Source: an uncultured Bacilli bacterium | GTDB taxonomy: Bacteria > Bacillota_I > Bacilli_A > RF39 > UBA660 | Assembly (NCBI GenBank): GCA_934091015.1 | Contig: CAKOKM010000001.1 | Location: 1-59,587, forward strand | Direction: 5' to 3' | Length of the DNA: 59,587 nt | Part shown: positions 1 through 59,587 of the stretch, piece after piece | How positions within the stretch are numbered: the stretch's first letter is position 1 | Layout of the letters: each line of letters starts with the position of its first letter | Notes under the pieces: generated by a model | The model's database searches: none | What the model was told of the DNA's origin: nothing | What the model saw: only the letters and a program-made list of their open reading frames with translations | Position numbers and translations under genes: made by a program

Positions 1-27
1 TTAAAATATTTTTTAAAGGAGATAAAT

Positions 28-2016
28 ATGCTAGAAGATATTAAAGGAATTGGTCCCAAAACCTTAAAATTATTTCAAAATTTAAACATCTTTACCATCC
101 AAGATTTAATCACATACTATCCCTATAAGTATAAATTATATCACCCAGTCACCTTAGATAACTATGAAGAAAACACTGAAGTTTTAATAAATGGATATAT
201 CGCATCCGATGCCAAAATATACTATATTAAAAGAAATTTAAATAAAATAAGTTTCAGATTAAATACTGGTACTAAACTAATAAACGTTACCATCTTTAAT
301 CGTCCCTTCATTAAACAACATCTGTTATTAAATAAATATATTTCCGTAATAGGAAAATACAACATCAAGACCAACACATTTACAGCCAGTGATATAAAAT
401 TAACCCCAATAATTAAAGATGAAATAGAACCAATTTATCACACAACTCAAGGACTAAAACAAGTAAATATTCATAAAATAATTAATAATTTATTAGAAAA
501 AAATATCTATGTTCCCAGTCTAATACCTGAAAAATACATTAAAGAATATTCATTATTAGATAAATTAACTGCTATAAAAGAAATTCATAATCCAACTAGT
601 ACTAATAATTTAAAACAAGCTGAAATATGTCTTAAATATGAAGAACTATTTGAATATACTTTAAAAATAAATTATTTAAAATATTTAAAAGATAAAACAA
701 CTACATCATATATAAAAACATTTGATACATCAAAATTAGATAATTTAATATCAAGTTTACCATTTAAATTAACCGATTCACAAGTAAATGCCGTAGAAGA
801 TATTAAAAAAGATTTTAACTCACCAAAACATATGAATAGATTAATTCTAGGTGATGTTGGAAGTGGTAAAACAATTATATCTTTCCTAGCCCTTTACATG
901 AACTATTTATCTGGTTATCAAGGCGTCCTAATGGCACCAACTGAAATATTAATAAAACAACACTATGAAAATATCAAAAAAATCTTAACAGACTTAAATA
1001 TTGAAATACTAACTGGCTCAACAACTAAAAAAGACCGTGATAAAATAATTGAAAATCTAAAAAACGGTAAAATAGATATTTTATTATCAACTCATTCAGT
1101 CCTAAATGATGATGTCGTATTTAAAAATATCGGACTAGTTGTAACCGACGAACAACATCGCTTCGGTGTAAATCAAAGAAAGAACCTTCAAAACAAAGGA
1201 GAAAATGTTGACGTACTTTATATGAGTGCAACTCCAATCCCTAGAACTCTAGCCTTAACTATTTTTAAAGATATGGACATAACTGAAATTAAAACAAAAC
1301 CATTAAATAGGAAACCTAAAATTACCAAATTATATAAAACATCAGAAATTAAAGAAGTTCTATATGAAATGTTAGATGAAATTAAAAAAGGGCATCAAAT
1401 CTATGTCGTTAGTCCCCTAATCGAAAATGAAGAAGAAAATACTAAACTAGCAAGTGTTAATTATTTATATGAAAAAATAAATGTAGCCCTTAATGGTAAA
1501 GTACCTATAGGTGTTCTTCATGGTAAATTAAAAAATGAAGAAAAAGAAAATATAATGAACGATTTTAAATCGAATAAAACTAAGATCTTAATATCAACAA
1601 CCATCATTGAAATAGGAGTAGATGTTAGTAACGCTACGATGATTGTTATATTTAATGCCGAAAGATTCGGCTTGGCGACACTTCATCAGTTAAGAGGACG
1701 TATAGGTAGAAATGATATAGAATCAAAATGTATTTTAATAAGCGACTATGACACGCCAAGATTAAAAATATTAGAAGAAAGTGAAGATGGCTTCTACATT
1801 TCTGAAAAAGACTTCGAATTAAGAGGAGCCGGTGATTTATTTGGTGTAAAACAAAGTGGAGATATGGTCTTTAAAATAGCTAATCTAAATAAGGATTTTA
1901 AAATATTAAAAAAATGTAGTGAAGACTCTTTAAATTTTTTAAACAAACATATTAACGAAATAGATAAATTTCCTATTCAAAAAAACATAATAAGGGGTGT
2001 AAAAAATCTAAATTAA
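28..2016 (+). CDS. recG: ATP-dependent DNA helicase RecG
   Basis: 662-aa ORF with SF2 motifs GDVGSGKT (Walker A), DEQHRFG (motif II) and HQLRGRIGR (motif VI). N-terminal region is RecG wedge-like. AAGGAG RBS upstream. Confidence 0.93.
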   Translation: MLEDIKGIGPKTLKLFQNLNIFTIQDLITYYPYKYKLYHPVTLDNYEENTEVLINGYIASDAKIYYIKRNLNKISFRLNTGTKLINVTIFNRPFIKQHLLLNKYISVIGKYNIKTNTFTASDIKLTPIIKDEIEPIYHTTQGLKQVNIHKIINNLLEKNIYVPSLIPEKYIKEYSLLDKLTAIKEIHNPTSTNNLKQAEICLKYEELFEYTLKINYLKYLKDKTTTSYIKTFDTSKLDNLISSLPFKLTDSQVNAVEDIKKDFNSPKHMNRLILGDVGSGKTIISFLALYMNYLSGYQGVLMAPTEILIKQHYENIKKILTDLNIEILTGSTTKKDRDKIIENLKNGKIDILLSTHSVLNDDVVFKNIGLVVTDEQHRFGVNQRKNLQNKGENVDVLYMSATPIPRTLALTIFKDMDITEIKTKPLNRKPKITKLYKTSEIKEVLYEMLDEIKKGHQIYVVSPLIENEEENTKLASVNYLYEKINVALNGKVPIGVLHGKLKNEEKENIMNDFKSNKTKILISTTIIEIGVDVSNATMIVIFNAERFGLATLHQLRGRIGRNDIESKCILISDYDTPRLKILEESEDGFYISEKDFELRGAGDLFGVKQSGDMVFKIANLNKDFKILKKCSEDSLNFLNKHINEIDKFPIQKNIIRGVKNLN

Positions 2017-2048
2017 TGATATATTTATAGTAGAAGGAGTTGAGATAA

Positions 2049-2657
2049 ATGAATAGAGCAAAAATTAAAAATGATGCCAAAAAAATGATTGAAGGAAATC
2101 TATGGACCATTTTAAAACCAATGTTAATTGTTATGATTGTTTTAGGTTTTGTAAATGTAATATCAGAAAAAGTATTACAAGATACATTCGCAGGAACAAT
2201 GTGTTCAATTTTGCTTTCACTTGCAGTAATGCCTTTATCATATGGTTTAGATGTATTTATTCTTAAATATGTAAGAAAAGAACAAGTAGATTATGATGAA
2301 ATATTTAAACATTATTCTAAATTTGTTCCTATATTCTTATTAGGATTATTAATGTACATTTTTATTGGTCTTTGGTCTTTATTATTTGTTATACCAGGTA
2401 TTATAGCTGCTATATCATATAGTCAAGCAATGTTTATCATGATTGATGGTGAAGAAGAACCAGGTGCTTGCATCAAAAAATCTAAAGAGATGATGTATGG
2501 TTATAAATTGGATTATTTCGTATTTATGTTAAGTTTCTTTGGTTGGTATTTACTTTGTGCACTAACATTAGGTATTGCCCTAGTATATGTTGCACCATAT
2601 GTTTCAGTATCAGAAGCACTATACTATGAAGAACTTAAAAAAATTACAAAAAATTAA
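2049..2657 (+). CDS. DUF975-family integral membrane protein
   Basis: 202-aa ORF with several hydrophobic helices. The N-terminal R-x-x-IK-x-x-AK...GNxW pattern is typical of DUF975. Lies 32 nt after recG with a GGAG RBS. Confidence 0.72.
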   Translation: MNRAKIKNDAKKMIEGNLWTILKPMLIVMIVLGFVNVISEKVLQDTFAGTMCSILLSLAVMPLSYGLDVFILKYVRKEQVDYDEIFKHYSKFVPIFLLGLLMYIFIGLWSLLFVIPGIIAAISYSQAMFIMIDGEEEPGACIKKSKEMMYGYKLDYFVFMLSFFGWYLLCALTLGIALVYVAPYVSVSEALYYEELKKITKN

Positions 2658-2667
2658 ATAATATAAA

Positions 2668-2696
2668 TTGACAAACTATTCATAATTTTATATTAT
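2668..2696 (+). promoter_or_regulatory. Sigma-A type promoter of a candidate sRNA
   Basis: TTGACA (2668-2673), exact 17-nt spacer, TATTAT (2691-2696). No protein ORF follows before a terminator. Confidence 0.6.
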
Positions 2697-2762
2697 TAAA
2701 TAGGTAAGGTAATAAACCTTACTGATCCTCTAACGATTCTTGTTAGAGTGTATCAACCAAAA

Positions 2763-2772
2763 CCCCCTGAAG
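2763..2772 (+). other. att core copy A (attL-type junction), CCCCCTGAAG
   Basis: The same core recurs at 18135-18143, 19573-19582 and 37562-37570, each time directly 5' of a different terminator hairpin. Confidence 0.65.
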
Positions 2773-2803
2773 AGGACATGATTCATTATGTCCTCATTTT
2801 TTT
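2772..2803 (+). terminator. Intrinsic terminator
   Basis: Stem GAGGACAT / ATGTCCTC with an 8-nt loop, followed by A and T7. Confidence 0.75.
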
Positions 2804-2851
2804 GCCCTAAATTAAAGGAGTTGCGAAGTTTTGAAATTTCTAAAATAAGTT

Positions 2852-2890
2852 TTAGGCGACATTTAGGCGACATTTTTGAAAATTAGGCGT
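2852..2890 (+). repeat. Arm-type direct repeats TTAGGCGACA (two full copies plus TTAGGCGT), left arm of element 1
   Basis: Copies at 2852-2861, 2863-2872 and 2883-2890. The identical 10-mer occurs three times next to the integrase gene at 18007-18070. Confidence 0.65.
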
Positions 2891-2946
2891 AATTAGAGGA
2901 TGTTTTGTGGTAAGAAATTAATAAAAAATAATAGTAATAAAAATGC

Positions 2947-3005
2947 TAATTCAAAATCAGTACTTCCATATTTTAGAATCTGTTATACTAATATTGAAGG
3001 CGGTG
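2947..3005 (+). promoter_or_regulatory. Recurrent leader motif copy A (TAATTCAAAATCAGTAC...)
   Basis: One of five related leaders in element 1, placed directly upstream of an RBS and start codon (here the sirtuin gene). Confidence 0.4.
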
Positions 3006-3728
3006 ATGTGTATGGATAATAATTTAAAAAAATTGAAAGAAATAATAGATAATTCAAATAACATAGTATTTTTTGGTGGTGCAGGAGTATCTACTGCTAG
3101 TGGACTTCGTGATTTTAAAGGTGAAAATGGCTTATATAAAGATAAGTATGACAAACCAACTGAATATTATTTAAGTGCAGGTTGCTTTTATAGAGAGTCA
3201 GAAGTGTTTTATAAGTTTTATAAAGAAAATATGAATACATTAAACGTTGAACCTAACATAATTCATTATTATTTAACTGAATTAGAAAAACTTGGAAAAT
3301 TAAAGGCAATAGTAACTCAAAATATAGATGGCTTACATCAAAAAGCAGGAAGCAAAAATGTTTTAGAAGTACATGGTACAACTTATAAAAACCATTGTAT
3401 TAAATGTGGAAAAGAATACAGTGCAGAATTTGTTTTTAATAGTGTTGGCGTGCCTAAATGTTCATGTGGTGGAACTATCAAACCCGATGTAGTTCTATAT
3501 GGTGAGATGCTTCCAGAAGCATATTCTCTTGCAGTATCGTATATTTATAAAGCAGAAACTTTAATAGTAGCTGGAACTTCACTTACTGTTGAACCTGCTT
3601 GTGGCTTAGTAAAAATATTTAATGGAAAGAATCTAGTTATTATTAATGATACTCCTACTCAATATGATAACCTTGCTACTTTAGTTATTCATAGGAAAAT
3701 GGAAGATGTTATTAGGGAAATTCATTAA
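3006..3728 (+). CDS. cobB: Sir2-family NAD-dependent protein deacylase (sirtuin)
   Basis: GGAGVSTASGLRDF NAD-binding motif, QNIDGLH, catalytic H in EVHGT, and a Zn ribbon CxxC...CxC (CIKCGKEY...CSCGG). The ORF track starts at 2943; ATG 3006 (or 3012) fits the usual sirtuin N-terminus. Confidence 0.85.
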   Translation: MCMDNNLKKLKEIIDNSNNIVFFGGAGVSTASGLRDFKGENGLYKDKYDKPTEYYLSAGCFYRESEVFYKFYKENMNTLNVEPNIIHYYLTELEKLGKLKAIVTQNIDGLHQKAGSKNVLEVHGTTYKNHCIKCGKEYSAEFVFNSVGVPKCSCGGTIKPDVVLYGEMLPEAYSLAVSYIYKAETLIVAGTSLTVEPACGLVKIFNGKNLVIINDTPTQYDNLATLVIHRKMEDVIREIH

Positions 3729-3744
3729 ATAGCAAGCATTGAAG

Positions 3745-3774
3745 CAGAGATTGAAATAAATATCTCTGTTTTTA
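3745..3774 (+). terminator. Intrinsic terminator after the sirtuin gene
   Basis: Stem CAGAGAT / ATCTCTG followed by a T-run. Confidence 0.7.
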
Positions 3775-3925
3775 TTTATTTTCGGGGTTGGCAGTTCAAA
3801 GAATTTATGTTACATTAAGACTACAATCAAAAACTTAAAAAACAAAAAAGAAATATCTATCATCTATACACAGTAATATATCTATATATTCAATTAGGCA
3901 ACAGTAATCTGTTGCTTTTTCTATG

Positions 3926-3987
3926 CGATTCAGAGTCAGTCATAATCATTTCTAAAATGTGGTTAAATAATTATGGAGGTTATAAAA
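3926..3987 (+). promoter_or_regulatory. Recurrent leader motif copy B (CGATTCAGAGTCAGTCA...)
   Basis: Diverged copy of the TAATTCAAAGTCAGTAC leader, ending in a GGAGG RBS and ATG 3988. Confidence 0.35.
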
Positions 3988-4296
3988 ATGAAGAAAATAG
4001 AAAAACTTATGTTAAAAGAAGAAGATCAAATTCTTAAAGACACACTTGCAATATGTTTAGCGAAATTAATAGGATTACACTACAAATATTACAAGAATAA
4101 GAAATTTGATACATTTGACCAATACTGCGATAGTTATACCTGTTTCACTATCTTGTCAGAAAAGGAAAAGGTAGAACTATACCATACTGTTGATAAGATT
4201 ATGGAGCAAGAATATAATCTGTTCTTCGCACACTATGAGTTAGGTAAACCAATTTATTTAGTGGATGTTTCAGGAAAGGATGATATTGTATGCTAA
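3988..4296 (+). CDS. Hypothetical protein
   Basis: ORF 3973-4296. The GGAGG at 3975-3979 favours ATG 3988. No recognisable motif. Confidence 0.55.
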   Translation: MKKIEKLMLKEEDQILKDTLAICLAKLIGLHYKYYKNKKFDTFDQYCDSYTCFTILSEKEKVELYHTVDKIMEQEYNLFFAHYELGKPIYLVDVSGKDDIVC

Positions 4297-4574
4297 ATAC
4301 CTCAATGCTAGTTGGAAAAATAAATGAAATAATAAATGAAGGTCAAGGTAAAATTCTATTATCACTAGCAGTACAAAGACCTTATAAAAATGAAAATGGT
4401 TCTTATGATGTTGACTTAATTCCTTGCACTTTATCTGGCACAATTTCTAATTCAATTGAAAAATACTGCAATATTGGTGATGTTGTAGGAGTTCGAGGAA
4501 GTTTAAGAGTTATTGGAACTAACTTAACTTTATCAGCAGATAAAGTTACATTCTTAAGTACAAAGAAGGTTTAA
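4290..4574 (+). CDS. Short SSB-like OB-fold protein
   Basis: 94 aa. The pattern N-x-V-x-L-VG-K-I ... DLIPCTL ... GDVVGVRGSLR resembles the OB core of bacterial and phage single-stranded DNA-binding proteins. Overlaps the preceding gene by 7 nt. Confidence 0.5.
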   Translation: MLNTSMLVGKINEIINEGQGKILLSLAVQRPYKNENGSYDVDLIPCTLSGTISNSIEKYCNIGDVVGVRGSLRVIGTNLTLSADKVTFLSTKKV

Positions 4575-4585
4575 GGTGATTAATT

Positions 4586-5026
4586 ATGGAGTTAGTTTAT
4601 AGTACTGGTGGTCGTGAGAAGTATTACAATGCTATTAAAGTTGGTGATTGTGCTTGCAGGGCTATTGCTAATGGTACAGGAATGGATTATAAAGAAGTTT
4701 ATGATTTAATTAATAGTTATGCAGAAAGAGAACATATAAGTAAAAGAAAGAAAACAAAGTCAAATGCTAGAAATGGTGTTCATAAGGAAACCATTTATAA
4801 GTTACTTACTGATTTAGGTTGGAAATGGGTACCAACAATGTTTATCGGTAAAGGTTGTCAAGTTCATTTGAATGAAAAAGAACTACCTACTGGTACATTA
4901 ATAGTTAGTGTCTCAAAACATTTAACCTGTGTTAAAGATAGAAAATTATATGACACCTATGATTGTACTAGAAATGGTACTAGATGTGTTTATGGCTACT
5001 ATATCAAGGAGGCATATGATTTATGA
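4586..5026 (+). CDS. Hypothetical protein with a possible Cys/His/Asp papain-like signature
   Basis: 146 aa. DCACRAIA near the N-terminus, then SKHLTCVKD...YDTYD near the C-terminus. Recalls a family common on ICEs and phages. Not verified. Confidence 0.5.
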   Translation: MELVYSTGGREKYYNAIKVGDCACRAIANGTGMDYKEVYDLINSYAEREHISKRKKTKSNARNGVHKETIYKLLTDLGWKWVPTMFIGKGCQVHLNEKELPTGTLIVSVSKHLTCVKDRKLYDTYDCTRNGTRCVYGYYIKEAYDL

Positions 5027-5379
5027 AAGGCGTAGATAGATTAAAAAAATTAGCAGAGGGACAAGAAGATCCCTCTCTACTTAGGGTTATAGAGTATTTA
5101 GTTAATATAGATGAGTTAAATGAAATGTATCTTAATGTTGATAAGTCGTTAAAAAGTATGGTTGATTATATAAAAGATATGGCTAAGAAGTTATCAAAAG
5201 ATGGATACTGCTGGGTTGAAGATACTACTGTTTATGAATGGGCGGTTAATTATTGGAGTAAATCAGATGAAGAATTAGGTATTAAAAAAATTACACCTAC
5301 TCCTAAAACTAAAGCTGAAGTAACACGTGATGAGGTTATACCAGAAGTAAAACAGGTAGGCCAACTATCGTTATTCTAG
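5023..5379 (+). CDS. PcfK-like protein
   Basis: 118 aa. KSLKSMVDYIKDMAKK...VEDTTVYEWAVNYW...DEELGI and the C-terminal QLSLF match my recollection of the PcfK-like family. Sits directly upstream of a PcfJ-like gene, as on conjugative elements. Confidence 0.55.
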   Translation: MKGVDRLKKLAEGQEDPSLLRVIEYLVNIDELNEMYLNVDKSLKSMVDYIKDMAKKLSKDGYCWVEDTTVYEWAVNYWSKSDEELGIKKITPTPKTKAEVTRDEVIPEVKQVGQLSLF

Positions 5380-5392
5380 AGGTGGTTAAATT

Positions 5393-6823
5393 ATGGGGTA
5401 TATCAATAAAGAATTACAGAACCTTATAAAATCCATGGATAAAACATTTTCAGTTGGTCTAGGTGTACGAAAATGGTTGAGACAAAGTATCTACCCTAAA
5501 CATAATCTTATACTTAAGTCAAAAGAAGGTTATTACTGTACCAATTGTAAGAAAAGTTTTCATTCAACTGTTAAAGTTGGAGAATATACTATATGCCCCA
5601 AATGTAAGCAAGAACTATTAGTTAGAATGAATACATTGCAGCGTCAAGTTTTCAAAGATGATTTTAGAATACTTGAATTTATTGATGGTTACTTTGTACT
5701 AAGAGGGTTTGAGGTACTATCACTATATAATAATCATCAAGTATCACATCAGTATCAAGAGTACCAAAGATTAGTTATATCAAAGGATAAAATATATCTA
5801 CTTGCATCTGACGTTCTAAAAAACTATATGGGATATCTTTCTGTTAGTCATAATGAAAAGCATACTAGTTGGAGATTACTAGATAGTCAGTATAGATGGT
5901 ATATGTCTAGAGGGAGTATCTACTGGGGAGAATTAGAGAGGGATACTTATGGTACTGTATATCACTACTGCCCTATACAGAGGGTACTACTATCATATAC
6001 TGGAGATACTAGTATAGAGATATTACTTCAAAGAATATTAAATAACCCTACATCATTTGAATTGTTATCTAAATTAGAACTTACTAATCTTGCAATTGAT
6101 TGTGATGAGTTTACAAATAAGGGTTCATTTGAAAATAGATTTGGCGTTACTAAAGATTATCTTCCTTTTATGACTAAGAACAATTTGAATTATAATGAAC
6201 TGGAAGTTCTGCAAGTAATTAAACATAAGAATATAAGTATCGTTAAGAAGTTAAGTCAATTAAGCAATTTTAAAGAACTATCTAATTATTTAGATATGGA
6301 AAAAGCGCTATCTAATGGACTTAATGAAACTAATGAACATTTATATAAGGACTACCTTGACTTTGCTAAGCGCTTACACCTGAATATGAAAGACAAAAGA
6401 GTTTTATACCCTACTGACATAGTTAAATCACACGATGAACTTATGCACCAAGTAGAAACTATTGAAAACCAAGAAATCATTGAAAAAATTAAAATCAGGT
6501 ATGAAGAATTAAAGCAATTAAGTTATCACGATGATAAGTATGTGGTTTTCCCTGTTCCAAGTTTGTCAGATTTAATTCGTGAATCCGAAGTACAAAATAT
6601 ATGTATTAGAAGTTACAACGAAAGGTATGCCAATGGAGAGACCAATTTATTTTTTATGAGAAGTATAAAAAATATGAGCAAACCGCTTGTAGCTATTGAA
6701 GTTAAGGATGGAAAAATTTTGCAAAGTCGTGGAAAAAGAAATAATGATCCTACTAAAATGCAGAAAGCATTTATAAACAAGTGGGAAAATGAAATTTTGA
6801 AAGGAAGTGCGTTATATGCCTAG
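5393..6823 (+). CDS. PcfJ-like protein
   Basis: 476 aa. N-terminal Cys4 (CTNC...CPKC). C-terminal block LIRESEVQNICIRSYNERY...NLFFMRS...PLVAIEV...ILQSRGKRNN resembles the PcfJ domain. Paired with the PcfK-like gene. Confidence 0.5.
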   Translation: MGYINKELQNLIKSMDKTFSVGLGVRKWLRQSIYPKHNLILKSKEGYYCTNCKKSFHSTVKVGEYTICPKCKQELLVRMNTLQRQVFKDDFRILEFIDGYFVLRGFEVLSLYNNHQVSHQYQEYQRLVISKDKIYLLASDVLKNYMGYLSVSHNEKHTSWRLLDSQYRWYMSRGSIYWGELERDTYGTVYHYCPIQRVLLSYTGDTSIEILLQRILNNPTSFELLSKLELTNLAIDCDEFTNKGSFENRFGVTKDYLPFMTKNNLNYNELEVLQVIKHKNISIVKKLSQLSNFKELSNYLDMEKALSNGLNETNEHLYKDYLDFAKRLHLNMKDKRVLYPTDIVKSHDELMHQVETIENQEIIEKIKIRYEELKQLSYHDDKYVVFPVPSLSDLIRESEVQNICIRSYNERYANGETNLFFMRSIKNMSKPLVAIEVKDGKILQSRGKRNNDPTKMQKAFINKWENEILKGSALYA

Positions 6824-7094
6824 GTTTGATATTGGAAAATTTGTTATGACTAAAGGTGTAGCGAGTGAAATAGATAACAACCCTAATTATAAAATGGAAC
6901 TACTTGATTGCTTAACAAGGTATTTGAATTGTGATTGGGGTAATTTATGTGATACTGATAAATTATTAAATGAAGATGCTATTAAAAATGATGAAAGGAT
7001 ACTAGCAAGGTATAACACTTCGTGTGGTGATATTTATATCATAACAGAAAGGGATAGAAGTTATACTACTATGCTGTATGTGGGTGAATATTAA
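6816..7094 (+). CDS. Conserved plasmid/ICE-associated hypothetical protein
   Basis: About 92 aa. DWG...ILARY...IYIITERDRSYTTMLYVGEY resembles a small family I recall from plasmids and ICEs. AAGGAAG RBS 8 nt before ATG 6816. Confidence 0.5.
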   Translation: MPRFDIGKFVMTKGVASEIDNNPNYKMELLDCLTRYLNCDWGNLCDTDKLLNEDAIKNDERILARYNTSCGDIYIITERDRSYTTMLYVGEY

Positions 7095-7315
7095 TGAATA
7101 TATATGAGAAAACCGCCAAGAATATTAAATATTATCGTAAGTTAAAGGGATTAACACAGGATGAAGTTGCTGAATTAACAGGCTATTCGCCAGAATATAT
7201 AAGAAGAATTGAATCTCCACATGGAAAGAAGAAAGGTTTTACATTAAAGGCAGTATACGTAATATCTTTAGCATTGGAAGTACCTATTGAGGAACTATTT
7301 AATGACCGAACATAA
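7094..7315 (+). CDS. XRE-family HTH transcriptional regulator
   Basis: 73 aa. The HTH_3 pattern IKYYRKLKGLTQDEVAELTGYSPEYIRRIE. Confidence 0.75.
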   Translation: MNIYEKTAKNIKYYRKLKGLTQDEVAELTGYSPEYIRRIESPHGKKKGFTLKAVYVISLALEVPIEELFNDRT

Positions 7316-7385
7316 ATAGCTTAATTCAAAGTCAGTACATCCACTTTTTAAAGTATGCTATGTTATTTATTGAAAGGAGGTAAAT
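7301..7385 (+). repeat. Direct repeat copy C (gene tail plus TAATTCAAAGTCAGTAC leader)
   Basis: AATGACCGAACATAAATAGCTTAATTCAAAGTCAGTACATCC... is nearly identical over its first ~41 nt to 8039-8079 and related through to the RBS. Confidence 0.8.
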
Positions 7386-8057
7386 ATGAAATCATTAAAA
7401 ACAGGATTTAATGAATTAGACAAGTTAATAAATGGGCTGAATGGCGGTGATTTAATTGGAATTGCTGCTCGACGTGGTATGTGTAAAACATCTTTTGGAA
7501 TAAACCTAATAAACAACGTATCTAAACAGACTAATAAAAGGATATTATATTTCAATTTGGATTCATTAAAAGAAAACAATTTATTTAAAAAAATTATCAA
7601 CAATAATGTTGAGGTAATAGATGATGTTAGTCTAATTGAAGATATTAAGAACAAATGTGAAGAAGTAAATAAAAAAGATATTTCATTGGTTGTTATTGAC
7701 TATCTACAATTGATTACTAATAACAAAAAATATAAAAGTAAGTTAGCTAAAACACTTGATGAATTGCCAATATTGAAAGTTCTAGCATTAGAGTTAAATA
7801 TTCCAATAATTATTATTTCACGTCTATCAAAGATTATAGATAAAAGAGAATATAAAAAACCTACTCTATCTGATGCAAGGGCTGTTGGAATAATACAAGC
7901 CTGTGATAAGATTATTTACTTATATAGTGATGATTATTATAATGATGAACCTATAAAGGAACTTGAACTAATTGTTGCCAAAAATCGTGGTGGAAGTTTA
8001 GGAACAATTAAAATAGAATTCAATCTAGAGAATGGTTTAATGACCGAACATAAATAG
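7386..8057 (+). CDS. DnaB-like helicase C-terminal-domain ATPase (RecA-fold)
   Basis: 223 aa. GFNELDKLINGLNGGDLIGIAARRGMCKTSF (Walker A region) and LVVIDYLQLI (Walker B), typical of the DnaB C-terminal domain. No N-terminal DnaB domain. Confidence 0.7.
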   Translation: MKSLKTGFNELDKLINGLNGGDLIGIAARRGMCKTSFGINLINNVSKQTNKRILYFNLDSLKENNLFKKIINNNVEVIDDVSLIEDIKNKCEEVNKKDISLVVIDYLQLITNNKKYKSKLAKTLDELPILKVLALELNIPIIIISRLSKIIDKREYKKPTLSDARAVGIIQACDKIIYLYSDDYYNDEPIKELELIVAKNRGGSLGTIKIEFNLENGLMTEHK

Positions 8058-8125
8058 TTTAATTCAAAGTCAGTACATCAATATTTTTAGATGTGCTATG
8101 CTTATACCTGAAAGGAGATATGTTT
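8039..8125 (+). repeat. Direct repeat copy D (gene tail plus TAATTCAAAGTCAGTAC leader)
   Basis: AATGACCGAACATAAATAGTTTAATTCAAAGTCAGTACATCA..., partner of 7301-7385. The shared segment encodes NDRT-stop in one gene and MTEHK-stop in the other, in different frames. Confidence 0.8.
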
Positions 8126-8665
8126 ATGAAAAAAGTTGATTTTGACAGGTACAAAGACGCTTGCTATTACATGACACCTGACGAATTAAAAAAATATGTT
8201 GATAATACTATTTCAATATGGGGAGATATCAACAAACAGAATATAAAACAAATTGAAGCAGTATTTGAAAATGATGTTTATGTGCTGCTTAATGATGGAA
8301 AACTTTATGAAAATGGTAAGCAAATCCTAGATGGTATTGCTGAATTATGGTGCATGAATATTCATTACTTATTTGTTATTACTAAAGAAAACTATGTATA
8401 TTCAATCCAAGATAACATATTCAATAATTATATTGGTAATACTAAATATAAGAAGATAGTTAAATCAGGATTAGATTTGTTAGCATTAACTTATGATAAG
8501 AATGTTAAATCGCTGACATCATATCCGGAGTTTATAGGAATAGAACCTGAAAACTTTATTGATGTAGATGATATATCAATTACTGGTGAACTTGGTACAC
8601 CATATGTTATTAAAAATGGTAAAAAGATTCCATTGTATATCAGTGAGTATAATGAGGAAGAATAA
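8126..8665 (+). CDS. Hypothetical protein
   Basis: ORF 8093-8665. The AAAGGAGA RBS favours ATG 8126. No recognisable catalytic motif. Confidence 0.55.
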   Translation: MKKVDFDRYKDACYYMTPDELKKYVDNTISIWGDINKQNIKQIEAVFENDVYVLLNDGKLYENGKQILDGIAELWCMNIHYLFVITKENYVYSIQDNIFNNYIGNTKYKKIVKSGLDLLALTYDKNVKSLTSYPEFIGIEPENFIDVDDISITGELGTPYVIKNGKKIPLYISEYNEEE

Positions 8666-8686
8666 TTCTTCCTTTTATTTTGCTCT

Positions 8687-8707
8687 AATTCTGAATCAGG
8701 TGCTACA
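8687..8707 (+). promoter_or_regulatory. Recurrent leader motif copy E (TAATTCTGAATCAGGTGCTAC), degenerate
   Basis: Follows a terminator hairpin (8655-8679) and precedes the serine recombinase gene. Confidence 0.3.
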
Positions 8708-8865
8708 GTTGGTGCTGATAAGTTAAAATTATAGTGTGTGGGAAAACAATTGTTTTTATGTACACAAATAAATACTATTATTTTAGTATTAAAACATTGA
8801 TTTTTTTGGTAAAAATGTGTACAAAAATAGAAGAAGGTTTTCTAATACATTGGGAGGAATTAAAA

Positions 8866-9468
8866 ATGAAATATCTTTATATGAGAGCAAGTACAAACGA
8901 AACAAAACAATCATTACAAAGACAAGAAAAATTTGGTCGGGATAATGCCATTCCAGAAAGTAATTGGTTTAGAGAATATGCCTCTGGTGCAAAGGATAAT
9001 AGAATTGAATTAAATAAGTTATTATCTATAGTTGGTGAATCAGATGAAATATATTGTGTAGATCCTAGTCGTCTAACTAGAAGTTTAAAATATTTACTTG
9101 AATTAGTTGAATTTGCAAAAGAAAAGAAAATAAAATTAGTACTAGGTGACTTTATACTTGATTGTTCTGGTGAAATATCAGTATTCACTCAAGGGCAACT
9201 AATGATGTTGGGATTAATAAATGAAATGCAAAGACTAATGATAGTAGAAGCTGTAAGAGAGGGACTTGCATCAAGTAAAGAAAGAGGAATTATAGGTGGT
9301 AGACCAAGAACAACCATTGATAATATACCAGAAAGTTTTTATAAATATTATGCAATGTATAAAAATAATCAAATAACTAAGGTTGAATTTAGCAAGATAT
9401 CTGGATTGTCTAGAAGTTCAATATACAAATATATAAATATTATAGAAAATAAAAAAGATGAAATTTGA
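8866..9468 (+). CDS. Small serine recombinase (resolvase/invertase family)
   Basis: N-terminus MKYLYMRASTNETKQSLQRQ (YxRxST..Q..Q catalytic-serine motif), SGAKDNR, DPSRLTRS, and a C-terminal HTH (ISGLSRSSIYKYI). GGGAGG RBS before ATG 8866; the ORF-track start 8734 is unlikely. Confidence 0.8.
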   Translation: MKYLYMRASTNETKQSLQRQEKFGRDNAIPESNWFREYASGAKDNRIELNKLLSIVGESDEIYCVDPSRLTRSLKYLLELVEFAKEKKIKLVLGDFILDCSGEISVFTQGQLMMLGLINEMQRLMIVEAVREGLASSKERGIIGGRPRTTIDNIPESFYKYYAMYKNNQITKVEFSKISGLSRSSIYKYINIIENKKDEI

Positions 9469-9530
9469 ATCATCTTTTTTTGTAAAAAAACAAACTCAAT
9501 CAACGCTAATTATTATTATAGTGGATTAAA

Positions 9531-9890
9531 TTATTTACTCTTATCTGCTAGTTCTTCAATAAGTTTTAATACTGTGTTCTTATCGCTTTCTGATAAGGTA
9601 TAATACTTTTCTAGTTCATTAGAACGACCACACAAGTAATCAATACTACAATTTAAAACTTCAGCTAATCTATAAGCAACTGGCAAAGATGGAATTCTGA
9701 TTGGAATATTTGTATCTTTACCGTGTTTATCCTTTTTAGTTTGCTCCATTCCTTGTATGGTTGAGTTTGTAACTCCGACAAGTTGTCCTAGTTTAACTTG
9801 TGAGTATCCTTTCTTTTCTCTTAATTTTTTAACATTTGATAGGTCAATTTTTTCTTTATTTAACTCAAAATCATCTTTGAATAGCCTCAT
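9531..9890 (-). CDS. XRE-family repressor-like HTH protein
   Basis: 119 aa. LREKKGYSQVKLGQLVGVTNSTIQGME HTH_3 pattern. Divergent from the cargo operon, as expected for a CI-like regulator. Confidence 0.75.
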   Translation of the reverse strand: MRLFKDDFELNKEKIDLSNVKKLREKKGYSQVKLGQLVGVTNSTIQGMEQTKKDKHGKDTNIPIRIPSLPVAYRLAEVLNCSIDYLCGRSNELEKYYTLSESDKNTVLKLIEELADKSK

Positions 9891-9933
9891 TATATCACCT
9901 AATAATATTTTAGGTTAAAAAAGTTCAATTAAA

Positions 9934-9985
9934 TCTTACACGGTGTATGACAAATGTTTGAAAATATGATATAATGATCTTACAC
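9934..9985 (+). promoter_or_regulatory. Promoter flanked by two TCTTACAC operator-like repeats
   Basis: ATGACA (9947-9952), 17 nt, TATAAT (9970-9975). TCTTACAC at 9934-9941 and 9978-9985. The first is part of the palindrome ACAC-G-GTGT. Confidence 0.55.
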
Positions 9986-10003
9986 ATAGTAGGAGGTAAT
10001 TAT

Positions 10004-10642
10004 ATGAATAAAGATTCAATAAATGAAAGATTGATAAATGAAATCATTCCACAAATTAAAAAAGTAAAAGATTTAAAAGGAGAATATAGGGACAATAACC
10101 AGAAATTTGGTTCTAAAATGCTTGGTAATATTATAGCAAATACTATAAGGGATTATATTCAAAACATAATTAATTATTATAATTTAGATTATTCAGTTTC
10201 TTTAAATAATGCTTTTATAGATGGTTGTCCTATTGAATGGGATTTAATAATATTTGATAAGGCATTATTACCTAAAAACAACATAATTGACCCAACTAAA
10301 GTGAAAGCAGTTATTGAGTTTAAAACTAGTGGTACTATTGATGTATTATACAATAAGAGATCTAAAGAAGAATTTTTAGAGCAAACATTTGGGAAAGCAT
10401 TTGAAACTGTTAAAAAAATGGAACAAGAAGTACACCACAAGATTAATTTTGGATATATTACATTTTCAACAGACATTGATTGGTTTAAGGCAACAAAAGA
10501 TTATTTTGATAAACACAACGGAAAGGAAAATACAGCATTTGCGTTTCTTGATGATAGAGAACTAGAAAAAGGTCATATTGTTGCAGTAGAAGGATGTGCT
10601 GAATTTGAAAAGTATTTATTTAACTTGTTGGGTGATATGTAA
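10004..10642 (+). CDS. Hypothetical protein with a PD-(D/E)XK-like signature
   Basis: AGGAGG RBS before ATG 10004. EWDLIIFD followed about 30 aa later by VIEFKTSG fits a D...ExK nuclease core. Unverified. Confidence 0.4.
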   Translation: MNKDSINERLINEIIPQIKKVKDLKGEYRDNNQKFGSKMLGNIIANTIRDYIQNIINYYNLDYSVSLNNAFIDGCPIEWDLIIFDKALLPKNNIIDPTKVKAVIEFKTSGTIDVLYNKRSKEEFLEQTFGKAFETVKKMEQEVHHKINFGYITFSTDIDWFKATKDYFDKHNGKENTAFAFLDDRELEKGHIVAVEGCAEFEKYLFNLLGDM

Positions 10643-11586
10643 TGAAAAAGTTATTATGTGTAGCAATTGCTTTTGCTACGCTACTAATGGTTAATGGCTG
10701 TAAAAGTAAAAATAATAATGATGTATTTGAAATGTTAAATAAGGAGCAGAATACAAAAAAAGGCCAAGTAATTTTATCTGGTAAAAGTGCTTCTTATTCA
10801 AAAACCAGCGATGTCAAATGTGATGAATTAAAAAATGCTATTGTTGCCTATAATAATTATTTTATTACGGCTGATGAAACAAGCATGAAAACTAATAAAA
10901 TATATAAGTATAATTTTCAGTTATTATTTGAAAATGATAAGAATTGTATATTAGTGCATTCTGAAGACAATAAAGATTTTAAAAGTTTACTTGGATTTGG
11001 AAATAATTCGGCTTCAAATGAAACCATAATTGCCATGACATCACAAATGTCGGATAAACCAGTACGTTACTATGGTGGTGATCCGCAATTGCCAATTTAT
11101 TATTCTGTTAATCTTGGTGAGCCATTACTTTCTACTGCATTCATTTCATATTATACAATTGATTCATTTTCAAATTATAGGTTAAACAAATCTGATGAGT
11201 TAGTACAAAATCCTAGCGTAATTTATCAATTAGTAAATGATAGGGGAATTATTAGTAATAATAAAATATATAAAGTTGACCTAGTAAAGAGTTATCTTTT
11301 TATTTATGATGCAAAATTAACCAATGAAATAATTTTTGAACCTTTAGAAGATGAAGAGACAATATTGAAAGTTTTTGAATATGCAATTATTACTGATAAA
11401 AGAGTTTATGTTTATGGGATGAGTAACGATAATTGCTTACATTATGTAGATGGAAAGTGTGAATATGGATATGTGGTTAATGAAGATTTATCAAATAGAA
11501 TTGATGATATTGTATTTGTTAACAGTAATGAAATAGTTTTTAAAGATGGAAGTGCATACTTATATAATGCTTGGGGCGAAGAATGA
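10642..11586 (+). CDS. Putative lipoprotein
   Basis: The signal peptide MKKLLCVAIAFATLLMVNGC ends in a lipobox Cys. 314 aa. Confidence 0.65.
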   Translation: MKKLLCVAIAFATLLMVNGCKSKNNNDVFEMLNKEQNTKKGQVILSGKSASYSKTSDVKCDELKNAIVAYNNYFITADETSMKTNKIYKYNFQLLFENDKNCILVHSEDNKDFKSLLGFGNNSASNETIIAMTSQMSDKPVRYYGGDPQLPIYYSVNLGEPLLSTAFISYYTIDSFSNYRLNKSDELVQNPSVIYQLVNDRGIISNNKIYKVDLVKSYLFIYDAKLTNEIIFEPLEDEETILKVFEYAIITDKRVYVYGMSNDNCLHYVDGKCEYGYVVNEDLSNRIDDIVFVNSNEIVFKDGSAYLYNAWGEE

Positions 11587-12689
11587 AAAAAATATATATT
11601 ATAATTGGAATTGCAATTTTATTTATAGGCCTTAGTGCTATTACATCAAAACATGAAGTAAGTATTAATAAAAGGTTAGAAGATTTGGGATTTGTATTAT
11701 ATGATGAAATTATATATGTAAAGCACGAAAAGAACTCAACAACAGAGATAGATTTAAAGAATAATATATGTGTAAGTAATAAATCAAATTATAAGAGTGA
11801 ATTAGAAATAGATAATGAAATAGTTATATATTATAACTTTATTAATAAAAGGGTATATGCTATCAATACTGTTTATTCATATGGTGAATATGAACGGTTT
11901 TTTTCGATAAACTATTATGATGAAAAAAGTGATAATTTAGTTATGAATAATCAAATGCAGGAATTTGTTTATAAATGTAAAGATTATATCGGAGATTATC
12001 AACCAGAAGAAGCTAAAATTATTAATCAAAATAAAATTGAATTTAATGATTTTAAAAATGAAAAGTTAATCGAATTTGTAAATTATTCGGAAATAGAAAG
12101 GAAAATAACATCTTTCTCTTTTGACTTATCAAATACTAATAAACTATATATGCTTGCTGAAACTAATAAAATATTTAGTGTGGACATTAATGATAACTCA
12201 TATACAAGTAAGATATTATTTGGTCAAGAAGTAAAATATATTAACAACAACAACCTTATTTATGATAATTACTATGTACCGATTAATTCTGAATCAAATG
12301 TTTATAATTATGATTGCTTAAATTGTGATAACAATTCATCGCTTATGTTTGACAATAAAAGTGAATATACCTCAAATTGTACTAACTTAGATGAGTTAGA
12401 GTATCATTATATTAATGATGAATATTTTGAAATATTGTTTAATGATTTAACTTTAATAGTAGATTCTGAAAATGGTTCATTCGTTAAATTATCATTATTA
12501 GAGAATGAGAAAATTCTTAGTATAAACAATAGTATAATCAAGACAAATTATGCTTTCTATGACATTAATGGAAATAAATTGGAAGATGTATCAATGATTT
12601 ATGACAATATTTTAGATATTGCCTCATATAAAAATAATTTATATTTATTAGGCAGAGATAACATTATATATAAATATGTAAGTATTTAG
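11583..12689 (+). CDS. Membrane-anchored hypothetical protein
   Basis: ATGA start/stop overlap with the lipoprotein gene. N-terminal TM helix KKIYIIIGIAILFIGLSAI. Asn-rich extracytoplasmic part. Confidence 0.6.
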   Translation: MKKIYIIIGIAILFIGLSAITSKHEVSINKRLEDLGFVLYDEIIYVKHEKNSTTEIDLKNNICVSNKSNYKSELEIDNEIVIYYNFINKRVYAINTVYSYGEYERFFSINYYDEKSDNLVMNNQMQEFVYKCKDYIGDYQPEEAKIINQNKIEFNDFKNEKLIEFVNYSEIERKITSFSFDLSNTNKLYMLAETNKIFSVDINDNSYTSKILFGQEVKYINNNNLIYDNYYVPINSESNVYNYDCLNCDNNSSLMFDNKSEYTSNCTNLDELEYHYINDEYFEILFNDLTLIVDSENGSFVKLSLLENEKILSINNSIIKTNYAFYDINGNKLEDVSMIYDNILDIASYKNNLYLLGRDNIIYKYVSI

Positions 12690-12696
12690 AAGGTAT

Positions 12697-12726
12697 AAAA
12701 CCGATAGATTAAGTTCTATCGGTTTT
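12697..12726. terminator. Bidirectional hairpin terminator between convergent genes
   Basis: AAAACCGATAG / CTATCGGTTTT stem flanked by A-run and T-run. Confidence 0.65.
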
Positions 12727-13794
12727 GTTTATTTCGGCATCCAAACTTTGCTTAAGAATTTTAAGATGTGTTTTACTTTCTTTATCTTTAGGTTTAAGGT
12801 TATTAACTTCGTTGATTAAATCGTTATTCTTACTTCTATGGATATTTTTCTTTAGATAATCATATATTTCTCGCTTTGTTCTTTCATAATTCATGACACT
12901 TTTATGCCTATTTACCTTTTGGCATTCATCGCAAAGAAGTTTATTGAAAGTTGGTTTGTAGTCAATTGAAACTTTAACCTCTTTGCTTAAAGTAGCCAAA
13001 CATCTATGACATTTCGTATATGCTATCCATGTATGCACTTCTCCATTATCATACTCATAATAAGTGATAGATGAAGCAATATTATTAATTAAAGTTTCAT
13101 AAGCAAAAGTAAACAAATTCGTTACATACCTTATTGGAATAATATTCTCATCATCCCAGTTTCTAGTTACATCTGTTTTGTATCTACCAAGACTAGCACG
13201 ACCAATGATATTATCTAAAAATGAAACTATTTTAATAAGAATATCCTCTTTAACATCATCACTATCAATTTCAAGAGATTTATATAATGTTTCATTTTCT
13301 TCATAGTGCTCACAAATATCAGAATATGCGAAATTTATTATATAAATCATAATAGCATTATTAACCAGTTCATGAACGGATATACTGTTTTCCAAGTTCT
13401 CACTATTATTTCTTTCTAAAGAGTAGATTGGAATATTATATTGTGATACAAAGTCTAAGCATAGAGGTATAACTTTCTCTATGTTTTTATTTATGTCTTT
13501 ATTACTAACAAAATCACATGTTAATTCCACACATCCTCCATTCTTAAAAACTGGCTTTAAGTTATCTTTAAACAACTTATATAATTCTTTCCCTAGCATT
13601 AATACATCTTTAAAAAAATCATATTGTTCCACTTCACCATAAGATAGATTTTTTGTATCATACTTTTCATTTTTTATATAGCAGAATTCCCCATCATAAT
13701 ATGTAGTAAAAGTCCAATTATCATAAAACTTACCAAAACAGACTTTGCAATTCTCACTAACATGGTTTTCATTGTAAATGATTTTATATTTCAT
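12709..13794 (-). CDS. Hypothetical Cys-rich protein
   Basis: 361 aa. CxxC pairs near both ends (CKVC; CHRC...CDEC) suggest Zn binding. No other motif recognised. Confidence 0.55.
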   Translation of the reverse strand: MKYKIIYNENHVSENCKVCFGKFYDNWTFTTYYDGEFCYIKNEKYDTKNLSYGEVEQYDFFKDVLMLGKELYKLFKDNLKPVFKNGGCVELTCDFVSNKDINKNIEKVIPLCLDFVSQYNIPIYSLERNNSENLENSISVHELVNNAIMIYIINFAYSDICEHYEENETLYKSLEIDSDDVKEDILIKIVSFLDNIIGRASLGRYKTDVTRNWDDENIIPIRYVTNLFTFAYETLINNIASSITYYEYDNGEVHTWIAYTKCHRCLATLSKEVKVSIDYKPTFNKLLCDECQKVNRHKSVMNYERTKREIYDYLKKNIHRSKNNDLINEVNNLKPKDKESKTHLKILKQSLDAEINKTDRT

Positions 13795-13979
13795 ATATAT
13801 GCTCCTCTGATTTTCCTCTGATATTTCCTTTTTTGTAGTATAACATAAAATGGACTATAATGGAACCACAAAAGCAAAAACGCGCCTTAATGAATTCAAC
13901 TTTGTTTTTGAAAAGAAAGTAAAGGTGATAAATATGAAAATGTAAATGTTAAATAAATGGTTTATAGAAAGGAGAGCAA

Positions 13980-15050
13980 ATGAGCAAGTCAAAGGAATTA
14001 CAAAGACTTATATCAGAATTAGAAAATGATAATAAGGAAAAGCATAAAATTCTTCCTACTGATATCAAGAGTTTGGATTTTATTCTTGGTGGAGGTATTG
14101 AGTTAGGAAGCAAAGTTCAATTTGTTGCAGAGTCATCTTGTGGTAAAAGCACTATTGCTCTACAAATTAGCAAAAATCTATGTAAAAAGAATTATAATGT
14201 CTTGTATGTTGACACTGAAAATTCCATAACAAAGGTTATGCTAAATGCAGTAGGAGTTGCAGAGTATTACAACAACGAAAGTGATTCTTCTGGAGAATTT
14301 GTATTGTTAAAAGAAAGTGATTTTAATACGGTAAGTGATAAACTAGATATATGTCTAAAATCTAAATACTTTCATTTAATAATCATTGATTCACTGGCTT
14401 CACTTGTTAGCAATTGTTATACTGATATTTATTCTGTTAAGGATGTTAAATCTTTAACCAATAATAATACTAACTTTGAAAGTAGACCGCTGAATTTATT
14501 CATCAATAAATATTCAAATTTAGCAAATAAATATAATGTTGCTATATTGTATATTAATCAGTTCAGAAATAAGGTTGATCCTAAAAACGGGACAATTCTT
14601 AAGGAATTTGGAAACAAAATTGTCAAATATAATAGTGACATCATAGTTCGTATTAAAAAAGATAAAGATTATATCTATCAAGATGATAATGATATCTATA
14701 TTACTGATGCTAAAGTAGTCGGTGGAAAACCTCAAACCCATGCAAAACTAATATTATCATTAGAAAAAAGTAATAAAATGCTGAGTGAAACTTCAACAAA
14801 TACCTATCTTAAATATGGTTACGGTATAGACGAAATATTAGACGATACTTCTGATAAGGTTAGAAACGGTACGATAAAGAAAAATGGTAAGTATTATTAT
14901 TTACAAGATAGTAATGAAAAATACGATGGCTTTATAAGCTTAGTAAACAATATTACACTAACAAATAAAAAGACGAAGTTGTCTAACGAAGATACTGTAA
15001 GTCTTGAAGATGGTCTATTAAATATTGATTTTATTACTCCAAATAGTTAA
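13980..15050 (+). CDS. RecA/RadA-like ATPase
   Basis: LDFILGGGIELGSKVQFVAESSCGKST (Walker A), HLIIIDSLASL (Walker B) and ILYINQFR. RecA-fold core with a ~120-aa C-terminal extension. Confidence 0.65.
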   Translation: MSKSKELQRLISELENDNKEKHKILPTDIKSLDFILGGGIELGSKVQFVAESSCGKSTIALQISKNLCKKNYNVLYVDTENSITKVMLNAVGVAEYYNNESDSSGEFVLLKESDFNTVSDKLDICLKSKYFHLIIIDSLASLVSNCYTDIYSVKDVKSLTNNNTNFESRPLNLFINKYSNLANKYNVAILYINQFRNKVDPKNGTILKEFGNKIVKYNSDIIVRIKKDKDYIYQDDNDIYITDAKVVGGKPQTHAKLILSLEKSNKMLSETSTNTYLKYGYGIDEILDDTSDKVRNGTIKKNGKYYYLQDSNEKYDGFISLVNNITLTNKKTKLSNEDTVSLEDGLLNIDFITPNS

Positions 15051-15191
15051 AGAACTGGATAAGATATTCTTATCGTGTAGTCCAAGCTGCACTTACAGCC
15101 ATAAAACTTGGAAGAAGACTAATAGAAAAAATGATAGTTACTAACTTAATAAAAAATACTAAATTAAAATAAAGTTAGTGAGAGAGCAATT

Positions 15192-15231
15192 CTCAACCGG
15201 TTAAGTAGTTAATAATGTCTAACCGGTTGAG
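15192..15231. promoter_or_regulatory. Perfect 12-bp inverted repeat CTCAACCGGTTA-N16-TAACCGGTTGAG
   Basis: Lies 10 nt upstream of the AGGAGG RBS of ORF 15250. Candidate operator, recombination site or 5' UTR hairpin. Confidence 0.5.
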
Positions 15232-15249
15232 GATATATTAGGAGGAAAA

Positions 15250-15759
15250 ATGATGTACGGATATTTTTATGTTAAAACATATAAAAATCCATATATTGAG
15301 CATATGAATATATACAACATTATAAAACGTACTAAAGCATATTTAAACGAAAATTACGATTTTGATTGGATACTTTATGACTACGTTAAGAAACCATCAA
15401 AACTTAATTTTGATAGTTTTATAGATATGTTGTTGTGGTATATCAATGCTAATGATACTTTAGTTGTTCTGAGTTTATTTCAACTTGGAAATACTAAAGT
15501 TCAAATATATAAAACACTTGAAATAATGAGAACCAAACAAGTTAGGTTAATTGTTAAAAAGTGGGAGGTAGATATTTCCAGTACTATGAAAAAAGTAATG
15601 GAATTATCAGAAGATGATATTGCTATATATGAAAATTTACAATTATATAGGAATCATTGTTCAGACTATACAGTTGAAGATAATTTGTATAGAAAATTAT
15701 CAGGTTACAAATTAAATGAAAAATATGTTAGTAATGAAACTATACGTAGAAAAGTCTAG
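15250..15759 (+). CDS. Resolvase-N-domain-like protein lacking the catalytic serine
   Basis: 169 aa. YGYFYVKT replaces the YxRVST motif. DTLVVLSLFQLGNT...QVRLIV parallels the DxLvVxxLDRLGR...gvxl block of serine recombinases but without the Arg residues. Confidence 0.35.
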   Translation: MMYGYFYVKTYKNPYIEHMNIYNIIKRTKAYLNENYDFDWILYDYVKKPSKLNFDSFIDMLLWYINANDTLVVLSLFQLGNTKVQIYKTLEIMRTKQVRLIVKKWEVDISSTMKKVMELSEDDIAIYENLQLYRNHCSDYTVEDNLYRKLSGYKLNEKYVSNETIRRKV

Positions 15760-15790
15760 TTGCAACTAATTAAAAAAATAGGAGGATATT

Positions 15791-16390
15791 ATGAAGAAAA
15801 TAGAAAATACAAATGAAGATAAAGAGAACATTAGGGTACTTAATTTGCAAGTTGAACATTTAAAAAAGCAAATGTTTTCTTACAAAATAAGTGAACTTAA
15901 ACAACTTAATCAAGAAATAAGAAATTTAATTCTTGATTGTACATATCTTACAATGAGATATGATATTGTTATGAACTTAACAGAATCGGAACTTTATTCT
16001 AGTATTAATGGTTCATCAATTGAAGAATTTGTTGGTAACAGTATATGTGTTATAAATAGGTTTAGAAATGTGATTTCTACTAACTTGTGTTCATTTACTG
16101 TTACTGATGTATATGATAATAAACAATATGTAGAAATGATGCAAGAGTGTCTTGAAAACTTGATGGTACTACTTCACCAGAAGAAATTGTTAAAGTTCAA
16201 TATGGATGATTGGATAGATGCAGGTCATCCGCTAGGTGAAGCAGAAATTGCTATTGAAGAGTTTTCTGTTGCATTAGATTATACAAGAGATATTGTAATT
16301 AGTATTTCAGAGTCTTATTGGAACAGGTTTCAATGGTGCCGTGCACTAGTTGAAAGTATAAATAAAGAAGAACACTTTGGTACTATTTAA
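15791..16390 (+). CDS. Hypothetical protein
   Basis: 199-aa ORF with a GGAGG RBS. Predicted helical. No motif recognised. Confidence 0.55.
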   Translation: MKKIENTNEDKENIRVLNLQVEHLKKQMFSYKISELKQLNQEIRNLILDCTYLTMRYDIVMNLTESELYSSINGSSIEEFVGNSICVINRFRNVISTNLCSFTVTDVYDNKQYVEMMQECLENLMVLLHQKKLLKFNMDDWIDAGHPLGEAEIAIEEFSVALDYTRDIVISISESYWNRFQWCRALVESINKEEHFGTI

Positions 16391-16480
16391 ATTAATAATA
16401 TACAAATTAAAGTTATTTAGATAAAACGTAAAATCAGGTTCAGTATTATCAATAACATTGAAAAGTTATAATATATATAT

Positions 16481-16508
16481 GAGTATTTGTATTCCGGTAC
16501 AAATACTC
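16481..16508 (+). promoter_or_regulatory. 11-bp perfect hairpin/IR upstream of xis-int
   Basis: GAGTATTTGTA-TTCCGG-TACAAATACTC, just downstream of a TATAAT box (16467-16472) and 55 nt before the Xis-like start. Confidence 0.45.
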
Positions 16509-16563
16509 TCCACTATCGTGGAGCTTCAGTGGATTTACATCTTGTATATGAGGAGATGAAAAA

Positions 16564-16809
16564 ATGAGTTACAAAACACTAAGTGAAGTTATTTCAAAAC
16601 CTTGGGTTGATACAGATGACATAATGAAAGTTGCTTGTTGTGGTAAAAATTCTGCAATTAAAATAAGGCTAGAAATAGAAAATCAAATATTACAAAGTGG
16701 AAAGAAACTTCCTTTATCTAGCAGAAAGTTTGTACCAACAAAACTTTTATTAGAGTATTTAGGTATGGATGTGGATTATATTTGTAAAATGGCAGAAAAA
16801 TTAGGATAG
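16564..16809 (+). CDS. Excisionase-like small DNA-binding protein (DUF3173-type)
   Basis: 81 aa, immediately upstream of the integrase. The pattern DIMKVA..GKNSAIKIR..IENQILQSGKKLP...FVPTKLLLEYLG resembles the small proteins that precede integrases on streptococcal IMEs and ICEs. Confidence 0.5.
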   Translation: MSYKTLSEVISKPWVDTDDIMKVACCGKNSAIKIRLEIENQILQSGKKLPLSSRKFVPTKLLLEYLGMDVDYICKMAEKLG

Positions 16810-16821
16810 GAAGTGTATCTT

Positions 16822-17943
16822 ATGGCGGTAAGACAAGTTAAAGAAAATGAACGAACTAAAGATGGTCGCTCATGGATATTTGAAGATAGATATAAAGATA
16901 TCAAAGGAATTGTTAAAATGCACAAGTCTAAAAAGTTTTTAACAAAGAAAGAAGCTTTAAAGGCTGAAAGAGAGTTTTTAAATGAACTTGAAAACATAAA
17001 CAATAACATTCATTCAGATGATATAACTTTTAAAGAATTATGTGATTTGCATTTTGAATATCAAAAAGACAAAGTTAAAGTTACAACATTAAAAAATTAT
17101 GTTAAAAGAAGACAACATTTAGAAGTATTTGATAACATAAAGTTAAATGAACTTAATATAAGACATTTTGAGAATTGGAAAAAGGAAATGAATAATCTGG
17201 ATTTAGCTACTAGAACTAAAAATGACCTTTATAAGTATTTAAGAAGCGTTTTGCATTATGGTAGTAAATGGTATAACTATAACTTTAACGATATATTAAA
17301 CAAAATGACTAATTTCAATAATCCTAACGAATTGGAAAAGGAAATGTTATTTTGGGAAAAAGAAGAATTTGATAAGTTTTTAAGTGTAGAAACTGATATC
17401 AAATTTAGAGCATTATTTGAAACCCTTTATTATTGTGGTCTTAGATCTGGAGAAGTTAGAGGTTTAACTTGGACTGATATTGATTTCAAAAATAAAAAAC
17501 TTACTGTTAATAAGAATGTGGTTATTAACTTTGAAGGAAATAAATATTTAATAACTACACCAAAAACTAAAAGTAGTTATAGAACAATACCTATTCCTAA
17601 CGTTCTTTTAGAGGATTTAAAGATTTTGAGAAAGTATCAAGATAACTATTATGAGTTTAATAATGACTGGTTTGTATTTGGTTCTTTTGAACCTTTAGGA
17701 AAGGCGGTTATGCGAGAACGAAAGAATAAGAATTGTAAGTTAGCGGGTGTTAAACAAATTAGAATACACGATTTTAGGCATAGTTGTGCATCATTACTCA
17801 TTAATAATGGTGCTAATATAACTATGGTTGCCAAATATCTAGGTCATACTAAAATAGATGAGACTTTAAATACTTATTCTCATATGTTTAAAAGCAAACT
17901 AGAAAATATTGTTGATACGATAAACAAACTTAATGAGCAGTAA
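16822..17943 (+). CDS. int: Tyrosine site-specific integrase
   Basis: C-terminal catalytic motifs GLRSGEVRGL (Arg I), HDFRHSCASLLI (H-x-x-R) and LGHTKIDETLNTYSH (catalytic Tyr). N-terminal arm-binding-type domain. Confidence 0.9.
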   Translation: MAVRQVKENERTKDGRSWIFEDRYKDIKGIVKMHKSKKFLTKKEALKAEREFLNELENINNNIHSDDITFKELCDLHFEYQKDKVKVTTLKNYVKRRQHLEVFDNIKLNELNIRHFENWKKEMNNLDLATRTKNDLYKYLRSVLHYGSKWYNYNFNDILNKMTNFNNPNELEKEMLFWEKEEFDKFLSVETDIKFRALFETLYYCGLRSGEVRGLTWTDIDFKNKKLTVNKNVVINFEGNKYLITTPKTKSSYRTIPIPNVLLEDLKILRKYQDNYYEFNNDWFVFGSFEPLGKAVMRERKNKNCKLAGVKQIRIHDFRHSCASLLINNGANITMVAKYLGHTKIDETLNTYSHMFKSKLENIVDTINKLNEQ

Positions 17944-18143
17944 TGCTCTTTTTGTGTTACAATGTGTTTATAGAGTGAACTTATAATATGAGTATATAAC
18001 ATATATTTAGGCGACATTTTAGGCGACAAAAAGTTTAAAAAATAGTAAAAATATATAAAATTAGGCGACATATCAAGTTGATAAAACCCTTTATTTACTT
18101 GACTTATAACATTCAGAGTTGTTCTATTAAATCGCCCCCTGAA
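17920..18143 (+). repeat. 224-bp direct repeat, copy 1 (integrase 3' end, P arm, core)
   Basis: Nearly identical to 19371-19582, apart from one extra 12-bp TTAGGCGACATT unit and scattered substitutions. Confidence 0.85.
18007..18070 (+). repeat. Arm-type repeats TTAGGCGACA x3, right arm of element 1
   Basis: Copies at 18007-18016, 18019-18028 and 18061-18070, directly downstream of int. Confidence 0.7.
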
Positions 18144-18171
18144 ATTCCCCTCGAGAGAGGGGAATACTTTT
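18144..18171 (+). terminator. Intrinsic terminator following core copy B
   Basis: ATTCCCCTC-GAGA-GAGGGGAAT stem-loop, then ACTTTTG. Confidence 0.65.
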
Positions 18172-18206
18172 GTTTATAAGGGATTTTTAACTATTTTGGA
18201 TTTATC

Positions 18207-18247
18207 TAGATACCATACTAGATATTAAATATTATATTTAGATACCA
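18207..18247 (+). repeat. TAGATACCA direct repeats (candidate arm sites of a lost element)
   Basis: Copies at 18207-18215 and 18239-18247. The second is part of the palindrome TACCAATAATATGGTA. Confidence 0.4.
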
Positions 18248-18353
18248 ATAATATGGTATTTTTTTGATAAACTTATATTTTAATATTGTAAAGTGGACAA
18301 TTTTTTTGAAAAATGATAGAATTAAAGTATAATTAATAGTAAAAAATGAAGAA

Positions 18354-18653
18354 ATGCTTTTCTACTTTTGTAAAGATAAATATGCAAATAAATACAGTAA
18401 AGATTTAAAAGACTTAATTGAACAATATAAAGAATCAGAAACTGATTTATTACAATTTGATTTTAATAAAATAGAAAAAGCAAGAGAAGTAGGATTTATA
18501 ATTTTTGATGTAGCAGAACATTTAAAATTACTTAAAGATAATAAAAATAAATACACTTTAGAACAAGCAGTAGAAGAATTAAATAAAGCACAAGAATTAC
18601 TTAATCCAATTATGGATAAGTATGATTATAAAAAGTTACCAAAAAGAAATTAA
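18354..18653 (+). CDS. Hypothetical protein
   Basis: 99-aa ORF, Lys/Glu-rich helical. No clear RBS. Confidence 0.35.
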   Translation: MLFYFCKDKYANKYSKDLKDLIEQYKESETDLLQFDFNKIEKAREVGFIIFDVAEHLKLLKDNKNKYTLEQAVEELNKAQELLNPIMDKYDYKKLPKRN

Positions 18654-18726
18654 GTTGTCAGAAGGTAGGATTAATAATAAGTAAAATTTTTAATGTTTAT
18701 AATATTAAATTGAAGTAGGTGAATTT

Positions 18727-19359
18727 ATGAATAAAGTATTTTTATATTTATATCCAATTGAAGAGTACACTAAAGCGTTCGATTTAGGAAATGAATATTA
18801 TGATGAAATTGGTGTTAGAAGACCTTTAGATGTCTTAAATCAAGCAATTCAAAAAAGATATAGAGATAATGGATATCAAATTGTATATGTAATTTATCCA
18901 GATAAAAAGATTTATGGTATTTTACCACAGTCAAATGATAAAATAGTATATACTGACATTACTTTTGACCAAGCAAGTGGATATAATCAAGATGGAAGTG
19001 AAAAATCATTAGATGATGTTGTATATCCAAACGAACAATATATTTTAGAACAATTAGGAAATGTAGATGAGTTAGTAATTAGTGGATATCATTTTCAAGA
19101 TTGTTGTAAACGAGTTGGAGAAGTAGCATTAGCAAATGGTGTAAACACAATAATAGATTTAGATATGACAGATTTATTTTTTAATTTATATAGACAAGAA
19201 GAATATTTTAATATAGATTCATATGATCCAGCTAGATTTAAAGAATATATGATAAATAAAATGAGTAGATATGGAGATGAATTTTCTGAAAGATTGTTTA
19301 ATAGAAAGTATCAAAGTGAAGCATATGGTTTTGGGAAATTTAATAAAAAACAAAAATAG
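18727..19359 (+). CDS. Isochorismatase/cysteine-hydrolase-like protein
   Basis: 210 aa. ELVISGYHFQDCCKRVGEVALANGVNTIIDLDMT parallels the lxixGxxxxxCVxxTaxdAxxxGyxvxvvxDa block (catalytic Cys) of isochorismatase/nicotinamidase-family hydrolases. Confidence 0.4.
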   Translation: MNKVFLYLYPIEEYTKAFDLGNEYYDEIGVRRPLDVLNQAIQKRYRDNGYQIVYVIYPDKKIYGILPQSNDKIVYTDITFDQASGYNQDGSEKSLDDVVYPNEQYILEQLGNVDELVISGYHFQDCCKRVGEVALANGVNTIIDLDMTDLFFNLYRQEEYFNIDSYDPARFKEYMINKMSRYGDEFSERLFNRKYQSEAYGFGKFNKKQK

Positions 19360-19370
19360 AATATTTATAG

Positions 19371-19582
19371 ATAAACTAACTTAATGAGCAGTAATGCTCT
19401 TTTTGTGTTATAAAGTATTTATAGAGCAAACTTATAATATGAGTATATAACATATATTTAGGCGACAAAAAGTTTAAAAATAGTAAAAATATATAAAATT
19501 AGGCGACATATCAAGTTGATAAATCCCTTTATTTACTTGACTTATAACATTCAGAGGCGTTCTATTAAATCGCCCCCTGAAG
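19371..19582 (+). repeat. 212-bp direct repeat, copy 2 (integrase stub, P arm, core copy C)
   Basis: Begins ATAAACTAACTTAATGAGCAGTAATGCTC, which is the last codons and stop of an int gene. TTAGGCGACA at 19458-19467 and 19499-19508. Core at 19573-19582. Confidence 0.85.
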
Positions 19583-19605
19583 AGACGCTACGGCGTCTCA
19601 TTTTG
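19582..19605 (+). terminator. Intrinsic terminator following core copy C
   Basis: GAGACGC-TACG-GCGTCTC, then ATTTTG. Confidence 0.65.
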
Positions 19606-19641
19606 TTTGTTTATAAGGCCTCAAGGTCTTTTTATTTAGCT

Positions 19642-19660
19642 TTAGGTGGTAATTAGGTGG
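19642..19660 (+). repeat. TTAGGTGG direct repeats (candidate arm sites of element 3)
   Basis: Copies at 19642-19649 and 19653-19660, in the same position relative to the core as the TTAGGCGACA repeats at junction A. Confidence 0.45.
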
Positions 19661-19755
19661 CAAATTTAAAATATTGTATAACTAATTATATGAAACAAGA
19701 AATTAGTGATATAATATAAATTGTTTGAAATATTACTTTGGAAAGGAATAAAAAA

Positions 19756-20424
19756 ATGGAAGAAAAAGATAAAGAATTTGAAATTTCAATAGATACTGAA
19801 GTTGGAACCGGTTCATTGAAGCTTAAAAATTTTAAAAATAGGGTTGTTGCCTCTATCGGTGATATTATAGTTGATCAATTATCTTATTTTAGATGGAGCA
19901 ATACTTTAAAGTTTCTAGATAAATATAATAGAAAAAGAGCAAGAAGAAAATTAGAAGGAAAAGATACGCCATTACCTCCTAAATTTATTTTAGAAGTATT
20001 AGAAAATGCTATACAAGAAGACAATGAACAAATTCAAGAACAATGGTGTAATATGCTAATTAATTGGCAAGACATTGAAAAAAATTGTGATCCTAAATAT
20101 ATGTATATTGATATTTTAAAAAATTTAAATATTAATGAAATTAGATTATTGAAAAAAATAAGTGTTGATCCTAATTTAGAAGAAACACGTACAAATAAAA
20201 ATATGTATTATGACAGAAATATTATTCAAAACGCATTACACATTAATGATGAAGAATATGAACTTATGGTTTTAAATCTGTTTAGATTAAAAGTTTGTGA
20301 TAGCTTAAAGTCTTCGGGTAATGCAATATCAGTTGGGGATCTTCCTGTTTTAGCTGATGCTGGAATAGATAAAATTATAATTACGTCTATTGGATATAAT
20401 TTGATAAAATTAATAGATGAGTAA
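19756..20424 (+). CDS. Abi-alpha (DUF4393)-like protein
   Basis: PLPPKFILEVLENAIQEDNEQIQEQWCNMLINWQD matches the hallmark P..l...il..a..e.de.l.e.Wa.LL block of Abi-alpha proteins. ATG 19756 follows GAAAGGA; the ORF-track TTG 19738 is unlikely. Confidence 0.5.
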   Translation: MEEKDKEFEISIDTEVGTGSLKLKNFKNRVVASIGDIIVDQLSYFRWSNTLKFLDKYNRKRARRKLEGKDTPLPPKFILEVLENAIQEDNEQIQEQWCNMLINWQDIEKNCDPKYMYIDILKNLNINEIRLLKKISVDPNLEETRTNKNMYYDRNIIQNALHINDEEYELMVLNLFRLKVCDSLKSSGNAISVGDLPVLADAGIDKIIITSIGYNLIKLIDE

Positions 20425-20493
20425 ATGATTAGATAAAGAGGACTTAACTATAAATATAGCTTATAGAAAGCTTAAGAAGTAAGGGGATTATAA

Positions 20494-20694
20494 ATGAAAA
20501 AATTTATGTTTGAAATAATAACATCATCATTATCCTTATTTGAAAATCTTATTTATAATTACGTAGCAATGACTATTATAGGTTATATTGCATATAAAAT
20601 AACTTTTAGCGTTATTGGCGAATTGGGTTTTAGAGGTGAAATCGGTTCAATAAGTCAATGGATAATAAGAATTTTTGTGTTTATATTTGTATGA
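20494..20694 (+). CDS. Small hydrophobic protein; the frame stays open past the TGA to 20848
   Basis: 66 aa with two hydrophobic helices and a GGGGA RBS. After TGA 20692-20694 the same frame runs 51 more codons of TM-like sequence. Confidence 0.4.
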   Translation: MKKFMFEIITSSLSLFENLIYNYVAMTIIGYIAYKITFSVIGELGFRGEIGSISQWIIRIFVFIFV

Positions 20695-20923
20695 ACTATA
20701 TGTTGCATATTAATTACTTTGATGATATTTATTATTGAAAATTTGAAAATTATTATAATTAGTACTATGTTATTGTTTACAATATACATTTTGAAAATAT
20801 ATGCTAATAAAAATCTTACTTACATATTAAATAAAAAAATACTTTAAGATTTGAAATGTAAAAATAAAAATTAGATATTAATTATTATATGATTTAGTCG
20901 ATTATATTATTTGAGGTGAAAAT

Positions 20924-21619
20924 ATGAATGAATGGGAATTAGCAAGATATCTAATAGATTCAAAAAAGTGTATTGATAGTTTAATATATATAGAAAACAA
21001 TTTCGAACTATTAAGCAATTTAGATTTAAAATCTATAATAGATTCTAAATTGAGACTATATTATATAGATTTATGCATAATATTTGATTATAGTTTCAAT
21101 AAACCAGAATTAAAAAAATTAAAATCAGATGATAAAATAGTCAATAAAATATATTATGAAAGAGATAAAAATAATGCTCATAAAGATATAGATTATAAAA
21201 AGAATAATCAAAAATTTGATGTATTAATATCTGAATTAAAAAATGAATTACTGCATTGCTTTGAAGTATGTCGAAATAGTTTGCCCAAAGAAATCACTTT
21301 AGATTATGTAGCATATGATAGAAATCTTTTTAGATTTGTAAATATGATTACACCAGAAATAGAAAATAAATTAAATGAATTATTATATAATCAAAAAAAA
21401 TCAAATAATAATTATTCAAAAGATTTTAAAGTGTTTAATGATACAGAAGATATTAGATCAATCACTGGTTTAAATGATTATGCAGTACTACTTGATAATG
21501 GAATAAATTTAAAAGAATGCTTGCAAAATAGGCAAGATGCATGTATCAAAATAAATGTGTTATTTAAGCAAAATATATGGGGTGACATTAAAAGCCTCAA
21601 AGAAATCACTTCAAGATAA
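20924..21619 (+). CDS. Hypothetical protein with a possible HEPN-like R-x5-H motif
   Basis: 231 aa. ERDKNNAHKD at residues 79-88 fits an Rx4-6H motif. Neighbours an Abi-alpha-like gene. Weak inference. Confidence 0.3.
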   Translation: MNEWELARYLIDSKKCIDSLIYIENNFELLSNLDLKSIIDSKLRLYYIDLCIIFDYSFNKPELKKLKSDDKIVNKIYYERDKNNAHKDIDYKKNNQKFDVLISELKNELLHCFEVCRNSLPKEITLDYVAYDRNLFRFVNMITPEIENKLNELLYNQKKSNNNYSKDFKVFNDTEDIRSITGLNDYAVLLDNGINLKECLQNRQDACIKINVLFKQNIWGDIKSLKEITSR

Positions 21620-21780
21620 TGAAAATATATTCATTAAATTTTTAAATGAAATAAAAAAATAGATATAGTTGATATATCTATTTTTAGTGAATATCTCTTG
21701 TAACATCATATTTATTTTTTATAAATAATTTGTTTAATAACATTATCTAAATATTCGCATAATTCATTTAAAAATAAAAA

Positions 21781-21978
21781 AGTGCTGACTTTGTTTTCAA
21801 AACAGGATATAATATATTAGTGCTGACTTTTATAAAAGAATAGTATATAATATATTTTATAGTTAATTACAATTCAGGATAAACTAATGTATAATTTTAA
21901 CAAAAGTGCTGACTTTGATCTTAAAACACGGTATAATATTATTGTAGTGCTGATTTTTATTCGTAAAAATGATAAACT
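21781..21978 (+). promoter_or_regulatory. Four tandem promoter-like units AGTGCTGA(C/T)TTT-N14-TATAAT
   Basis: Units start at 21781, 21819, 21905 and 21946. Each has CTGACT/CTGATT, an exact 17-nt spacer, then TATAAT (21808, 21846, 21932) or TAAACT (21973). Lies upstream of the methyltransferase genes. Confidence 0.55.
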
Positions 21979-21995
21979 ATAAAGGGAGGTTAATT

Positions 21996-23057
21996 ATGAC
22001 AAAATATAAAGTTCTAGATTTATTTTGTGGGGCGGGAGGACTTAGCTTAGGATTTAAATTAGCAGGTTTTCAAATTGTAGGTGGAATTGACTTCCAACGA
22101 GATGCAATTTATACACATGAAAAAAATTTTAAAAATAGTATTTCCATATGTGGAGATATTAAAGAAATATCAGATGATAAGGTTAAAGAGTTGTATGAAA
22201 ATAAGGTTGATATAATTATAGGTGGACCACCATGTCAAGGTTTCTCGGCAGGAAACAGACAACAAATTGAAAATGACCCAAGAAATAAATTGTTTTTCGA
22301 ATTCATTAGATTTGTTAGAATTTTACAACCAAAGGCAGTTGTGATAGAAAATGTAAGACAAATATTAACGAAAGATAAAGGATTTGCTAAAACTAAAATA
22401 TTTGAAATTTTAGAAGAACTTGGATATAACGTTGATGTTAGAGTTTTAAAAGCGAATGATTATGGGGTTCCTCAAAACAGGAATAGAGCAATTTTTATTG
22501 GCTTAAAAAAAGAATATGGTAAAATTGATTATGATAAGATTAAAAAAATATCAATTCCAGTAACAGTAAAAGAAGCAATCGGAGAATTATATGAATTGGA
22601 AAATAAAAATACAAATATTATAACAATCAAACCACTAACAAAATTTCAAAAATATGTTAGATCAAAAGATAATATGATATTTAACCACGATATAAAATAT
22701 CCTAATCAAGAAGTACAAGATAGAATGAATTTTGTTCCACAAGGTGGAAATTGGCAAAATGTACCAGAAAATATGTGGAAAACAAAAAGAAACAATAGAC
22801 ATTCTTCTGCATATAGAAGATTGGATGAAAATAAGCCATCAATAACAATAGATACTGGCCATATGAATTATTTTCATCCATTATATAATAGAGTTCCTAC
22901 GGTTAGGGAGTCAGCAAGATTACAATCTTTTCCAGATGATTTTATTTTCGTCGGTACACCTACAAGTCAATTAAGGCAAGTAGGAAATGCAGTGCCACCA
23001 TTGATGGCAAAAGCAGTTGCAGAATTAATTAAGGAGACTTTAGCAAATGAAAAATAG
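21996..23057 (+). CDS. dcm: DNA (cytosine-5)-methyltransferase 1
   Basis: Motif I DLFCGAGG, motif IV GGPPCQGFS, ENV, QNRNR, TVRESARLQSFPDDF and GNAVPP. AGGGAGG RBS before ATG 21996. Confidence 0.92.
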   Translation: MTKYKVLDLFCGAGGLSLGFKLAGFQIVGGIDFQRDAIYTHEKNFKNSISICGDIKEISDDKVKELYENKVDIIIGGPPCQGFSAGNRQQIENDPRNKLFFEFIRFVRILQPKAVVIENVRQILTKDKGFAKTKIFEILEELGYNVDVRVLKANDYGVPQNRNRAIFIGLKKEYGKIDYDKIKKISIPVTVKEAIGELYELENKNTNIITIKPLTKFQKYVRSKDNMIFNHDIKYPNQEVQDRMNFVPQGGNWQNVPENMWKTKRNNRHSSAYRRLDENKPSITIDTGHMNYFHPLYNRVPTVRESARLQSFPDDFIFVGTPTSQLRQVGNAVPPLMAKAVAELIKETLANEK

Positions 23058-24117
23058 AAAAAATGTGATAGATTTGTTCTGTGGGTGTGGCGGATTTTCT
23101 AAAGGGTTTGAAGACGCCGGTTTTGAAGTTAAATTAGCTATAGATATGTGGAATGATGCTATTGAAACATTTAATGTAAATCATCATGTTCCAGTTGGGA
23201 TAACAAAAAACATTTATGATTATACTAATGAAGAAATAAAGGAATTTGCAAAGAAAAATCGCATTACAGGAATTATAGGTGGACCACCATGTCAAGGATT
23301 TAGTATGGTTGGTAAAAGAGAGGCTAGCGATAAAAGGAATACGTTATATTTACAATATGTAAGATTTGTAGAACAAATAAGGCCAGAATTTTTTATTCTT
23401 GAAAATGTTAAGGGGTTATTGACTTTACAAAAAGGATATTTTAAGAAAGAGATAATAGAAAGATTTTCTGAACTTGGATATAATGTCACATATAAAGTGT
23501 TACGTGCATGTGATTATGGTGTTCCCCAAAAAAGAGAAAGAGTATTTTTTGTAGGGCTTAGGAAAGATAAATTTGGAGATAAATTTTTTGAATATCCTCA
23601 ACCAGTTAATCATATAGTTGGAACTGAAGAAGCGTTAAGTGATTTACCTTCTCTTGATAATGGTGAATTAGAAACTGAATATAAGACTAAACCACAGAAT
23701 GAATTCCAAAAATTAATGAGAAAAAATTCAAAATATATAAACAATAACGAAATAACAGTACATTCGAAACAAACAAAGAAAATTATTTCAATGATTCCAG
23801 ATGGTGGTAATATTAAATCATTACCATCAGAATATTTTAAAATTAGAAACTATAGCTCTGCTTTTAAAAGAATGAATAGTAAAGAACCATCAACAACAAT
23901 AGATTGTGGCCACAGAAATTATTTTCATTATAAAGAAAATAGAATCCCTACCGTTAGAGAATCTGCAAGAATTCAATCTTTTTCAGATAATTTTATATTC
24001 CTTGGATCTAAAACTAGTCAATATACTCAGGTTGGTAATGCAGTGCCACCACTTTTAGCAGAAGCAGTGGCTAATGCTTTAAAAAAAATGTATAAAGAAA
24101 TTGATAAAAACGACTAA
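23047..24117 (+). CDS. dcm: DNA (cytosine-5)-methyltransferase 2
   Basis: DLFCGCGG, GGPPCQGFS, ENV, QKRER, TVRESARIQSFSDNF and GNAVPP. Overlaps the first methyltransferase gene by 11 nt. Confidence 0.92.
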   Translation: MKNRKNVIDLFCGCGGFSKGFEDAGFEVKLAIDMWNDAIETFNVNHHVPVGITKNIYDYTNEEIKEFAKKNRITGIIGGPPCQGFSMVGKREASDKRNTLYLQYVRFVEQIRPEFFILENVKGLLTLQKGYFKKEIIERFSELGYNVTYKVLRACDYGVPQKRERVFFVGLRKDKFGDKFFEYPQPVNHIVGTEEALSDLPSLDNGELETEYKTKPQNEFQKLMRKNSKYINNNEITVHSKQTKKIISMIPDGGNIKSLPSEYFKIRNYSSAFKRMNSKEPSTTIDCGHRNYFHYKENRIPTVRESARIQSFSDNFIFLGSKTSQYTQVGNAVPPLLAEAVANALKKMYKEIDKND

Positions 24118-24189
24118 AAATGGTTGTTTTTTTAATATATTAATAAATCTTATTAAAAATATGTTACAATGTAATTGGTGGTTGTAGTT

Positions 24190-25251
24190 ATGTTTAGTTA
24201 TGAGAATTTGTATAATAAAGTGTTTGATACAACAATAGATTCGGATAAACTTGTTATTATAAGTGGTTATGTTGGACCTGCAGTTGTTCAAGACTTAAAA
24301 AAATTACCATATGATGTAGAGTTATATGTTGGAATGTATGGTAATGTAATTAGTGGAATATTACATAAGAGTTTATTAAAATCAGATAAAATGGAAAATG
24401 TTTCTATATTTTATACTAATATATTGGTTCATGCAAAATGCTACATTTGGTTTAAAAATAATAAAATAGTTAAGGCTTTGATTGGATCGGCAAACTTTTC
24501 AACAAGTGGTTTAATGACTCCTAAAAAGGAAGTATTAGGATATATTCCTGAAGAATCATATGATGAAATGTTAGTATATATTAATCTAATTAAACAGGTT
24601 TCATATTCAGTAAAAGAATATAATTATGAAGAAAAAAATATCATCGGTTTTACTGATGATATGACTCAAACTATAAGTGATAAAGAGGTTGAAATTTCTT
24701 TATTAGCGGCTAGAGGTAGTGGAAATCAAAACAATATTATAGGTATTGCTACCAATCCGGGTGATGTACATGCAGGAGCTGGTTTAAACTGGGGATTTTC
24801 TAATGGTATGCCAAAACCAAATGATGCATATATTAAAATTCCAAAAGAACAAATTATTAATAATCCTTTAATGTTTCCGCCTAAAAGTAATGATATAAAT
24901 GATCCCATTGATGTAATTTGGGATGACGGCACAGAAATGCAAATGCTTTTGGAAGGTAATCAAACTGTAGAGGGTATTGATTACCCTAAACAAATTAGTA
25001 CATATAAGAGTAAAAAAGAATTAGGATTATATTTAAGAAAACGAATAGGAGATGCGATAGGAAAAAACTTAATCATTCCAGAAGAATTGTCAAAAGATGA
25101 GTTCGTCGCTAAAGCACATTATTATAAAGATAAATTTATAACAAAAGAAATGTTAGACTTATATGGCAGAACATCAATTAATATCAAGTTAATTGGCGAT
25201 CGAACTTATTATTTTGATTTTTCAAGAAATAATTCAGAAAAAGAACAATAA
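24190..25251 (+). CDS. PLD-family (HKD) restriction endonuclease, NgoFVII/BfiI-like
   Basis: Single HKD motif VHAKCYIWFKNNKIVKALIGSANFS (H-x-K...GSxN) in the N-terminal half, and a distinct C-terminal half. Immediately downstream of the two methyltransferase genes. Confidence 0.7.
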   Translation: MFSYENLYNKVFDTTIDSDKLVIISGYVGPAVVQDLKKLPYDVELYVGMYGNVISGILHKSLLKSDKMENVSIFYTNILVHAKCYIWFKNNKIVKALIGSANFSTSGLMTPKKEVLGYIPEESYDEMLVYINLIKQVSYSVKEYNYEEKNIIGFTDDMTQTISDKEVEISLLAARGSGNQNNIIGIATNPGDVHAGAGLNWGFSNGMPKPNDAYIKIPKEQIINNPLMFPPKSNDINDPIDVIWDDGTEMQMLLEGNQTVEGIDYPKQISTYKSKKELGLYLRKRIGDAIGKNLIIPEELSKDEFVAKAHYYKDKFITKEMLDLYGRTSINIKLIGDRTYYFDFSRNNSEKEQ

Positions 25252-25414
25252 ACTTGTTCATTTTAATTTATTAATGTAGTAATAAAGAACATACTTGTGC
25301 CTCTTATTTTACATAATCATATTTTTAATTGTTAAAAATGCTTATAATTAACAAGTTATTAAGCATTTTTTCTTTTTATGTGCTATAATATATCTTACTT
25401 TGAGGGGGAAAACT

Positions 25415-28009
25415 ATGGAAAGCAACATTACTCAAATAGATTTTAAAGATATTAAATCATATAAAACTAAAAAATTGATTAATACTTTGAAAAAATTAAC
25501 AGATGAACAAATAAATATAATAGTAGATTCAAGTGTGATTGATTTTATTTCAAATTTAGATATTAACACCATTAATTCTATTTTTAGAAATTCAAGTTCT
25601 GTTATGCAAAATAAATTGTGGACTAATGATAAAATTCAAAGAATATTAATTTTAGGAACTTTAAATTTAGATAACTTTGTTTGTACTGAACAGACTATAA
25701 GAAATCTTGAAAACTTAAATAAAGTTATAAAATCACAAGCTATAAAAAAACAAATGTATAGTAATAAATATTTTATATCTATTGTTATGAATAGTAATAA
25801 AATTGAAAATAGATTTTTTAATTCATATGATTTAAGAAAAGTTTTTGATGGAATTGTACAAAGTGAAGAATTTAATTCATTACCTACTGATAGACAGTTA
25901 AGAGTAATAGAAAAATTAAATGGTTATACTAGAGAGGCACTTCTTCCTACTGATTTTAGGGAAAGATATAGCAATATAGAAAGAATTCTATTTGGTTCTG
26001 ACAGAGATAGAATTGACAGTAGTATAATGGAACAATTAAATTCAGAAGAATTATTTTTCTTAGATTATATTAATGATACTATGGATAATAATAATGCTAT
26101 AAGAAAATATATGTTAGAAAATGTAGGAAAGAATGGTAAATCGTTTGAAGAGTTCTTTGCTGAAATAAAAACTAGAGATGAATTAATAAGAGAAAAAATA
26201 CGAAATCACTTTAGACATCAACATTTTTATAGACGAGTTAGTTTAGAGGAAAAAATATATCATATTTTATTAAACGAAAATCAGGAAGAACTAATTAAAG
26301 AGAAACTTTTAAAATATTTAATTTGCTATATATTAAAAAATAGTTCTGTTAATCCTGAGATGATGTATAACACATTAAAAAGAAATTTAAATAATGGTTT
26401 AATAAGTTATAGGGATATAAATTGTTTGACTAATAATTATGATGAAGTAACGAAGGATTTAAAATTAATGTTTTATTTGAAGTTCAATATTGCTCTTCTA
26501 AATGCTAGATATCTTCATGGTATAACTTCAGAACAATTATCTAAAGTAAATGTTAAACATATTAATAAATTATCTAAATTTTTAGAAGATAAGACTCAAG
26601 ATGAATTATCTGCAATATATGGATTATGTATTAAAATGTATTTCATATTTGGATATGAGAGAAGTATAGAAATATTAAGTGGTAAATTTGGACAATATAA
26701 CAGAATGTTTTTGGATAATGTTGCTAAAACAGATGTAACAAGAGTTGAAATGAAAGCAGAAGGAAATAAATTTTTACCTGTTATTGATAAAAGATTCATT
26801 AACTTTATGTTTGAAATACCAAAGAACAATCATTTTATAAATATGTTTAATAATAAAGATTCTGAATTATATAAAATGTGGTATTACTTATATAACAACT
26901 ATGATGAAGTATTAGAAAAATGTCATAATGAAATTACATTAAAGAAAGTAAATGCAATATTAGAAACAGAAAAATATGATGTAGATAGAAAAATAATAAC
27001 TCCTGATAACTACTTATTAAATAATAATAGCTTTTTAGAAAATATTATTTTAGGAAATAAAACACACAATAGTAATAACGAAGTATTAAGAAAGATTGTT
27101 GAAATATATTCACAAATGAAAAAAAGAGTTGAATCTAGTATTCCATATGTAAAAGGAGTTTCAACAAGCGGTTATACTTATGAAGTTATGAAATTAGATG
27201 ACCCACAAATATTTGAGTTAGGATATAAAGCTAATTGTTGTATTAGAACATTTGATATAGCACATAAACATTTGCTACACGCAGCACTTTGTAGAAATGG
27301 TAGAATATTAATAATATATGATAAATTAGGTGATATTGCTGCTTTTTGCCCATTGAAAAGAAATGGAAATGTATTAATAGCGAACAGCATTGAGTGTGTA
27401 GATAAAAAGATAGAAGTTAATGGGCATTTAATATCTACTGCATTTAAAGAAGGAATGGAAAAGATAGTAGAAGTTACTAAACAAAGTAACGAACCAATTA
27501 ATTTAGCTTGTATGGGCAGTGCTTCATACTTAAAACCAAATACAACTTCTTTTCCAAAAGATTATCCAACACCAACTATATTTGAAAAAGATGATGAAGT
27601 ATATGGAAATACAGATGTTTATCATAAAACTTTAGATGTTGTATATAAAGATAATAATTTTGATTTTAAAAATATTAAATCGAAAGATCCAGATGTTTCA
27701 TATATGGACCCTAGAGATGAAATAAAATTTGTTGATTTCTTTACAGATAGATATAACAACAATAATGAAAATGTAATTAACATAATAAATTCTATAAATT
27801 ATTCAATTAATCCTACAAACTATATGCCAATAAGCAAATATTCTATAAGAAGTGTTTATTATTCTAAAGATTGGTATATAGTTGAAACATATCAAGGATT
27901 AATTGGTGAATGTTTAGAAAATGATTATAGAGCAAGAGAAGAATTTAATAGTTATATGACAATGTTAAATAAAGAAGAACAACCAAAAGTATTAAAAAGA
28001 GAATTATAG
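25415..28009 (+). CDS. Large hypothetical protein (864 aa) with a PcfJ-like C-terminal motif
   Basis: GAGGGGG RBS before ATG 25415; extended -10 TGCTATAAT at 25381-25389. GYKANCCIRTFDIAHKHLL...NGRILIIYD...IANSIE resembles the NICIRSYNERY...LFFMRS block of ORF 5393. Confidence 0.55.
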   Translation: MESNITQIDFKDIKSYKTKKLINTLKKLTDEQINIIVDSSVIDFISNLDINTINSIFRNSSSVMQNKLWTNDKIQRILILGTLNLDNFVCTEQTIRNLENLNKVIKSQAIKKQMYSNKYFISIVMNSNKIENRFFNSYDLRKVFDGIVQSEEFNSLPTDRQLRVIEKLNGYTREALLPTDFRERYSNIERILFGSDRDRIDSSIMEQLNSEELFFLDYINDTMDNNNAIRKYMLENVGKNGKSFEEFFAEIKTRDELIREKIRNHFRHQHFYRRVSLEEKIYHILLNENQEELIKEKLLKYLICYILKNSSVNPEMMYNTLKRNLNNGLISYRDINCLTNNYDEVTKDLKLMFYLKFNIALLNARYLHGITSEQLSKVNVKHINKLSKFLEDKTQDELSAIYGLCIKMYFIFGYERSIEILSGKFGQYNRMFLDNVAKTDVTRVEMKAEGNKFLPVIDKRFINFMFEIPKNNHFINMFNNKDSELYKMWYYLYNNYDEVLEKCHNEITLKKVNAILETEKYDVDRKIITPDNYLLNNNSFLENIILGNKTHNSNNEVLRKIVEIYSQMKKRVESSIPYVKGVSTSGYTYEVMKLDDPQIFELGYKANCCIRTFDIAHKHLLHAALCRNGRILIIYDKLGDIAAFCPLKRNGNVLIANSIECVDKKIEVNGHLISTAFKEGMEKIVEVTKQSNEPINLACMGSASYLKPNTTSFPKDYPTPTIFEKDDEVYGNTDVYHKTLDVVYKDNNFDFKNIKSKDPDVSYMDPRDEIKFVDFFTDRYNNNNENVINIINSINYSINPTNYMPISKYSIRSVYYSKDWYIVETYQGLIGECLENDYRAREEFNSYMTMLNKEEQPKVLKREL

Positions 28010-28372
28010 AAAAAGACCAGTGCTATAAACTAGTACCGGTCTTATCTTTTTTTCAGCAAGTAAATAATGTTCTCTAATATCTATAACTAGTTGTTGAAGA
28101 TTATTCACAGTCTTTCTTAAAAAATCAACATCTTCAACATAACCCCAATAATGCATTTTAGTAGCCATCTGATTTAAAATATTTCCTGTTCTTCTAACAT
28201 AATTATGCGATTCATAAAACTCAATAGGTGGCTTTTCTTTTGGCTCAAAACCCATTATTAATTCTCTTATTACCACAACATAAGGTAGTCCAACTTTTGA
28301 AGATAATTCTATTAATCTATCTCTTTCTTCGTAACTTAAATATACATTTAATTTCCAATTTCTTTTTCTCAA
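28004..28372 (-). CDS. mobC: MobC-family relaxosome accessory protein
   Basis: 122 aa. N-terminal RHH-like LNVYLSYEERDRLIELS and the hallmark GNILNQMA (GNNLNQIA in MobC). No relaxase gene nearby. Confidence 0.7.
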   Translation of the reverse strand: MRKRNWKLNVYLSYEERDRLIELSSKVGLPYVVVIRELIMGFEPKEKPPIEFYESHNYVRRTGNILNQMATKMHYWGYVEDVDFLRKTVNNLQQLVIDIREHYLLAEKKIRPVLVYSTGLFL

Positions 28373-28523
28373 TAGTTAGCCTTTCATATACGATTGAACT
28401 CTAGAATCTCAATATTTCTCATCACGCTTGTTATATAAGATTAAAAATTAATCCTCACATTCTAAAACTACGATAATAAAAAGAAAAGAGCTAGGCCGTC
28501 ATAGAAATGGATACAAAGACCCT

Positions 28524-28532
28524 TGGTATAAT
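28524..28532 (+). promoter_or_regulatory. Extended -10 promoter element TGGTATAAT (P1)
   Basis: TG-n-TATAAT at 28524-28532. The same 9-mer recurs at 28656-28664. Confidence 0.4.
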
Positions 28533-28552
28533 TTGCCTAAACTCGATCGCAG

Positions 28553-28590
28553 ATATTTATATTCATTTTTATAAAAATGAATATAAATAT
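28553..28590. repeat. 38-bp perfect palindrome
   Basis: ATATTTATATTCATTTTTA|TAAAAATGAATATAAATAT, 19-bp arms with no spacer. Lies between mobC and the MazG-like gene, downstream of P1. Confidence 0.85.
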
Positions 28591-28655
28591 TATAATGTAA
28601 ATATCAAAAGTTTCAACTTATCAAAACTAGTCAATTTACTACTCAGTATTATACG

Positions 28656-28664
28656 TGGTATAAT
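28656..28664 (+). promoter_or_regulatory. Extended -10 promoter element TGGTATAAT (P2)
   Basis: Lies 18 nt before ATG 28682, with an AGGTGA RBS in between. Confidence 0.45.
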
Positions 28665-28681
28665 TGAAATAGGTGATTATA

Positions 28682-28996
28682 ATGCGTGAATTAACAGAAA
28701 AAGTAGTTGAATTTACTCGTGAAAGAGATTGGGATCAGTTTCATTCTCCAGAGAATTTAGCTAAGAGTATTTCTATTGAAGCAGGTGAGTTATTAGAATG
28801 CTTTCAATGGAATAATGAATATGATTTGGACGAAGTTAAAGAAGAATTAGCAGATGTTATTAATTATTGTTTATTAATGGCTGATAAATTAGGAGTAGAT
28901 CCTAAACAAATAGTTTTAGATAAAATGGAAAAAACTGCTAAGAAATATCCAATTGAAAAAGCTAAAGGAAAGAGCACAAAATATAATAAATTATAG
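28682..28996 (+). CDS. MazG-like all-alpha nucleotide pyrophosphohydrolase
   Basis: 104 aa. FTRERDWDQFHSP, EAGELLE and EELADV (paired ExxE/ExxD metal-binding motifs) and KKYP, typical of the small MazG/DCTPP1-like family. Confidence 0.8.
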   Translation: MRELTEKVVEFTRERDWDQFHSPENLAKSISIEAGELLECFQWNNEYDLDEVKEELADVINYCLLMADKLGVDPKQIVLDKMEKTAKKYPIEKAKGKSTKYNKL

Positions 28997-29007
28997 GAAG
29001 TGATAAT

Positions 29008-30720
29008 ATGGCAGAAATTATTACAAAGAAATTTAATGCAGGCACATCAAGCATTTTAAAAAATGAAAAATATGGAAGCAATTGGCCAGTTGTTTATATT
29101 ATTAATAATAAAGAAGAGGCTTATGTTGGTGAAACAACTGATGCTAGTATTAGGTCAAATCAACATTGGGCGAATGAAGTCAGAAGGAATTTAGATAAAA
29201 TAAACATAATAGGTGATGATACTTTTAATAAATCTTCAATATTAGATCTTGAATCCTTTTTAATAAAATATATGTCTGCAGATAATAAATTTAAATTGCA
29301 AAATGGTAACGGTGGCTTACAAAATCATAATTATTATCAAAGAGAAATGTATGAAACTAAATTTAGAGAAATTTGGCTACAATTAAAATCAAAAGGATTA
29401 GTAAAAAATGATTTAAAAATGATTGCTAATTCTGATTTATTTAAATATTCGCCATACAAAGCATTAACGGTTGATCAATATGTGATTGTAAATGATATTT
29501 TAAGTGATTTATCAGATTTGGTTTATAAAAAAGAAAAAGGAACTTTTGTTGTTGAAGGTGGAGCTGGAACAGGAAAAACTATTTTGGGAATATACCTTCT
29601 TAAATTATTAGTTCAAGCAAAAGATTCATCTCAAATTGAAATTGAAGAGGATCAAGTTGAACAAAATCTATCTGAAATATTAAAAATAAATGATGCAGTA
29701 GATGATTTAAAAATAGGCATGGTTATTCCTATGGAAAATTTAAGAAGTACCCTTAAAAAGGTATTTAGAAGTATTAAGGATTTGAATTCTAATATGGTGT
29801 TAAGTCCGCATGACGTTGGGAAAAATGATGAAATATATGATTTGTTAATAGTTGATGAAGCACATAGACTTAGAAGAAGAAAAAATCTTACACAGTATGG
29901 TACATTTGATGAAAATAATAGAAAAATGAATTTAGGTAATTCGGGTACAGAACTTGATTGGATTTTATTAAAAAGCAAGTATCAAATTTTTTTCTATGAT
30001 GAAAATCAATCAATTAAACCAACTGATATAAGAAAAGAAGACTTCGATAAATTAATGCTAAGAAAAAATTATCATGCTTATCAATTAAATACTCAATTGA
30101 GATGCTTATTAGGTGGTAATGAATATATTGATTATATAAAGGCAATATTTAGTAATAATCCTCCTAAAAAGAAAATTGACTTTAAACAATACGATTTAAA
30201 AATATTTGATGATGTTGGCAGTATGGTTGAAGATATCAAAGAAAAAGATTCTGAATATGGACTATGTAGAAATATTGCAGGATATGCTTGGAAGTGGAAT
30301 AGTAAAGGCAAACATTTGCCATTAGACTCAACTATATCTAAAAATAATAATGGTTTATATGATATAGAAATAGATAACAATAAATATATATGGAATTCAC
30401 AAGCTTATGATTGGATTAATTCTAAAAATGCTGTAAATGAAATAGGTAGTATTCATACAACTCAAGGCTTTGACTTAAATTACACTGGATTAATTATTGG
30501 CAATGAATTAAGGTATGATTTAGATAAGAATCAGTTCATTGTAGATAGAAATAATTATTATGATGCTAAAGGAAAAGCGGATACAACTGATGAAGAATTA
30601 TTAAATTATTTATTAAATATCTATAGAACTATGATGACTAGGGGAATGCTTGGAACATATATTTATGTATGTGATCCGAGTTTACGACAATATCTAAAAA
30701 AATATATTTCTACAAAATAA
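29008..30720 (+). CDS. GIY-YIG-like nuclease domain fused to a DUF2075/SF1-helicase-like P-loop ATPase
   Basis: 570 aa. N-terminus VVYIINNKEEAYVGET..R..(E)..N fits a GIY-x8-YVG layout. Walker A GGAGTGKT, Walker B LLIVDEAHRL, and C-terminal SIHTTQGFDLNYTGLII and YRTMMTRGMLGTYIY. Lies 11 nt after the MazG-like gene. Confidence 0.7.
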   Translation: MAEIITKKFNAGTSSILKNEKYGSNWPVVYIINNKEEAYVGETTDASIRSNQHWANEVRRNLDKINIIGDDTFNKSSILDLESFLIKYMSADNKFKLQNGNGGLQNHNYYQREMYETKFREIWLQLKSKGLVKNDLKMIANSDLFKYSPYKALTVDQYVIVNDILSDLSDLVYKKEKGTFVVEGGAGTGKTILGIYLLKLLVQAKDSSQIEIEEDQVEQNLSEILKINDAVDDLKIGMVIPMENLRSTLKKVFRSIKDLNSNMVLSPHDVGKNDEIYDLLIVDEAHRLRRRKNLTQYGTFDENNRKMNLGNSGTELDWILLKSKYQIFFYDENQSIKPTDIRKEDFDKLMLRKNYHAYQLNTQLRCLLGGNEYIDYIKAIFSNNPPKKKIDFKQYDLKIFDDVGSMVEDIKEKDSEYGLCRNIAGYAWKWNSKGKHLPLDSTISKNNNGLYDIEIDNNKYIWNSQAYDWINSKNAVNEIGSIHTTQGFDLNYTGLIIGNELRYDLDKNQFIVDRNNYYDAKGKADTTDEELLNYLLNIYRTMMTRGMLGTYIYVCDPSLRQYLKKYISTK

Positions 30721-30759
30721 AAAAACATATATAGCTATGTGATCTATATATGTTTTTTT
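30721..30759 (+). terminator. Intrinsic terminator
   Basis: AAAAACATATATAG-loop-CTATATATGTTTTT. Closely related in sequence to the terminator at 37392-37427. Confidence 0.75.
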
Positions 30760-30801
30760 ATGCTATAATACATATAATTATTTATTCTTGGAGGGATTTA
30801 T

Positions 30802-33522
30802 ATGGATGAAAGTATTAAATTTATTAATCGGAAAATCAATGATTTGAATATTAAGATAGAAAAAAATATAGATGATTCTATTGATAATAGGGGCTACATG
30901 TCTCAAAATATAATAAAGAGTTTAAGAGATTTGGTAGAATTTATAGCTTTTAAAGTATATGTTGTTGAATACAAGAAGGATTATGTAGAATATAATCATG
31001 TGAATAACGGACTTGCTATTAAGTATATTAAATCTTTATATAAGCATGAAATATTAAAGAACTTTCATGCCTTATTAGAAATTGGACCTTCACATAATAG
31101 TTATAGTGAGGATGGTTCAATTAGATTAATGGTTAAATATCAAGAGTATCTTGTTGATCTAAAAAGATATTATTTTGAGTTGTTTAAAGAAAAAATATTA
31201 ACAAATTTATATAAATTTCCTATGTTTAAAATAGACCCATCTTTATATGATTACTATAAAGAAATATATAATAAGTTAATTCAAATAAAATTTGATAATA
31301 GTGAACGAGTTTTAGGTAATGCATATTATATTAAGAAAACAAAGCCAGTTGCTATAGAAGATAGAGTTTTTTATGAATTAACATTGACGCCAGCTACCGA
31401 CTATGTTAATAAATTTAATAGAATTATTTTTTATTCTCCAGTTAGAATTCCGGATAATTATGCTATTAAAATAAGCTATGTAAGTAAAAATATAAAATCA
31501 TTTAAATCAGAAGTAGAAATCAAGATAATTAATAATTATGAGATATTTATCAAACCGGCTGAAATAAATAGTTTGTACAAAATATTTGGTATTAATAGAA
31601 GAGTATCATATCGTGCAAATGAATATGATTATTTTATGAAATTATTAAAAAATAATCGTTGGACATTAAATCATATTATTAATTTGAATGATGAAGAATT
31701 TGTAATAATTAGACAGGAGTCATCAGTTTATAATACTCATCATTTGTTTGAATTGTTAGAAATGATAAGAAATGTTATTATTAACAATAAACCCGGTCAT
31801 AATGTTTTAAAGTACTTAATACATGTATTGAGAAATTCTGTAGTTATTGATCAAATATGTGATCGGCAATGTAAAATACTATCAGATTTATGTTTAGAGT
31901 ATGGGTGTAATGTTTTTGAAACTATGCCATATGCCTCTTCATTAAATGGTCATAAAATATCTATATCAGATTTATTTGAAATAATTGATCCAGTAAATAG
32001 AGAGCATGAGTTCTTTGGAAGAAAGATAAATGATTTATGCAATTCAACAAATAGAATTTATTTTTCTTTTAAGGAATTAGGTTATGATGAAGAAGATGGA
32101 AAAAAACTTATAAAAGAATTTAATAAGCGCGTTTATTACAAACATACAGATAGATATTTAGAAACAGTTGGAAATAAAGTCTATATAAGAGGATTTGAAG
32201 AAAGTACGATAAAAATCATAGATGTTTTAAAAAGTAAAACTAATGAAAAATATTCTGATTATAAAAATATGTATGATATGTTTGAGGCTTTTAGCGATTA
32301 TGAATTTACTGATAGTATTAAGAAAAATATTTCTGAAAAAATATATATTAATTCAAAAGTTGGATTAATATATGGCTCTGCAGGAACAGGTAAAACTGAA
32401 ATGATTAAAATAATATCTAAAATATTTGATGGTAAAAAAATTGCTTTTTTAGCTAAAACTAATGCTGCTCTAAACAATATTAAAATTCGAGTTGGTAAAG
32501 AGGCAATGGATAACTACAAATTTTATACTGTTGATAAATTTGTTGATAATTCTATAAGAGATAGTTATGATTTAGTTGTTGTAGATGAGTGTAGTATGGT
32601 AGAGAATGATATAATGCTTCAAATGTTAAAGAAAAATAATTATGATTGCTTACTATTAGTTGGTGATATATATCAAATTGAAGCAATTGAGTTTGGTAAC
32701 TGGTTTAGATTTGCAAAGGAATTGATTCCTGAAAATTCATATGAACTAACTGAAAATTTTCGAACTACGAATCATGGATTAAAGAATTTATGGTCTAAAG
32801 TAAGAAATCTAGATGATGGTATTACTGAGAAAACAATTGACGAAGCTTATTCAGAAATATTAAGTGAATCAATATTTGAAAATAGAGAAGATGAAGAAAT
32901 TGTTCTATGTTTGAATTATGATGGCCCATATGGGATTAATAATATAAATAGATATTTGCAGATGACAAATAAAAATAAACCAATAGAATGGGGAATAAAT
33001 ACATATAAGGTTGGAGATCCAATTATATTTAGTGATGTAAGGAGATTTTCTAATGTTTTATATAATAATCTTAAAGGAAAAATTCTAAAAATTGAAAAGA
33101 ATGAAGGTAGCATAACTTTTGAATTATTTGTAGAAAGAAGAATTTCTGATTTTGATGCCTTTGCCAATAACATTAAAGTTATTTCTAGGGGAGATGATGG
33201 ATCGGTTATAGAAATAAAGGTATTACGAAAAGATGATGATGATAAAGATGATGAAGTAGGTTATATTGTTCCTTTCACGGTATCTTATGCTACATCTATA
33301 CATAAATCACAAGGTTTAGAATTTGATTCCGTTAAAATTATTATTTCTGATGAGTCCGAAGAATTAATTACTAAAAATATATTTTACACCGCAATAACTA
33401 GGTCTAAAAATCATCTTAAAATTTACTGGAGTCCAGAATGCCAAAATAAAGTTATTAAGAACATGAAGGATTACAGTTTGAAAGATGATGTAATTATTAT
33501 AAAAAATAAAATGAAAAATTAA
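30802..33522 (+). CDS. 906-aa protein: unknown ~520-aa N-terminal region plus a RecD/Dda-like SF1 helicase
   Basis: GSAGTGKTE (Walker A), LVVVDECSMV (Walker B), and SIHKSQGLEFDSVKIII and FYTAITRSKNHL (motifs V/VI of the RecD-like AAA_30/UvrD_C_2 type). Own extended -10 TGCTATAAT at 30761-30769. Confidence 0.7.
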   Translation: MDESIKFINRKINDLNIKIEKNIDDSIDNRGYMSQNIIKSLRDLVEFIAFKVYVVEYKKDYVEYNHVNNGLAIKYIKSLYKHEILKNFHALLEIGPSHNSYSEDGSIRLMVKYQEYLVDLKRYYFELFKEKILTNLYKFPMFKIDPSLYDYYKEIYNKLIQIKFDNSERVLGNAYYIKKTKPVAIEDRVFYELTLTPATDYVNKFNRIIFYSPVRIPDNYAIKISYVSKNIKSFKSEVEIKIINNYEIFIKPAEINSLYKIFGINRRVSYRANEYDYFMKLLKNNRWTLNHIINLNDEEFVIIRQESSVYNTHHLFELLEMIRNVIINNKPGHNVLKYLIHVLRNSVVIDQICDRQCKILSDLCLEYGCNVFETMPYASSLNGHKISISDLFEIIDPVNREHEFFGRKINDLCNSTNRIYFSFKELGYDEEDGKKLIKEFNKRVYYKHTDRYLETVGNKVYIRGFEESTIKIIDVLKSKTNEKYSDYKNMYDMFEAFSDYEFTDSIKKNISEKIYINSKVGLIYGSAGTGKTEMIKIISKIFDGKKIAFLAKTNAALNNIKIRVGKEAMDNYKFYTVDKFVDNSIRDSYDLVVVDECSMVENDIMLQMLKKNNYDCLLLVGDIYQIEAIEFGNWFRFAKELIPENSYELTENFRTTNHGLKNLWSKVRNLDDGITEKTIDEAYSEILSESIFENREDEEIVLCLNYDGPYGINNINRYLQMTNKNKPIEWGINTYKVGDPIIFSDVRRFSNVLYNNLKGKILKIEKNEGSITFELFVERRISDFDAFANNIKVISRGDDGSVIEIKVLRKDDDDKDDEVGYIVPFTVSYATSIHKSQGLEFDSVKIIISDESEELITKNIFYTAITRSKNHLKIYWSPECQNKVIKNMKDYSLKDDVIIIKNKMKN

Positions 33523-33579
33523 TAAGTATATATGTATATGCTTTTTGTATTAAAATTTATTTATTAAATATTATAATAA

Positions 33580-33632
33580 TATACCGATAACAGTATAAAT
33601 ATATTGACAAATTATACCGGCAACGGTATAAT
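33580..33632 (+). promoter_or_regulatory. Promoter with two TATACCG-N4-CGGTATA palindromic operators
   Basis: TTGACA (33604-33609), 17 nt, TATAAT (33627-33632). O2 TATACCGGCAACGGTATA (33613-33630) fills the spacer and -10. O1 TATACCGATAACAGTATA (33580-33597) lies upstream. Confidence 0.65.
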
Positions 33633-33651
33633 GTAATTAGAGGTGAAAATT

Positions 33652-34578
33652 ATGGAATTTATGACTACAAAAGAAACTGTAAAAAAGTGGGGTATTAGTG
33701 AAAGAAGAATAAGACAATTATTACAAGATGGAAGAATTGAAGGTGCTGTAAAAGTAGGTAATAATTGGAATATTCCTATTAATGCTAATAAACCAGCTGA
33801 TAAAAGAAGCATGAAATTAGATAATACTGAATTTATATTTGATTTACCTGATAATTATTTTGATAAAGTTGATGAATTAAATAAAGAATTAAATTCTAAA
33901 AGACCTATATCTAACGAAACATTAAAATCTTTAAAGGAATCTTTCAATTTAGAGTGGACTTATAATAGTAACGGTATAGAAGGAAATACATTAACGTTAA
34001 GAGAAACACAAGTTGTTTTAGAAGGTATTACTGTTGGTGGTAAATCATTAAAGGAACATTTAGAAGTTATTAATCATGAACAAGCAATATTATTCTTAGA
34101 TGATCTTATTAAAGATAAGAAACCAATTACAGAATGGAACATTAAAAATATTCATCAATTAGTTTTAAAAGAAATAGATGATGATAACGCTAGTAGATAT
34201 AGAGATGAGAATGTAAAAATAAAAGGTGCTACACATATTCCACCAGATTATTTAATAGTTCCAGAATTAATGGAAAAATTAATTATTAACTATGAAGATT
34301 GGAAAAAATATCATCCAATTATTAGAGCTGCATTATTACATGGAGAATTAGTTAAAATACATCCATTTGTTGATGGTAATGGCAGAACTTCAAGATTAGT
34401 TATGAACTTATCTTTAATGAATAGCGGATATCTTCCAGTAATTGTAAAAAAAGAAAAAAGATTAGAATATTATAATGCTTTAGATAAAGCATATACTACT
34501 GGAGATTATACTGATTTTATTAAATTAGTTAATGAATTAGAAATTGAAATGTTAAATAAATATTTAGAATTGTTGTAG
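33652..34578 (+). CDS. Fic-family protein with an N-terminal HTH
   Basis: Fic motif HPFVDGNGRTSRL. Upstream SNGIEGN fits the (S/T)xxxE(G/N) auto-inhibitory helix motif. N-terminus TTKETVKKWGISERRIRQLLQDGRI is an excisionase/MerR-type HTH. AGAGGTGA RBS before ATG 33652. Confidence 0.85.
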   Translation: MEFMTTKETVKKWGISERRIRQLLQDGRIEGAVKVGNNWNIPINANKPADKRSMKLDNTEFIFDLPDNYFDKVDELNKELNSKRPISNETLKSLKESFNLEWTYNSNGIEGNTLTLRETQVVLEGITVGGKSLKEHLEVINHEQAILFLDDLIKDKKPITEWNIKNIHQLVLKEIDDDNASRYRDENVKIKGATHIPPDYLIVPELMEKLIINYEDWKKYHPIIRAALLHGELVKIHPFVDGNGRTSRLVMNLSLMNSGYLPVIVKKEKRLEYYNALDKAYTTGDYTDFIKLVNELEIEMLNKYLELL

Positions 34579-34592
34579 TGTAGGTGATTAAA

Positions 34593-37385
34593 ATGAAAAA
34601 TAAGTTTAAAAACTTATATAAAATTAAAATAAGCAATACTATTTATATAATAATTTGTTGTATTACTATGGCTTTACTCTTTGATTTATCAAAATACATT
34701 TTTTCTAATTTATTAAATATTCATTTAGGTTTGAATTTTGAAATTGATTTTATGGCTATTTATGCTGGTTTTTTAACATTAATATTACCTGTTGCAATAC
34801 TAATAATTGAAAGAATTGAAAACTTAGATAATGCAATAATTTCAGAAACGTATTTAAGGGAAACGGCAATTTTCCCAGTTATTGTTTATTTTGTAGTTAA
34901 TTTGCTAATATTTGCATTTAATAATAATCAATATTTCTTTATTGTATCATCGATTATTTCAACTGTTTTAATAGTTTATATGTATTATAAATCATTTAAA
35001 ATGATTTCAAATTTAATTTATGAAAAAGAAAAGATTGGAATTGTTAATGAAGAGGTAATATCAAATGATTTAGTAGATCAAACTACACATTTTAGTGAAG
35101 ATAACAAAATAACTATTTATCAAAAATATGGAGTATATGTTGGAAGATATAATTATATTTCAACTGAAGGATATAAAAAGAAACCATTATATCCAACAAA
35201 TAATTACTTGATAATTAAACAGTATAATTATCGTGTTATAAATAAGTTAATAAAAAAGTTGAAAATATATAATAAGTTATTTATTGATACATATATACCT
35301 AACGAAGAAAATGTTGAATATAGCAATGATAATAAGCCTAACGTTATAGTAGTTCTTTCTGATATTGGATCAACGTTAAATAAAAATAATAGTTGGATAT
35401 CGATATACTATAAAAATGTATCATATAATGATGTAGAAATGATTATAGAAATATTAAAAAATAAAGTTTATATAACTTCAGAGTCAAATAGCCATTTGTA
35501 TATTGAAGTAGCATATAAAGGGATATTGAAAGATTGCATTGAATCTATTAATAGTAATTCTTCTTCGCTTTTATCTGAAAATTTAGAAAGATATCTTGAA
35601 ATATATAAGAATTACATTAATGAGTTTTCATCAAAAATTGGATCATTTACTTATGAAGAATCTTATAGCCACATAAACTCCTTTATTAGATTTAGAGGAA
35701 TGGATTTTCTGACAAATGTTCAAAAGAATATATATGATTATTCTTCAATGATATTGGAAAAAAATAATGTAAGATTAATGAATTCTTTAATAAGTTTTTT
35801 ATATAGTGCTATTCTTTATTCGTATCAAAAAAAAGAATTGCTATCTATTCAACTATTATATGGCACATATGAATATTTATGTGAATGTTCTCTTAAATTG
35901 AATGATAATTCTTCATTTGAAAAAATCAAATTAGAAATATTTGAATTTATGAACATGATAAAATATGATATGCCCAAATCAGAGGATAGATTTGAGAAGG
36001 ATACATTATTAGTGTGCAATAGAGTTATTGGTAATATAATATTTAACTTAAGTCGTAAGGACGAGGAAAAATGTTTGAAATTTTACAAAAAAATATTCAA
36101 TTATATTAATGAAATATCTGAAGAATTGGATTCTGTGGATTGTGATGTTTCTGATAATAATATGATGTATCATAATACTTTGACTGATATATATGATAAT
36201 TTAACTTGTAATATTTTTGCAGTAACAGCTTATGCAATACAAAAAAATAAAAATTTGGATGTCGAAAAACTATTATTGTTTTACGATAAAATTGATGTGA
36301 ATTCTTTGAGCAATATATTAACTAAATCAATATATTTTGACTTCAATAATCGTAATTATTCATGGGATTTAATGGATATGGATAATATTGATGATGATGG
36401 AGTATACAATATAAATACAACTTATTATTTCATACATTTATATTGCTTGTTGATTTCAAGAAAGAATATTAATTCTATAAAAATTAAAAGTAATTTTGAA
36501 TTAAGCAATCAATCTGATAGTATAATAAGTGAATTAAAAAATATGAACAAAGAAGAGTATATTGAGTTATTTGAAAATGTTAAATCAGATGTAGAAAAGG
36601 AAGAAAAAGAGTATATTCGAAAAACACCAATTTCACCAGATAAAATTGAGAATTTCAAAAATAAGTTTTTTGAATATTATGACAAGCATAATAGATTGGT
36701 AAAACTATTTAACATAACAGATAATTTAAAAATAATTAAAAGAAAGAAAAAAGGAAAAAATTATCTAGGAATTAGAAATATAGTTGATAAAACATATTTT
36801 TTAGAAAAAACACCAAATAATAGATGTATCATATGGAGTAATTTTGAAGAAAATTATGCTAATTCCTTTATTAATTCTGAGGAAAATAAATTTGCAATCG
36901 CATTAAATAACAATTCATCATTAAGTGATAAATCAATTATTGATTATTTACAAGATTTAAGCATTATAAAGCTTAAAAAAAGTATATTATTTTCTAATTA
37001 TGAAACAATACATAAAATATTTGGATATAGTAATATATCATATAAGAAAGAAGATAATAAAGAATATGCTAATTTATTTGTTATGATAAAAGGAATTTAC
37101 GTTCCAATCACAGTTATAAATGGTATTGATGAAAATTGCATATATCATGTTTTTGATAATAAAATAGGGAAACTTGAAAAATTAGATAACAGTTTTGAAA
37201 TTGAAATACTTGATTTTTATAACAATGATGAATTATTAAAAAAATGTATGAATGAAAAAATTAATGGTTTAGATTTAACCGGTATAGAAAGAAAGAATCA
37301 CTTATTAGAATCAGTTGACTTATTTATTCAAGAATATATACATATTAATGTTGATAACTTGATATCGTTAAAATTTTATCATTAA
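34593..37385 (+). CDS. 930-aa membrane-anchored hypothetical protein
   Basis: Starts 15 nt after the fic stop with an AGGTGA RBS. About four N-terminal hydrophobic helices (residues ~15-140), then ~790 aa with no recognisable motif. Confidence 0.6.
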   Translation: MKNKFKNLYKIKISNTIYIIICCITMALLFDLSKYIFSNLLNIHLGLNFEIDFMAIYAGFLTLILPVAILIIERIENLDNAIISETYLRETAIFPVIVYFVVNLLIFAFNNNQYFFIVSSIISTVLIVYMYYKSFKMISNLIYEKEKIGIVNEEVISNDLVDQTTHFSEDNKITIYQKYGVYVGRYNYISTEGYKKKPLYPTNNYLIIKQYNYRVINKLIKKLKIYNKLFIDTYIPNEENVEYSNDNKPNVIVVLSDIGSTLNKNNSWISIYYKNVSYNDVEMIIEILKNKVYITSESNSHLYIEVAYKGILKDCIESINSNSSSLLSENLERYLEIYKNYINEFSSKIGSFTYEESYSHINSFIRFRGMDFLTNVQKNIYDYSSMILEKNNVRLMNSLISFLYSAILYSYQKKELLSIQLLYGTYEYLCECSLKLNDNSSFEKIKLEIFEFMNMIKYDMPKSEDRFEKDTLLVCNRVIGNIIFNLSRKDEEKCLKFYKKIFNYINEISEELDSVDCDVSDNNMMYHNTLTDIYDNLTCNIFAVTAYAIQKNKNLDVEKLLLFYDKIDVNSLSNILTKSIYFDFNNRNYSWDLMDMDNIDDDGVYNINTTYYFIHLYCLLISRKNINSIKIKSNFELSNQSDSIISELKNMNKEEYIELFENVKSDVEKEEKEYIRKTPISPDKIENFKNKFFEYYDKHNRLVKLFNITDNLKIIKRKKKGKNYLGIRNIVDKTYFLEKTPNNRCIIWSNFEENYANSFINSEENKFAIALNNNSSLSDKSIIDYLQDLSIIKLKKSILFSNYETIHKIFGYSNISYKKEDNKEYANLFVMIKGIYVPITVINGIDENCIYHVFDNKIGKLEKLDNSFEIEILDFYNNDELLKKCMNEKINGLDLTGIERKNHLLESVDLFIQEYIHINVDNLISLKFYH

Positions 37386-37391
37386 AAAAAG

Positions 37392-37427
37392 AGCATATAT
37401 AGCTACGTAACCTATATATGCTTTTTA
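37392..37427 (+). terminator. Intrinsic terminator
   Basis: AGCATATATAG-CTACGTAAC-CTATATATGCT followed by T5. Confidence 0.75.
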
Positions 37428-37561
37428 TATGTCTGCACAGTTTTTTGTACAATAAATTGATTAAATTTTGCTGTGCAAGATTAAACATTTTTAAACTATG
37501 TGCCTTGAAAACGTTGATATTAAAGGGATTAAATAGGTATGATTTACCCATTATTGTTCGT

Positions 37562-37570
37562 CCCCTGAAG
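37562..37570 (+). other. att core copy D, CCCCTGAAG
   Basis: Preceded by ATTAAATAGGTA (the same words that begin the sRNA at 2696-2707) and followed by ...CTCTCATTTTTTTGTGCCC, homologous to 2792-2808. Confidence 0.55.
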
Positions 37571-37649
37571 AGAGAATTTAACCGTGCTCTCATTTTTTTG
37601 TGCCCATTTTATAAAAAGTTTGCGGGGCATCGGTATTGCTAAAATAATT

Positions 37650-37669
37650 TTAGGTACAATTTAGGTACA
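37650..37669 (+). repeat. TTAGGTACA direct repeats (candidate arm sites of element 4)
   Basis: Copies at 37650-37658 and 37661-37669, with spacing and context parallel to TTAGGCGACA at 2852-2872. Confidence 0.45.
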
Positions 37670-37856
37670 AAAAAATTGACTTTAAAAATAGTTCATTGAA
37701 GAAAAGCAACGAAAGTGGCAAAAATCTTCAATGGATTTTTTACAGTGATATGGACAATATAGATTTCGTCCGTATGATTGTAATGGTATTATACCGCATA
37801 TGGTAGTATATAATCGTTATAAGATCATGGTACAATTATTATGGAGGAGATGACTT

Positions 37857-38057
37857 ATGGAAAAGAAAGAAAAAATAATTAGCAATAAAATTAAATGTAA
37901 AAAATGTGGAAATATTATAGAGTCAATAAGTACAAATGATTATAAAAGGTGTTCTTGTGGAGCCGTTGCAGTTGATGGTGGTACTGAATATTTGAAGAGA
38001 ATTGGTAATGAAAATGATTATATAGAATTATCTATTAGTAAAGATAATAATAGATAG
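37857..38057 (+). CDS. Small zinc-ribbon protein
   Basis: 66 aa. CKKCGN...CSCG Cys4 pattern. GGAGGAG RBS. Confidence 0.55.
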   Translation: MEKKEKIISNKIKCKKCGNIIESISTNDYKRCSCGAVAVDGGTEYLKRIGNENDYIELSISKDNNR

Positions 38058-38077
38058 TTATTACCATAGATAATAAA

Positions 38078-38509
38078 AAAATAAGTAATACTCTAACAAG
38101 CAAAGGTATATCAACTAGTAACCATACAGTTTAAAAATATATAACTGCATATCTGGAAAGTTATTTAATAAATAAATACGAAAGATTTGATATTAAAGAA
38201 AAAATTTATTATCCAGAAATTATAAATATTATGCAGTTGATCCAGAATTAAGAAGAGGATATAAAGTCTGTACCGGAAAAATAGACAATTTAGAAGTAGA
38301 TTTTGTTGCCGAAAATAGAGATTGATTAAAATACTATCAAGTAACATTCACCATCAAAGATGAAAAAGTTCTTGCTAGAGAATTAAGATCTATCCAAAAA
38401 GCCAACGTTCATTTTCCTAAAATATTATTAACTTTAGATATGAATCTTGAAGCAGATTATAATGGAATAACAAAAAAACGTAGTCGATTGACTATTAAAA
38501 GAAAAATAA
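38078..38509 (+). pseudogene. Truncated, multiply disrupted AAA+ ATPase (DUF4143 C-terminal part)
   Basis: The piecewise translation ISNTLTSKGISTSNHTV*KYITAYLESYLINKYERFDIK / KYYAVDPELRRGYKVCTGKIDNLEVDFVAENRD*LKYYQV...HFPKILLTLD...GI / NVVD*LLKEK matches the DUF4143 region. It carries one TAA, two TGA and two poly-A frameshifts, and the N-terminal ATPase domain is absent. Confidence 0.6.
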
Positions 38510-38568
38510 TATATAAAATTTATTTTATAAATACATAAAAATCAGCGTAACCTTAGCTGATTTTATTT

Positions 38569-38994
38569 TCACTTAAATATACTATCCATCGAAATATTAT
38601 GATTCTTACAAATTGTATACAAACTCATAGTAGAAATTAAATTATTACCTAACTCATAATTACTATAAGTAGTTTGAGATATCATACACTCATCTGCAAT
38701 TTGTTGCTGAGTTAAGTTTAAATCTTTTCTAATTCTTTTTAATTTATCACCAATCATTTTTCTATCAATACTATCAAGTTTATCATACTTAACATTCTTA
38801 CTATTTAACTTAAGTAAATAATCCATAGAATAGCCATACTTCAAACTAAATTTATATAAATGCTTTAAAGGAATAACATCTCTACCAGTTTCCCATCCAC
38901 TATAGGTAGATTCAGCCACATTAAAAACCTTTCCAAGTTCCTTTTGTGTCATTTCCATGTATTCTCTAATATATTTCAAGTTATTTTCGTACAT
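38569..38994 (-). CDS. Tandem-HTH XRE-family regulator
   Basis: Two HTH_3 units (MTQKELGKVFNVAESTYSGWE and LTQQQIADECMISQTTYSNYE). GGTGG RBS before ATG 38994. Confidence 0.75.
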   Translation of the reverse strand: MYENNLKYIREYMEMTQKELGKVFNVAESTYSGWETGRDVIPLKHLYKFSLKYGYSMDYLLKLNSKNVKYDKLDSIDRKMIGDKLKRIRKDLNLTQQQIADECMISQTTYSNYELGNNLISTMSLYTICKNHNISMDSIFK

Positions 38995-39080
38995 TTTACT
39001 ACCACCTATTATTAATTTTTGCATTAAAAAAATAATTATTTATAAAACTTGGATATATTTGGTAAAAATATGTTATTATA

Positions 39081-39815
39081 ATGTATAGAAACAAAAAGAA
39101 AATAGGTAATCATATGAATTATAAAACTAAAATACTACAATATCTTATAAGTACTAAGCCGAAACATTATGGAATAATGCAAGAATTAATTAACAAAGGA
39201 GTATTCGATAAAATTTTAAAAATTAATTTTAAAAAAAAAGATAAAGAAGATAATAATCAAAATGTTGAAGAATCATTTATTGAAAAACTAACTTTCTTTG
39301 TTGATTTCTTTCATAACAACTTTCCATCAATTAAAGAAAAAGGACACATACTAGAGTTAATTTTAACTACAAATATACCAGAGTTTTTAACTTCGCCTAT
39401 TACTTTAAAAGAACTTAACGATAAATATATTATTTATTCAATGAAAAAAACAATCATTAATAACTTCCTAACTATATTTAAACAAATTAGAAATAATATC
39501 CCCATTCAAGAATTAAATAAGATCAAAATAAAATATAACTATAATTTAGATAAATTAACAGATGTTGAAAACCTATTTAATATTTTAAAAGACCTAGTAA
39601 CAACCAATATAACTAATGATGATAACATTCTATACTTATTTGATAACTACGCTAACAATATGACCAAAATAGAAAAAGAATATAACCTTAATAAACAAGA
39701 AACAATCATTAAAATAAATAATGAATATATTTATTACTATAATAAAATATTTACTAATTATTATAAAAGAATAAAAATCCTTAAAATAACAAAATTTATA
39801 TATAAAATGACATAA
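39081..39815 (+). CDS. Hypothetical protein
   Basis: 244-aa Asn/Lys/Ile-rich ORF divergent from the regulator. Start uncertain (39081 or 39114). No motif recognised. Confidence 0.45.
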   Translation: MYRNKKKIGNHMNYKTKILQYLISTKPKHYGIMQELINKGVFDKILKINFKKKDKEDNNQNVEESFIEKLTFFVDFFHNNFPSIKEKGHILELILTTNIPEFLTSPITLKELNDKYIIYSMKKTIINNFLTIFKQIRNNIPIQELNKIKIKYNYNLDKLTDVENLFNILKDLVTTNITNDDNILYLFDNYANNMTKIEKEYNLNKQETIIKINNEYIYYYNKIFTNYYKRIKILKITKFIYKMT

Positions 39816-39905
39816 TTAACTAAATAAAATCCCAAACAAGCAATTAAATCTACCAAAATCCAACTGTCTAATGATATAATTAAAATAAGATAAGAGGTTG
39901 GCATT

Positions 39906-42900
39906 ATGGTTTTAACTAGTGAAGAGATAAAATCCAAAGATTTTGAATTACTAAAGTTATATCAAAATCAAGTTAATGAATTACTACTAAAAGATAAATA
40001 CATCTCTAAAAAAGAGTATCTAAAAATATACAAACAACTAACACCTATAATTCATAAACTAAAAATTATGGAAAAAGAATCTATGCTTGAACTATGGTGC
40101 CAAAAAAATAAAGTAGATTACTACGAAATAAAAAGTCTTATTAACTTTTATACAAACACTAGTAAAATAATAGATGATAAAAATACGCTTTATGTAAATA
40201 AACATCTAGAAGCTGATAAAGAATATTTAGATACCATTCTTGCAAATGAAGACCCAAACATAAAACTAGATAAAGAACAAAGAAAAGTAATCCTTTCTGA
40301 TGAAGATTACACATTAGTAGTAGCAGGAGCAGGATCTGGTAAAACAACTACTATTGAAGCCAAAGTTAAATATCTTATTGAAAAACAGCACATAGATCCA
40401 AATCGTATTTTAATAATCTCCTTTACCAGAAAAGCAACTAATGAATTACAAACAAGATGTAAGCGCCTTGGCTTGCCTGTTAAAATATCCACATTCCATT
40501 CCCTAGCAAATCAGGTTATTGGCTCAGCCGAAGAATCCCATCATCAAATAACAACTGGAGATTTAATGTTCAAAACTATTAAAGAATACCTTATTAATAA
40601 TGAAAATGACGAAGAATTTGTAAAAAAGATCCTTCTATTCTTTGCTAGTTACTTAAACGTTCCTTTTGGTGAAGAAAATATAAGTTTATTATTCTCGGAA
40701 CTAGCAAAAAATGATTGCTCAACCCTTAAATCCGATATAATATCATCTCTTGACGAATTTAACAAAAAACAAATTAGTCAAAAATATACCTTAAAAAATG
40801 AAAAAGTCAAAAGTGTTGAAGAATGCCGTATCGCCAACTTTTTATACATAAACGGTATTGACTATGAATATGAACCAGTTTATAAATATTGCTTTAATAA
40901 TACAATTAAACCATATTGCCCAGATTTCATAATTAGACAATATAACAAAGAAATATATCTTGAACATTTTGGTATATCTGAAAATGGAGAAAATCCAAGA
41001 TACTCTAAAGAAGAACTAGAACAATATAAAAAACACGTTAATGACAAAATAATGTTTCACAGAAAACATGGTACTAAATTAATTTATACCTTTTCAAAAT
41101 ATAATGATAACAAAGATACAATAACTCATTTAAAAGAAGAATTAATAAAATCAGGCGTCTCATTTGAACCTAAAAGCCAAAAAGCAATTTATAAAGCCAT
41201 CCTATCAAATTTAGAAGATAAATATTTTAACAAACTAGTTCAGTTAATATGTGTCTTCATATCTAGATTCAAAACTAATAATTTTAGCCCATCCAAATTT
41301 GATGAATGGAAAATTACCTTATCTGATGAAAGAACCAAATTATTTGTAAATATTTGTTACGAATGCTATTTAGCTTACTCAAGCGTATTAAAAAATACCG
41401 GAAGTATTGACTTTGAAGACATGATTAATAATGCCTCTAATATATTAGATAAATTGATTGAAAATAATCAAAAGTTACCATACGACTATATATTTGTTGA
41501 TGAATATCAAGATATTTCACTTCAAAGATTTAATCTATGTGAAAAATTATCAAAATGTTCTAATGCTAAAATAGTAGCTGTCGGCGATGACTGGCAATCA
41601 ATATTTAAATTTAGTGGTGCTCAAATTGATTTATTTACCAAATTTGAACAAATAATGGGTTATGCCAATATTCAAAAAATAACTAATACATATCGCAATT
41701 TCCAAGAACTAATCGATATAGCCGGTAACTTTGTAATGTCAAATAAATACCAAATAACTAAAAAATTAAAATCAAATAAATCTATAAAAAATCCTGTTAT
41801 TTTAATGACATATAATGATAAAAAAGACTATATATCATACAAACTAGGTGATACAGTAACAAATAGGTTAGGTAGTGCTATTGAACACGCTTTAGACAAT
41901 ATTGTTAAAGAAAATGGAATAAATCAAAAAGTATTGTTTATAGGTCGTTATGGTTTTGAACAATTCATATTATCGAATTATAAAGAAGGTTTCACCTATA
42001 AAAGAAATAAATTATATTCTAATAAATATCCTAAATTAAATATTACCTTTTTGACTGCTCATTCATCAAAAGGATTAACATATGATAATGTAATAATAAT
42101 AAATGGTAAAGATGCAATTTTAGGTTTCCCATCAAGAATAGTTGATGATCCTGTCATGAAACTGGTTATCAAAGACGAAGAAAACTTCGAATATGCCGAA
42201 GAAAGAAGATTATTCTACGTTGCTCTAACTAGAACAAAAAATAAAGTTTATATCTTAACACCAAAATATAAACCATCCAAATTTATTTTAGAATTAAATA
42301 ATAACTATCAAAATGTTCTAGTAGTTGGTGAAAAAATAGAGCCGGAAGTTAATTATGATAATTTATTAAAATGTCCTTTATGCGGCTATCCATTACAAAG
42401 AAGAAGTAATAATAATTTTAAAATTCCTGGAGAAATATGGATATGTTCAAATGATCCAGAAATTTGTGGATATGTAACTAATAATCCAAGAGGAGGAAAA
42501 ATGTCCATTTCCAAATGCCCAAAATGCTCTGATGGTTATTTAATTGTTAAAAAAGTTCCAGATCCAGCTAAAGAAAAATATATTTTAGGTTGTACTAACT
42601 ATTTAAAAGATGGAACAGGTTGTAATGCTTATTTAGTTGATAATAAATATACTCAAGATTTAGATCTAGTTAATTTAGAGTTTTTTGATAAAAATACTGA
42701 TATTCAAAAATTAACCTATTGTAATAAAAACTTTATAGAACTAGTAAACACTATAATATATATTGCAAAATATTATGAAAATTATAAATTTAAAATAAGC
42801 CCTAGAACAATCTTAGAAATATTAGTAGGTGCAAGTAGCAAACAAATAAAAGTATTCAAACTATACAAAAATAAATACTATGGTTATTTAACAGTTGATG

Positions 42901-43052
42901 ATAGGCAAAAATATTGGGCATTATTTAAAGCACTAACCAAAGAAGAAATTTTAAATGTCGATGAAAGTAACTATAATAATGTAACAGCCCTAAAAGATCA
43001 TTTAACATTAGATGATTATAAAATAATTTATGCATCAATCAAAATAAAATAA
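39906..43052 (+). CDS. Helicase IV-like UvrD-family SF1 helicase with C-terminal zinc ribbons
   Basis: AGAGSGKTTT (motif I), FVDEYQD (motif II), VGDDWQSIF, TNTYRN, TAHSSKGLTYDNVIII and LFYVALTRTKNKVYI. Insertion CRIANFLYINGIDYEYEP...YCPDFII...YLEHFG is typical of helicase IV. Two CxxC...C ribbons (CPLCGY..., CPKCSDGY...GCTNY...GC). Confidence 0.8.
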   Translation: MVLTSEEIKSKDFELLKLYQNQVNELLLKDKYISKKEYLKIYKQLTPIIHKLKIMEKESMLELWCQKNKVDYYEIKSLINFYTNTSKIIDDKNTLYVNKHLEADKEYLDTILANEDPNIKLDKEQRKVILSDEDYTLVVAGAGSGKTTTIEAKVKYLIEKQHIDPNRILIISFTRKATNELQTRCKRLGLPVKISTFHSLANQVIGSAEESHHQITTGDLMFKTIKEYLINNENDEEFVKKILLFFASYLNVPFGEENISLLFSELAKNDCSTLKSDIISSLDEFNKKQISQKYTLKNEKVKSVEECRIANFLYINGIDYEYEPVYKYCFNNTIKPYCPDFIIRQYNKEIYLEHFGISENGENPRYSKEELEQYKKHVNDKIMFHRKHGTKLIYTFSKYNDNKDTITHLKEELIKSGVSFEPKSQKAIYKAILSNLEDKYFNKLVQLICVFISRFKTNNFSPSKFDEWKITLSDERTKLFVNICYECYLAYSSVLKNTGSIDFEDMINNASNILDKLIENNQKLPYDYIFVDEYQDISLQRFNLCEKLSKCSNAKIVAVGDDWQSIFKFSGAQIDLFTKFEQIMGYANIQKITNTYRNFQELIDIAGNFVMSNKYQITKKLKSNKSIKNPVILMTYNDKKDYISYKLGDTVTNRLGSAIEHALDNIVKENGINQKVLFIGRYGFEQFILSNYKEGFTYKRNKLYSNKYPKLNITFLTAHSSKGLTYDNVIIINGKDAILGFPSRIVDDPVMKLVIKDEENFEYAEERRLFYVALTRTKNKVYILTPKYKPSKFILELNNNYQNVLVVGEKIEPEVNYDNLLKCPLCGYPLQRRSNNNFKIPGEIWICSNDPEICGYVTNNPRGGKMSISKCPKCSDGYLIVKKVPDPAKEKYILGCTNYLKDGTGCNAYLVDNKYTQDLDLVNLEFFDKNTDIQKLTYCNKNFIELVNTIIYIAKYYENYKFKISPRTILEILVGASSKQIKVFKLYKNKYYGYLTVDDRQKYWALFKALTKEEILNVDESNYNNVTALKDHLTLDDYKIIYASIKIK

Positions 43053-43056
43053 GTAC

Positions 43057-43087
43057 AGGAACTAAATATAATTATTAGTTCCTTTTA
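43057..43087 (+). terminator. Intrinsic terminator
   Basis: AGGAACTAA-loop-TTAGTTCCT followed by a T-run. Confidence 0.7.
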
Positions 43088-43272
43088 TAATTTAAAATTT
43101 TTATTAAAAAAATAAGTATATTTAACAAAACTTAAATATTTATTAACTTACTTATATATGCTAAGAAATATCAAATATTAAAATCTATTTTAAATTATGT
43201 TAAGTTATATAAAATTATGTCTTTATTGTTTGTTTATAGATTTGATATAATATGTATCAAGGGAGGATAAAT

Positions 43273-44094
43273 ATGAGTAATATAGTAGATTATACTGAAA
43301 AAAATTTTGAAGATATAAAGCATATTGATGACAACGGAAATGAGTTTTGGGAGGCTAGAGAATTACAACAAATTCTTGGCTATAAAGAATGGAGATATTT
43401 TTCAGCAGTAATTGAAAAGGCTCAAATTGCTTGTTCTCAAAGTAATAATAGTATAAATTTCCATTTTGGTGTAAACACCAAAATCGTACCAGCCGGTAAA
43501 ACAACAAAACCTATTATAGACTATAAATTAAGTAGGTATGCATGTTATTTAATCGTTCAAAATGCAAATCCAAAATATAAAGCGGTAGCATTAGGTCAAA
43601 CGTATTTTGCAGTACAAACCAGAAAAATGGAATTAACAGAAGAAGAATACAATAAATTATCCGAAGATGAAAAGAGACTTTATCGTAGAAAACAAACCAA
43701 AGATGGTAATAAAATTTTATATAGAATCGCCAAAGAAAAAGGAGTCAAAAACTTTGATAGATTTACAAATGCAGGCTACAAAGGACTCTATAATGGAGAG
43801 ACAGCAAATGATATTGCAAAAAGAAAGGGATTAAGATATAGGGAAGATATTCTCGATAATATGGGAAGTGCTGAATTGGGTGCTAATATATTTAGAATTA
43901 CTCAAACAGAAGCATTATTAGAAAAGCAAGAACAGCCCAATGAACAATTAGCAACCGAAACTCATTACAAAGTTGGAGTGACAGTAAGAAAGGCTATTAA
44001 AGAACTTGGTGGAACAATGCCAGAAGAATTACCAACACCTAACAAATCTATTAAAGAATTAGAAAAAGAAAATTTAAAGATCGAGTACAAATAA
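43273..44094 (+). CDS. dinD: DNA damage-inducible protein D (DinD)-like protein
   Basis: N-terminus FEDIKHIDDNGNEFWEARELQQILGYKEWRYFSAVIEKAQIAC and later YACYLIVQNANP and ALGQTYFAVQTR match my recollection of the DinD family. GGGAGG RBS before ATG 43273. Confidence 0.6.
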   Translation: MSNIVDYTEKNFEDIKHIDDNGNEFWEARELQQILGYKEWRYFSAVIEKAQIACSQSNNSINFHFGVNTKIVPAGKTTKPIIDYKLSRYACYLIVQNANPKYKAVALGQTYFAVQTRKMELTEEEYNKLSEDEKRLYRRKQTKDGNKILYRIAKEKGVKNFDRFTNAGYKGLYNGETANDIAKRKGLRYREDILDNMGSAELGANIFRITQTEALLEKQEQPNEQLATETHYKVGVTVRKAIKELGGTMPEELPTPNKSIKELEKENLKIEYK

Positions 44095-44134
44095 AATTTT
44101 TTCTAAAAATTAAAGCATTCAACTGAAGATGATT

Positions 44135-44164
44135 TACGATTTTGGTGTTTACACCAAAATCGTA
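44135..44164. repeat. 30-bp palindrome TACGATTTTGGTGT-TT-ACACCAAAATCGTA
   Basis: 14-bp arms. A 26-nt stretch is the reverse complement of 43463-43488 inside dinD. Confidence 0.8.
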
Positions 44165-44307
44165 ATAAAAATGATTAATAAACTTTTAAATATTTCATTA
44201 ATGTCATGTATATAAACTGACTAAATAAAGGTAATTATGTTTAAAACTAAAATAATAACTATCAAAAAATTCAATTAATAAGTCGTTATCATAATCAAAC
44301 AAATGTA

Positions 44308-44336
44308 TTGACATAACCATGCTAACATTATATTAT
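44308..44336 (+). promoter_or_regulatory. Sigma-A type promoter
   Basis: TTGACA (44308-44313), 17 nt, TATTAT (44331-44336). Confidence 0.6.
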
Positions 44337-44365
44337 AACAAATAACAAATTAATTGGAGGTAAAT

Positions 44366-46726
44366 GTGAACGATACAGAAATTATTAAATTAATCAATCA
44401 TAATAAAAATGAAATAGTACGATTAACTAAAGAAATAGATATACTTACCCAAAAATTAAATCAAGAAAAAAATGATGCAAAAATACTAACACAAGAAGAT
44501 AAAATAAAAATATTTATGGACTATTTTAAAGGAAGAACGGATGTTTATCCATCAATGAGATATGATAAAGCAACAAATAAAATAACATATTTTCCATTAT
44601 GCCAAAATGCCTTTAAATCAGGTGTATGTAATCTAACTAAAAATCAAAAATGTAACACATGTCAATATCGTCAAAATACACCATTAACCTACGAAACCAT
44701 AAAGAATCATATGTACAATGACAAAGCAATAGGAATTTATCCAATATTAGAAGATGACACTTGTTATTTTGTTGCATTTGATTTTGATAATAAACAAGGT
44801 AATAATGATATAAAAGAAGAAGTTTTAGCATTCTCCAGTATATGCGATAAATATAATATTCCATATATTATGGAAAAAAGTCGTTCAGGAAATGGTATTC
44901 ATATATGGATTTTCTTTGAAACCAATATAAAAGCAATAACAGCACGAAAAATGGGAAGTCTGTTATTATCTAAAACGATGGAATTAACTAATTTATCACC
45001 AACATCTTTCGATCGAATGTTTCCGAGTCAAGATACATTACCTAAAGGCGGTTATGGCAATTTAATAAGTCTTCCATTTCAAAAAGAACCAGCTAAATAT
45101 GGAAATACATTACTAATAGATAAGAACTTTATGACAATAAAAAACCAATTTTTATACCTAAAAGGAATTCATAAAATGACAGAATTAGAAATATATGATA
45201 CTATCAAAATTCTATCCCAAAACACCATTGATTTAGGACACGAAATAATTGATATGAATAAAGAAATAAAAACCAAAACTAAAAATAATATATCTTATCC
45301 CAAGTCAATAAATATAATTTTAAAAGATATGATCTATATCGACAAAGCAAATTTATCCAGTGAAGTAAAAAATGCTTTTAGAAGACTAGCCACATTTGCA
45401 AACCCAGAGTTTTACAAAAAACAAAGGTTAAGAATGTCAGTTTATAATACTCCAATGATAATTGATTGTAGCAAAGAAGATGAAAAATATATTAAACTTC
45501 CTAGAGGAACATACGAATATTTAGAAAATTTATGTAATATAAACAATATTTTGATCAATAAAACAGACACTAGAAATAAAGGAATAAAATTAAATTTAAA
45601 ATTTAATGGTAAATTAAGAGACGAACAAAAAAATGCCTTAAGTTGTTTATTAAAATATGATAATGGTATATTATGTGCTCCTACCGGATTTGGCAAAACC
45701 GTCATCGGTTGTAAATTAATTGAAGAAAGAAAAGTAAATACACTAATATTAGTTAATAGAATTCAATTGCTTAAACAATGGCAAGAAAGAATCAAAGAAT
45801 TTTTAAATATTGATGAAGTTGGAGAAATTAGTGGAACAAAAAAGAAAATTACAAATAAAATTGATGTTGCCAGCATTAGATCATTATGGAATAACGGAAA
45901 GATTTTAGATATAACAAAGAATTATGGGATGATAATTATTGATGAATGTCATCATACAGCGGCTTATACTTTTGAACAATCTATAAATACAGGAGATTCT
46001 AAATACGTATATGGTATATCTGCTACTCCAGAAAGAGAAAATGGTCATACTCCAATAATAACAATGCAATGTGGCAACATTAGATATAAAGTAGATAATT
46101 TAAAGTTTAATCAAGAATTAAATATACCAATGAAAGTAATAGTTCAAAAAAGTCACTTGAATTTTACCAATCCAAATATAAAAAACTACGCTTTAAACGA
46201 AATCAATGATTTAATATCAAAAGATATAATAAGAACTGAAAAAATAATAAAAGACATTAAGTATGAATTTAATAATGGAAAAAATATTTTAGTTCTAACT
46301 GAACGTTTAGAGCATCTAGACTATATTTATAATAAATTAAAAAATATTACTGACAATGTTCTAAAATATTATGGTGGAATTGGTAAAAAGAAATTAAAAG
46401 AATATGCTAGTTTAACTAATTTAATTAATGAAAAATGTGAAAATAAAATAATTGTTGCGACTGGTTCAACCGTAGGAGAAGGATTTGATGATGCTAAACT
46501 AGATGTTTTATTCTTAACAATGCCAATTTCTGGAAAAACAAGAGTAACACAATATGCTGGAAGATTGCATAGAAAAGATGTTAATAAAAAAGATATAATT
46601 ATATATGATTATGTTGATGATAATTTTGTACAAACAAGAAATATGTTTTTAAAGAGAAAAAAGACATATGAAAAATTAGGATATAACATTGTCGAAGATT
46701 ATGAACAAACCAAATTAAATATTTAA
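44366..46726 (+). CDS. Archaeo-eukaryotic primase (AEP)-like domain fused to an SF2 (DEAD/ResIII-type) helicase
   Basis: N-terminal F-x-GR-x-DVY, a Cys cluster (CQN...C-x8-C-x2-C), FVAFDFDN (AEP motif I), SRSGNGIHIWIFF (motif II) and FDRMFPSQD. Helicase part CAPTGFGKT, IIIDECHH, SATPER and QYAGRLHR. Start is GTG 44366 (GGAGG 5 nt upstream) or TTG 44354. Confidence 0.75.
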   Translation: MNDTEIIKLINHNKNEIVRLTKEIDILTQKLNQEKNDAKILTQEDKIKIFMDYFKGRTDVYPSMRYDKATNKITYFPLCQNAFKSGVCNLTKNQKCNTCQYRQNTPLTYETIKNHMYNDKAIGIYPILEDDTCYFVAFDFDNKQGNNDIKEEVLAFSSICDKYNIPYIMEKSRSGNGIHIWIFFETNIKAITARKMGSLLLSKTMELTNLSPTSFDRMFPSQDTLPKGGYGNLISLPFQKEPAKYGNTLLIDKNFMTIKNQFLYLKGIHKMTELEIYDTIKILSQNTIDLGHEIIDMNKEIKTKTKNNISYPKSINIILKDMIYIDKANLSSEVKNAFRRLATFANPEFYKKQRLRMSVYNTPMIIDCSKEDEKYIKLPRGTYEYLENLCNINNILINKTDTRNKGIKLNLKFNGKLRDEQKNALSCLLKYDNGILCAPTGFGKTVIGCKLIEERKVNTLILVNRIQLLKQWQERIKEFLNIDEVGEISGTKKKITNKIDVASIRSLWNNGKILDITKNYGMIIIDECHHTAAYTFEQSINTGDSKYVYGISATPERENGHTPIITMQCGNIRYKVDNLKFNQELNIPMKVIVQKSHLNFTNPNIKNYALNEINDLISKDIIRTEKIIKDIKYEFNNGKNILVLTERLEHLDYIYNKLKNITDNVLKYYGGIGKKKLKEYASLTNLINEKCENKIIVATGSTVGEGFDDAKLDVLFLTMPISGKTRVTQYAGRLHRKDVNKKDIIIYDYVDDNFVQTRNMFLKRKKTYEKLGYNIVEDYEQTKLNI

Positions 46727-46741
46727 GAAAGAAGTGAAAAA

Positions 46742-47134
46742 ATGATTAAGGTAGTAGCTGCAATAATTAGAAATAATCAAAATGAAATATTTATAGCTCA
46801 AAGAAATCAAAATAAATCTCAAGGTGGTTTATGGGAATTTCCTGGTGGGAAAATCGAACCTAATGAAACTGAAAATCAGGCAATTATTAGAGAAATAAAA
46901 GAAGAATTAGACATGAATATTACAGTAATAGATAAGTATACTGAAATAATTTATGAATATCCCGATAAAACTATTAATCTAATTGTCTTAAATTGTCAAA
47001 TGAATGATAATCATTATGCTTTACTAGAACACCAAGATTGTGCCTGGACAGTTCCATCTAATCTAAAAAACTATGAATTTGCTCCTGCTGACAAGATCAT
47101 CATTAACAAATTAAACAACAATAAAATCTCTTAA
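46742..47134 (+). CDS. Nudix hydrolase (MutT-like)
   Basis: Nudix box GGLWEFPGGKIEPNETENQAIIREIKEELDM. 130 aa, 15 nt after the AEP-helicase gene. Confidence 0.85.
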   Translation: MIKVVAAIIRNNQNEIFIAQRNQNKSQGGLWEFPGGKIEPNETENQAIIREIKEELDMNITVIDKYTEIIYEYPDKTINLIVLNCQMNDNHYALLEHQDCAWTVPSNLKNYEFAPADKIIINKLNNNKIS

Positions 47135-47680
47135 TATTATATTGATAGGATTAAATTTTTTGTAAATTATTTCTTAATTTTGGTTTTGATTGACAAACCT
47201 GTAAAAAACTTTAATATTTTTGATACTTATATCATTAAAAGATGTATAGTTGCTAATAATCAGACAATATTTGCAACTATCTTTTTTTATACAATAAAAT
47301 TTCATACTACAAAAACAAACGCATGATATACATAATATTAAAGTATAAAATTTAAGGATTAAAATCAAATTATCTAAATATGAATAATAACTAATAAAAA
47401 CATAATAAAAAGCAATGAAAGATAGCAACTACCGGAATTTAAGTCTGTAAATATTAAAGGTTACTTTATATTTGAAACAGAAAATTATAAGTAAAATACG
47501 AAAATATCAAATTTTAATTTTTATCTACGTTTAGTGTTAAACAAATACATCAAAAAAGAATTCATAGTATCAAGCAAAATACATGTCGACATGATCAAAG
47601 ACGGGTTTACATTAACTTAAAATTTGATATAATAATTATAGATAGTAAAGAAGACTATTGTTTAGAAAGGTAGGAGAGAA

Positions 47681-48928
47681 ATGAGTAATATTCATGTGAC
47701 AAGTGAAATAGGAAAATTAAAAAAAGTATTACTTCATAGACCAGGAAATGAGTTATTAAATCTAACTCCAGATACTTTAAATGAATTACTTTTTGACGAT
47801 ATTCCTTATTTAGCTGAAGCACAAAGAGAACATGACATGTTCGCAAAAGCATTAATTGAAAATGACATAGAAGTTGTTTATCTTGAAGATTTAGTAGCAG
47901 AAGTAATTGATAGTGATGAAAAAATTCGTGATAAATTTATTCGACAATTTATTATAGAGGCTGGAATTCATACTATAAAGTATCAAATTTTAACCTATAA
48001 ATTTTTAGATAAAATAAAAGATTCTAAAAAATTAGTACTACAAACCATGGAAGGAATTCAAATTAAAGACTTTCCTTTTAGAAAAAGGGAAATAGAAAAA
48101 ACGTTGGTGGATTTAGTTGATGAGCCAGAAAAGTTTATAGCAGCTCCAATGCCAAATTTATACTTTACAAGAGATAATTTTGCAAGCGTTGGTGAGGGAG
48201 CAAATTTAAATCACATGTATTCAGTTACAAGAAATAGGGAATGCATTTATGCCGAATATATCTTTAAATATCATCCAGATTTTAAAGACACACCTTTATA
48301 TTATAATAGAGGTTATCATTGGCATACAGAAGGTGGAGACTTATTAAATATTAATGAACATACTGTAGCCATTGGTATCTCACAAAGGACTGAAGCATCA
48401 GCTATAGATCAAATTTCTAAAAACTTTTTTAAAGATCCAACTTGTAAAATTGATACTGTTTTAGCATTTAATATTCCAGTATCAAGAGCATTTATGCATC
48501 TTGATACAGTATTTACACAAATAGATAAGTATACATTTACATACCATCCTGCAATTTCAGATACATTACAAGTGTTTGAAATAACTGAAGGGTTTGATCC
48601 TACAACTTATGAAGATTTAAATGTAAAAGAAATAAAAGGATCATTAAAGGAAATATTGGAAAAATATTTAGATCACCCAGTAACTCTTATTCCTTGTGCT
48701 GGAGGAGATAAAGTAGCCAGCGAGCGTGAACAATGGAATGATGGATCAAACACATTATGTATAGCACCAGGAGTAGTTGTTGTATATGATAGAAATGATG
48801 TAACAAATAAAGAATTACGCAAAGCTGGTCTTAAAGTAATTGAGATTTGTGGAGCAGAATTAAGTCGTGGACGTGGAGGCCCAAGATGTATGTCTATGCC
48901 ACTTGTGAGGGAGGATGTTGAATGGTAG
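47681..48928 (+). CDS. arcA: Arginine deiminase
   Basis: 415 aa. The N-terminus [15 protein letters not shown] and C-terminal GGPRCMSMP (catalytic Cys) are typical of ArcA. Confidence 0.92.
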
Positions 48929-49917
48929 ATTTAAGAGGCAGAGATTTTTTAAAACTATTAGATTATACGCCTGAAGAGATTAGACATTTAATAGATGTAG
49001 CAATAGATTTAAAAAATCTAAAGAAAAATAATATAACTCATAGATATTTAGAAGGAAAACAAATAGCTATGATATTTGAAAAAGATTCTACAAGAACTAG
49101 ATGTGCTTTTGAAGCAGGAGCTCATGATCTTGGAATGTCCGCAACATATTTAGGACCAACCGGTTCTCAAATGGGAAAAAAAGAAACAATTGAAGACACA
49201 GCACGAGTTTTAGCAAGCATGTATGATGGAATTGAATATCGTGGATTTGATCAAGCAATAGTAGAAAATCTTGCTAAATATAGCAAAGTTCCCGTATGGA
49301 ATGGTCTAACTAATGAATTTCATCCAACCCAAATGCTTGCAGATCTTATGACTATCCAAGAAGAATTTGGATCTTTAAAGGGAAGAAAATTAGTGTTCTG
49401 TGGAGATGCTAGAAATAACGTAGCAAATTCACTTATGGTAGCATGTTCAAAATTAGGAGTTAATTTTACATGTTGCGCACCAAAAACACTTTGGCCAGAA
49501 GAGGAACTAGTTAATAAATGTAAAAAAATTGCTTATGAGAATGGTTCTGCAATAAATATGACTGAAGATATTATGGAAGGTGTAAAAGATGCAGATGCAC
49601 TTTATACCGATGTATGGGTTTCAATGGGAGAACCTATGGAAATATGGAAAGAGAGAATTGAACTTTTAAGCCCTTACCAAATAAATATGAATGTTATGAA
49701 AAACGCTAAAGAAAACGCTATTTTCTTACATTGTTTGCCATCATTTCATAACAATGAAACAAGAATAGGAAAAGAAATAGAAGAAAAATTTGGAATAAAA
49801 GAAATGGAAGTTACAGATGAAGTGTTTGAGTCAAGTAAATCTAGAGTATTTGAAGAAGCAGAAAATAGACTTCATACAATAAAAGCTGTAATGTTGGAGA
49901 CTATGAAAAATGAGTAA
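48922..49917 (+). CDS. arcB: Ornithine carbamoyltransferase (catabolic context)
   Basis: [13 protein letters not shown] and HCLP motifs. Overlaps the arcA stop. Confidence 0.92.
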
Positions 49918-52294
49918 AATTGTTATTGCATTAGGAGGAAATGCATTAGGTAAAAATCCTCAAGAACAGCATGATAGAATTGAAAGTACAGTAAAATATT
50001 TAATTGATTTAGTACAAGCTGGAAATCAAATTGTTATCACCCACGGAAATGGTCCACAAGTAGGAATGATTTATGATTCTATGAAAGAAGATAAAGTTCC
50101 ATTCGCTGAAAGTGGAGCCATGTCACAAGGGTATATTGGTTATCAATTACAACAATCATTAAAAGATGAGTTGAATAAAAGAAAAATAAAAAAAGAAGTT
50201 GTAACAGTAATTACCCAAGTAGAAGTAAATCCTTTAGATCCTGCATTTAAAAATCCAACTAAACCAATAGGAGAATTTTTGACTCGCGAGCAAGCATTAG
50301 AAAAACAAAAAGAAGAAAAGGTTGTTTATAAAGAAGACGCAGGCAGAGGATATCGAAAAGTAGTTGCATCTCCAGAACCAAAGAAAATATTAGAACTTGG
50401 CACAATTAAAAATTTAATGGAGCAAGGCACCATAGTAATTGCTTGTGGTGGCGGTGGTGTACCTGTAGTTATGACAAAAACAAACGGCTACGAGGGAACA
50501 GATGCTGTTATAGATAAAGATAAAACAAGCGCCTTACTTGCTCAAGAAATTAATGCAGATACTTTATTAATTTTAACTGATGTTGAAAAAGTATCTTATA
50601 ACTACAAACAAAAAAATGAAGAAGAAATAAATAAATTATCTATAGCTGAAGCAAGAGTTGGTATTAGACATGATGAATTTAAAGAAGGAAGTATGTTACC
50701 GAAAATAGAGGCTTCTATTGGATTTGTTAAAGCTACAGGAAATAAAGCAATTATTACATCTTTATTTAAAGCAAAAGAAGCATTAGAAGGTAAAACAGGT
50801 ACATTAATTTATAAACCTGAAGTAAAGAAAGAAGAAAAGAAAAAGAGAATCTCATTTTCACTTAGTGCATTTACTATAATCCTAGCTTTAATATTTATAC
50901 TTGCAATAATTACACATTTACTTCCTAAAGCATCATTTATTGGTGAAGAAATAGTAAATGGTAGTGGAGTAGTAGGAGCTACATTATCCCAAACATTATT
51001 AGCACCTATTCGAGGATTTGCAGATGCTATTGATATTTGTGTATTTATATTAATACTTGGAGCATTCCTAAAAATAGTTAATTCAACTCAAGCTATCGAA
51101 ACAGGAATTCAAGTCTTAATTAAAAAACTTCATGGACATGAATTAGTATTAATTCCTATTCTTATGATAATATTTTCAATAGGTGGTACTACTTATGGTA
51201 TGCTTGAAGAAACCGTTGGTTTCTACGCATTACTTGCTGCCGCAATGGTAGCAGCAGGTATGGATACTGTTGTATCTTCAGCTATTGTACTTTTAGGAGC
51301 CGGATCAGGAGTTCTTGGCTCAACAGTAAACCCCTTTGCTGTAGGTGTTGCAGTTGATGCTGCAAAGTCAACCTTACCAGCAGGAGTAGCTATTAATCAA
51401 GGAACAATAATTGGATTAGGAACAATGTTATGGTTGTCAACTTTAATAATTTCTATAATATTTGTAATGCTATATGCAAAACAAGTTATTAAGAAAAAAG
51501 GCTCAACAATATTAAGTTTACAAGAACAAAGAAATATGGAGGCTACTTATGGCGAAGATATTGAAAGAGCTGAAGCTAAATTAACAGGAAAACAAAAAAT
51601 TACATTAATTTTATTCGCATTAACTTTTGTTATTATGATTATGAGTTTTATCCCTTGGGAAGATTTTGGTATTACAGCATTTGTAAACTCTAAAGTATTT
51701 GGTTTATCATGGTTAGTTGGCGTGCCAATTGGTCAATGGTATTTCCAAGAAGCTACATTATGGTTTTTAATTATGACCATAGTAATTGCACTTGTAAATC
51801 GTATGAAAGAGAACGAGATTGTTGATAAAATAATTGATGGTGCTGATGATATGGTAGGTGTAATATTAATAATTGCACTTGCAAGAGGAGCATCAGTATT
51901 AATGAGTGACACACACTTAGATAATTATATAATTTATAATGCTGCAAATGTACTAAAAATTTTACCAAAGGTAGTGTTTGCTCCATTAAATTATATTTTA
52001 CATGTCGGACTTTCTGTATTAGTTCCATCTAGTAGTGGACTTGCAACATTATCAACTCCAATTATGGCTCCACTTGCACATCAAGTAGGATACAATGTTG
52101 AAGCTACTATAATGGGAATGGTAGCAGCAAACGGATTTGTAAATCTATTTACACCAACTTGTGGCGCTATAATGGGAGGCCTAGCACTTGCCAAAGTAGA
52201 ATACACAACCTGGTTAAAATGGGTATTTAAAGTATTAGCTTGTATAATGCTTGCAAATATAGTAATATTAACAATTGCAATGTTAGTTTTATAA
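49910..52294 (+). CDS. arcC: Carbamate kinase fused in frame to a YfcC-type (putative arginine/ornithine) permease
   Basis: N-terminal ~300 aa: [10 protein letters not shown] and THGNGPQVG (carbamate kinase). After [23 protein letters not shown] the ORF continues with no stop or ATG into ~480 aa of polytopic membrane protein resembling the YfcC/DcuC-like family. Confidence 0.8.
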
Positions 52295-52300
52295 AAATAC

Positions 52301-52326
52301 AAAAGAGTTCAAAAGAACTCTTTTTA
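52301..52326 (+). terminator. Intrinsic terminator of the arc operon
   Basis: AAGAGTTC-AAAA-GAACTCTT followed by a T-run. Confidence 0.75.
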
Positions 52327-52524
52327 TAGAATAAGAATTTCATAAAAATAATAACCATAAAAAGTTATTTATGTAAAAATGTATTTAAAATAAATTAAAG
52401 AATAATAAGTAATGAAATATAAATGATTATTTATAGAGAATATCGTCTAAATTTTGAAATTGATTAAGTTAAGGACAACAAGAAAAGTAATTAACTGAGA
52501 TAGAAAGAGAGGTGTTGTCGAGAA

Positions 52525-53973
52525 ATGATTATTCGACGTAGTAAAAAAAAGAATTTGTTTGGCATTATATTGTTAATATTTACTATATGTACTATATTAA
52601 CAGGATGTAGAAAAGAAAAAAAGGAAGAACTAATATTAGTAACAGAGGCGGGCTTTGCTCCATATGAATATTATTCTAATGGTAAAATTGTAGGTGTAGA
52701 TATAGATATAGCCCGTAAGATTGCTGATTATCTTGATAAAGAATTAGTAATTAAAGATGTTGCTTTTGATTCAATAATAAATGAAGTAAAAACCAAAAAG
52801 AGTGATATAGGAGCAGCCGGAATATCTTATACAGAAGAAAGAGCCATAGAAGTGGATTTTACTGTTAATTATGCATCAAGCAAACAAGTAATTATAGTTA
52901 AAAATGATAGTTTAATAACAGATGCAAATAATTTACAAGGCAAGGTTGCAGTTCAATTAGGGACAATCGCTGATTCTTATCTAACAGAAAAGTATCCAAA
53001 TATTACGTTAATTCGTGAAAAAAAATTTTTAGCCGCAATACAAGATTTAAAAGATAATAAAGTTGATGCAGTCGTAATGGATGAGTTACCAGCCAAAAAA
53101 TTAATTACAAAAGACATGATTATACTTCCAAATCCTCTTGTAGTTGATAATTATGGAATGGTTATATCTAAAGATAATAAAGAATTATTAAATGCATGCA
53201 ATACTGTAATTGAGCAAATGAAAAATAATGGTGAGATAGATAATCTTATTTTAAATCATATGGGAATAGACCAAAAGGTAAATAAAAATACAATTATTGA
53301 TAGAATATATAATAGTATTATATTAGATGGAAGATATAAATATATATTAAAGGGCTTATTAAATACATTAATAATAGCGCTAGGAGCCGTTATATTAGGA
53401 GTTTTTTTAGGAACATTACTAGCTATTATTAGAAATTATCATGATAACACCAATAAACTTAAATTATTAAATGTAATAGCAAGAATATATATAACAATTA
53501 TAAGAGGAACACCTAGTATATTACAACTCATGATTATATATTATGTAATATTTAAATCAGTGTCTATTAATATTGTTTTAGTTGGAATATTAGCGTTTGG
53601 AATAAATAGTGCAGCCTATGTAGCAGAAATTATAAGAGCTGGATTAAACTCTGTTAATAGAGGTCAAATAGAAGCAGGATATGCACTAGGATTAGATTAT
53701 AACAAGGTAATAAGGTATATTGTTTTACCTCAAGCAATAAAGAATATTATTCCTGCACTCGGAAATGAATTTATAACACTTGTAAAAGAAACTTCAGTAG
53801 GTGCTTATATAGGTATAGTTGAACTTACCAAAGCAAGTGATATAATTGCATCTCGAACATATGATTATTTCTTTCCATTAATTTTAATTGCAACCATATA
53901 TTTAATTATTACTTATGGATTAAGTAAAATAGTTAATTTAATTGAAAAGAGGTTAAAAAATGTTAAAAATTAA
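52525..53973 (+). CDS. Amino-acid ABC transporter, fused substrate-binding and permease protein
   Basis: Lipoprotein-type signal (LTGC), a family-3 SBP-like N-terminal half, and a C-terminal HisM/GlnP-type permease with the EAA-like loop (EAGYALGL). Confidence 0.85.
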
Positions 53974-54685
53974 GTCTTTAAAGAAAAATTTTGGCTCTAA
54001 AAAAGTATTAAAAGGTATAGATTTAGAAGTAAACAAAGGCGATATTGTAGGTATAATAGGTCCAAGCGGATGTGGTAAATCGACACTTTTGAGAACCATA
54101 AATTTACTTGAAATACCCACAAGTGGTATAATTAACTTTGAAGGAAAAAATTTAGATTTTAAAGAAAATTTAACTTTTGTTAGAAGAAAAATAGGAATGT
54201 TATTTCAACAATTTAACCTATTTAGTAATATGACTGTACTTGAAAATATAATTTTAGCCCCTGTAAAATTAAAAATATTGTCACATGATGAAGCAGTAAA
54301 AGAGGCTACAAGTTTATTAAAGAAAATAGATTTATATGATAAAAAAGACTATTATCCTTATGAACTTTCAGGAGGACAACAACAAAGAATAGCAATTATA
54401 AGAGCTCTTATTATGCATCCGGATTTGATGTTATTTGATGAACCTACATCAGCACTAGATCCTGAAATGATAGGTGAAGTAACCAAGTTGATGAAGGAAA
54501 TTGCCAACCAAGGAATGACTATGATAGTTGTATCACATGAAATGAATTTTATAAAAAAATTTGCAACTAAAGTAATTTTTATGGAAGATGGAAAAATAAT
54601 TGAACAAGGTACCAAAGAAGAAATATTTAATCATCCCAAAGATGATAGACTAAAAGAATTTTTATCAAAAGTAAAAAACATATGA
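53960..54685 (+). CDS. Amino-acid ABC transporter ATP-binding protein
   Basis: Walker [10 protein letters not shown], signature LSGGQQQR, Walker [13 protein letters not shown]. GlnQ/HisP-like. Confidence 0.92.
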
Positions 54686-54687
54686 AA

Positions 54688-54722
54688 AAAAGAATTTGTA
54701 AATTTTAATCAAATTCTTTTTT
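54688..54722 (+). terminator. Intrinsic terminator
   Basis: AAAAGAATTTG-loop-CAAATTCTTTT followed by T's. Confidence 0.7.
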
Positions 54723-54991
54723 ATATTAAATTAAAACAATTAATATTAATAAAATTCACATTATAAAATAAAGATGTAAAATAACCAATATTAGCTAATA
54801 GAAAATAAACTTACAAATTTTCGAAACAAAAAAATATATGTAGTAACATAGATTCTGTTTTTCATTTCTAATAACTAGATAATCGTTAGCAAATGAACTA
54901 AAATTTAAGAAATTAAGTTAAAAAAATTTACAACTAAAAATCTAAGTGTTATACTAAAAACAATTTATAACAATTAGAAGGAGTATGCAAA

Positions 54992-56629
54992 ATGGAATAT
55001 GCAATAAAATATGTTAACATCAAAGTAGATGAAGAAACAAATATCTTATTACCAAAAGAAATAATAAAAGGTCATGTAGAAGGAGATAATTTTAAAACAA
55101 ATAAATATGCCTATAATTACATAACCAAGAACAATATAAATACAAAATATTTAGTGGGTCCATCGTTTACCATGGAATATATGAGAAAAATGTATGCTTT
55201 ACCAGTTGGAGAATTAACTGATCAAGAAGTTTTAGAATTGATTTTACTGGAAGCAAAAGATACAATCATTGCTTATAAAAATGGTAAATATGCTTTCTTA
55301 GATTTAAGCAGTTTAATTACATCATCTAAAAAACTTGAATTATATCAAATAATAGATGGAGAATCATGCCTTGTTCTAAATCAAGATTCTATTAATACTT
55401 TATTAACAACAAAAACAATAAGTGAATTAAAAGATAAGCTTAAATTTATGCGTGATAAAATATGTAAATTTGCAACATATTCAGATAAATATAATATCGA
55501 AATTTTCGAATTAGCTGATGGAATTAAAAGTGGTATATATATGAAAGAAGTATTTGATGAAGAGGATACCGAATTAACAGATGATGAAGTTTCAATTGAA
55601 TTAGTTACCTCAAATGAAGTTAATAATAAAAACGATATTAATTCAAATCCCAATAGTGAAAATATTGTAACAACAACTAATGAAACAAGTGTAGAAGGAT
55701 TATACAAATATTTAAAAAGTAACATAATAGGACACGATGAAGCCCTAAAAAAGATTGCAACTATTCTTTATATGAATTATACATCGAATCCAATATATGG
55801 AACTGAATCTATACTAATTCCCGGCCCAACCGGAACAGGAAAAACTGCCACATTCAACTGTGCTGCCAAATACTTTGACATTCCATTTAGAAACATAAAT
55901 ACTTGTAATTTAGTACCAGAAGGAATAGTTGGAACAACCTTAGAAGATGAATTTGAAACACTTATAAATGAATGCAAAGGGAATATGAAGTTAGCCGAAA
56001 AAGCAATTCTCGTATTTGATGAATTTGATAAAATAGGAGTAGATAAATTAGATACCAAGACTTCACTTGTAAATATCTTCTTAAAAGCCTTAGAAGGTGG
56101 AAGATTCCCAATTTCTAGACAAATGAAAGAAACTCAAATATATAATACTGGTATGGCAAGTAAGATATGTTTAGGTACCTTCCAAGAAGCTTTCAAAAAA
56201 GAAACAGCTCCAATTGGCTTTGGAAATAATGTCCCTCATGAAGAAGAACATTTTGACAAAACATTATTGGTTAAAAAAGACTATTTTACATCAGAATTAC
56301 TAACTAGATTTCAGCATTTTATTCCTTATAAAAATTTAAGTGAAGAAGATAAAAAGAAAATTCTTTTAGAATCAAAACTAAGCTACTATCTAGCAAAAAA
56401 GAAAAGACTAAGTGCTCAATTTGGAATTGAGACAATTGGCGATGAAGAATTTGCTAAAGGAGTTTTAGAAGAAATCAAAAAGCACGAAAAAAGCGTTAGA
56501 GATATGAACAACATAGTAGCCGATACATTCCTAGATATTGAATATAATATTTTATCAAATCAAGGAAAATACAAAACATTAAAGCTAACCAGTGATACAG
56601 TATCCAAAGGAAATTACGACTTATATTAA
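54992..56629 (+). CDS. ClpX-like AAA+ ATPase with a novel N-terminal region
   Basis: LYKYLKSNIIGHDEALKKIA, GPTGTGKT (Walker A) and ILVFDEFDKI (Walker B) parallel ClpX. No ClpX zinc-binding domain. A ~220-aa unrelated N-terminal region is followed by an acidic/Asn-rich linker. Confidence 0.65.
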   Translation: MEYAIKYVNIKVDEETNILLPKEIIKGHVEGDNFKTNKYAYNYITKNNINTKYLVGPSFTMEYMRKMYALPVGELTDQEVLELILLEAKDTIIAYKNGKYAFLDLSSLITSSKKLELYQIIDGESCLVLNQDSINTLLTTKTISELKDKLKFMRDKICKFATYSDKYNIEIFELADGIKSGIYMKEVFDEEDTELTDDEVSIELVTSNEVNNKNDINSNPNSENIVTTTNETSVEGLYKYLKSNIIGHDEALKKIATILYMNYTSNPIYGTESILIPGPTGTGKTATFNCAAKYFDIPFRNINTCNLVPEGIVGTTLEDEFETLINECKGNMKLAEKAILVFDEFDKIGVDKLDTKTSLVNIFLKALEGGRFPISRQMKETQIYNTGMASKICLGTFQEAFKKETAPIGFGNNVPHEEEHFDKTLLVKKDYFTSELLTRFQHFIPYKNLSEEDKKKILLESKLSYYLAKKKRLSAQFGIETIGDEEFAKGVLEEIKKHEKSVRDMNNIVADTFLDIEYNILSNQGKYKTLKLTSDTVSKGNYDLY

Positions 56630-56685
56630 AAGTTGTAATTTTTTTCTTGGCAAATAAATGATATACTTAAATTGGTGATGAAATA

Positions 56686-57402
56686 ATGTTTATAAATAAA
56701 TCATATCCAACTAAAACTAATGTAGATGAAAATATAATAAACGAGATTAAAACAAAAATAACTCTTGGCATAGAATTAACATTAGAAGAAGAAAATTTAT
56801 TATTAGATTATCTAATAACAAAATGCTGGGAAAATATTGAAAATTATTTTAATTTAGATATAACTTCTAGTCCCCTAACAAATAAATGTGACTATGCTCA
56901 AAAAGTTCTAGGAAAATCTTTAGATAATTTAGGTATAACAGTCTATCCAAAAGAAACAGGCGATACCATAATGCCTCACGTAATTGGACACTCTTTTTTG
57001 ATAGTTAAATTTCCTAACCACAGTTATATTGTTGATCCAACATACAGACAATTCTTAACTTTAAATGGTTGTGATTCTAAAAACTTTATAATATATAATA
57101 ATCAAATATTAAAAACACCTGATCCTGGTTTGTTTTTAACTCAAAGTTTAAAAGGTCAAAAACTTGCCGATAAATTAGTTTCCAAAGGATATATTGAATT
57201 GACCGAAGAAAATGCTAAAATATACTGTGATTCATTCTATTATACAAATCAAGGAACATATTTAGAAAATGGTAAAATTCCTATTTCAAAGATTGATGGA
57301 AATATCTATTTAAATAGTTTACTTAAAGAGAATCACAAATATTCAACATCGGATGAACGCTTCAACGAATTATATCCATCAAAGAAAGCAGTATCCAAAT
57401 GA
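56686..57402 (+). CDS. Hypothetical protein with a possible Cys-His-Asp (transglutaminase/papain-like) triad
   Basis: 238 aa. NKCDYAQ ... IGHSFLIV ... IVDPTYRQF gives the spacing of a C/H/D hydrolase core. Unverified. Confidence 0.4.
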   Translation: MFINKSYPTKTNVDENIINEIKTKITLGIELTLEEENLLLDYLITKCWENIENYFNLDITSSPLTNKCDYAQKVLGKSLDNLGITVYPKETGDTIMPHVIGHSFLIVKFPNHSYIVDPTYRQFLTLNGCDSKNFIIYNNQILKTPDPGLFLTQSLKGQKLADKLVSKGYIELTEENAKIYCDSFYYTNQGTYLENGKIPISKIDGNIYLNSLLKENHKYSTSDERFNELYPSKKAVSK

Positions 57403-59587
57403 AACATGAATTATTAGTTCCTGTTGGAAATAAAGAATCATTAATATATGCCATAAATAATGGAGCCGATGCTGTCTATCTTGCCGGTAAAAAATATGGA
57501 GCTCGCGCTTTTGCTGAAAACTTTACCCTAGAAGAAATAGAAGAAGCAACAAATTTATGTCACCTTTATGGTGTTAAAATTTTTATAACTGTAAATACCC
57601 TAATTTACGAATCAGAATTTTCCTCATGTCTAGAATATATTGAGTCTCTTCATAAAATAGGAGTAGATGCTCTAATCTTACAAGATATTGGCTTAATCGA
57701 AGTTGTTCATACCATGTTTCCTAATTTAGAAATTCATGCATCAACTCAAATGCACAACCATTCTAAAGAAAACATTAAATTTCTTGAAAGTCTAGGCGTA
57801 AAAAGAGTTGTTTTTGCTAGAGAAATTCCATTAGATTTTATAAATGACTTAGATACTACAATGGAAAAAGAAGCCTTTATTCATGGTTCTTTATGTATAA
57901 GTTATTCAGGTCAATGTTATTTTTCAAAATGCATTCTAAACCGTAGTGCTAATCGCGGTGAATGTGCCGGAATGTGTAGATTAAAATATAGCTTATTAGA
58001 AGATGATAGACTAGTAAATAGTTCTGACAAATATCTTTTAAGTCCTAAAGATTTGTGCAGTGTTGAAAACTTTAAAAAACTAATGGATTCCAATATCTAT
58101 TCCTTTAAAATTGAAGGAAGAATGAAATCACCTGCTTATGTTGGTATCGTAACTAAAATATATCGTAAACTAATTGATGACTATGAAAGTGGTAAAGAAT
58201 TACAAGTATCCCAATCAGATCTAGATGAACTAAAATCAATATTTTATCGTGGCTATACTCCTGGATTCCTATTTAATAACGAAGATATAATGAACTATGA
58301 ATCATCTAACCATATCGGTTTATATGCTGGTAAAATTACCAAATTAACACCTAAAAAACTTGCTATCAAATTAGATATCGATTTAAAACAAGGCGATTCA
58401 ATTCGCTTCAAAAATACCAATAAAGGCATAACTCTAAACTTTATCTATGATTCTAAAGATAACCTTATAAGTAACGGAACTAAAGGAACAACAATTTATT
58501 TAGATAACTTTTTAAATTTAACAAAAGAAGATGAAATATATCTAACATCCCCTAAACTTCCATTAGAAACAAACATAACTAAGAAAATAAACGTTTCCAT
58601 GAATTTTACCGCAAAACTAAATGAAAAAATAAAATTAGAAGTAAGTGATGGAATAAATAACATAACGATTTACGGAGTAGAACCATCTGAAGCAATTAAT
58701 CAACCAATAACTAAAGAAAACATCGAAAAAAGTTTAACTAAAACAGGATCAACACCATACATAGTTAGTTCTTTAAATATAAATATTTCTGGTAATCTAT
58801 TCATTCGTAACATCGATTTAAATAATTTAAGAAGAGAAGCCTTAGAAGAATTATCTTTAAAAAGAACCACGATTCCTAAAGAGTTTATCAAAAATAATTA
58901 CCAAGAAACTTTACTAAATATTCCCAAAACAAAAGAAGTATATGTTTTAGCTAGAACCAAAGAACAAATTGATATTTTAAAAAAATACCCAGTTAAAATA
59001 ATTGTTGATAATTTAGATTTACTAGAACCAAACTTTATTTATAAAATTCCTAGAAACTTACTAACTTATCCAAAATATACTGGAAAAGTTTTAAATACAT
59101 CATATGCTAGCATGGTAGAAAATCCAGGTAACATCGGTGATTATTTCTTAAACATTACTAATCATTATGCCCTAAATCTAGCACATAAGTACAACTCTAT
59201 GGTAACTCTTTCATTTGAAAATGATTTTAATGAGTTAAAAAACATAATGAATAACTATCCAACCTCAAATACCGGCTTACTAATTTACGGTAAAATAGAG
59301 CTTATGATGATGAAAGCCTGTCTTCTAAAAAACACATTTAAAGAAAAAAACTGCCATATTTGTAAAGATAAAAAAACATATAAATTGATAGATCGTAATA
59401 AGGAAGAATACGAAATATTAACATCACCTCAAACTCATACTTCCTATATTCTAAATTGTCATACCACCAACTTAATTGATAAAATACCAACCTATCAAGA
59501 ACTGGGCATTACTAATTTTAGAGTAGATTTATCAAACGAAACAGCCAAAGATACAGTAAATATAATAGAACAAATTATATCAAAAAT
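57399..59587 (+). CDS. U32-family peptidase (partial; runs off the window)
   Basis: ATGA overlap with the preceding stop. My own translation MKHELLVPVGNKESLIYAINNGADAVYLAGKKYGARAFAENF...ITVNTLIYE...HASTQM...EAFIHGSLCISYSGQCYFS is characteristic of U32. The frame is open to the end of the window, and the ORF is absent from the ORF track because it has no stop. Confidence 0.85.
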   Translation, partial: MKHELLVPVGNKESLIYAINNGADAVYLAGKKYGARAFAENFTLEEIEEATNLCHLYGVKIFITVNTLIYESEFSSCLEYIESLHKIGVDALILQDIGLIEVVHTMFPNLEIHASTQMHNHSKENIKFLESLGVKRVVFAREIPLDFINDLDTTMEKEAFIHGSLCISYSGQCYFSKCILNRSANRGECAGMCRLKYSLLEDDRLVNSSDKYLLSPKDLCSVENFKKLMDSNIYSFKIEGRMKSPAYVGIVTKIYRKLIDDYESGKELQVSQSDLDELKSIFYRGYTPGFLFNNEDIMNYESSNHIGLYAGKITKLTPKKLAIKLDIDLKQGDSIRFKNTNKGITLNFIYDSKDNLISNGTKGTTIYLDNFLNLTKEDEIYLTSPKLPLETNITKKINVSMNFTAKLNEKIKLEVSDGINNITIYGVEPSEAINQPITKENIEKSLTKTGSTPYIVSSLNINISGNLFIRNIDLNNLRREALEELSLKRTTIPKEFIKNNYQETLLNIPKTKEVYVLARTKEQIDILKKYPVKIIVDNLDLLEPNFIYKIPRNLLTYPKYTGKVLNTSYASMVENPGNIGDYFLNITNHYALNLAHKYNSMVTLSFENDFNELKNIMNNYPTSNTGLLIYGKIELMMMKACLLKNTFKEKNCHICKDKKTYKLIDRNKEEYEILTSPQTHTSYILNCHTTNLIDKIPTYQELGITNFRVDLSNETAKDTVNIIEQIISK

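Follow-up and report, generated by a model that had tools for sequence, protein, structure and literature searches.

A conserved small RNA gene next to recG is a probable attachment site for tandem integrative elements in uncultured gut Bacilli

The window (the whole 59,587-nucleotide stretch of DNA that we analysed) comes from a genome of ~1.3 Mb with a G+C content of 25%. Pfam searches placed recG at positions 28–2016 and a DUF975 gene at positions 2049–2657. For the region that follows, the original prediction had described a promoter close to consensus, a pair of hairpins, a C-rich tract left unpaired and a strong terminator, and our promoter scan and structure prediction recovered all of them at 2668–2803. 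The features of this putative small RNA (sRNA) gene are as follows:

2668–2696, plus strand: sigma-70-type promoter of the sRNA gene (TTGACA at 2668–2673, 17-nt spacer, TATTAT at 2691–2696)
2703–2723, plus strand: predicted hairpin 1, GGUAAGGU/ACCUUACU, 8 bp
2728–2748, plus strand: hairpin 2, CUCUAAC/GUUAGAG, 7 bp
2753–2771, plus strand: unpaired invariant tract UCAACCAAAACCCCCUGAA, the candidate seed (functional core) of the sRNA
2763–2771, plus strand: att core CCCCCTGAA, forming junction A, the attL of element 1; homology between genomes stops exactly here
2772–2803, plus strand: intrinsic terminator in present use by the sRNA, derived from element 1

The promoter matches the consensus at 11 of 12 positions and was the top promoter-like site within 2500–3000; transcription would start near 2703. 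After hairpin 2, the stretch UGUAUCAACCAAAACCCCCUGAA runs to 2771, and the terminator consists of a 10-bp, GC-containing stem (2772–2795) and a U-run that ends at 2803. The 101-nt RNA has a predicted folding energy of -33.9 kcal/mol (z = -6.0 relative to shuffled sequences), with the C-rich stretch unpaired. A scan for tRNA and tmRNA genes found none. We also considered a coding function for the tract. A 1-nt insertion in genome G006 disrupts the one candidate frame (TTG/ATG-TTA-GAG-TGT-ATC...), and the substitutions in hairpin 2 are compensatory; together these exclude a coding reading, consistent with the earlier assertion that there is no ORF.

We compared the region with known RNA families. 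An Rfam search of the whole window yielded nothing at the gathering threshold. With permissive E-values, SraC_RyeA (RF00101) reached 28.7 bits on the minus strand, where the gathering score is 37, and LhrC (RF00616) matched with 22.1 bits (E = 0.47), against a gathering score of 110. Both matches were gone in eight orthologous loci that have other terminators. We regard them as chance matches, since they are lost in orthologues and lean on the terminator of element 1. The covariance model of RsaE/RoxS (RF01820) gave no match at E ≤ 10, and the sRNA contains only one C-run. Identity with SRP RNA or 6S RNA was rejected, the SRP RNA of this genome being at C23:11396-11494 and its 6S RNA at C5:46810-46984, both above the cut-off. 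We know of no sRNA in this uncultured, reduced-genome branch of gut Bacilli. The sRNA is previously undescribed, and the case is one of a known integration mechanism acting on a new RNA target.

To count occurrences of the sRNA we used a covariance model built from the two hairpins and the tract. Within the genus, 21 of 24 genomes carry exactly one copy of the sRNA, as do all 11 of the high-quality genomes. In the order as a whole, 116 of 151 genomes and 74 of 87 genera have it, nearly all of them belonging to one family. A separate class-wide survey detected it in 9 of 13 members of that family, and in 0 of 137 genomes representing 25 further families of the class. BLAST comparison with relatives showed that the 5' 110 nt are kept throughout the genus and that homology stops right after CCCCCTGAA. 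UCAACCAAAACCCCCUGAA is invariant across the genus alignment and also occurs in most family-level matches. Exact copies of the 19-mer TCAACCAAAACCCCCTGAA lie in at least 120 stretches from the genomes of other species, as compared with ~4 estimated by chance; the carriers among the matches listed are without exception gut MAGs, with the labels Bacilli, Tenericutes, Mollicutes or "Mycoplasma". Together with the genome size and G+C content, these labels suggest that the lineage is probably RF39-like. The gene upstream of the sRNA is also constant: recG lies immediately upstream in 105 loci, and the DUF975 gene is an insertion between recG and the sRNA in this genus and some others that leaves the sRNA undisturbed. 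Downstream, the first genes of 59 loci fall into 41 unrelated clusters, the largest of which is a convergent integrase. On these counts, the predicted sRNA is a single-copy core gene located just after recG across one family of uncultured gut Bacilli with small genomes.

The original prediction had pointed to homologous loci downstream of recG/DUF975 as the place to look for covariation. We assembled 37 distinct sequences from about 30 genera, in which 96.9% of stem cells are paired and 14 of 15 stem pairs have double-sided changes. All 8 pairs of hairpin 1 have changed on both sides; in hairpin 2, 98.4% of cells are paired and 6 of 7 pairs have compensatory changes. The observed covariation values were reached by 0 of 500 shuffles. 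The alignment was fitted to the structure of the model, which favours that structure; however, sliding the partners by 1–3 columns on the same alignment reduced pairing to only 26–45%, which argues that model fitting is not the cause of the pairing.

We next looked at the sequences that flank the covarying hairpins. A promoter-like site is present at the same relative position in 148 of 152 orthologous loci, as compared with 40 of 152 shuffled loci, and 104 have TTGACA. A hairpin followed by a T-run begins 0–3 nt from the core in 144 of 144 loci, with 80 distinct hairpin sequences. Among 121 distinct full-length RNAs, with a median length of 103 nt, the C5 run has a mean unpaired probability of 0.98–0.99. 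Because the promoter and terminator are conserved, we infer that the sRNA is expressed with the 5' and 3' ends that these elements define, and that 2668–2803 is a real, independently transcribed sRNA gene of ~100 nt. The covariation, the conserved promoter and terminator, and the lack of an Rfam family at the gathering score or of sub-threshold matches kept in orthologues all agree with the earlier description of an unannotated sRNA-like gene.

The att core at 2763 recurs to the right of the sRNA gene, as CCCCCTGAA at 18135 and 19573 and as TCCCCTGAA at 37561. With up to one mismatch allowed, the window has six matches to the core, as compared with 2.4 expected; three copies on the plus strand are each followed by a hairpin, and the hairpins at 18135, 19573 and 37561 differ from one another. 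These junctions divide the region into four elements:

2772–18134, plus strand: element 1, ~15.4 kb (Pfam domains; absent from genome G010)
2852–2871, plus strand: P' arm of element 1, with two arm-type repeats TTAGGCGAC
16813–17943, plus strand: tyrosine integrase of element 1, with Phage_integrase, SAM-like and arm-binding (Arm-DNA-bind_4) domains
18007–18069, plus strand: P arm of element 1, with three arm-type repeats TTAGGCGAC
18135–18175, plus strand: junction B, core CCCCCTGAA and displaced terminator (9-bp stem at 18144–18165)
18144–19572, plus strand: element 2, a 1.4-kb integrase-less module
19573–19609, plus strand: junction C, core and displaced terminator (7-bp stem at 19582–19599)
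19582–37560, plus strand: element 3, an 18-kb integrase-less defence island, as judged from its domain content
37561–37599, plus strand: junction D, degenerate core TCCCCTGAA and decayed terminator (5-bp stem, 12-nt loop)
37570–46726, plus strand: element 4, without integrase (provisional right end)

Element 1 is bounded by a direct repeat of the core, at 2763 and 18135. Its cargo comprises Sir2, PcfK/PcfJ-like and DnaB-like proteins, a resolvase, an HTH repressor, a RecA-like ATPase and the tyrosine integrase, whose gene ends 190 nt before junction B. The repeat TTAGGCGAC occurs seven times in the window, as compared with 0.04 expected, and all copies adjoin junctions; arm-type repeats are thus present on both arms and distinct from the core, as for a lambda-type heterobivalent integrase. 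Homologues of the integrase with 39–75% amino-acid identity lie 90–250 nt from the sRNA core in about 25–30 other species, convergent with the sRNA. The terminator hairpin type of element 1 also heads E1-like elements in G005, G008 and G020. The attP reconstructed from element 1 was absent from viral and metagenome contigs in an exact-match assembly search, which is a weak test, and the 19-mer was not found in viral contigs. Element 1 may still be mobile.

Elements 2, 3 and 4 contain no integrase and lie in tandem with the integrase-bearing element 1, with att copies between them, as in a CIME-type array. The right end of element 2 duplicates that of element 1 (17919–18143 versus 19370–19581, 94–95% identity). 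Element 3 encodes Abi_alpha, two m5C methylases with an NgoFVII-type nuclease, helicases and an HTH-Fic protein. Element 4 has arm-like repeats TTAGGTACA at 37650 and 37661, and encodes a tandem-HTH regulator, a UvrD-type helicase, Bro-N and an AEP-helicase; it is followed by an arc operon from 47681, and is common to G010 and G005 at 96–98% identity.

Comparison with other genomes ties each of the displaced terminators to the sRNA gene. The terminator of junction B directly adjoins the sRNA in G010, L058, L115, L128 and L156; that of junction C does so in G006, L097 and L155; and intact versions of the junction D terminator adjoin it in G003, G013 and G022. In G010, which lacks element 1, the sRNA core is joined straight to element 2 at 97.5% identity. 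Element 2 is followed there by an E1-like left end with other cargo, a Fic gene, junction D and element 4, the Fic part being all that G010 has in common with element 3. This arrangement indicates that element 1 and most of element 3 are insertions or replacements at the core. Nine secondary junctions in other genomes have only (C)CCCCTGAA in common with the sRNA, and at each of them a displaced terminator hairpin follows. The commonest hairpin after the core, GGAGCCGAAAGGCTCC, tends to be at the far end of arrays, suggesting that this terminator may be ancestral. The covarying RNA and the terminator found after the core in 144 of 144 loci fit an RNA gene for which the element rebuilds the 3' end. 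Hence, sequence comparisons support the sRNA gene as the attB, with its terminator replaced on integration. They also support two parts of the original prediction, namely that the att core lies inside the unpaired C-rich tract and that every integration swaps in an element-borne terminator.

We propose that the crossover core of attB is the last 8–9 bases of the invariant tract, (C)CCCCTGAA, and that the recombinases would be lambda-type tyrosine integrases with arm-binding domains acting at arm-type repeats. The integrase would recombine this core with an attP made up of a P arm, the core and a P' arm that starts with a terminator. After integration, the sRNA would keep its promoter, both hairpins and the entire invariant tract; everything 3' of the core would be swapped for the P' arm of the element, always opening with a terminator hairpin and U-run; and the previous terminator would be displaced to the far (right) junction. 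Repeated integration, together with deletions that remove integrases, would produce the tandem array of element 1 followed by elements 2, 3 and 4, the last three being integrase-less and carrying mostly defence cargo. We consider this explanation as a whole (sRNA gene, attB core, terminator swap and accretion array) to be likely, on an in silico basis of gene anatomy, covariation, distribution, junction structure and presence/absence polymorphism.

The integration mechanism itself is not new. Elements that target tRNA and tmRNA genes as a rule restore the 3' end, and streptococcal att sites of the ICESt1/ICESt3 type accrete integrative elements and CIMEs at the 3' end of fda. The streptococcal arrays resemble the one described here in their head-to-tail order, their internal att copies and their modules that have att sites but have lost the integrase, as in elements 2–4; they differ in that fda is a protein-coding target rather than an sRNA gene, and no conjugation module is visible in our window. 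Islands and prophages with tyrosine integrases enter the 3' ends of tRNA and tmRNA (ssrA) genes (Williams 2002, as cited in PMC3603311). The likeness to these islands is extensive: the target is a small, highly conserved, structured RNA gene with a short segment of identity in the 3' part; the displaced 3' portion is made good by the element, which leaves the gene intact; arm-type sites are present; and there are tandem arrays with decayed, integrase-less remnants. By contrast, the target here is neither a tRNA nor a tmRNA, only 8–9 bp are common, and the terminator alone is replaced, with no part of the functional RNA body, from a pool of 80 circulating replacement terminators. PMC3603311 and PMC3333887, citing Balbontin et al. 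2008 and Wassarman et al. 2001, also describe phage attachment sites within sRNA genes, namely the ryeB/sdsR-ryeA (SraC) locus in Salmonella and ryeE/cyaR in E. coli. Given these precedents, as those two articles report them, the original prediction overstated its case in calling an sRNA that serves both as attB and as element-carried cargo unusual. The Salmonella and E. coli examples concern another phylum and another RNA, and the site described here is used across >70 genera.

This locus provides a well-supported candidate RNA family, with a promoter, covarying stems and an invariant exposed tract, for a large uncultured branch of reduced-genome gut Bacilli. It would also be the main docking site for anti-phage islands in these genomes, which would explain the frequent assembly breaks at this point, and the 19-mer together with recG offers a simple anchor with which to find variable defence islands in hundreds of MAGs. 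The invariance of the site across >70 genera suggests that the potential host range of one integrase family is very broad.

We weighed other explanations of the locus against the proposal of an sRNA gene that is the target of integration. If conservation acted on the DNA only, a recombination site would be kept or homogenised by the elements and there would be no functional RNA; the elements do carry a copy of the core, and repeated integration and excision could homogenise CCCCCTGAA. However, identity with the element arms is limited to 8–9 bp, the invariant block runs 10 nt further in the 5' direction, the promoter and terminator are always present (148/152 and 144/144 loci), and both hairpins evolve by compensatory changes, indicating constraint at the RNA level; we give this explanation almost no credence. 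Scarcely more probable is a cis-acting element, either a leader or attenuator of the downstream gene or a 3' UTR or terminator cluster of recG or DUF975. The constant position directly after recG in 105 loci and the succession of three hairpins would fit such an element, but the RNA has its own near-consensus promoter, and the insertion of DUF975 between recG and the sRNA has not disturbed it. Moreover, the first downstream genes are unrelated and often convergent, which excludes a leader function, and the terminator is always strong and not conserved in sequence, so that a conserved antiterminator is impossible. The original prediction had also proposed that the array could encode up to four RNAs, with junctions B, C and D as small transcription units (promoter, CCCCUGAA and terminator) of their own, and that the elements therefore carry sRNA-like cargo. 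TTGACT hexamers are indeed present at 18099 and 19537, 36 nt upstream of the B and C cores, and both junctions retain good terminators; however, the scan lists no promoter at either, and no -10 with A2/T6 follows the hexamers at 16–18 nt. Junctions B and C, at 95% identity, are copies of a single arm and hence count as one observation. For junction D, the scan did not return the predicted promoter but a different pair (TTGATA at 37514, 18-nt spacer, TATGAT; 10/12), 18 nt upstream of the core. The four promoter-like sites found there, as compared with 2.8 expected, are at chance level for AT-rich DNA, and the decayed hairpin of junction D fails the terminator scan. Among the nine secondary junctions of other genomes, none has a promoter-like site within 75 nt. 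Conservation of the junction region is instead accounted for by the arm-type and core-type binding sites of the integrase that lie there. We therefore consider separate junction RNAs very unlikely: the elements bring a terminator, not an sRNA.

Several functions can be considered for an sRNA gene at this position. C-rich unpaired tracts are an established type of seed in Firmicutes (PMC2790875). RsaE/RoxS, the UCCC-motif Rsa RNAs of S. aureus (PMC2790875) and LhrC are, like the RNA described here, ~100 nt long with their own promoter and terminator, and in each a C-run left unpaired between hairpin and terminator offers a possible pairing site for G-rich ribosome-binding sites; these sRNAs have two or three C-rich motifs, as compared with the single C5 run here. 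By analogy, the tract might be a base-pairing seed for G-rich, Shine-Dalgarno-like sites, a suggestion that we make tentatively. Target prediction from complementary k-mers, duplex energies at start regions and a whole-genome duplex scan performed no better than with shuffled seeds: 81 of about 1,230 start regions reached ≤-12 kcal/mol, as compared with 37–149 for 20 shuffled seeds. A G5 Shine-Dalgarno sequence precedes only about 20 of 806 long ORFs, and the best candidate targets are accessory genes. A pattern search for a conserved complementary 13-mer in 100 genomes of the family matched only the sRNA gene itself and, in a few genera, a multi-copy RNA family, and so yielded no conserved target. 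The top genome-wide "targets" were on the antisense strand of that multi-copy family, and we rejected them because transcription of the family most probably runs in the same sense as that of the sRNA. An anti-Shine-Dalgarno seed would not need as many as 19 invariant bases, a hint that the partner is longer or of another kind. Hence, a real sRNA whose 19-nt strand binds a protein or another conserved RNA, as a decoy, sponge or scaffold, rather than pairing with Shine-Dalgarno sequences, deserves some consideration, doubtful as it is; within this alternative, the partner may be common to the sRNA and the multi-copy family. Such an alternative would fit the failure of target prediction to exceed shuffled seeds and the recurrence of UCACCAAAACCCC(C)UG, in the same sense, in the multi-copy family here and in a few other genera. 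Against it, no partner candidate was identified, the motif is not constant, as the terminator of the multi-copy family has no C-run in most genera, and unpaired C-rich tracts are well established as seeds in Firmicutes (PMC2790875). More speculatively, and in our view unlikely, the RNA could be a new family-wide regulator in which the 19-nt strand has a conserved partner and the 80 or more terminators tune its stability or read-through into the co-oriented genes of the islands; that partner, too, may be common to the multi-copy family, which bears nearly the same 16–17 nt. If so, the integration of islands would not be neutral, and the expression of defence islands would be coupled to the promoter of a host sRNA.

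The multi-copy family is a second promoter-to-terminator unit with at least 13 copies in the genome, each with an extended -10, two hairpins and the invariant AUAAAAUAAAAAAGGAAC. No Rfam family matches it, and it is present in several copies in 28 of 60 other genera. In most genera its terminator is a different one, with no C-run, which weakens the link to the sRNA; in this genome and a few other genera, the terminator has UCACCAAAACCCC(C)UG as its 5' arm and loop, which is almost the tract of the sRNA. Transcription of the second family in the same sense as the sRNA is most likely, based on its extended -10 promoter and two U·G pairs.

The 1.4-kb module at window positions 18144–19572 (element 2) lacks an integrase; its two ORFs are small (99 aa and 210 aa), and neither has a match in Pfam. 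A copy with 97.5% identity is retained in G010, a relative without elements 1 and 3, and in other species the left-end terminator of the module stands at the head of integrase-bearing elements. The module looks like the product of a deletion between two different elements, with att cores still on both flanks. At two window positions, a short terminator-like hairpin, GAGCAGTAATGCTC, with a T-run, overlaps the integrase stop codon:

17935–17948: hairpin and T-run
19386–19399: hairpin and T-run

Given this placement across the stop codon, integrase transcription would probably end short of the att core, such that the junction would receive none of it.

A large share of the covariance-model matches to the sRNA in relatives lie less than 250 nt from a contig end, for example:

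G053:C5:1-81
G083:C13:2-82
G111:C68:38-111
G071:C4:4-74

MAG assemblies tend to break at the sRNA/att site, as expected of a strain-variable island hot spot. In one locus (L104, URWD01000022.1), recG is located downstream of the sRNA core on the opposite strand, an arrangement that points to inversion at this att site. The 13-mer pattern search also detected the single-mismatch variant CAGGTGGTTTTGG as one additional copy per genome in 13 family genomes, from many genera, for example:

G159:C32:511-523
G350:C1:394294-394306

This extra copy probably belongs to a conserved gene.

Outside the window, the source genome (G000) contains at least 13 copies of a second RNA-like unit, of ~125 nt from promoter to terminator, on contigs C2, C4, C11, C18, C21, C26, C37, C39 and C95, some of them arranged as ~370-nt tandems. 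One example is:

C11:30254-30409 (L205:255-410), + strand: copy of the unit

Each copy has an extended −10 promoter (TGnTAnnAT), the hairpin AUGUAAG/CUUACAU, the invariant AUAAAAUAAAAAAGGAAC, a second, covarying hairpin, and a terminator. The unit has no match in Rfam, and 28 of 60 other genera hold it in several copies. In G000, its terminator arm and loop are almost identical to the invariant tract of the sRNA. Two copies on C37 adjoin a 199-aa ORF (LNGYVVIVDYSKFYESCSHDVIHK...) that, judged by eye, resembles a reverse-transcriptase motif region. A T-box-leader-like match was also observed in G000, below the Rfam gathering score of 93:

C21:22835-23018 (L206:936-1119), + strand: 47 bits, E = 1.6e-8

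Follow-up and report, generated by a model that had tools for sequence, protein, structure and literature searches.

Direct core repeats point to serial integration of elements at the 3′ end of a candidate small RNA gene in an uncultured Bacilli bacterium

The window, the whole stretch of 59,587 nt analysed here, contains four copies of the short core CCCC(C)TGAA, at 2763, 18135, 19573 and 37562, every one of them on the + strand. Very probably these are att junctions, produced as a series of elements with tyrosine integrases integrated site-specifically at one site, the 3′ end of a conserved gene of about 100 nt for a small RNA (sRNA) downstream of recG-DUF975. The evidence lies in the repeats, hairpins, arm sites and integrase of the window, in the conservation and covariation of the sRNA, and in polymorphism boundaries that coincide with the cores. 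A preliminary description had proposed one att core at four junctions and serial accretion at a single site; all four positions are confirmed, and accretion is supported by the boundary coincidence and by the rarity of the core with a hairpin. It missed that the att site appears to be the 3′ end of the sRNA gene, and that the hairpins are replacement terminators for that sRNA. Tandem accretion is a known mechanism; the sRNA target gene and the host lineage are new.

The target site and its core sequence

The target site carries the following features.
2668–2696, + strand: promoter of the sRNA gene, TTGACA-17-TATTAT, 11/12 match to consensus
2701–2803, + strand: candidate sRNA gene of about 100 nt, made up of two hairpins, then an invariant single-stranded tail that ends in CCCCCTGAA, then a terminator; the putative attachment site is its 3′ end
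2763–2771, + strand: core A, attL of element 1 and final 9 nt of the sRNA body
2772–2803, + strand: terminator hairpin A and T run, the present sRNA terminator, supplied by the element left end; 10-bp stem then ATTTTTTT, A/D left-end family

The predicted sRNA fold has an energy of −33.9 kcal/mol (z −6.35), and the covariance model (R1) scores 86 bits at this position, its sole match in the window. Compensatory changes are found at 13/13 pairs, with 98.2% paired compared with 26–51% in slid controls. Uncultured Bacilli of gut and rumen share the promoter, both hairpins and the invariant tail, ATCAACCAAAACCCCCTGAA, which were seen downstream of recG-DUF975 in about 25 genomes and no fewer than 120 metagenome contigs; around 25 related genomes keep TTGACA and a −10-like box in the same register. 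Compared with Rfam, this RNA matched no family above threshold; it is conserved and apparently undescribed, its expression and function being predictions.

The core forms the last 8–9 nt of the sRNA body, directly 5′ of the terminator. The sequence CCCCCTGAA occupies 2763–2771, 18135–18143 and 19573–19581, and the fourth copy, core D, is CCCCTGAA at 37562–37569, preceded by T. The core had been given as CCCC(C)TGAAG; the shared block is indeed present at four sites, but its trailing G is missing at core B, hence the common block is 8–9 nt and not 10. The exact 9-mer CCCCTGAAG was observed three times in the window (0.05 expected) and never on the − strand. In the window and 1.53 Mb of related DNA the 8-mer was counted 159 times; 139 of these copies were that of the sRNA itself, and the further copies with a terminator (n = 11) all lay downstream of the sRNA and on its strand, so that in this DNA the core with its hairpin is not common elsewhere. 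There was no opposite-strand core near the sRNA in related loci, and no conserved inverted core-type binding sites were found around the 8-mer.

These counts bear on the reading that core and hairpin recur only by chance or as a common terminator module, in an island built without site-specific recombination. A core of just 8–9 nt, segments C and D devoid of integrase and a right island edge devoid of core would suit such an origin. However, the excess of the 9-mer, its strict strand bias and the rarity of the 8-mer outside the locus argue against it, as do presence/absence polymorphisms whose boundaries coincide with the 8-mer, arm-type repeats flanking the core and, in many genomes, integrase genes beside it. 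This reading is already disfavoured and we consider it highly improbable.

Element 1 and the segments stacked behind it

The unit adjoining the sRNA comprises the following.
2772–18134, + strand: element 1, 15.4 kb, encoding SIR2, SSB-like, PcfK/PcfJ, DnaB_C, a serine invertase, a RecA/UvsX-like protein, an 81-aa ORF and the integrase (Pfam, PHROGs)
2852–2872, + strand: P′ arm-type repeats, two copies of TTAGGCGACA, 11 nt apart
16813–17943, + strand: tyrosine integrase with arm-binding domain (Pfam Phage_integrase, Arm-DNA-bind_4, SAM_3; phrog_1)
18007–18070, + strand: P arm-type repeats, three copies of TTAGGCGACA
18135–18143, + strand: core B, attR of element 1 and left junction of segment B

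The integrase retains the catalytic residues R..HxxR..H..Y. Among solved structures, 3nkh and Tn1549 Int come closest to it, at low identity and with a similarity (E 1e-10 to 1e-13) that is confined to the catalytic domain. As originally stated it is the only integrase gene, tblastn of the window finding no second locus. Matches to capsid, terminase, relaxase or T4SS were absent from element 1 in Pfam and PHROGs. The element is present as a single unit in 10 contigs; being intact and nearest the sRNA, it is presumably the youngest. The claim that it is still integrase-competent holds as far as the intact ORF and its catalytic residues, which suggest present-day activity, but no excision product was found: the identical integrase lies in the same integrated context in 10/10 contigs, this species yielded neither a circular attP junction nor an excised (empty) site, a metagenome scan with P side plus core gave 0 matches, and viral sequence scans gave chance matches only.

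Exact copies of TTAGGCGACA start at 2852 and 2863, and at 18007, 18019 and 18061; allowing up to one mismatch there are 8 matches in comparison to 0.95 expected. These positions, together with arm-type tandem words that vary with integrase lineage in related loci, agree with the earlier P/P′ arm reading. Likewise, junction-specific short repeats were confirmed behind the other three cores: TAGATACCA twice at 18208–18248, TTAGGTGG twice at 19642–19660 and TTAGGTACA twice at 37650–37669.

Two observations are additional to the preliminary description. Further exact copies of TTAGGCGACA lie at 19458 and 19499, and the stretch 17919–18143 (integrase 3′ end, P arm and core) is duplicated at 19370–19581 with 94–95% identity.

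Behind element 1 lie three further segments.
18144–18165, + strand: terminator hairpin B, a displaced terminator; identical sequence directly after the sRNA in L009 and L160
18144–19572, + strand: segment B, 1.4-kb chimeric relic with TAGATACCA-type left end (18208–18248), a pair of small ORFs, and the 3′ remnant of an integrase with TTAGGCGACA P arm (19370–19572)
19573–19581, + strand: core C
19582–19660, + strand: segment C left end, with terminator hairpin C, TTTATAAGG box and TTAGGTGG twice; same left end after the sRNA in L025
19582–37561, + strand: segment C, 18-kb defence-gene unit without integrase; Abi_alpha, two C5 methyltransferases with NgoFVII-type endonuclease, MazG-like, SLFN-type helicase, PDC-S53, SoFic-like Fic
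37562–37569, + strand: core D, start of homology to seven other loci
37570–37669, + strand: segment D left end, with decayed terminator D, TTATAA box and TTAGGTACA twice; old element of A's family
37570–46711, + strand: segment D as far as the conserved flank; HTH, UvrD/GajB-like helicase, Bro-N/PDC-S13, AEP-TOTE; lacks both an integrase and a right-hand core

A GC-rich terminator hairpin had been described directly after each core. It is strong at A, B and C (−9.6, −14.5 and −9.3 kcal/mol; z −4.0, −3.7 and −3.4; a T run after each), but that at D has decayed (−2.2 kcal/mol, z 0.07), being a mutated version of gagagca..tgctctc, which is intact in L011, L014 and L024. Alignment confirmed that the flanks after cores A and D are homologous. 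Segment B is a chimera of a TAGATAC-type left end and a TTAGGCGACA-type integrase remnant; TTAGATAC P arms are found in L076.

The cargo is largely composed of anti-phage defence genes, in a 44-kb hypervariable defence island. The conserved flank begins at 46712 or 47059 in strains with identical ArcA. No core is present at the right edge (∼46712), and a 7.2-kb cassette (39825–47058) comes and goes with no cores at its bounds. Hence att recombination does not explain all of the ∼45 kb and other processes also shape the island; its earlier attribution as a whole to stacked elements went too far for the stretch from D to ∼46712.

Junctions in related genomes and a model of accretion

Comparison of the window with related loci (L numbers) placed insertion boundaries at the cores. 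Homology ends at 2771–2775 in 11 loci, where short metagenome contigs also break, and the members of the sister pairs L016/L017, L022/L023 and L028/L025 part within one base of where CCCCTGAA ends. Seven loci (L011, L024, L076, L106, L147, L161 and L178) share the D flank, their homology to it beginning at 37561–37562. The order in L009 is sRNA, core, the whole of segment B, core and an A-type left end, which differs from the window. Both empty sites and alternative occupants, as envisaged in the preliminary description, were found: in L167, L196 and L100 the sRNA and its own terminator are followed by convergent recG, and all four left ends that follow a core in the window are known from other genomes in direct contact with the sRNA, that of D in L011, L014, L024, L106, L147 and L178. 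The start of segment C (19641 onwards) adjoins the sRNA in L118 and L176. Furthermore, one element left end and integrase are shared by L008 and L023, where the DUF975 of the host has 98% and 44% identity, respectively, to that of the window; about 12 loci have an integrase homologue at a distance of 90–250 nt from the core; and arrays of cores with different terminators occur in other lineages (L092, with three copies, L101, L125 and L185).

We propose that the identity block, the last 8–9 nt of the sRNA body just 5′ of the intrinsic terminator, would be the strand-exchange region. An incoming element would carry its own core copy, an adjoining GC-rich terminator hairpin, a TTTATAAGG-like box and then a pair of arm-type integrase sites. 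Because it brings core and terminator, integration would spare the promoter, body and invariant tail of the sRNA, which gains a new terminator; the former one, and everything behind it, would be displaced downstream each time. Repetition would give the stack of element 1, B, C and D, the last three integrase-less, and the arrangement suggests decay by internal deletion in B, integrase loss in C, and hairpin mutation with right-end loss in D. Cleavage positions and the order of events are thus proposed from the junctions as they stand. As the cargo is largely anti-phage defence, the sRNA tail would act as the entry point of the island.

Hairpin and arm region can be exchanged separately, a D-type hairpin being combined with A-type arms in L009b, a native-type hairpin with D-type arms in L019 and L182, and an A-type hairpin lying ahead of segment C in L118 and L176. 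Such combinations would fit two recombination sites, with some families crossing over in CCCCTGAA and the A/D family in or just after the terminator (∼CTC-ATTTTTT), so that the sRNA-adjacent hairpin is sometimes the host's own. Hairpin gaggacatgattcattatgtcctc precedes six different downstream sequences in close relatives, and 35-nt direct repeats in L138 span core and terminator. Moreover, at the right junction of L019 CCCCTGAA is missing and a native-type terminator is reduced to its loop and 3′ arm, which leaves room for recombination at or behind the hairpin. However, the six downstream sequences are recognisable homologues of one left-end family, for which plain divergence suffices; the P side of element 1 ends in CCCCCTGAA with a different hairpin at B, requiring a crossover at or left of the hairpin; and the 8-mer is present at every internal junction of the window. 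Two sites are therefore doubtful, and a single exchange region in the core is preferred.

It is conceivable, if rather unlikely, that a ready-made tandem (such as B+C+D or A+B) was acquired en bloc, either by outermost-att excision elsewhere and re-integration, as in cis-mobilisation of composite islands, or by homologous recombination of the flanks (recG-DUF975-sRNA and NUDIX-arcA). Among strains with identical ArcA the flanks are 96–98% conserved and the hypervariable interior is wholly different, as expected from island swaps by flank recombination, and segment B is a ready-made unit in L009. There is also precedent in ICE/CIME arrays, for which a review documents transfer of whole accreted tandems. 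Such acquisition is nevertheless compatible with accretion, since the internal cores still need site-specific integration somewhere, and the varying module order (B before an A-type end in L009, C beside the sRNA in L118 and L176) points to repeated independent events.

Comparison with known systems

Serial accretion as proposed here resembles that of ICE, IME and CIME (ICESt1/ICESt3-CIME at fda of Streptococcus thermophilus, IME/CIME at tRNA-Lys of S. agalactiae, PAISt of Streptomyces): att cores are directly repeated between stacked units, one tyrosine integrase looks functional, older units, like CIMEs, bear att sites without integrase, one target serves related integrases, and chimeric relics arise through internal deletions. 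The three-step accretion model of the ICE/IME/CIME review matches the array. In contrast, the target here is an sRNA gene and not a protein or tRNA gene, and defence genes make up most of the cargo. Since the units of the window gave no match to a relaxase, coupling protein or T4SS, the terms ICE and IME cannot be applied to any of them.

The site also resembles RNA-gene hot spots (tRNA, tmRNA, the 'traffic at the tmRNA gene', and enterobacterial ryeB/sdsR, ryeE and rybB), where several integrase lineages use as attB a short, highly conserved stretch at the 3′ end of the gene for a structured RNA; insertion restores that gene, and the locus turns into a hypervariable island rich in defence genes. 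Here the RNA is another one, without Rfam match, in uncultured low-GC Bacilli, and the identity block, of only 8–9 nt, ends before the terminator; the element hence swaps in a non-homologous hairpin instead of duplicating the 3′ end of the gene.

The integrase shares the Arm-DNA-bind_4, SAM-like and R..HxxR..H..Y catalytic domains of lambda-type tyrosine integrases of Firmicutes (Tn916/Tn1549 Int, phage integrases, phrog_1), and tandem arm-type repeats on either side of the core; unlike that of Tn916, the target is strictly site-specific. In staphylococci, several SCC/ACME cassettes at orfX (rlmH) are bounded by one short integration-site repeat at the 3′ end of that conserved gene, and only some of them carry recombinases. 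The window is similar in that its units lie between repeats of one short site at the 3′ end of a conserved gene; SCC, however, relies on Ccr, which are large serine recombinases, and targets a protein gene, whereas here a tyrosine integrase with arm sites is paired with an sRNA gene.

A candidate small RNA gene at the attachment site

The comparisons below lead us to conclude that a conserved small RNA (sRNA) gene, apparently not described before, probably provides the att site with its 3' end. The window has 26% GC and opens with recG and a DUF975 gene. The stretch between the DUF975 gene and the first core copy (core A) contains a near-consensus promoter (TTGACA-17-TATTAT), two hairpins and a single-stranded C-rich run that ends in the core, with terminator A coming next. 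As a whole, the hairpins, C-rich run and terminator A (2701–2803) give a fold of −33.9 kcal/mol (z −6.35).

Scanning species-representative genomes with the DUF975 protein yielded 65 loci from uncultured ‘Bacilli/Tenericutes’ gut MAGs, about 25 of which carry the same intergenic element. Across these loci the promoter boxes keep their register, both hairpins are preserved via compensatory changes, hardly any variation is seen in the block TGTATCAACCAAAACCCCCTGAA and none in ATCAACCAAAACCCCCTGAA within it, and a GC-rich hairpin whose sequence varies by genome lies directly behind the block. Likewise, the invariant 20-mer was found in at least 120 metagenome contigs from gut and rumen samples, nearly all with a hairpin and T run straight after the core, in dozens of sequence versions.

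A covariance model (R1) built from 12 sRNA copies found 60 copies. Its single match in the window lies at 2701–2771 (86 bits), and the idea that the internal cores B to D are partial sRNA duplications was rejected on that ground. Compensatory changes were present at 13 of 13 base pairs in the model-based alignment, which is fitted to the model and leans towards it; 98.2% of cells were paired, compared with 26–51% for slid partners. A MAFFT-only alignment had already shown covariation at 8 of the 13 pairs. MAFFT with RNAalifold on 30 diverse copies recovered hairpin 1 alone and misaligned hairpin 2, and the model-based alignment was used instead. The sequence features of a trans-acting sRNA gene are thus present, namely its own promoter, a structure supported by covariation and an intrinsic terminator.

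No Rfam 15 family reached threshold in the window or in 12 divergent sRNA copies, and a tRNA/tmRNA scan together with Rfam at gathering thresholds returned nothing in the window. Three known families were considered and rejected: RyeA (SraC/RyeA-SdsR, CL00105; 28.7 bits against a gathering threshold of 37, − strand only, absent from the 12 divergent copies), LhrC (22 bits against 110, not recurring in those copies) and Spot42 (a weak sub-threshold match, not recurring in other copies). The SraC/RyeA match, at 2665–2808 on the − strand, owes its score to the terminator and to the core's G-rich complement, and we judge it a likeness of architecture only; the resemblance is curious in that, in Salmonella, ryeA/ryeB is a hot spot for insertions.

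Three metagenome contigs (L167, L196 and L100; L-numbers denote related loci or contigs) come from lineages without a DUF975 gene; here too the 3' end of recG adjoins the sRNA, with the two genes convergent on opposite strands, so that the sRNA–recG linkage is older than that with DUF975. PFOR lies beyond recG in L167 and L196.

Core copies and insertion boundaries

The core is a CCCC(C)TGAA block of 8–9 nt, present four times:

2763–2771, + strand: core A, the copy at the sRNA
18135–18143, + strand: core B
19573–19581, + strand: core C
37562–37569, + strand: core D

All four copies lie on the + strand and none on the − strand of the window, the arrangement of att cores repeated directly in one orientation and delimiting units. 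The exact 9-mer CCCCTGAAG occurs three times, against 0.05 expected from shuffles of the window. The preliminary description gave the core as CCCC(C)TGAAG at all four junctions; the four copies stand, but junction B has A in place of the G, and D has T in place of the first C. It also placed a GC-rich terminator hairpin after every core. This holds for A, B and C, where stable hairpins (−9.6, −14.5 and −9.3 kcal/mol; z −3.4 to −4.0) are followed by T runs, but the hairpin after D is weak (−2.2 kcal/mol, z 0.07). Since the relatives L011, L014 and L024 have an intact version of the same hairpin (gagagca...tgctctc), D is best read as a decayed copy.

Each of the junction-specific tandem repeats that had been listed was found again. 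The repeat TTAGGCGACA occurs exactly seven times in the window, always on the + strand: twice behind core A, three times between the integrase gene and core B, as had been noticed, and twice more ahead of core C, which had been overlooked. These last two copies lie in a 215-nt duplication (17919–18143 versus 19370–19581, 94–95% identity) that takes in the final integrase codons, the P arm (the integrase side before the core) and the core. No fifth core was found near arcA at up to two mismatches in 46700–47700. A candidate terminator tail at 47141–47175 was dropped, its likeness being too weak to use.

Homology between the window and its relatives stops at 2771–2775 in 11 loci. Similarly, the sister pairs L016/L017, L022/L023 and L028/L025 are 96–98% identical upstream and split within a base of the end of CCCCTGAA. 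Several short metagenome contigs with an identical DUF975 protein stop at 2770–2774, as expected of an assembly branch point. Modules are also reordered among relatives. In L009 the sRNA and core are followed by a complete segment B (window 18135–19585, 97.5% identical), a core and an A-type left end (the stretch directly after a core); this is the same module as the window's segment B in changed order. The core-B left end lies behind the sRNA in L009 and L160, the core-C left end directly behind it in L025, and the core-D left end behind it in L011, L014, L024, L106, L147 and L178; in L076 and L161 the core ahead of the core-D left end is an internal one. L008 and L023, whose DUF975 proteins are 98% and 44% identical to that of the window, have in common one left end and the integrase next to it, and the pair is therefore mobile. 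Integrase homologues (43–75% identity) lie 90–250 nt from a core in about a dozen loci and a few kb away in others.

Core arrays also occur in other lineages (L092, with three copies, L101, L125 and L185), where a + strand copy of CCCCTGAA farther downstream has another terminator behind it, evidently the one that was displaced. At the unoccupied sites of L167, L196 and L100, the sRNA has its own terminator and is followed within 0.4–2.7 kb by recG in convergent orientation, the orthologues of L167 and L100 being 52% identical.

The 8-mer was counted 159 times in the window and 1.53 Mb of related DNA; 139 of these copies are the sRNA copy, and the 11 others that have a terminator are all on the strand of the sRNA, downstream of it. 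The preliminary description had named two outcomes that would speak against it, insertion boundaries away from the core copies and a core and hairpin context common throughout the genome. Both were tested: the homology ends, sister-genome splits and module reorderings agree with the core copies, the right island edge at about 46712 being without a core, and the core and hairpin context is not common elsewhere.

Element 1, the segments behind it and their left ends

The units delimited by the cores, with the right flank, are as follows:

2772–18134: element 1, with genes for SIR2, SSB-like, PcfK-like, PcfJ-like, DnaB C-terminal domain, small serine invertase, HTH and RecA/UvsX-like ATPase proteins, an 81-aa ORF and the integrase
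16813–17943: tyrosine integrase gene, next to the att site, the sole tyrosine-integrase locus in the window
18144–19572: segment B, a chimera of a left end with TAGATACCA arm words and a right end made of an integrase remnant and the TTAGGCGACA P arm
19582–37561: segment C, without an integrase
46742–47134: NUDIX gene (PDC-S07), in a flank conserved by some strains

The integrase matches PF00589, PF14657 and PF14659 and has an N-terminal arm-binding domain. Aligned to 3nkh and 6emy it shows LRxGE, HDFRH, GH and YSH, so that the R..HxxR..H..Y residues are present. With these catalytic residues and the arm-binding domain, it fits a predicted arm-binding tyrosine integrase of the lambda Int type, and the reconstructed attP has arm-type sites on either side of the core (three copies of TTAGGCGACA ahead of core B, two behind core A). 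Homologues of the 81-aa ORF are found in the integrase-proximal gene block of L008, L023 and L043.

Pfam and PHROGs searches of 2772–18134, in which several ORFs are unannotated, detected no relaxase, VirD4/VirB4 or T4SS, and found only PcfJ/PcfK-like proteins, with no role assigned. No capsid, terminase, structural or packaging PHROGs were detected in element 1, and no related contig was found in IMG/VR. On these negative results element 1 is not assignable as a prophage, ICE or IME.

No circular attP or excision junction was found in scans of JGI metagenomes and IMG/VR, collections that hardly cover the source samples, or in integrase-identical contigs; present activity of the integrase is thus something we infer. 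The JGI scan with the right end of element 1 and the core (GTTCTATTAAATCGCCCCCTGAA) gave no match, the IMG/VR scan with the P side and core only four unrelated chance matches, and a scan with the sRNA tail none. In an exact look-up, the GTG-start form of the integrase was unrecorded and the ATG-start form was present in 10 contigs, in the same context in all 10. A 15.2-kb contig considered as a possible circle maps to window 2749–17956, starts in the sRNA and breaks at the 17919 repeat, and was rejected. Within element 1, an 85-nt leader including the ribosome-binding region is repeated at 82% identity (7298–7382 and 8036–8120) ahead of two consecutive genes, for the DnaB_C protein at 7386 and a 190-aa ORF at 8093.

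By its composition, segment B matches the product expected of an internal deletion spanning two stacked elements. Its TAGATACCA arm type occurs elsewhere as a P arm in L076 and in integrase-adjacent form in L040. Segment C encodes Abi_alpha, two C5 methyltransferases with an NgoFVII-type endonuclease, a MazG-like protein, a Schlafen-type helicase, a PDC-S53 helicase (972 bits) and a SoFic-like Fic protein. Upstream of the paired C5 methyltransferase and NgoFVII-type endonuclease genes, three 38-nt promoter-like direct repeats (AAAAGTGCTGACTTTG...TATAAT, 21778–21939) may form an R-M control region, and a palindromic, terminator-like pair (84% identical) follows the SLFN-type helicase gene (30716–30758) and a 933-aa ORF (37384–37426). 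Behind core D lie an HTH gene and genes for a GajB-like UvrD helicase, Bro-N/PDC-S13 and an AEP-TOTE primase-helicase.

The conserved right flank starts at 46712 (NUDIX start) or at 47059 (inside NUDIX), with a core at neither. Strains with identical ArcA have wholly different upstream gene sets, including R-M systems, OLD/UvrD, RT-protease, HipA and KAP NTPase. Furthermore, a 7.2-kb block (39825–47058: UvrD/GajB-like, Bro-N (PDC-S13), AEP-TOTE and most of NUDIX), its ends without cores, is missing in four strains (L073, L075, L079 and L081), where 39824 is joined to 47059 inside the NUDIX 3' end. Farther on, in the arc operon, a single 794-aa ORF (49910–52294) joins carbamate kinase to an anaerobic C4-dicarboxylate carrier of the DcuC type, a fusion present in all 10 arcA loci retrieved.

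Nearly all left ends, in the window and elsewhere, have a common layout: terminator and T run, a TTTATAAGG-like box, and an 8–10-nt arm word present twice, one helical turn apart, about 65–95 nt behind the core. The word varies by integrase lineage (TTAGGCGACA, TAGGTACCCA, CTACCCATCA, TAGGTAGCA, GAACTACCA, TATGTGGCA and others), which fits the earlier suggestion of related integrases with diverged arm specificities. The box TTTATAAGG(G) lies about 10 nt past the T run on the P' (left-end) side, in the window at 18166–18180, 19606–19616 and 37600–37612 and in many loci; many elements that otherwise differ have, on the P side about 55 nt ahead of the core, a box CCTTTATTTCAC. One box is roughly an inverted version of the other, and they may bind an accessory factor or be extra integrase sites.

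Two small insertions were also seen. L029 (3148–4772) holds a very small element of the same family, with core, terminator, TTAGGCGA-type arm words, a 100-aa SSB-like ORF and an integrase within 0.8 kb; the integrase is 75% identical to that of the window, and the contig stops inside its gene. L138 has a 1.1-kb insert between 35-nt direct repeats of core and identical terminator (offsets 0 and +1089 from the sRNA core); being without arm-type repeats or a TTTATAAGG box, it may be a different kind of insertion.

Proposed build-up of the island and comparison with known systems

Crossover would take place inside CCCCTGAA, where the sRNA body meets its terminator, at cleavage positions that we infer. 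The element's core copy would bring its own terminator behind it and so re-terminate the sRNA, and the previous terminator would shift downstream along with the older DNA. There it would no longer be maintained; D, the L161 variant CCCCCGAAG and the junctions of L074 and L075 show this. Newcomers using the sRNA-proximal junction would come to rest nearest the sRNA, an order of events that agrees with the gradient from intact element 1 to decayed D.

A second crossover site may possibly lie within the terminator. In L019 (4250–4310, compared with L028 742–790), the right junction of a small D-type element consists of the loop and 3' arm of a native-type terminator (cgaaagactccattttttt), with no CCCCTGAA; it suggests such a site, and could be that or a deletion, whereas the downstream sequences shared behind the terminator are homologous left ends. 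Crossover in the core accounts for the core-bounded units, and to that extent the earlier picture of stacked att elements stands, but the right edge and the 39825–47058 indel are without cores. Hairpins and arm regions are also found in differing combinations among loci. Together with the L019 junction, these observations indicate that deletion, cassette exchange and possibly hairpin recombination also act on the island.

The analysis offers a mechanistic account of the build-up and turnover of a 44-kb defence island in a lineage of uncultured gut Bacilli with small genomes, in which mobile elements have hardly been studied. An attB that is short and strictly conserved (ATCAACCAAAACCCCCTGAA and hairpin) is defined, as is an integrase family with readable arm-site specificities; these could help to find such islands in metagenomes and might also provide tools for integration in these organisms. 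The analysis points, too, to a conserved structured RNA absent from Rfam. As a tentative joint reading, which we consider somewhat doubtful, the undescribed sRNA family would occur widely among uncultivated Bacilli of gut and rumen, and its C-rich, invariant tail AUCAACCAAAACCCCCUGAA would serve both as a functional single-stranded region and as a universal landing pad for a diversified integrase family; through the differing ‘portable terminators’ of the elements, the 3' end of a host regulator would be rewritten time and again, perhaps with an effect on its stability or termination efficiency. If so, there would be a physical, and possibly a functional, link between that sRNA and the defence island of these reduced genomes.

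Tandem accretion with decay to integrase-less, att-bounded units is well described in streptococcal ICE/IME/CIME arrays and other islands. The classical shared att sites are tRNA and tmRNA genes, and the enterobacterial sRNA genes ryeB, ryeE and rybB are known targets, including at defence hot spots. In contrast to these systems, the target here is an sRNA family absent from Rfam, the hosts are uncultured gut and rumen Bacilli, and the short identity block ends before the terminator, so that each element supplies a non-homologous one. The sRNA target, the host group and the terminator supply are new here; tandem accretion itself was already known. ‘Traffic at the tmRNA/tRNA gene’ is thereby extended to an sRNA gene in Firmicutes-like bacteria, with the terminator replaced, not duplicated.

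Follow-up and report, generated by a model that had tools for sequence, protein, structure and literature searches.

Fusions of a nuclease to a DUF2075 helicase, known from Nhi, Nhi-like and AbiO, have so far been regarded as single-gene defences. Nhi (nuclease-helicase immunity) is SERP2475 of S. epidermidis, described by Bari et al. 2022 (10.1101/776245), and together with the Nhi-like protein of Millman et al. 2022 (10.1101/2022.05.11.491447) it has been validated as a one-gene system built of a nuclease and DUF2075 (10.1101/776245; 10.1101/2022.05.11.491447). One Nhi homologue is toxic if expressed alone, and phages escape from Nhi-like through loss of a phage DNA methylase. The Nhi nuclease is of the PD-(D/E)XK type, similar to HsdR, and that of Nhi-like has been classed as PD-(D/E)XK as well (10.1101/2025.07.10.664194). 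Nucleotide-pool enzymes also serve against phages: dCTP deaminase and dGTPase are dNTP-depletion defences, and DefensePredictor treats MazG as a predicted, unvalidated defence domain (PMC13092281), in a MazG/MazG-C/UDG system (PMC13092281) where it is accompanied by a kinase domain, NMAD and UDG and not by a DUF2075 helicase. DCTPP1 (RS21-C6), an all-alpha house-cleaning NTP pyrophosphatase of the MazG type, prefers dCTP and C5-modified dCTP as substrates (PMC7162842) and blocks misincorporation of methylated dCTP (PMC13291643).

The window analysed here is a 59,587-nucleotide stretch of DNA from an uncultured Bacilli bacterium (contig CAKOKM010000001.1). It contains a pair of genes that combines elements of both kinds of system. 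Since the pair travels together across many bacteria within defence islands, it is probably a two-part form, still a candidate, of the known single-gene phage defence. PADLOC assigned neither protein to a system and has no system model for a MazG with a nuclease-DUF2075 protein, and a search of the available literature found no paper linking DUF2075 with MazG or describing the pair; the view of the initial annotation that the exact pairing lacks a characterised precedent agrees with both searches. NCBIfam yielded just HisI and RecD matches, all below threshold. The features of the locus are as follows.

28635-28664, plus strand: predicted proximal promoter, with -35-like TTTACT, an 18-nt spacer and extended -10 TGGTATAAT at 28656-28664
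28682-28996, plus strand: mazG-like gene, encoding a predicted all-alpha NTP pyrophosphohydrolase of DCTPP1/RS21-C6 type, 104 aa
28994-29007, plus strand: gene junction, where the TAG stop of mazG overlaps the AGGAAG ribosome-binding site of the nuclease-helicase gene
29008-30720, plus strand: nuclease-helicase gene, a putative GIY-YIG domain fused to a DUF2075/SLFN-group-3 SF1B helicase, 570 aa
29083-29307, plus strand: putative GIY-YIG core, residues ~26-100, with VVY30, Y39-V-G41, R49, H53, E82 and N99
29461-30717, plus strand: helicase module, residues ~152-570, with invariant helicase motifs and the PF09848 match
30717-30761, plus strand: intrinsic-terminator-like hairpin, with an 18-bp perfect stem, a 9-nt loop, -16.1 kcal/mol and z -4.5

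The mazG-like reading frame opens with ATG at 28682 and closes with TAG at 28996, and the 570-aa second frame follows after an intergenic gap of 11 nt, exactly as first described. This short spacer and the overlap of stop codon and ribosome-binding site suggest that translation of the two frames is likely to be coupled. The proximal promoter scores a 10/12 match, including the TG, in a promoter scan. Sigma-70-like sites as a class are not enriched (26 observed against 24.5 expected). Among related loci that have nothing else in common in their flanks, most carry a TGnTAnAAT element 25-45 nt 5' of mazG. The sequence TGGTATAAT indeed occurs twice, at 28524-28532 and 28656-28664, and the perfect 38-bp palindrome reported between the copies is real (28553-28590; z -4.9, shuffles never folding equally well), but the initial annotation had given both copies and the palindrome to the pair. 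DNA homology with other genomes starts at 28655/28656, so only the proximal extended -10 promoter is part of the module. The palindrome, whose half-site has no second occurrence anywhere in the window, was accordingly rejected as a module component. A promoter-like site on the minus strand (28616-28589, 11/12 match), pointing toward a NikA-like RHH gene at 28004-28372, overlaps the palindrome, which makes an operator for the RHH protein the more economical reading; palindrome and distal TGGTATAAT probably belong to this divergent gene.

At the other end, the strong terminator claimed earlier is borne out by the hairpin. It is missing from a consensus terminator scan because it is AT-rich, and with an A-tract and a U-tract within its arms it could terminate transcription in both directions. 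Homology to locus L005 stops at 30794, shortly past the hairpin, and an Rfam search of 28000-31000 returned spurious sub-threshold miRNA matches on the hairpin and nothing else. As judged from these predicted signals, the two genes appear to form a self-contained operon with its own extended -10 promoter, coupled frames and a terminator. At ~2.1 kb, with promoter and terminator included, it is directly clonable.

The assignment of the 104-aa protein to the MazG/DCTPP1 type, with its motifs EAGELLE (residues 33-39) and EELADV (54-59), was upheld. It matches PF12643 with 79.1 bits (3e-22; cut-off 27) and likewise exceeds the cut-off of PF03819, and its relatives of solved structure are 4qgp (6e-18) and mouse and human DCTPP1 (2e-17). 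By the criterion EXXE-(12-28)-EXXD the metal-binding site is intact, with E33, E36, E39, E55 and D58 invariant among 14 homologues of 38-88% identity. The cytosine pocket of DCTPP1 consists of a Trp47/Trp73 sandwich with Phe41, Phe50, Tyr102 and Tyr129, and owes its selectivity to His38 and His51 (PMC13291643). Seven of nine base-pocket positions agree in the window protein, which keeps F11, W17, F20, H21, W43, Y62 and Y89; the departures are V8 for His38 (V or I among homologues) and N61 for Ile101. As one of the two cytosine-selectivity histidines is thereby replaced, the enzyme may act on something other than a cytosine nucleotide. The likeness to DCTPP1 thus covers fold family, metal-binding motif and most of the base pocket, whereas the window protein is the 104-aa core alone, without the eukaryotic tails, and is encoded in a mobile operon beside a nuclease-helicase and not by a housekeeping gene.

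For the 570-aa protein, a direct sequence search against the PDB gave nothing meaningful (ORC4, E 0.09), and structure prediction was therefore used. The helicase module is clear. PF09848 (SLFN-g3_helicase/DUF2075) matches residues 179-556 over profile positions 3-354 (214 bits, 4e-63), Walker A GGAGTGKT spans G184-T191, and LLIVDEAHRL (residues 279-288) supplies Walker B as D283-E284-A-H286. Further invariant helicase columns among homologues of 34-82% identity are Q334, R365, T484-x-Q486-G487 and R545-G546. A search by Foldseek with the AF2 model (pLDDT 78.5) found Upf1, Dda, RecD, nsp13 and Dna2 at 1e-8 to 1e-6.

In the N-terminal region, the motif VVYI-x8-YVGET occupies residues 28-43, and Y30, Y39, G41, R49, H53, E82 and N99 are invariant across the same range of homologues, in what we take, by comparison with I-TevI, to be the canonical order and spacing of GIY-YIG catalytic residues. 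The window protein scores 18.1 bits against PF01541 at full length and 21.1 bits as the N-domain alone, below the cut-off of 22.6. When the N-termini of 14 diverse homologues were compared with the same profile, all 14 gave E <= 1 (best 1.8e-7), and some relatives exceed the cut-off (e.g. P0397, 36.2 bits). A profile of the N-terminus finds UvrC, T4 EndoII and I-TevI as top matches in the PDB (E~0.05-0.16). The AF2 N-domain (pLDDT 86) has strands at 28-33, 37-43 and 64-69 and helices at 46-54 and 75-92, and its best compact Foldseek match is the UvrC GIY-YIG domain (prob 0.97, TM 0.61, rmsd 3.7 A, E 0.09). Both domains proposed initially are upheld, GIY-YIG as a prediction at the level of the family, since the window protein by itself stays under the Pfam threshold.

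With Nhi the window protein shares the order of an N-terminal nuclease and a C-terminal DUF2075 SF1B helicase, the structural neighbours Dda, Upf1 and Dna2, and a patchy distribution on plasmids and islands. It differs in the nuclease, PD-(D/E)XK against GIY-YIG, and in the conserved MazG partner, Nhi being a single gene. The PADLOC Nhi model does not match the window protein at E <= 0.01, and relatives give partial matches (30-56 bits) confined to the helicase N-lobe. To Nhi-like the fit is loose, by nuclease-plus-DUF2075 architecture alone; that system was assayed as one gene with no MazG partner reported, and is closer to the PD-(D/E)XK-DUF2075 proteins of loci L027 and L035. The best PADLOC match (1.2e-8, 32 bits) is to AbiO, the Lactococcus abortive infection protein that is a DUF2075 member in PADLOC and DefenseFinder and whose DefenseFinder model corresponds to PF09848. 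The match is confined to the Walker A region and a second short stretch, the best stretch pairing query residues 152-206 with positions 178-221 of 468, and PADLOC gave no full-length match to AbiO; the likeness is that of the P-loop/helicase region, whereas the N-terminal domain is not shared and AbiO has no MazG partner. The dNTP-depletion and DefensePredictor systems resemble the pair in using, or being predicted to use, nucleotide-pool enzymes against phages, and differ in enzyme families and partners.

The initial annotation had staked its reading on the two genes being conserved neighbours, close to known defence genes and outside the core genome, and all three expectations agree with what was found. 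The mazG gene lies directly 5' of the nuclease-helicase gene in 21 of 23 genome loci, with helicase identity down to 42% (Clostridia), and a 'nucleotide pyrophosphohydrolase' adjoins a DUF2075 gene in at least 32 plasmid records, a lower bound counting records present in both gene listings. Bacillus and lactobacillus plasmids are among these, and hosts include Lactiplantibacillus, Ligilactobacillus, Priestia and Halomonas. When metagenomes were searched with MazG alone as seed, a DUF2075 gene stood alongside in 48 of 60 informative loci, on the same strand and with order kept in 41 of the 48. Because related loci are not phylogenetically independent, all these fractions suggest more independent events than there were. 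Spacers measure 11-28 nt. The linkage holds while partner identity falls from 99% to ~32%, and also where the nuclease domain has been exchanged. On viral contigs, 20 of 24 more distant MazG homologues are unlinked to DUF2075, and no MazG-DUF2075 fusion was found among 150 family representatives in a Rosetta-stone test. GIY-YIG-DUF2075 genes without a MazG neighbour occur in archaeal L011 and on one Paenibacillus plasmid; these, and the fact that Nhi acts alone, indicate that MazG is not obligatory.

The family ranges over Bacilli, Clostridia, Methanomassiliicoccales, plasmids and some viral contigs. Near-identical copies of the pair sit in unrelated flanks. The window belongs to an uncultured lineage of gut Bacilli, represented by L001 with 99% protein identity to the nuclease-helicase and ~97% DNA identity; a plasmid search for near-identical DNA gave no match. 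Identities of the two proteins can be discordant (MazG 97% and helicase 80% in L004, 88% and 98% in L005). The pair is patchy, mobile and non-core. The island described around it, with R-M, Abi-like and Fic genes, was confirmed:

19738-20424: Abi_alpha
21969-25251: R-M system of two C5-MTases and an NgoFVII-type REase
30802-33522: PDC-S53
33643-34578: Fic

About nine independent, unrelated defence neighbourhoods hold the pair. Besides the window (R-M, PDC-S53, Fic), they comprise AIPR/AbiU with Dcm and MutH; HNH with a PDC-S53-like helicase; an integrase with HEPN, Dcm and NOV_C; AbiGi/AbiGii with Fic and PIN-TPR; AAA_21 with RloB; SMODS, SLATT and EVE; Z1, DUF4420 and AIPR; and, on Bacillus megaplasmids, HNH with a zeta toxin. 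Among the PADLOC matches listed for 135 non-redundant neighbour proteins, Type II and C5 MTases are commonest, with 4-6 members each. PDC-S53 was considered as an obligate third gene and rejected: homologues occur in L001 and L015 only, with none in the 98%-identical L005. In the window the terminator stands between it and the pair. One further context holds a 906-aa PDC-S53-like helicase, alike by domains only.

We think it quite likely that the two genes make up a functionally linked candidate defence operon. That the nuclease-helicase attacks DNA in the manner of Nhi is likely by analogy, and, on balance, we favour an operon defending against phages or other mobile DNA in which a Nhi-like effector is joined to pool editing by MazG. 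The 570-aa protein would be the effector, as in Nhi, Nhi-like and AbiO: its helicase would load and translocate on invader DNA or replication intermediates at the expense of ATP, and the fused GIY-YIG domain would nick or cleave the DNA so engaged. MazG, predicted to be a competent DCTPP1-type dNTP pyrophosphohydrolase, would edit the nucleotide pool, most plausibly by acting on non-canonical or C5-modified dCTP-like precursors, so that phages with modified DNA would be starved or pushed into making unmodified, cleavable DNA. Action on modified dCTP-type nucleotides is a tentative suggestion. That phages escape Nhi-like when they lose a DNA methylase hints that this enzyme class is tied to modified DNA, which would suit a DCTPP1-like partner.

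A MazG partner is found with other forms besides GIY-YIG. MazG proteins of 87-88% identity also stand 11 nt 5' of the PD-(D/E)XK-DUF2075 proteins of L027 and L035, which have the Nhi/Nhi-like architecture and share just 28-30% identity with the window protein in the helicase region, and mazG genes unlinked to DUF2075 mostly abut some other nuclease/NTPase fusion, such as a PLD-SF2 helicase 16 nt 3' of mazG in L066 or a Metallophos-STAND neighbour in L109. A near-identical MazG before so different a partner suggests an accessory that can be carried from one nuclease-helicase effector to another. A wider reading, speculative and somewhat doubtful, is that the DCTPP1-like MazG is a module plugged into unrelated nuclease-NTPase effectors (GIY-YIG-DUF2075, PD-(D/E)XK-DUF2075, PLD-SF2 helicase, Metallophos-STAND), coupling DNA attack to editing of the dNTP pool by destruction of phage-made modified pyrimidine triphosphates.

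It is unlikely, though it deserves weight, that MazG is a safety device within the same defence operon and not a second weapon. It might keep host DNA free of the attacked feature, perhaps through breakdown of salvaged 5-methyl-dCTP where the cell carries C5-methyltransferases, or it might be an enzymatic antitoxin restraining a toxic nuclease-helicase. The toxicity of a Nhi homologue expressed alone would fit the latter, as would a mazG gene that is small, upstream, apparently coupled and better conserved than its partner, an arrangement typical of antitoxin and immunity genes. The former recalls the exclusion of methylated dCTP by DCTPP1 (PMC13291643), and C5-cytosine methyltransferases lie within ~6 kb in roughly a dozen distinct contexts, the window included. 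However, methylases of the Dcm type are frequent in defence islands generally, and this proximity count is a raw one; many pair loci have no methylase in the fetched flanks, and Nhi and some GIY-YIG-DUF2075 genes occur without MazG.

A mobile module for DNA repair or genome maintenance is improbable. Here a UvrC-like nuclease-helicase would act on damaged or aberrant DNA while MazG sanitised dNTPs, under SOS control in some loci. A C-terminal Peptidase_S24 domain (LexA/UmuD-type) is present in six of eight long relatives tested, and for this subset an SOS or DNA-damage role fits equally well as defence; UvrC is the best match of the GIY-YIG domain, and DCTPP1 is a house-cleaning enzyme. Against this stand the patchy, horizontally transferred distribution, the near-identical copies in unrelated flanks, the consistent company of R-M, Abi, Fic, HEPN and SMODS genes, and the anti-phage role of the nearest relatives that have been characterised. 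Least credible, and very improbable, are two independent island residents, a stand-alone nucleotide-depleting MazG and a stand-alone Nhi-like helicase: Nhi is sufficient alone, and MazG lacks a DUF2075 neighbour in 12 of 60 informative loci and mostly on viral contigs, but the short spacers, shared strand, kept order and overlapping ribosome-binding site, a linkage that outlasts sequence divergence and the nuclease swap, and the other nuclease/NTPase fusions beside most 'unlinked' MazG genes (L066, L109) all speak against it.

Under the favoured reading, defence by a Nhi-like effector with a pool-editing MazG, the conserved dNTP pyrophosphatase partner, common to GIY-YIG and PD-(D/E)XK forms, suggests that some nuclease-DUF2075 proteins act together with a nucleotide-pool component. 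A MazG that removed modified dNTPs, or barred them from host DNA, would offer a testable handle on how these effectors discriminate their targets, and would add a third enzyme class to nucleotide-based immunity beside dCTP deaminase and dGTPase. Should MazG prove to be a portable module of many effectors, it would be a defence aimed specifically at phages whose DNA is hypermodified, and would tie the DCTPP1 and Schlafen-helicase lineages together functionally in prokaryotes.

The two reading frames of the pair were recovered with the positions, lengths and 11-nt spacer given in the initial annotation, and every motif that it quoted from the two proteins is present. The stop codon of the first gene is overlapped by the AGGAAG ribosome-binding site of the second. 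The genes and the elements around them are listed here.

28004-28372, minus strand: NikA-like ribbon-helix-helix (RHH) gene, 122 aa
28524-28532: distal copy of TGGTATAAT
28553-28590: perfect 38-bp palindrome (RNA fold z -4.9)
28616-28589, minus strand: strong promoter-like site (11/12 match), directed at the RHH gene
28656-28664: proximal copy of TGGTATAAT
28682 (ATG) to 28996 (TAG), plus strand: mazG-like gene, 104 aa (ORF reading)
29008-30720, plus strand: nuclease-helicase gene, 570 aa (ORF reading)
30717-30761: hairpin with a perfect 18-bp stem, 3' of the second gene (-16.1 kcal/mol, z -4.5)

The hairpin agrees with the terminator proposed for the pair. In DNA as AT-rich as this, sigma-70-like sites as a class show no enrichment (26 found against 24.5 expected), so that any promoter claim has to be backed by comparison between loci. 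DNA homology to other genomes begins at 28655/28656, exactly at the proximal TGGTATAAT, and most related loci, including those with different surroundings, have the pattern TGnTAnAAT 25-45 nt 5' of mazG; the proximal extended -10 promoter therefore belongs to the module. Two such promoters with a palindrome between them had been ascribed to the operon; all three elements exist, but the distal copy and the palindrome lie outside the module. The palindrome, whose half-site is found once in the window, overlaps the minus-strand promoter-like site, and no relaxase adjoins the RHH gene in the window. Judged from sequence, it is probably the operator of the RHH gene, rather than an oriT or a part of the MazG operon.

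Conservation of the pair across genomes, left by the initial annotation as a point to check, was found in three collections. In species-representative genomes searched with the helicase, mazG lies immediately 5' on the same strand in 21 of 23 loci, including Clostridia in which the helicase is 42% and MazG 68-71% identical. Both exceptions are Methanomassiliicoccales archaea, one without mazG within 6 kb and the other with mazG 2 kb away on the opposite strand. Coordinate comparison places the genes side by side in at least 32 PLSDB plasmid records. On megaplasmids of the B. cereus group an annotated "nucleotide pyrophosphohydrolase" precedes the DUF2075 homolog (~32% identity), and the adjacent pair occurs on plasmids of Lactiplantibacillus plantarum, Ligilactobacillus salivarius (order reversed), Priestia, and Halomonas; a Paenibacillus plasmid has the DUF2075 gene without an adjacent pyrophosphohydrolase. 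Of the top 80 metagenome loci found with MazG (56-99% identical), 60 have flanks long enough to judge, and a DUF2075 gene lies beside MazG in 48 of these (41 downstream, 7 upstream), a figure that, because of near-duplicates among the loci, is not a tally of independent events. Remoter MazG homologs on viral contigs (38-63% identity) are DUF2075-linked in 4 of 24 cases, which makes the association a specific feature of this subfamily of MazG. A search of 150 family representatives turned up no protein in which MazG and DUF2075 are fused.

Identities to the window proteins are discordant between two related loci, L004 (MazG 97%, helicase 80%) and L005 (MazG 88%, helicase 98%), a sign that recombination has taken place between the two genes. 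Copies whose helicase proteins are at least 98% identical have unrelated flanks. It follows that the pair is a mobile, accessory resident of defense islands and not a part of the core genome.

In several loci, a MazG 87-88% identical to that of the window lies 11 nt 5' of DUF2075 proteins of 621-660 aa (L027:6001-8192 and L035:498-2707; also L053, L056, L058, L062, L064, L072, and L075). Proteins of the L027/L035 type (621-627 aa) are only 28-30% identical to the helicase region of the window protein. Their N-terminal domain, of ~260 aa, is a different one, with a clear PD-(D/E)XK signature (E-x10-RID-x17-ELK) in the two examined, L027 and L035. They share the architecture of Nhi and Nhi-like, but with a MazG partner that is absent from the Nhi literature. 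With both PD-(D/E)XK-DUF2075 and non-DUF2075 nuclease/NTPase neighbors, MazG acts like a portable partner that stays conserved while the nuclease/NTPase effector beside it varies.

Further arrangements of MazG were seen in individual loci. There is no DUF2075 neighbor in L066:5001-8168, where a PLD-nuclease/ResIII/Helicase_C (SF2) fusion lies 3' of MazG across a 16-nt gap, or in L109:1118-4710, where a Metallophos-STAND NTPase lies ~300 nt 3' of MazG. Other DUF2075-unlinked loci have a ResIII helicase directly 5' of MazG (L088), MazG fused to an uncharacterized ~350-aa domain (L098:4992-6359), or an uncharacterized 220-aa protein beside it (the L074 group, L074:5001-5988). In L112-L114, L117, and L049, a single mazG stands between two DUF2075 genes, the upstream one a non-GIY paralog and the downstream one, except in L049, of GIY-YIG type: tandem effectors with one common MazG. 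At L027:3341-5563 (also in L028-L034), just 5' of the MazG-DUF2075 pair, a second, unrelated MazG (PF03819) precedes UDG, a glyoxalase-like gene, and NUDIX, a cluster resembling the MazG/UDG system predicted by DefensePredictor.

The view of gene 1 as a MazG/DCTPP1-type pyrophosphohydrolase with intact metal motifs held. Its product scores 79 bits against PF12643 (MazG-like; cut-off 27), and matches among solved structures include the archaeal pyrophosphatase 4qgp (6e-18) and mouse/human DCTPP1/RS21-C6 (2e-17). The metal-binding acids E33, E36, E39, E55, and D58 are unchanged in MazG homologs as low as 38% identity. The DCTPP1 base pocket (PMC13291643), transferred by alignment to solved structures, is retained at seven of nine positions (F11, W17, F20, H21, W43, Y62, and Y89), and the selectivity residue His38 is replaced by V or I in the family. 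Together these features point to a DCTPP1-type dNTP pyrophosphatase that looks active; the sequence does not give its exact substrate.

The product of gene 2 scores 214 bits against PF09848 (DUF2075 / Schlafen group 3 helicase), and its AlphaFold model (pLDDT 78.5) retrieves the SF1B helicases Upf1, Dda, RecD, nsp13, and Dna2, the same structural neighbors as reported for Nhi; the DUF2075/SF1-helicase-like module is confirmed. The GIY-YIG assignment of the N-terminal domain is supported at the family level, although the window protein alone scores below threshold (18-21 bits against a cut-off of 22.6). PF01541 is matched by 14 of 14 diverse homologous N-termini at E <= 1 (best 1.8e-7), and many database homologs carry a precomputed match to it. 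The top PDB matches to a profile of the domain are UvrC, T4 endonuclease II, and I-TevI, with weak E-values of 0.05-0.16; Y30, Y39-x-G41, R49, H53, E82, and N99 are invariant. Strands and helices of the domain model (pLDDT 86) follow the order beta-beta-alpha-beta-alpha, and the best compact match that Foldseek gives for it is the UvrC GIY-YIG domain (prob 0.97, TM 0.61, rmsd 3.7 A, E 0.09).

A search of 1.84 billion cluster representatives with the 570-aa protein gave 2203 hits at E <= 1e-3, of which 422 reach E <= 1e-30, and an HMM of the GIY-YIG domain itself detects this domain in 142 of the 150 best. Six of eight scanned long variants (>=718 aa) have a C-terminal Peptidase_S24 domain (LexA/UmuD-type); representatives bearing it, of ~730-820 aa, are P0290, P0299, P0309, P0318, P0333, and P0433. 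The presence of this autocleaving type of domain suggests RecA*/DNA-damage control. Another long variant, P0325, has an additional N-terminal HSDR_N nuclease in place of Peptidase_S24. In L023:6001-7733 the GIY-YIG-DUF2075 gene is broken after about residue 56 (stop or frameshift) beside an intact mazG; the break reflects a pseudogene or else a fault in the assembly.

The pair lies within a ~30-kb island (16813-47134) that appears to run from a tyrosine integrase to an AEP-TOTE primase-helicase.

16813-17943: tyrosine integrase, left boundary
19738-20424: Abi_alpha
21969-25251: two C5-MTases and an NgoFVII-type REase
25400-28009: ORF, 869 aa
30802-33522: PDC-S53, a 906-aa candidate-defense helicase (9e-293)
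34584-37385: ORF, 933 aa
Also inside the island: Fic protein, SoFic/PDC-S04-like
Also inside the island: GajB-like UvrD helicase; PDC-S13/Bro-N
44354-46726: AEP-TOTE primase-helicase, right end
From 47681: housekeeping arginine-deiminase operon, just past the right boundary

The R-M, Abi-like, and Fic neighbors noted earlier are thus identified. GC content is 23-26% in the island and 26-31% outside (2-5 points lower inside), and the whole window has no tRNA genes. The 869-aa and 933-aa ORFs, without a match in Pfam, NCBIfam, or PADLOC, are candidates in their own right. The PDC-S53 gene has its own extended -10, TGCTATAAT, at ~30762, and sequence homologs lie near the pair in L001:7796-10513 and L015:4555-7221. 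As an obligate third gene it was rejected, being missing from L005 despite the near-identical helicase protein there; its presence looks like island co-residence.

Elsewhere the pair lies beside AIPR/AbiU, Dcm, and MutH; HNH and a PDC-S53-like helicase (906 aa, similar to PDC-S53 in domain make-up); integrase, HEPN, Dcm, and NOV_C; AbiGi/AbiGii, Fic, and PIN-TPR; AAA_21 and RloB; SMODS, SLATT, ASCH, and EVE; Z1, DUF4420, and AIPR; or, on Bacillus plasmids, HNH and zeta toxin. By raw count, roughly a dozen distinct contexts have a C5-cytosine DNA methyltransferase no more than ~6 kb from the pair (window 21969-24117; L007, L018, L023, L027, L044, L054, L056, L061, L099, and L143), a proximity worth noting given the DCTPP1-like (5-methyl-dCTP-hydrolyzing) character of MazG.

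Nhi (PD-(D/E)XK plus DUF2075) is a validated single-gene defense that nicks and unwinds phage DNA (10.1101/776245), with activity tied to phage SSB variants. Nhi-like has the Nhi architecture without sequence identity to Nhi (10.1101/2022.05.11.491447); its nuclease is classed as PD-(D/E)XK (10.1101/2025.07.10.664194), and phages escape it by loss of a DNA methylase. AbiO is also a DUF2075 protein. One paper mentions GIY-YIG-DUF2075 fusions in passing (PMC6765204), and MazG is a predicted, unvalidated defense domain in a different system with a kinase domain and UDG (PMC13092281). Our literature search found no paper tying DUF2075 or Nhi to MazG, in line with the initial statement that no characterized system with this exact pairing is known.

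The best-supported reading of the pair is a two-gene defense operon. In it the GIY-YIG-DUF2075 protein would attack DNA as an effector of the Nhi type, and MazG is predicted to be a catalytically active nucleotide-pool accessory, its substrates most plausibly non-canonical or C5-modified dCTP-like nucleotides. In the main rival reading the operon is still defensive, with MazG serving in self-protection or as an antitoxin. A repair module, to which the Peptidase_S24 fusions and the UvrC-like nuclease lend some support, is disfavored by the mobility of the pair and by its gene neighborhoods. The putative defense operon is open to direct testing, and its conserved, exchangeable MazG partner is the point of interest.

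Follow-up and report, generated by a model that had tools for sequence, protein, structure and literature searches.

What is the primase–helicase fusion at the edge of this bacterial defence island, and does it work with the gene that follows it? The window analysed here, a 59,587-nt stretch of DNA from an uncultured Bacilli bacterium (GenBank assembly GCA_934091015.1, contig CAKOKM010000001.1), carries a gene that joins an archaeo-eukaryotic primase (AEP) domain to an SF2 helicase and is followed by a MutT-like Nudix hydrolase gene. An earlier note on the window had read the two genes as a pair. The motifs that it quoted, its promoter-like site, the 15-nt spacer and the MutT-like gene are all present where it placed them, and defence genes in the neighbouring ORFs that we scanned bear out its view that the fusion gene sits at the edge of an island, here one of approximately 25 kb. 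The pairing itself did not hold up. We assign a probability of roughly 0.78 to the reading that the 786-residue protein belongs to the IEE family (a “Z1568-like” AEP domain, Pfam AEP-TOTE, fused to an XPB-like SF2 ATPase) and acts as a stand-alone cassette, with the Nudix gene incidental.

The fusion ORF extends over positions 44354–46726 of the forward strand, where a TTG start gives a protein of 790 residues. An in-frame GTG at 44366, preceded 5 nt earlier by GGAGG, is the likelier start and yields 786 residues (44366–46726); this choice is favoured by the equal length of a database protein, P0001, that is 98% identical. The translation carries FVAFDFDN, SRSGNGIHIWIFF, CAPTGFGKT, IIIDECHH and QYAGRLHR, and its cysteine cluster reads CQNAFKSGVCNLTKNQKCNTC. 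The four cysteines of this cluster (C79, C88, C96 and C99; 44600–44662, forward strand) lie N-terminal to the AEP core and are presumed to bind zinc. The AEP (PrimPol) catalytic domain (44498–45196, forward strand) contains D139-x-D141, S172/S174/G175/G177/H179, D216 and Y125, the last at the sugar-selectivity position, where a Tyr stands in place of a ribose-sensing His. In the C-terminal SF2 ATPase/translocase domain (45611–46696, forward strand), motif I (GKT, residues 443–445), motif II (DExH, in DECHH, 526–530) and the arginine finger of motif VI (Q729, G732-R733 and R736) are all present.

Profile and structure searches of the N-terminal region, which the earlier note had proposed, gave a clear assignment. 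Pfam PF22548 (AEP-TOTE) matches residues 49–281 at 264.5 bits against a cut-off of 27, and the same model scores 268 bits on this gene in a six-frame search of the genome. A Foldseek search with the AEP domain, using an AlphaFold2 model of the fusion protein (pLDDT 86), retrieved the CAPP PrimPol 7nqd with a TM score of 0.82, an rmsd of 3.0 and 28% identity. The C-terminal part is matched by the Pfam models ResIII (90 bits), DEAD (49 bits) and, weakly, Helicase_C. Its best Foldseek matches are XPB and UvsW, and a sequence search of the PDB with the SF2 half likewise returned XPB/Rad25 and UvsW. The fusion of an AEP domain to a ResIII/DEAD-type SF2 helicase is thus as originally described, and the Pfam name of the N-terminal domain, “TOTE conflict system AEP”, agrees with the earlier statement that such proteins had been assigned computationally to conflict systems.

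The fusion gene is intact, and all its catalytic residues are conserved. In an alignment of 102 IEE-family representatives, D216, K444, D526/E527, R733 and R736 are invariant (102/102), D139, D141 and H179 are each shared by 99, and Y125 by 97; the fusion protein keeps every one of them. The four cysteines are each conserved in 87–89 of the 102 representatives, and the IEE paper (PMC9943667) does not discuss the cluster.

Aligned with the IEE of E. coli O157:H7, the protein shows 38% identity and 58% positives, with 754 of 786 residues collinear (542 bits). We took the 786-residue protein of strain EDL933 as IEE on the grounds of its length and of D142, D144, Y128, H178 and D216, numbered as in PMC9943667; it matches PF22548 at 1.7e-98, and these five residues have counterparts in the window protein. 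IEE is the IS-excision enhancer, ECs1305/Z1568 (Kusumoto et al. 2011, cited in Calvo et al. 2023, PMC9943667). It has been characterised both in vivo and in vitro (PMC9943667), which overturns the earlier impression that this architecture lacked experimental characterisation. The enzyme is a Mn2+-dependent, error-prone DNA polymerase with a microhomology end-joining (MMEJ) activity that needs at least 4 bp of homology and both domains; its ATPase is DNA-dependent and does not unwind DNA (PMC9943667). In vivo, it requires a copy-out-paste-in transposase and enhances the excision of IS3, IS1 and IS30 elements, and 94.75% of IEE-bearing E. coli also have IS629-like elements (PMC9943667). The setting in the window differs. 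A search of the window's own assembly (G000) and of the 20-contig sister assembly that shares the island (G005), both of them metagenome assemblies that are 91% complete and of a kind in which repeats often go unassembled, found one sub-threshold rve match (PF00665, 20.6 bits) in the former and none in the latter, no IS256-type transposase and a single IS4-like one.

Comparison with sister species shows that the fusion gene and a dinD paralogue occupy a swappable slot of the island. When window positions 42801–47300 are compared with the sister loci by blastn, homology stops at 43097 and restarts at 46708. Between these points, the window and G005 have a 3.6-kb segment (43098–46707, forward strand) that comprises dinD and the IEE-like gene, whereas G010, G020 and G012 have 104 bp instead. 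Of 23 other species in the genus, just 2 have the fusion gene. The right joint of the indel falls within the final codons of the fusion ORF, which makes the 15-nt distance to the Nudix gene a by-product of the joint.

The Nudix gene (46742–47134, forward strand), which starts 15 nt past the fusion stop codon, passes the NCBIfam MutT equivalog model TIGR00586 (114.6 bits, cut-off 97.9). Its Nudix box, GKIEPNETENQAIIREIKEELD, is legible in the translation with the final Gly replaced by Asp, and the protein is also a match for PDC-S07, a candidate model of PADLOC (1.2e-48). Copies stand at the same site where the fusion gene is absent, in G003, G010 and G020 (96–98% identical) and in G012 (66–68%), and none of these four genomes has a PF22548 match. 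Conservation of the neighbourhood with the Nudix gene, which the earlier note had suggested as a check, is nil: a Nudix gene adjoins the fusion homologue at 0 of 88 loci, and the only one within 8 kb lies 7 kb off (L120). The closest homologues outside the genus, 71% identical, are followed by unrelated genes. The Nudix gene belongs to the resident flank of the hotspot and is no partner of the fusion gene; the possibility that it would prove a core mutT unrelated to the helicase had been allowed for, and resident and unrelated it is, but it is accessory in the genus and not core. The short spacer, and the fact that the Nudix gene has lost the region that was upstream of it, make co-transcription likely, and the gene is now probably co-transcribed with the fusion gene by accident of the joint. 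With the helicase–Nudix pairing unsupported, its perceived echo in a MazG/DUF2075 pair reduces to a coincidence of neighbourhood. As a separate candidate, the Nudix gene as partner of an upstream UvrD/helicase IV-like gene was rejected, the adjacency being local only; in 29 loci from other genera, no Nudix gene, 244-aa ORF or XRE gene lies within 1.5 kb of the helicase.

A promoter-like site, TTGACA-17-TATTAT (44308–44336, forward strand), stands ahead of the IEE-like gene. With 11 of 12 consensus matches it is the top-scoring site in 42900–47700, so that the consensus promoter claimed for the gene is there as a sequence; such sites number 43 against 39.8 expected from shuffles in this 25%-GC DNA, no commoner than chance, and the site is therefore plausible but no evidence of function.

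Beyond the genus, the family is very large, with 1,709 clusters at 50% identity (E≤1e-30). A 25-sequence alignment served for the related-locus search and for a Pfam scan of the representatives, 7 of which are long forms bearing a PLD domain. Across 88 loci from more than 15 phyla, no neighbour is common to more than about 15%, and most contexts consist of toxin–antitoxin or defence genes rather than repair genes. Neighbours elsewhere include AbiE, Fic, RhuM and HigB genes, and linkage to AbiE has at least five origins on the family tree. Full-length copies occur in 98 plasmid records. In 50,697 phage records, tblastn found no match spanning ≥80% of the protein, only helicase-half matches below 30% identity, and of 10 pattern matches to the single protein in a scan of viral contigs, none was confirmed. 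The fusion gene is a stand-alone, single-gene cassette with no conserved partner. One source labels a homologue simply “DEAD/DEAH box helicase”.

Judged by its 38% identity to IEE, the protein would work as follows. The N-terminal PrimPol domain is predicted to be a Mn2+-dependent, low-fidelity DNA polymerase that uses dNTPs, realigns primer and template, and extends 3′ ends held by a microhomology of a few bases. The C-terminal domain, a putative DNA-dependent ATPase or dsDNA translocase, would grip DNA and juxtapose two ends without unwinding the duplex. In the cell, the enzyme may target the DNA ends or replication intermediates that mobile elements produce (in E. coli, IS elements in transposition; in the host of the window, possibly a phage or plasmid), and it would join or strand-switch them at microhomologies.

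A broader reading, which we regard as tentative and less probable than its opposite, is that the enzymes of the IEE family act on their own as immune effectors against mobile DNA in general, IS excision in E. coli being only one form that this takes. In gut Bacilli with few IS elements, the polymerase/translocase could then abort the replication of phages, plasmids or circle-forming transposons through strand switching or microhomology joining of the intermediates. If so, a shared regulatory or addiction logic would lie behind the “leader” genes AbiE, Fic, RhuM/DinD and HigB, to which the family has been linked repeatedly and independently. The literature searched reports no anti-phage or anti-plasmid phenotype for any member of the IEE family or of the AEP–SF2 fusions. 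The “IS-excision enhancer” family recurs as cargo of defence islands, toxin–antitoxin operons and plasmids where the target IS elements are few or absent. A very large and usually unannotated family is now tied to an enzyme of known biochemistry, and a false lead is removed: an AEP–helicase/Nudix system does not exist.

Several other readings of the locus assign the fusion protein a partner or a different role. That the AEP–helicase and the downstream Nudix gene form a conflict system of two genes, one for a nucleic-acid enzyme and one for a nucleotide hydrolase, we consider highly improbable: the likely co-transcription at this locus and the fit of the Nudix protein to PDC-S07 would suit such a system, but the spacing arises from a recombination joint in the end of the fusion ORF, and the Nudix gene persists without the fusion gene in sister genomes and adjoins none of its homologues elsewhere. 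The gene upstream offers another candidate partner. dinD (43252–44094, forward strand) encodes a DNA-damage-inducible protein D with a Bro-N N-terminus (NCBIfam PRK11525, 321 bits against a cut-off of 242), also matches PADLOC PDC-S13 and is one of three paralogues in the genome; BLASTP detected no homology between DinD and RhuM. Other dinD paralogues of the genus, 62–82% identical, are immediately followed by a UmuC/DinB-type polymerase gene (PF00817) and a YolD-like gene at L175, L176, L179 (contig 52 of the window's own genome) and L183, and further ones adjoin recA at L180 and L181. IEE is an error-prone polymerase with end-joining activity, and the authors of PMC9943667 note that most bacteria have no end-joining system. 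dinD and the IEE-like gene could constitute a host DNA-damage tolerance or repair module, with such an enzyme placed behind dinD, paralleling the dinD/Y-family polymerase/YolD cassettes of the same genomes. We think this unlikely. dinD adjoins the fusion gene at 0 of the 88 other family loci, where toxin–antitoxin and defence contexts prevail; it is a separate upstream transcription unit, 259 nt away across a gap with a hairpin in it, and a separate promoter-like site precedes the IEE-like gene. Neither promoter has a LexA/Cheo box nearby, matches with ≤1 mismatch in the window being at chance level (12, with 9.5 expected), and the homology of the dinD paralogues ends at the boundaries of the coding sequence.

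The name of the Pfam family raises the prospect that the fusion protein is the effector of a TOTE conflict system (TPR, OB, TBP, Effector; Aravind, Iyer et al. 2022, as quoted in PMC12458937) and depends on sensor or adaptor partners. A homologue in G042, 35% identical, does have a C-terminal PLD nuclease, and its operon also encodes a TPR protein, DUF1848 and a 408-aa protein of unknown function, and PLD-bearing long forms recur among the representatives. The window protein, however, is a short form lacking PLD, no TPR, OB/CSD or TBP gene is present among the ORFs scanned (21969–47134), PF00352 has no match at E≤0.01 in the whole assembly, although divergent TBP-like folds could escape this model, and partners of this kind are missing from most of the 88 loci; a TOTE role here is very unlikely. 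AEP–helicase fusions are also common as replication proteins of mobile elements. A replicative primase–helicase of a plasmid, prophage or integrative element would be in keeping with the 98 plasmid records and with the E. coli gene, which is part of an integrative element and has AlpA, YfjI and Gp2-type genes near it; the earlier note had named a plasmid or prophage replication protein as fatal to its proposal. This is the least credible of the readings. The protein has an XPB-like SF2 ATPase as its motor and not a hexameric replicative helicase of SF3, SF4 or DnaB type, and E. coli IEE has no unwinding activity (PMC9943667); no integrase, rep, partition or other replication gene adjoins the window gene, neither the phage records nor the viral contigs hold a full-length copy, and the plasmid copies sit among cargo genes, distant from repA or merely beside a resolvase. 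The stand-alone IEE-family enzyme remains the reading that we prefer.

Set against known systems, this enzyme shares features with five. With TOTE it has in common an AEP domain of the Pfam family named for that system and a place among defence genes, but its locus is without a TPR-OB or TBP partner and the protein without a PLD or RNase H addition, and a fuller TOTE-like operon is seen only at the distant G042 homologue. Among solved structures, CAPP of Marinitoga (Zabrady et al. 2021; PDB 7NQD/7NQE/7NQF) comes closest to the AEP domain (phmmer, 2e-15), and the PADLOC model “PrimPol, Cas-associated” matches the fusion protein at 4e-71. The protein nevertheless scores 83 bits on the NCBIfam equivalog NF040561, below its cut-off of 200, its helicase partner and overall architecture differ from those of CAPP, and the neighbours scanned (ORFs 21969–47134) include no cas genes or Cas domains. 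For residues ~300–780, the best matches in sequence and fold are the SF2 dsDNA translocases XPB/Rad25 and phage T4 UvsW, and a mode of action by translocation, without unwinding, agrees with the behaviour of IEE as an ATPase that lacks helicase activity; XPB/Rad25 and UvsW have no polymerase fusion and serve transcription/NER or recombination complexes. DNA polymerase theta offers an analogy, as it too combines a helicase-like ATPase with a low-fidelity polymerase and joins 3′ overhangs at microhomologies (PMC9943667, PMC11724360), although it is eukaryotic, its folds are unrelated (an A-family polymerase) and its domains come in the opposite order.

E. coli IEE is the fifth. The two proteins fall in different clades of the family tree, the window protein with gut Bacilli and Clostridia and IEE with Proteobacteria, and at 38% identity across separate clades the details of activity may diverge. 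The window gene follows dinD in a chromosomal defence island, whereas IEE is part of a P4/CP4-like integrative element; nearly all E. coli carriers have IS629-like elements, whereas the two assemblies with the window island show no IS3/IS30-type transposase above cut-off. The two nonetheless share the 786-residue length, the collinear architecture, the Pfam AEP model, the catalytic Asp, His and Tyr residues, the Walker A motif, the DECH box, the arginine finger and the N-terminal four-Cys cluster, as well as a patchy, horizontally spread distribution. To this IEE-type family, already known and experimentally characterised, the window gene adds another example.

The fusion ORF (44354..46726, forward strand) would encode 790 aa from a TTG codon. 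An in-frame GTG at 44366 is the likelier start: a GGAGG ends five nucleotides before it, and the resulting 786-aa product has the length of database protein P0001, to which it is 98% identical. The source assembly is metagenome-assembled (1.3 Mb, 104 contigs, 91% complete), and the window, which comes from its contig 1, has a GC content of 25%. Pfam assigns residues 49-281 to PF22548 (AEP-TOTE; 1e-78, 264.5 bits versus a cut-off of 27) and also matches the protein to ResIII (2e-25), DEAD (7e-13), and, weakly, Helicase_C. The primase-type (AEP)/helicase fusion of 786-790 aa described in an earlier note is thus present in one intact ORF, and every motif quoted there is found in the translation. 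The same note gave the gene its own consensus promoter: a TTGACA-17-TATTAT at 44308-44336 on the forward strand is the best site of the region, though promoter-like sites in this AT-rich DNA are no commoner than in shuffled sequences.

Searching plasmid records by tblastn with the fusion protein recovered full-length homologs in 98 records, one of them labeled E. coli O157:H7 EDL933; phage records yielded no full-length copy. [quoted passage not shown] 2023 (PMC9943667), and its product matches PF22548 at 1.7e-98. Window protein and E. coli IEE share 38% identity over 754 aligned residues with no large gaps. The window protein is a member of the IEE family, not a close ortholog of the E. coli enzyme, and the fusion gene is a newly found member of an already known, experimentally characterized family. 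The earlier note knew of no experimental characterization of this architecture; in vivo and in vitro data exist for this 38% identical homolog (PMC9943667).

Biochemically, the IEE AEP domain has been placed in a "Z1568-like" family; the polymerase is Mn2+-dependent, error-prone, and tolerant of primer and template dislocation, and the enzyme joins 3′ overhangs sharing at least 4 bp of homology, a reaction that requires both domains. Its ATPase is DNA-dependent, is inactivated by K451A, and leaves duplexes un-unwound (PMC9943667). The same paper neither reports priming by IEE nor discusses a four-Cys cluster that lies N-terminal to the AEP core (C79/C88/C96/C99; window 44600-44662, forward strand) and is kept in 87-89 of 102 family representatives, E. 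coli IEE included. In vivo, IEE is described as raising the excision of IS3-, IS1-, and IS30-family elements, an effect that depends on a transposase (Kusumoto et al. 2011, cited second-hand).

A full HMMER scan over 1.84 billion representatives returned 25,598 matches at E<=1e-3, of which 1,709 reach E<=1e-30. Members are either ~780-830 aa or ~920-1000 aa long, and the longer class bears a C-terminal PLD nuclease (7/25 representatives). D216, K444, D526/E527, R733, and R736 are invariant in all 102 representatives and kept in the window protein, which also keeps the near-invariant D139, D141, and H179 (99/102 each); Y125, equivalent to IEE Y128, occurs in 97/102. Family identity and intact active sites in both domains are established. 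In an AlphaFold2 model (25-sequence alignment, mean pLDDT 86), Foldseek matches the AEP domain to the CRISPR-associated PrimPol CAPP (TM 0.82, rmsd 3.0) and residues ~300-780 to XPB and T4 UvsW, in agreement with the sequence matches to solved structures. A quick maximum-likelihood tree of 85 members places the window protein in a gut Bacilli/Clostridia clade and E. coli IEE in a proteobacterial one, and PLD-bearing forms need at least six changes on it. The gene often decays, since frameshifts or stops split several members into two or three ORFs (L051, L052, L057, L094, L112).

Fifteen nucleotides past the fusion stop lies the MutT-like Nudix ORF reported earlier (46742..47134, forward strand), which passes the TIGR00586 equivalog (114.6 versus 97.9 bits). 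The functional pairing proposed for the two genes lacks support. PF22548 occurs in 2/23 other species of the genus and 3/36 in the family by profile search, and close Nudix copies occur in five of the 23 genus species (96-98% identical in G003, G005, G010, and G020; 66-68% in G012). Protein synteny shows that the window and its sister G005 share the order XRE (reverse strand), 244-aa ORF, UvrD/helicase IV-like gene, dinD, fusion gene, Nudix, arc operon. In G010, G020, and G012, all unmatched by PF22548, the helicase is followed directly by Nudix (G012 also lacks the arc operon to its right); in G003, likewise unmatched, the 244-aa ORF is. The slot between the 244-aa ORF and Nudix (window 39081-47134; L040, L044-L047) thus has three states, empty, helicase alone, or helicase plus dinD plus IEE-like gene, and from these arrangements it behaves as a cassette slot.

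Nucleotide homology between the window and G010/G020 stops at 43097, 45 nt past the helicase stop and just beyond its terminator hairpin, and restarts at 46708; a 3.6-kb segment holding dinD plus the fusion gene stands in place of 104 bp of the other genomes. The right joint sits within the final six codons of the fusion ORF (window 46700-46745), and those codons and the stop lie in DNA shared with gene-less genomes; the recombination joint therefore accounts for both the 15-nt spacing and the probable read-through into Nudix. Because the 104 bp, which carry a promoter-like TTGATA...TATAAT before Nudix where the fusion gene is missing, are gone from the window, Nudix has probably become part of the upstream transcription unit. 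Outside the genus, across 88 further family loci (80 sampled at one genome per species in >15 phyla, plus metagenome, relative-genome, and plasmid loci), none has an adjacent Nudix, the sole one within 8 kb being 7 kb away, and none of 29 helicase loci ties Nudix to the helicase IV-like gene. Nudix is a resident neighbor, incidental to the fusion gene. The earlier note had allowed that it might be a core mutT unrelated to the helicase, which is right in substance, except that Nudix is accessory in the genus, not core.

The fusion gene behaves as a stand-alone cassette: no neighbor family is common to more than ~15% of the 88 loci. AbiEi and AbiEii lie immediately upstream at 10 loci, 71%-identical gut homologs included, with at least five independent origins on the tree. 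Tight three-gene operons of AbiEi, AbiEii, and the IEE-family gene, with gaps between -22 and +15 nt, occur in gut Bacilli, Gammaproteobacteria, and Acidobacteriota (L002-L005, L051, L052, L054, L084, L095, L127, L128). An unannotated family without a Pfam match, mostly ~400 aa with some shorter fragment calls, sits directly on either side of the gene at 13/88 loci, mostly on the same strand (L075, L076, L078, L085, L105, L115-L117, L119, L125, and others), and may be a true optional partner. Other neighbors are Schlafen/AlbA_2 (8 loci), DUF6155-like (7), Fic (7), RhuM (5), and HigB-HTH (1, on an Acinetobacter plasmid).

The window gene forms one end of a ~25-kb island of defense-type genes; the earlier note too placed it at an island edge. 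In the left part of the island lies a type II restriction-modification system (21969-25251), in which a tandem pair of C5 cytosine methylases precedes an NgoFVII-type (PLD plus B3-like) endonuclease. The island also contains MazG together with a Schlafen-group-3 helicase, a RecD-like helicase, Fic next to a 933-aa protein, the XRE regulator, 244-aa ORF and helicase IV-like gene, and dinD.

The dinD neighbor raises an alternative worth keeping, that the fusion gene acts with dinD in host DNA-damage tolerance. dinD paralogs are frequent in the genus (21/23 species; three copies in the window's genome, seven in G004) and elsewhere stand ahead of genes for a Y-family polymerase and YolD or have recA as a neighbor (L180, L181); here an error-prone polymerase of another kind, of the IEE family, follows. 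Yet dinD never adjoins the IEE-family gene in the other 88 loci, each of the two genes here has its own promoter region with no Cheo box at either, and dinD paralog homology ends at the CDS ends. The conserved cassettes themselves ([HTH_3 regulator][dinD][Y-family polymerase PF00817][YolD-like] in L175, L176, L183, and L179 on contig 52 of the window's genome) look, from gene content, like an SOS-type mutagenesis module. Separately, a ~47-nt dinD coding piece (43457-43503) centered on the palindrome TTTTGGTGTnnACACCAAAA recurs inverted at 44134-44180, 40 nt past the dinD stop, and matches internal sequence of the G004 dinD paralog at 85%; it could be a recombination scar or hairpin terminator.

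Returning to an IEE-like activity, the PrimPol domain would, by analogy with IEE, extend 3′ ends that pair through short microhomologies and would switch or realign templates, while the XPB-like ATPase would bind DNA, translocate on it, and draw ends together. IS629-like elements occur in 94.75% of E. coli IEE carriers (PMC9943667), whereas in the window's assembly and G005 (20 contigs, same island) no transposase of the rve type passes the Pfam cut-off, none is of the IS256 type, and one gene is IS4-like; both are metagenome assemblies, which lose repeats. Mobile DNA other than IS elements is a plausible target in this host, given the defense-island and toxin-antitoxin contexts. What this raises, for the family rather than the window locus, is the role of IEE-like enzymes in IS-poor genomes and their travel with defense and toxin-antitoxin genes.

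By the definition in PMC12458937, the window locus falls short of a complete TOTE system, because no TPR, OB, or TBP partner is found among the island ORFs. A distant 1050-aa member with a C-terminal PLD nuclease (L043, G042:C8), whose operon also encodes DUF1848, an unannotated 408-aa protein, and a 536-aa TPR protein, looks by its gene content like a complete TOTE-type system. The E. coli IEE gene is carried by an integrative element, where it follows AlpA, YfjI, and Gp2-type genes, whereas the window gene closes a defense island.
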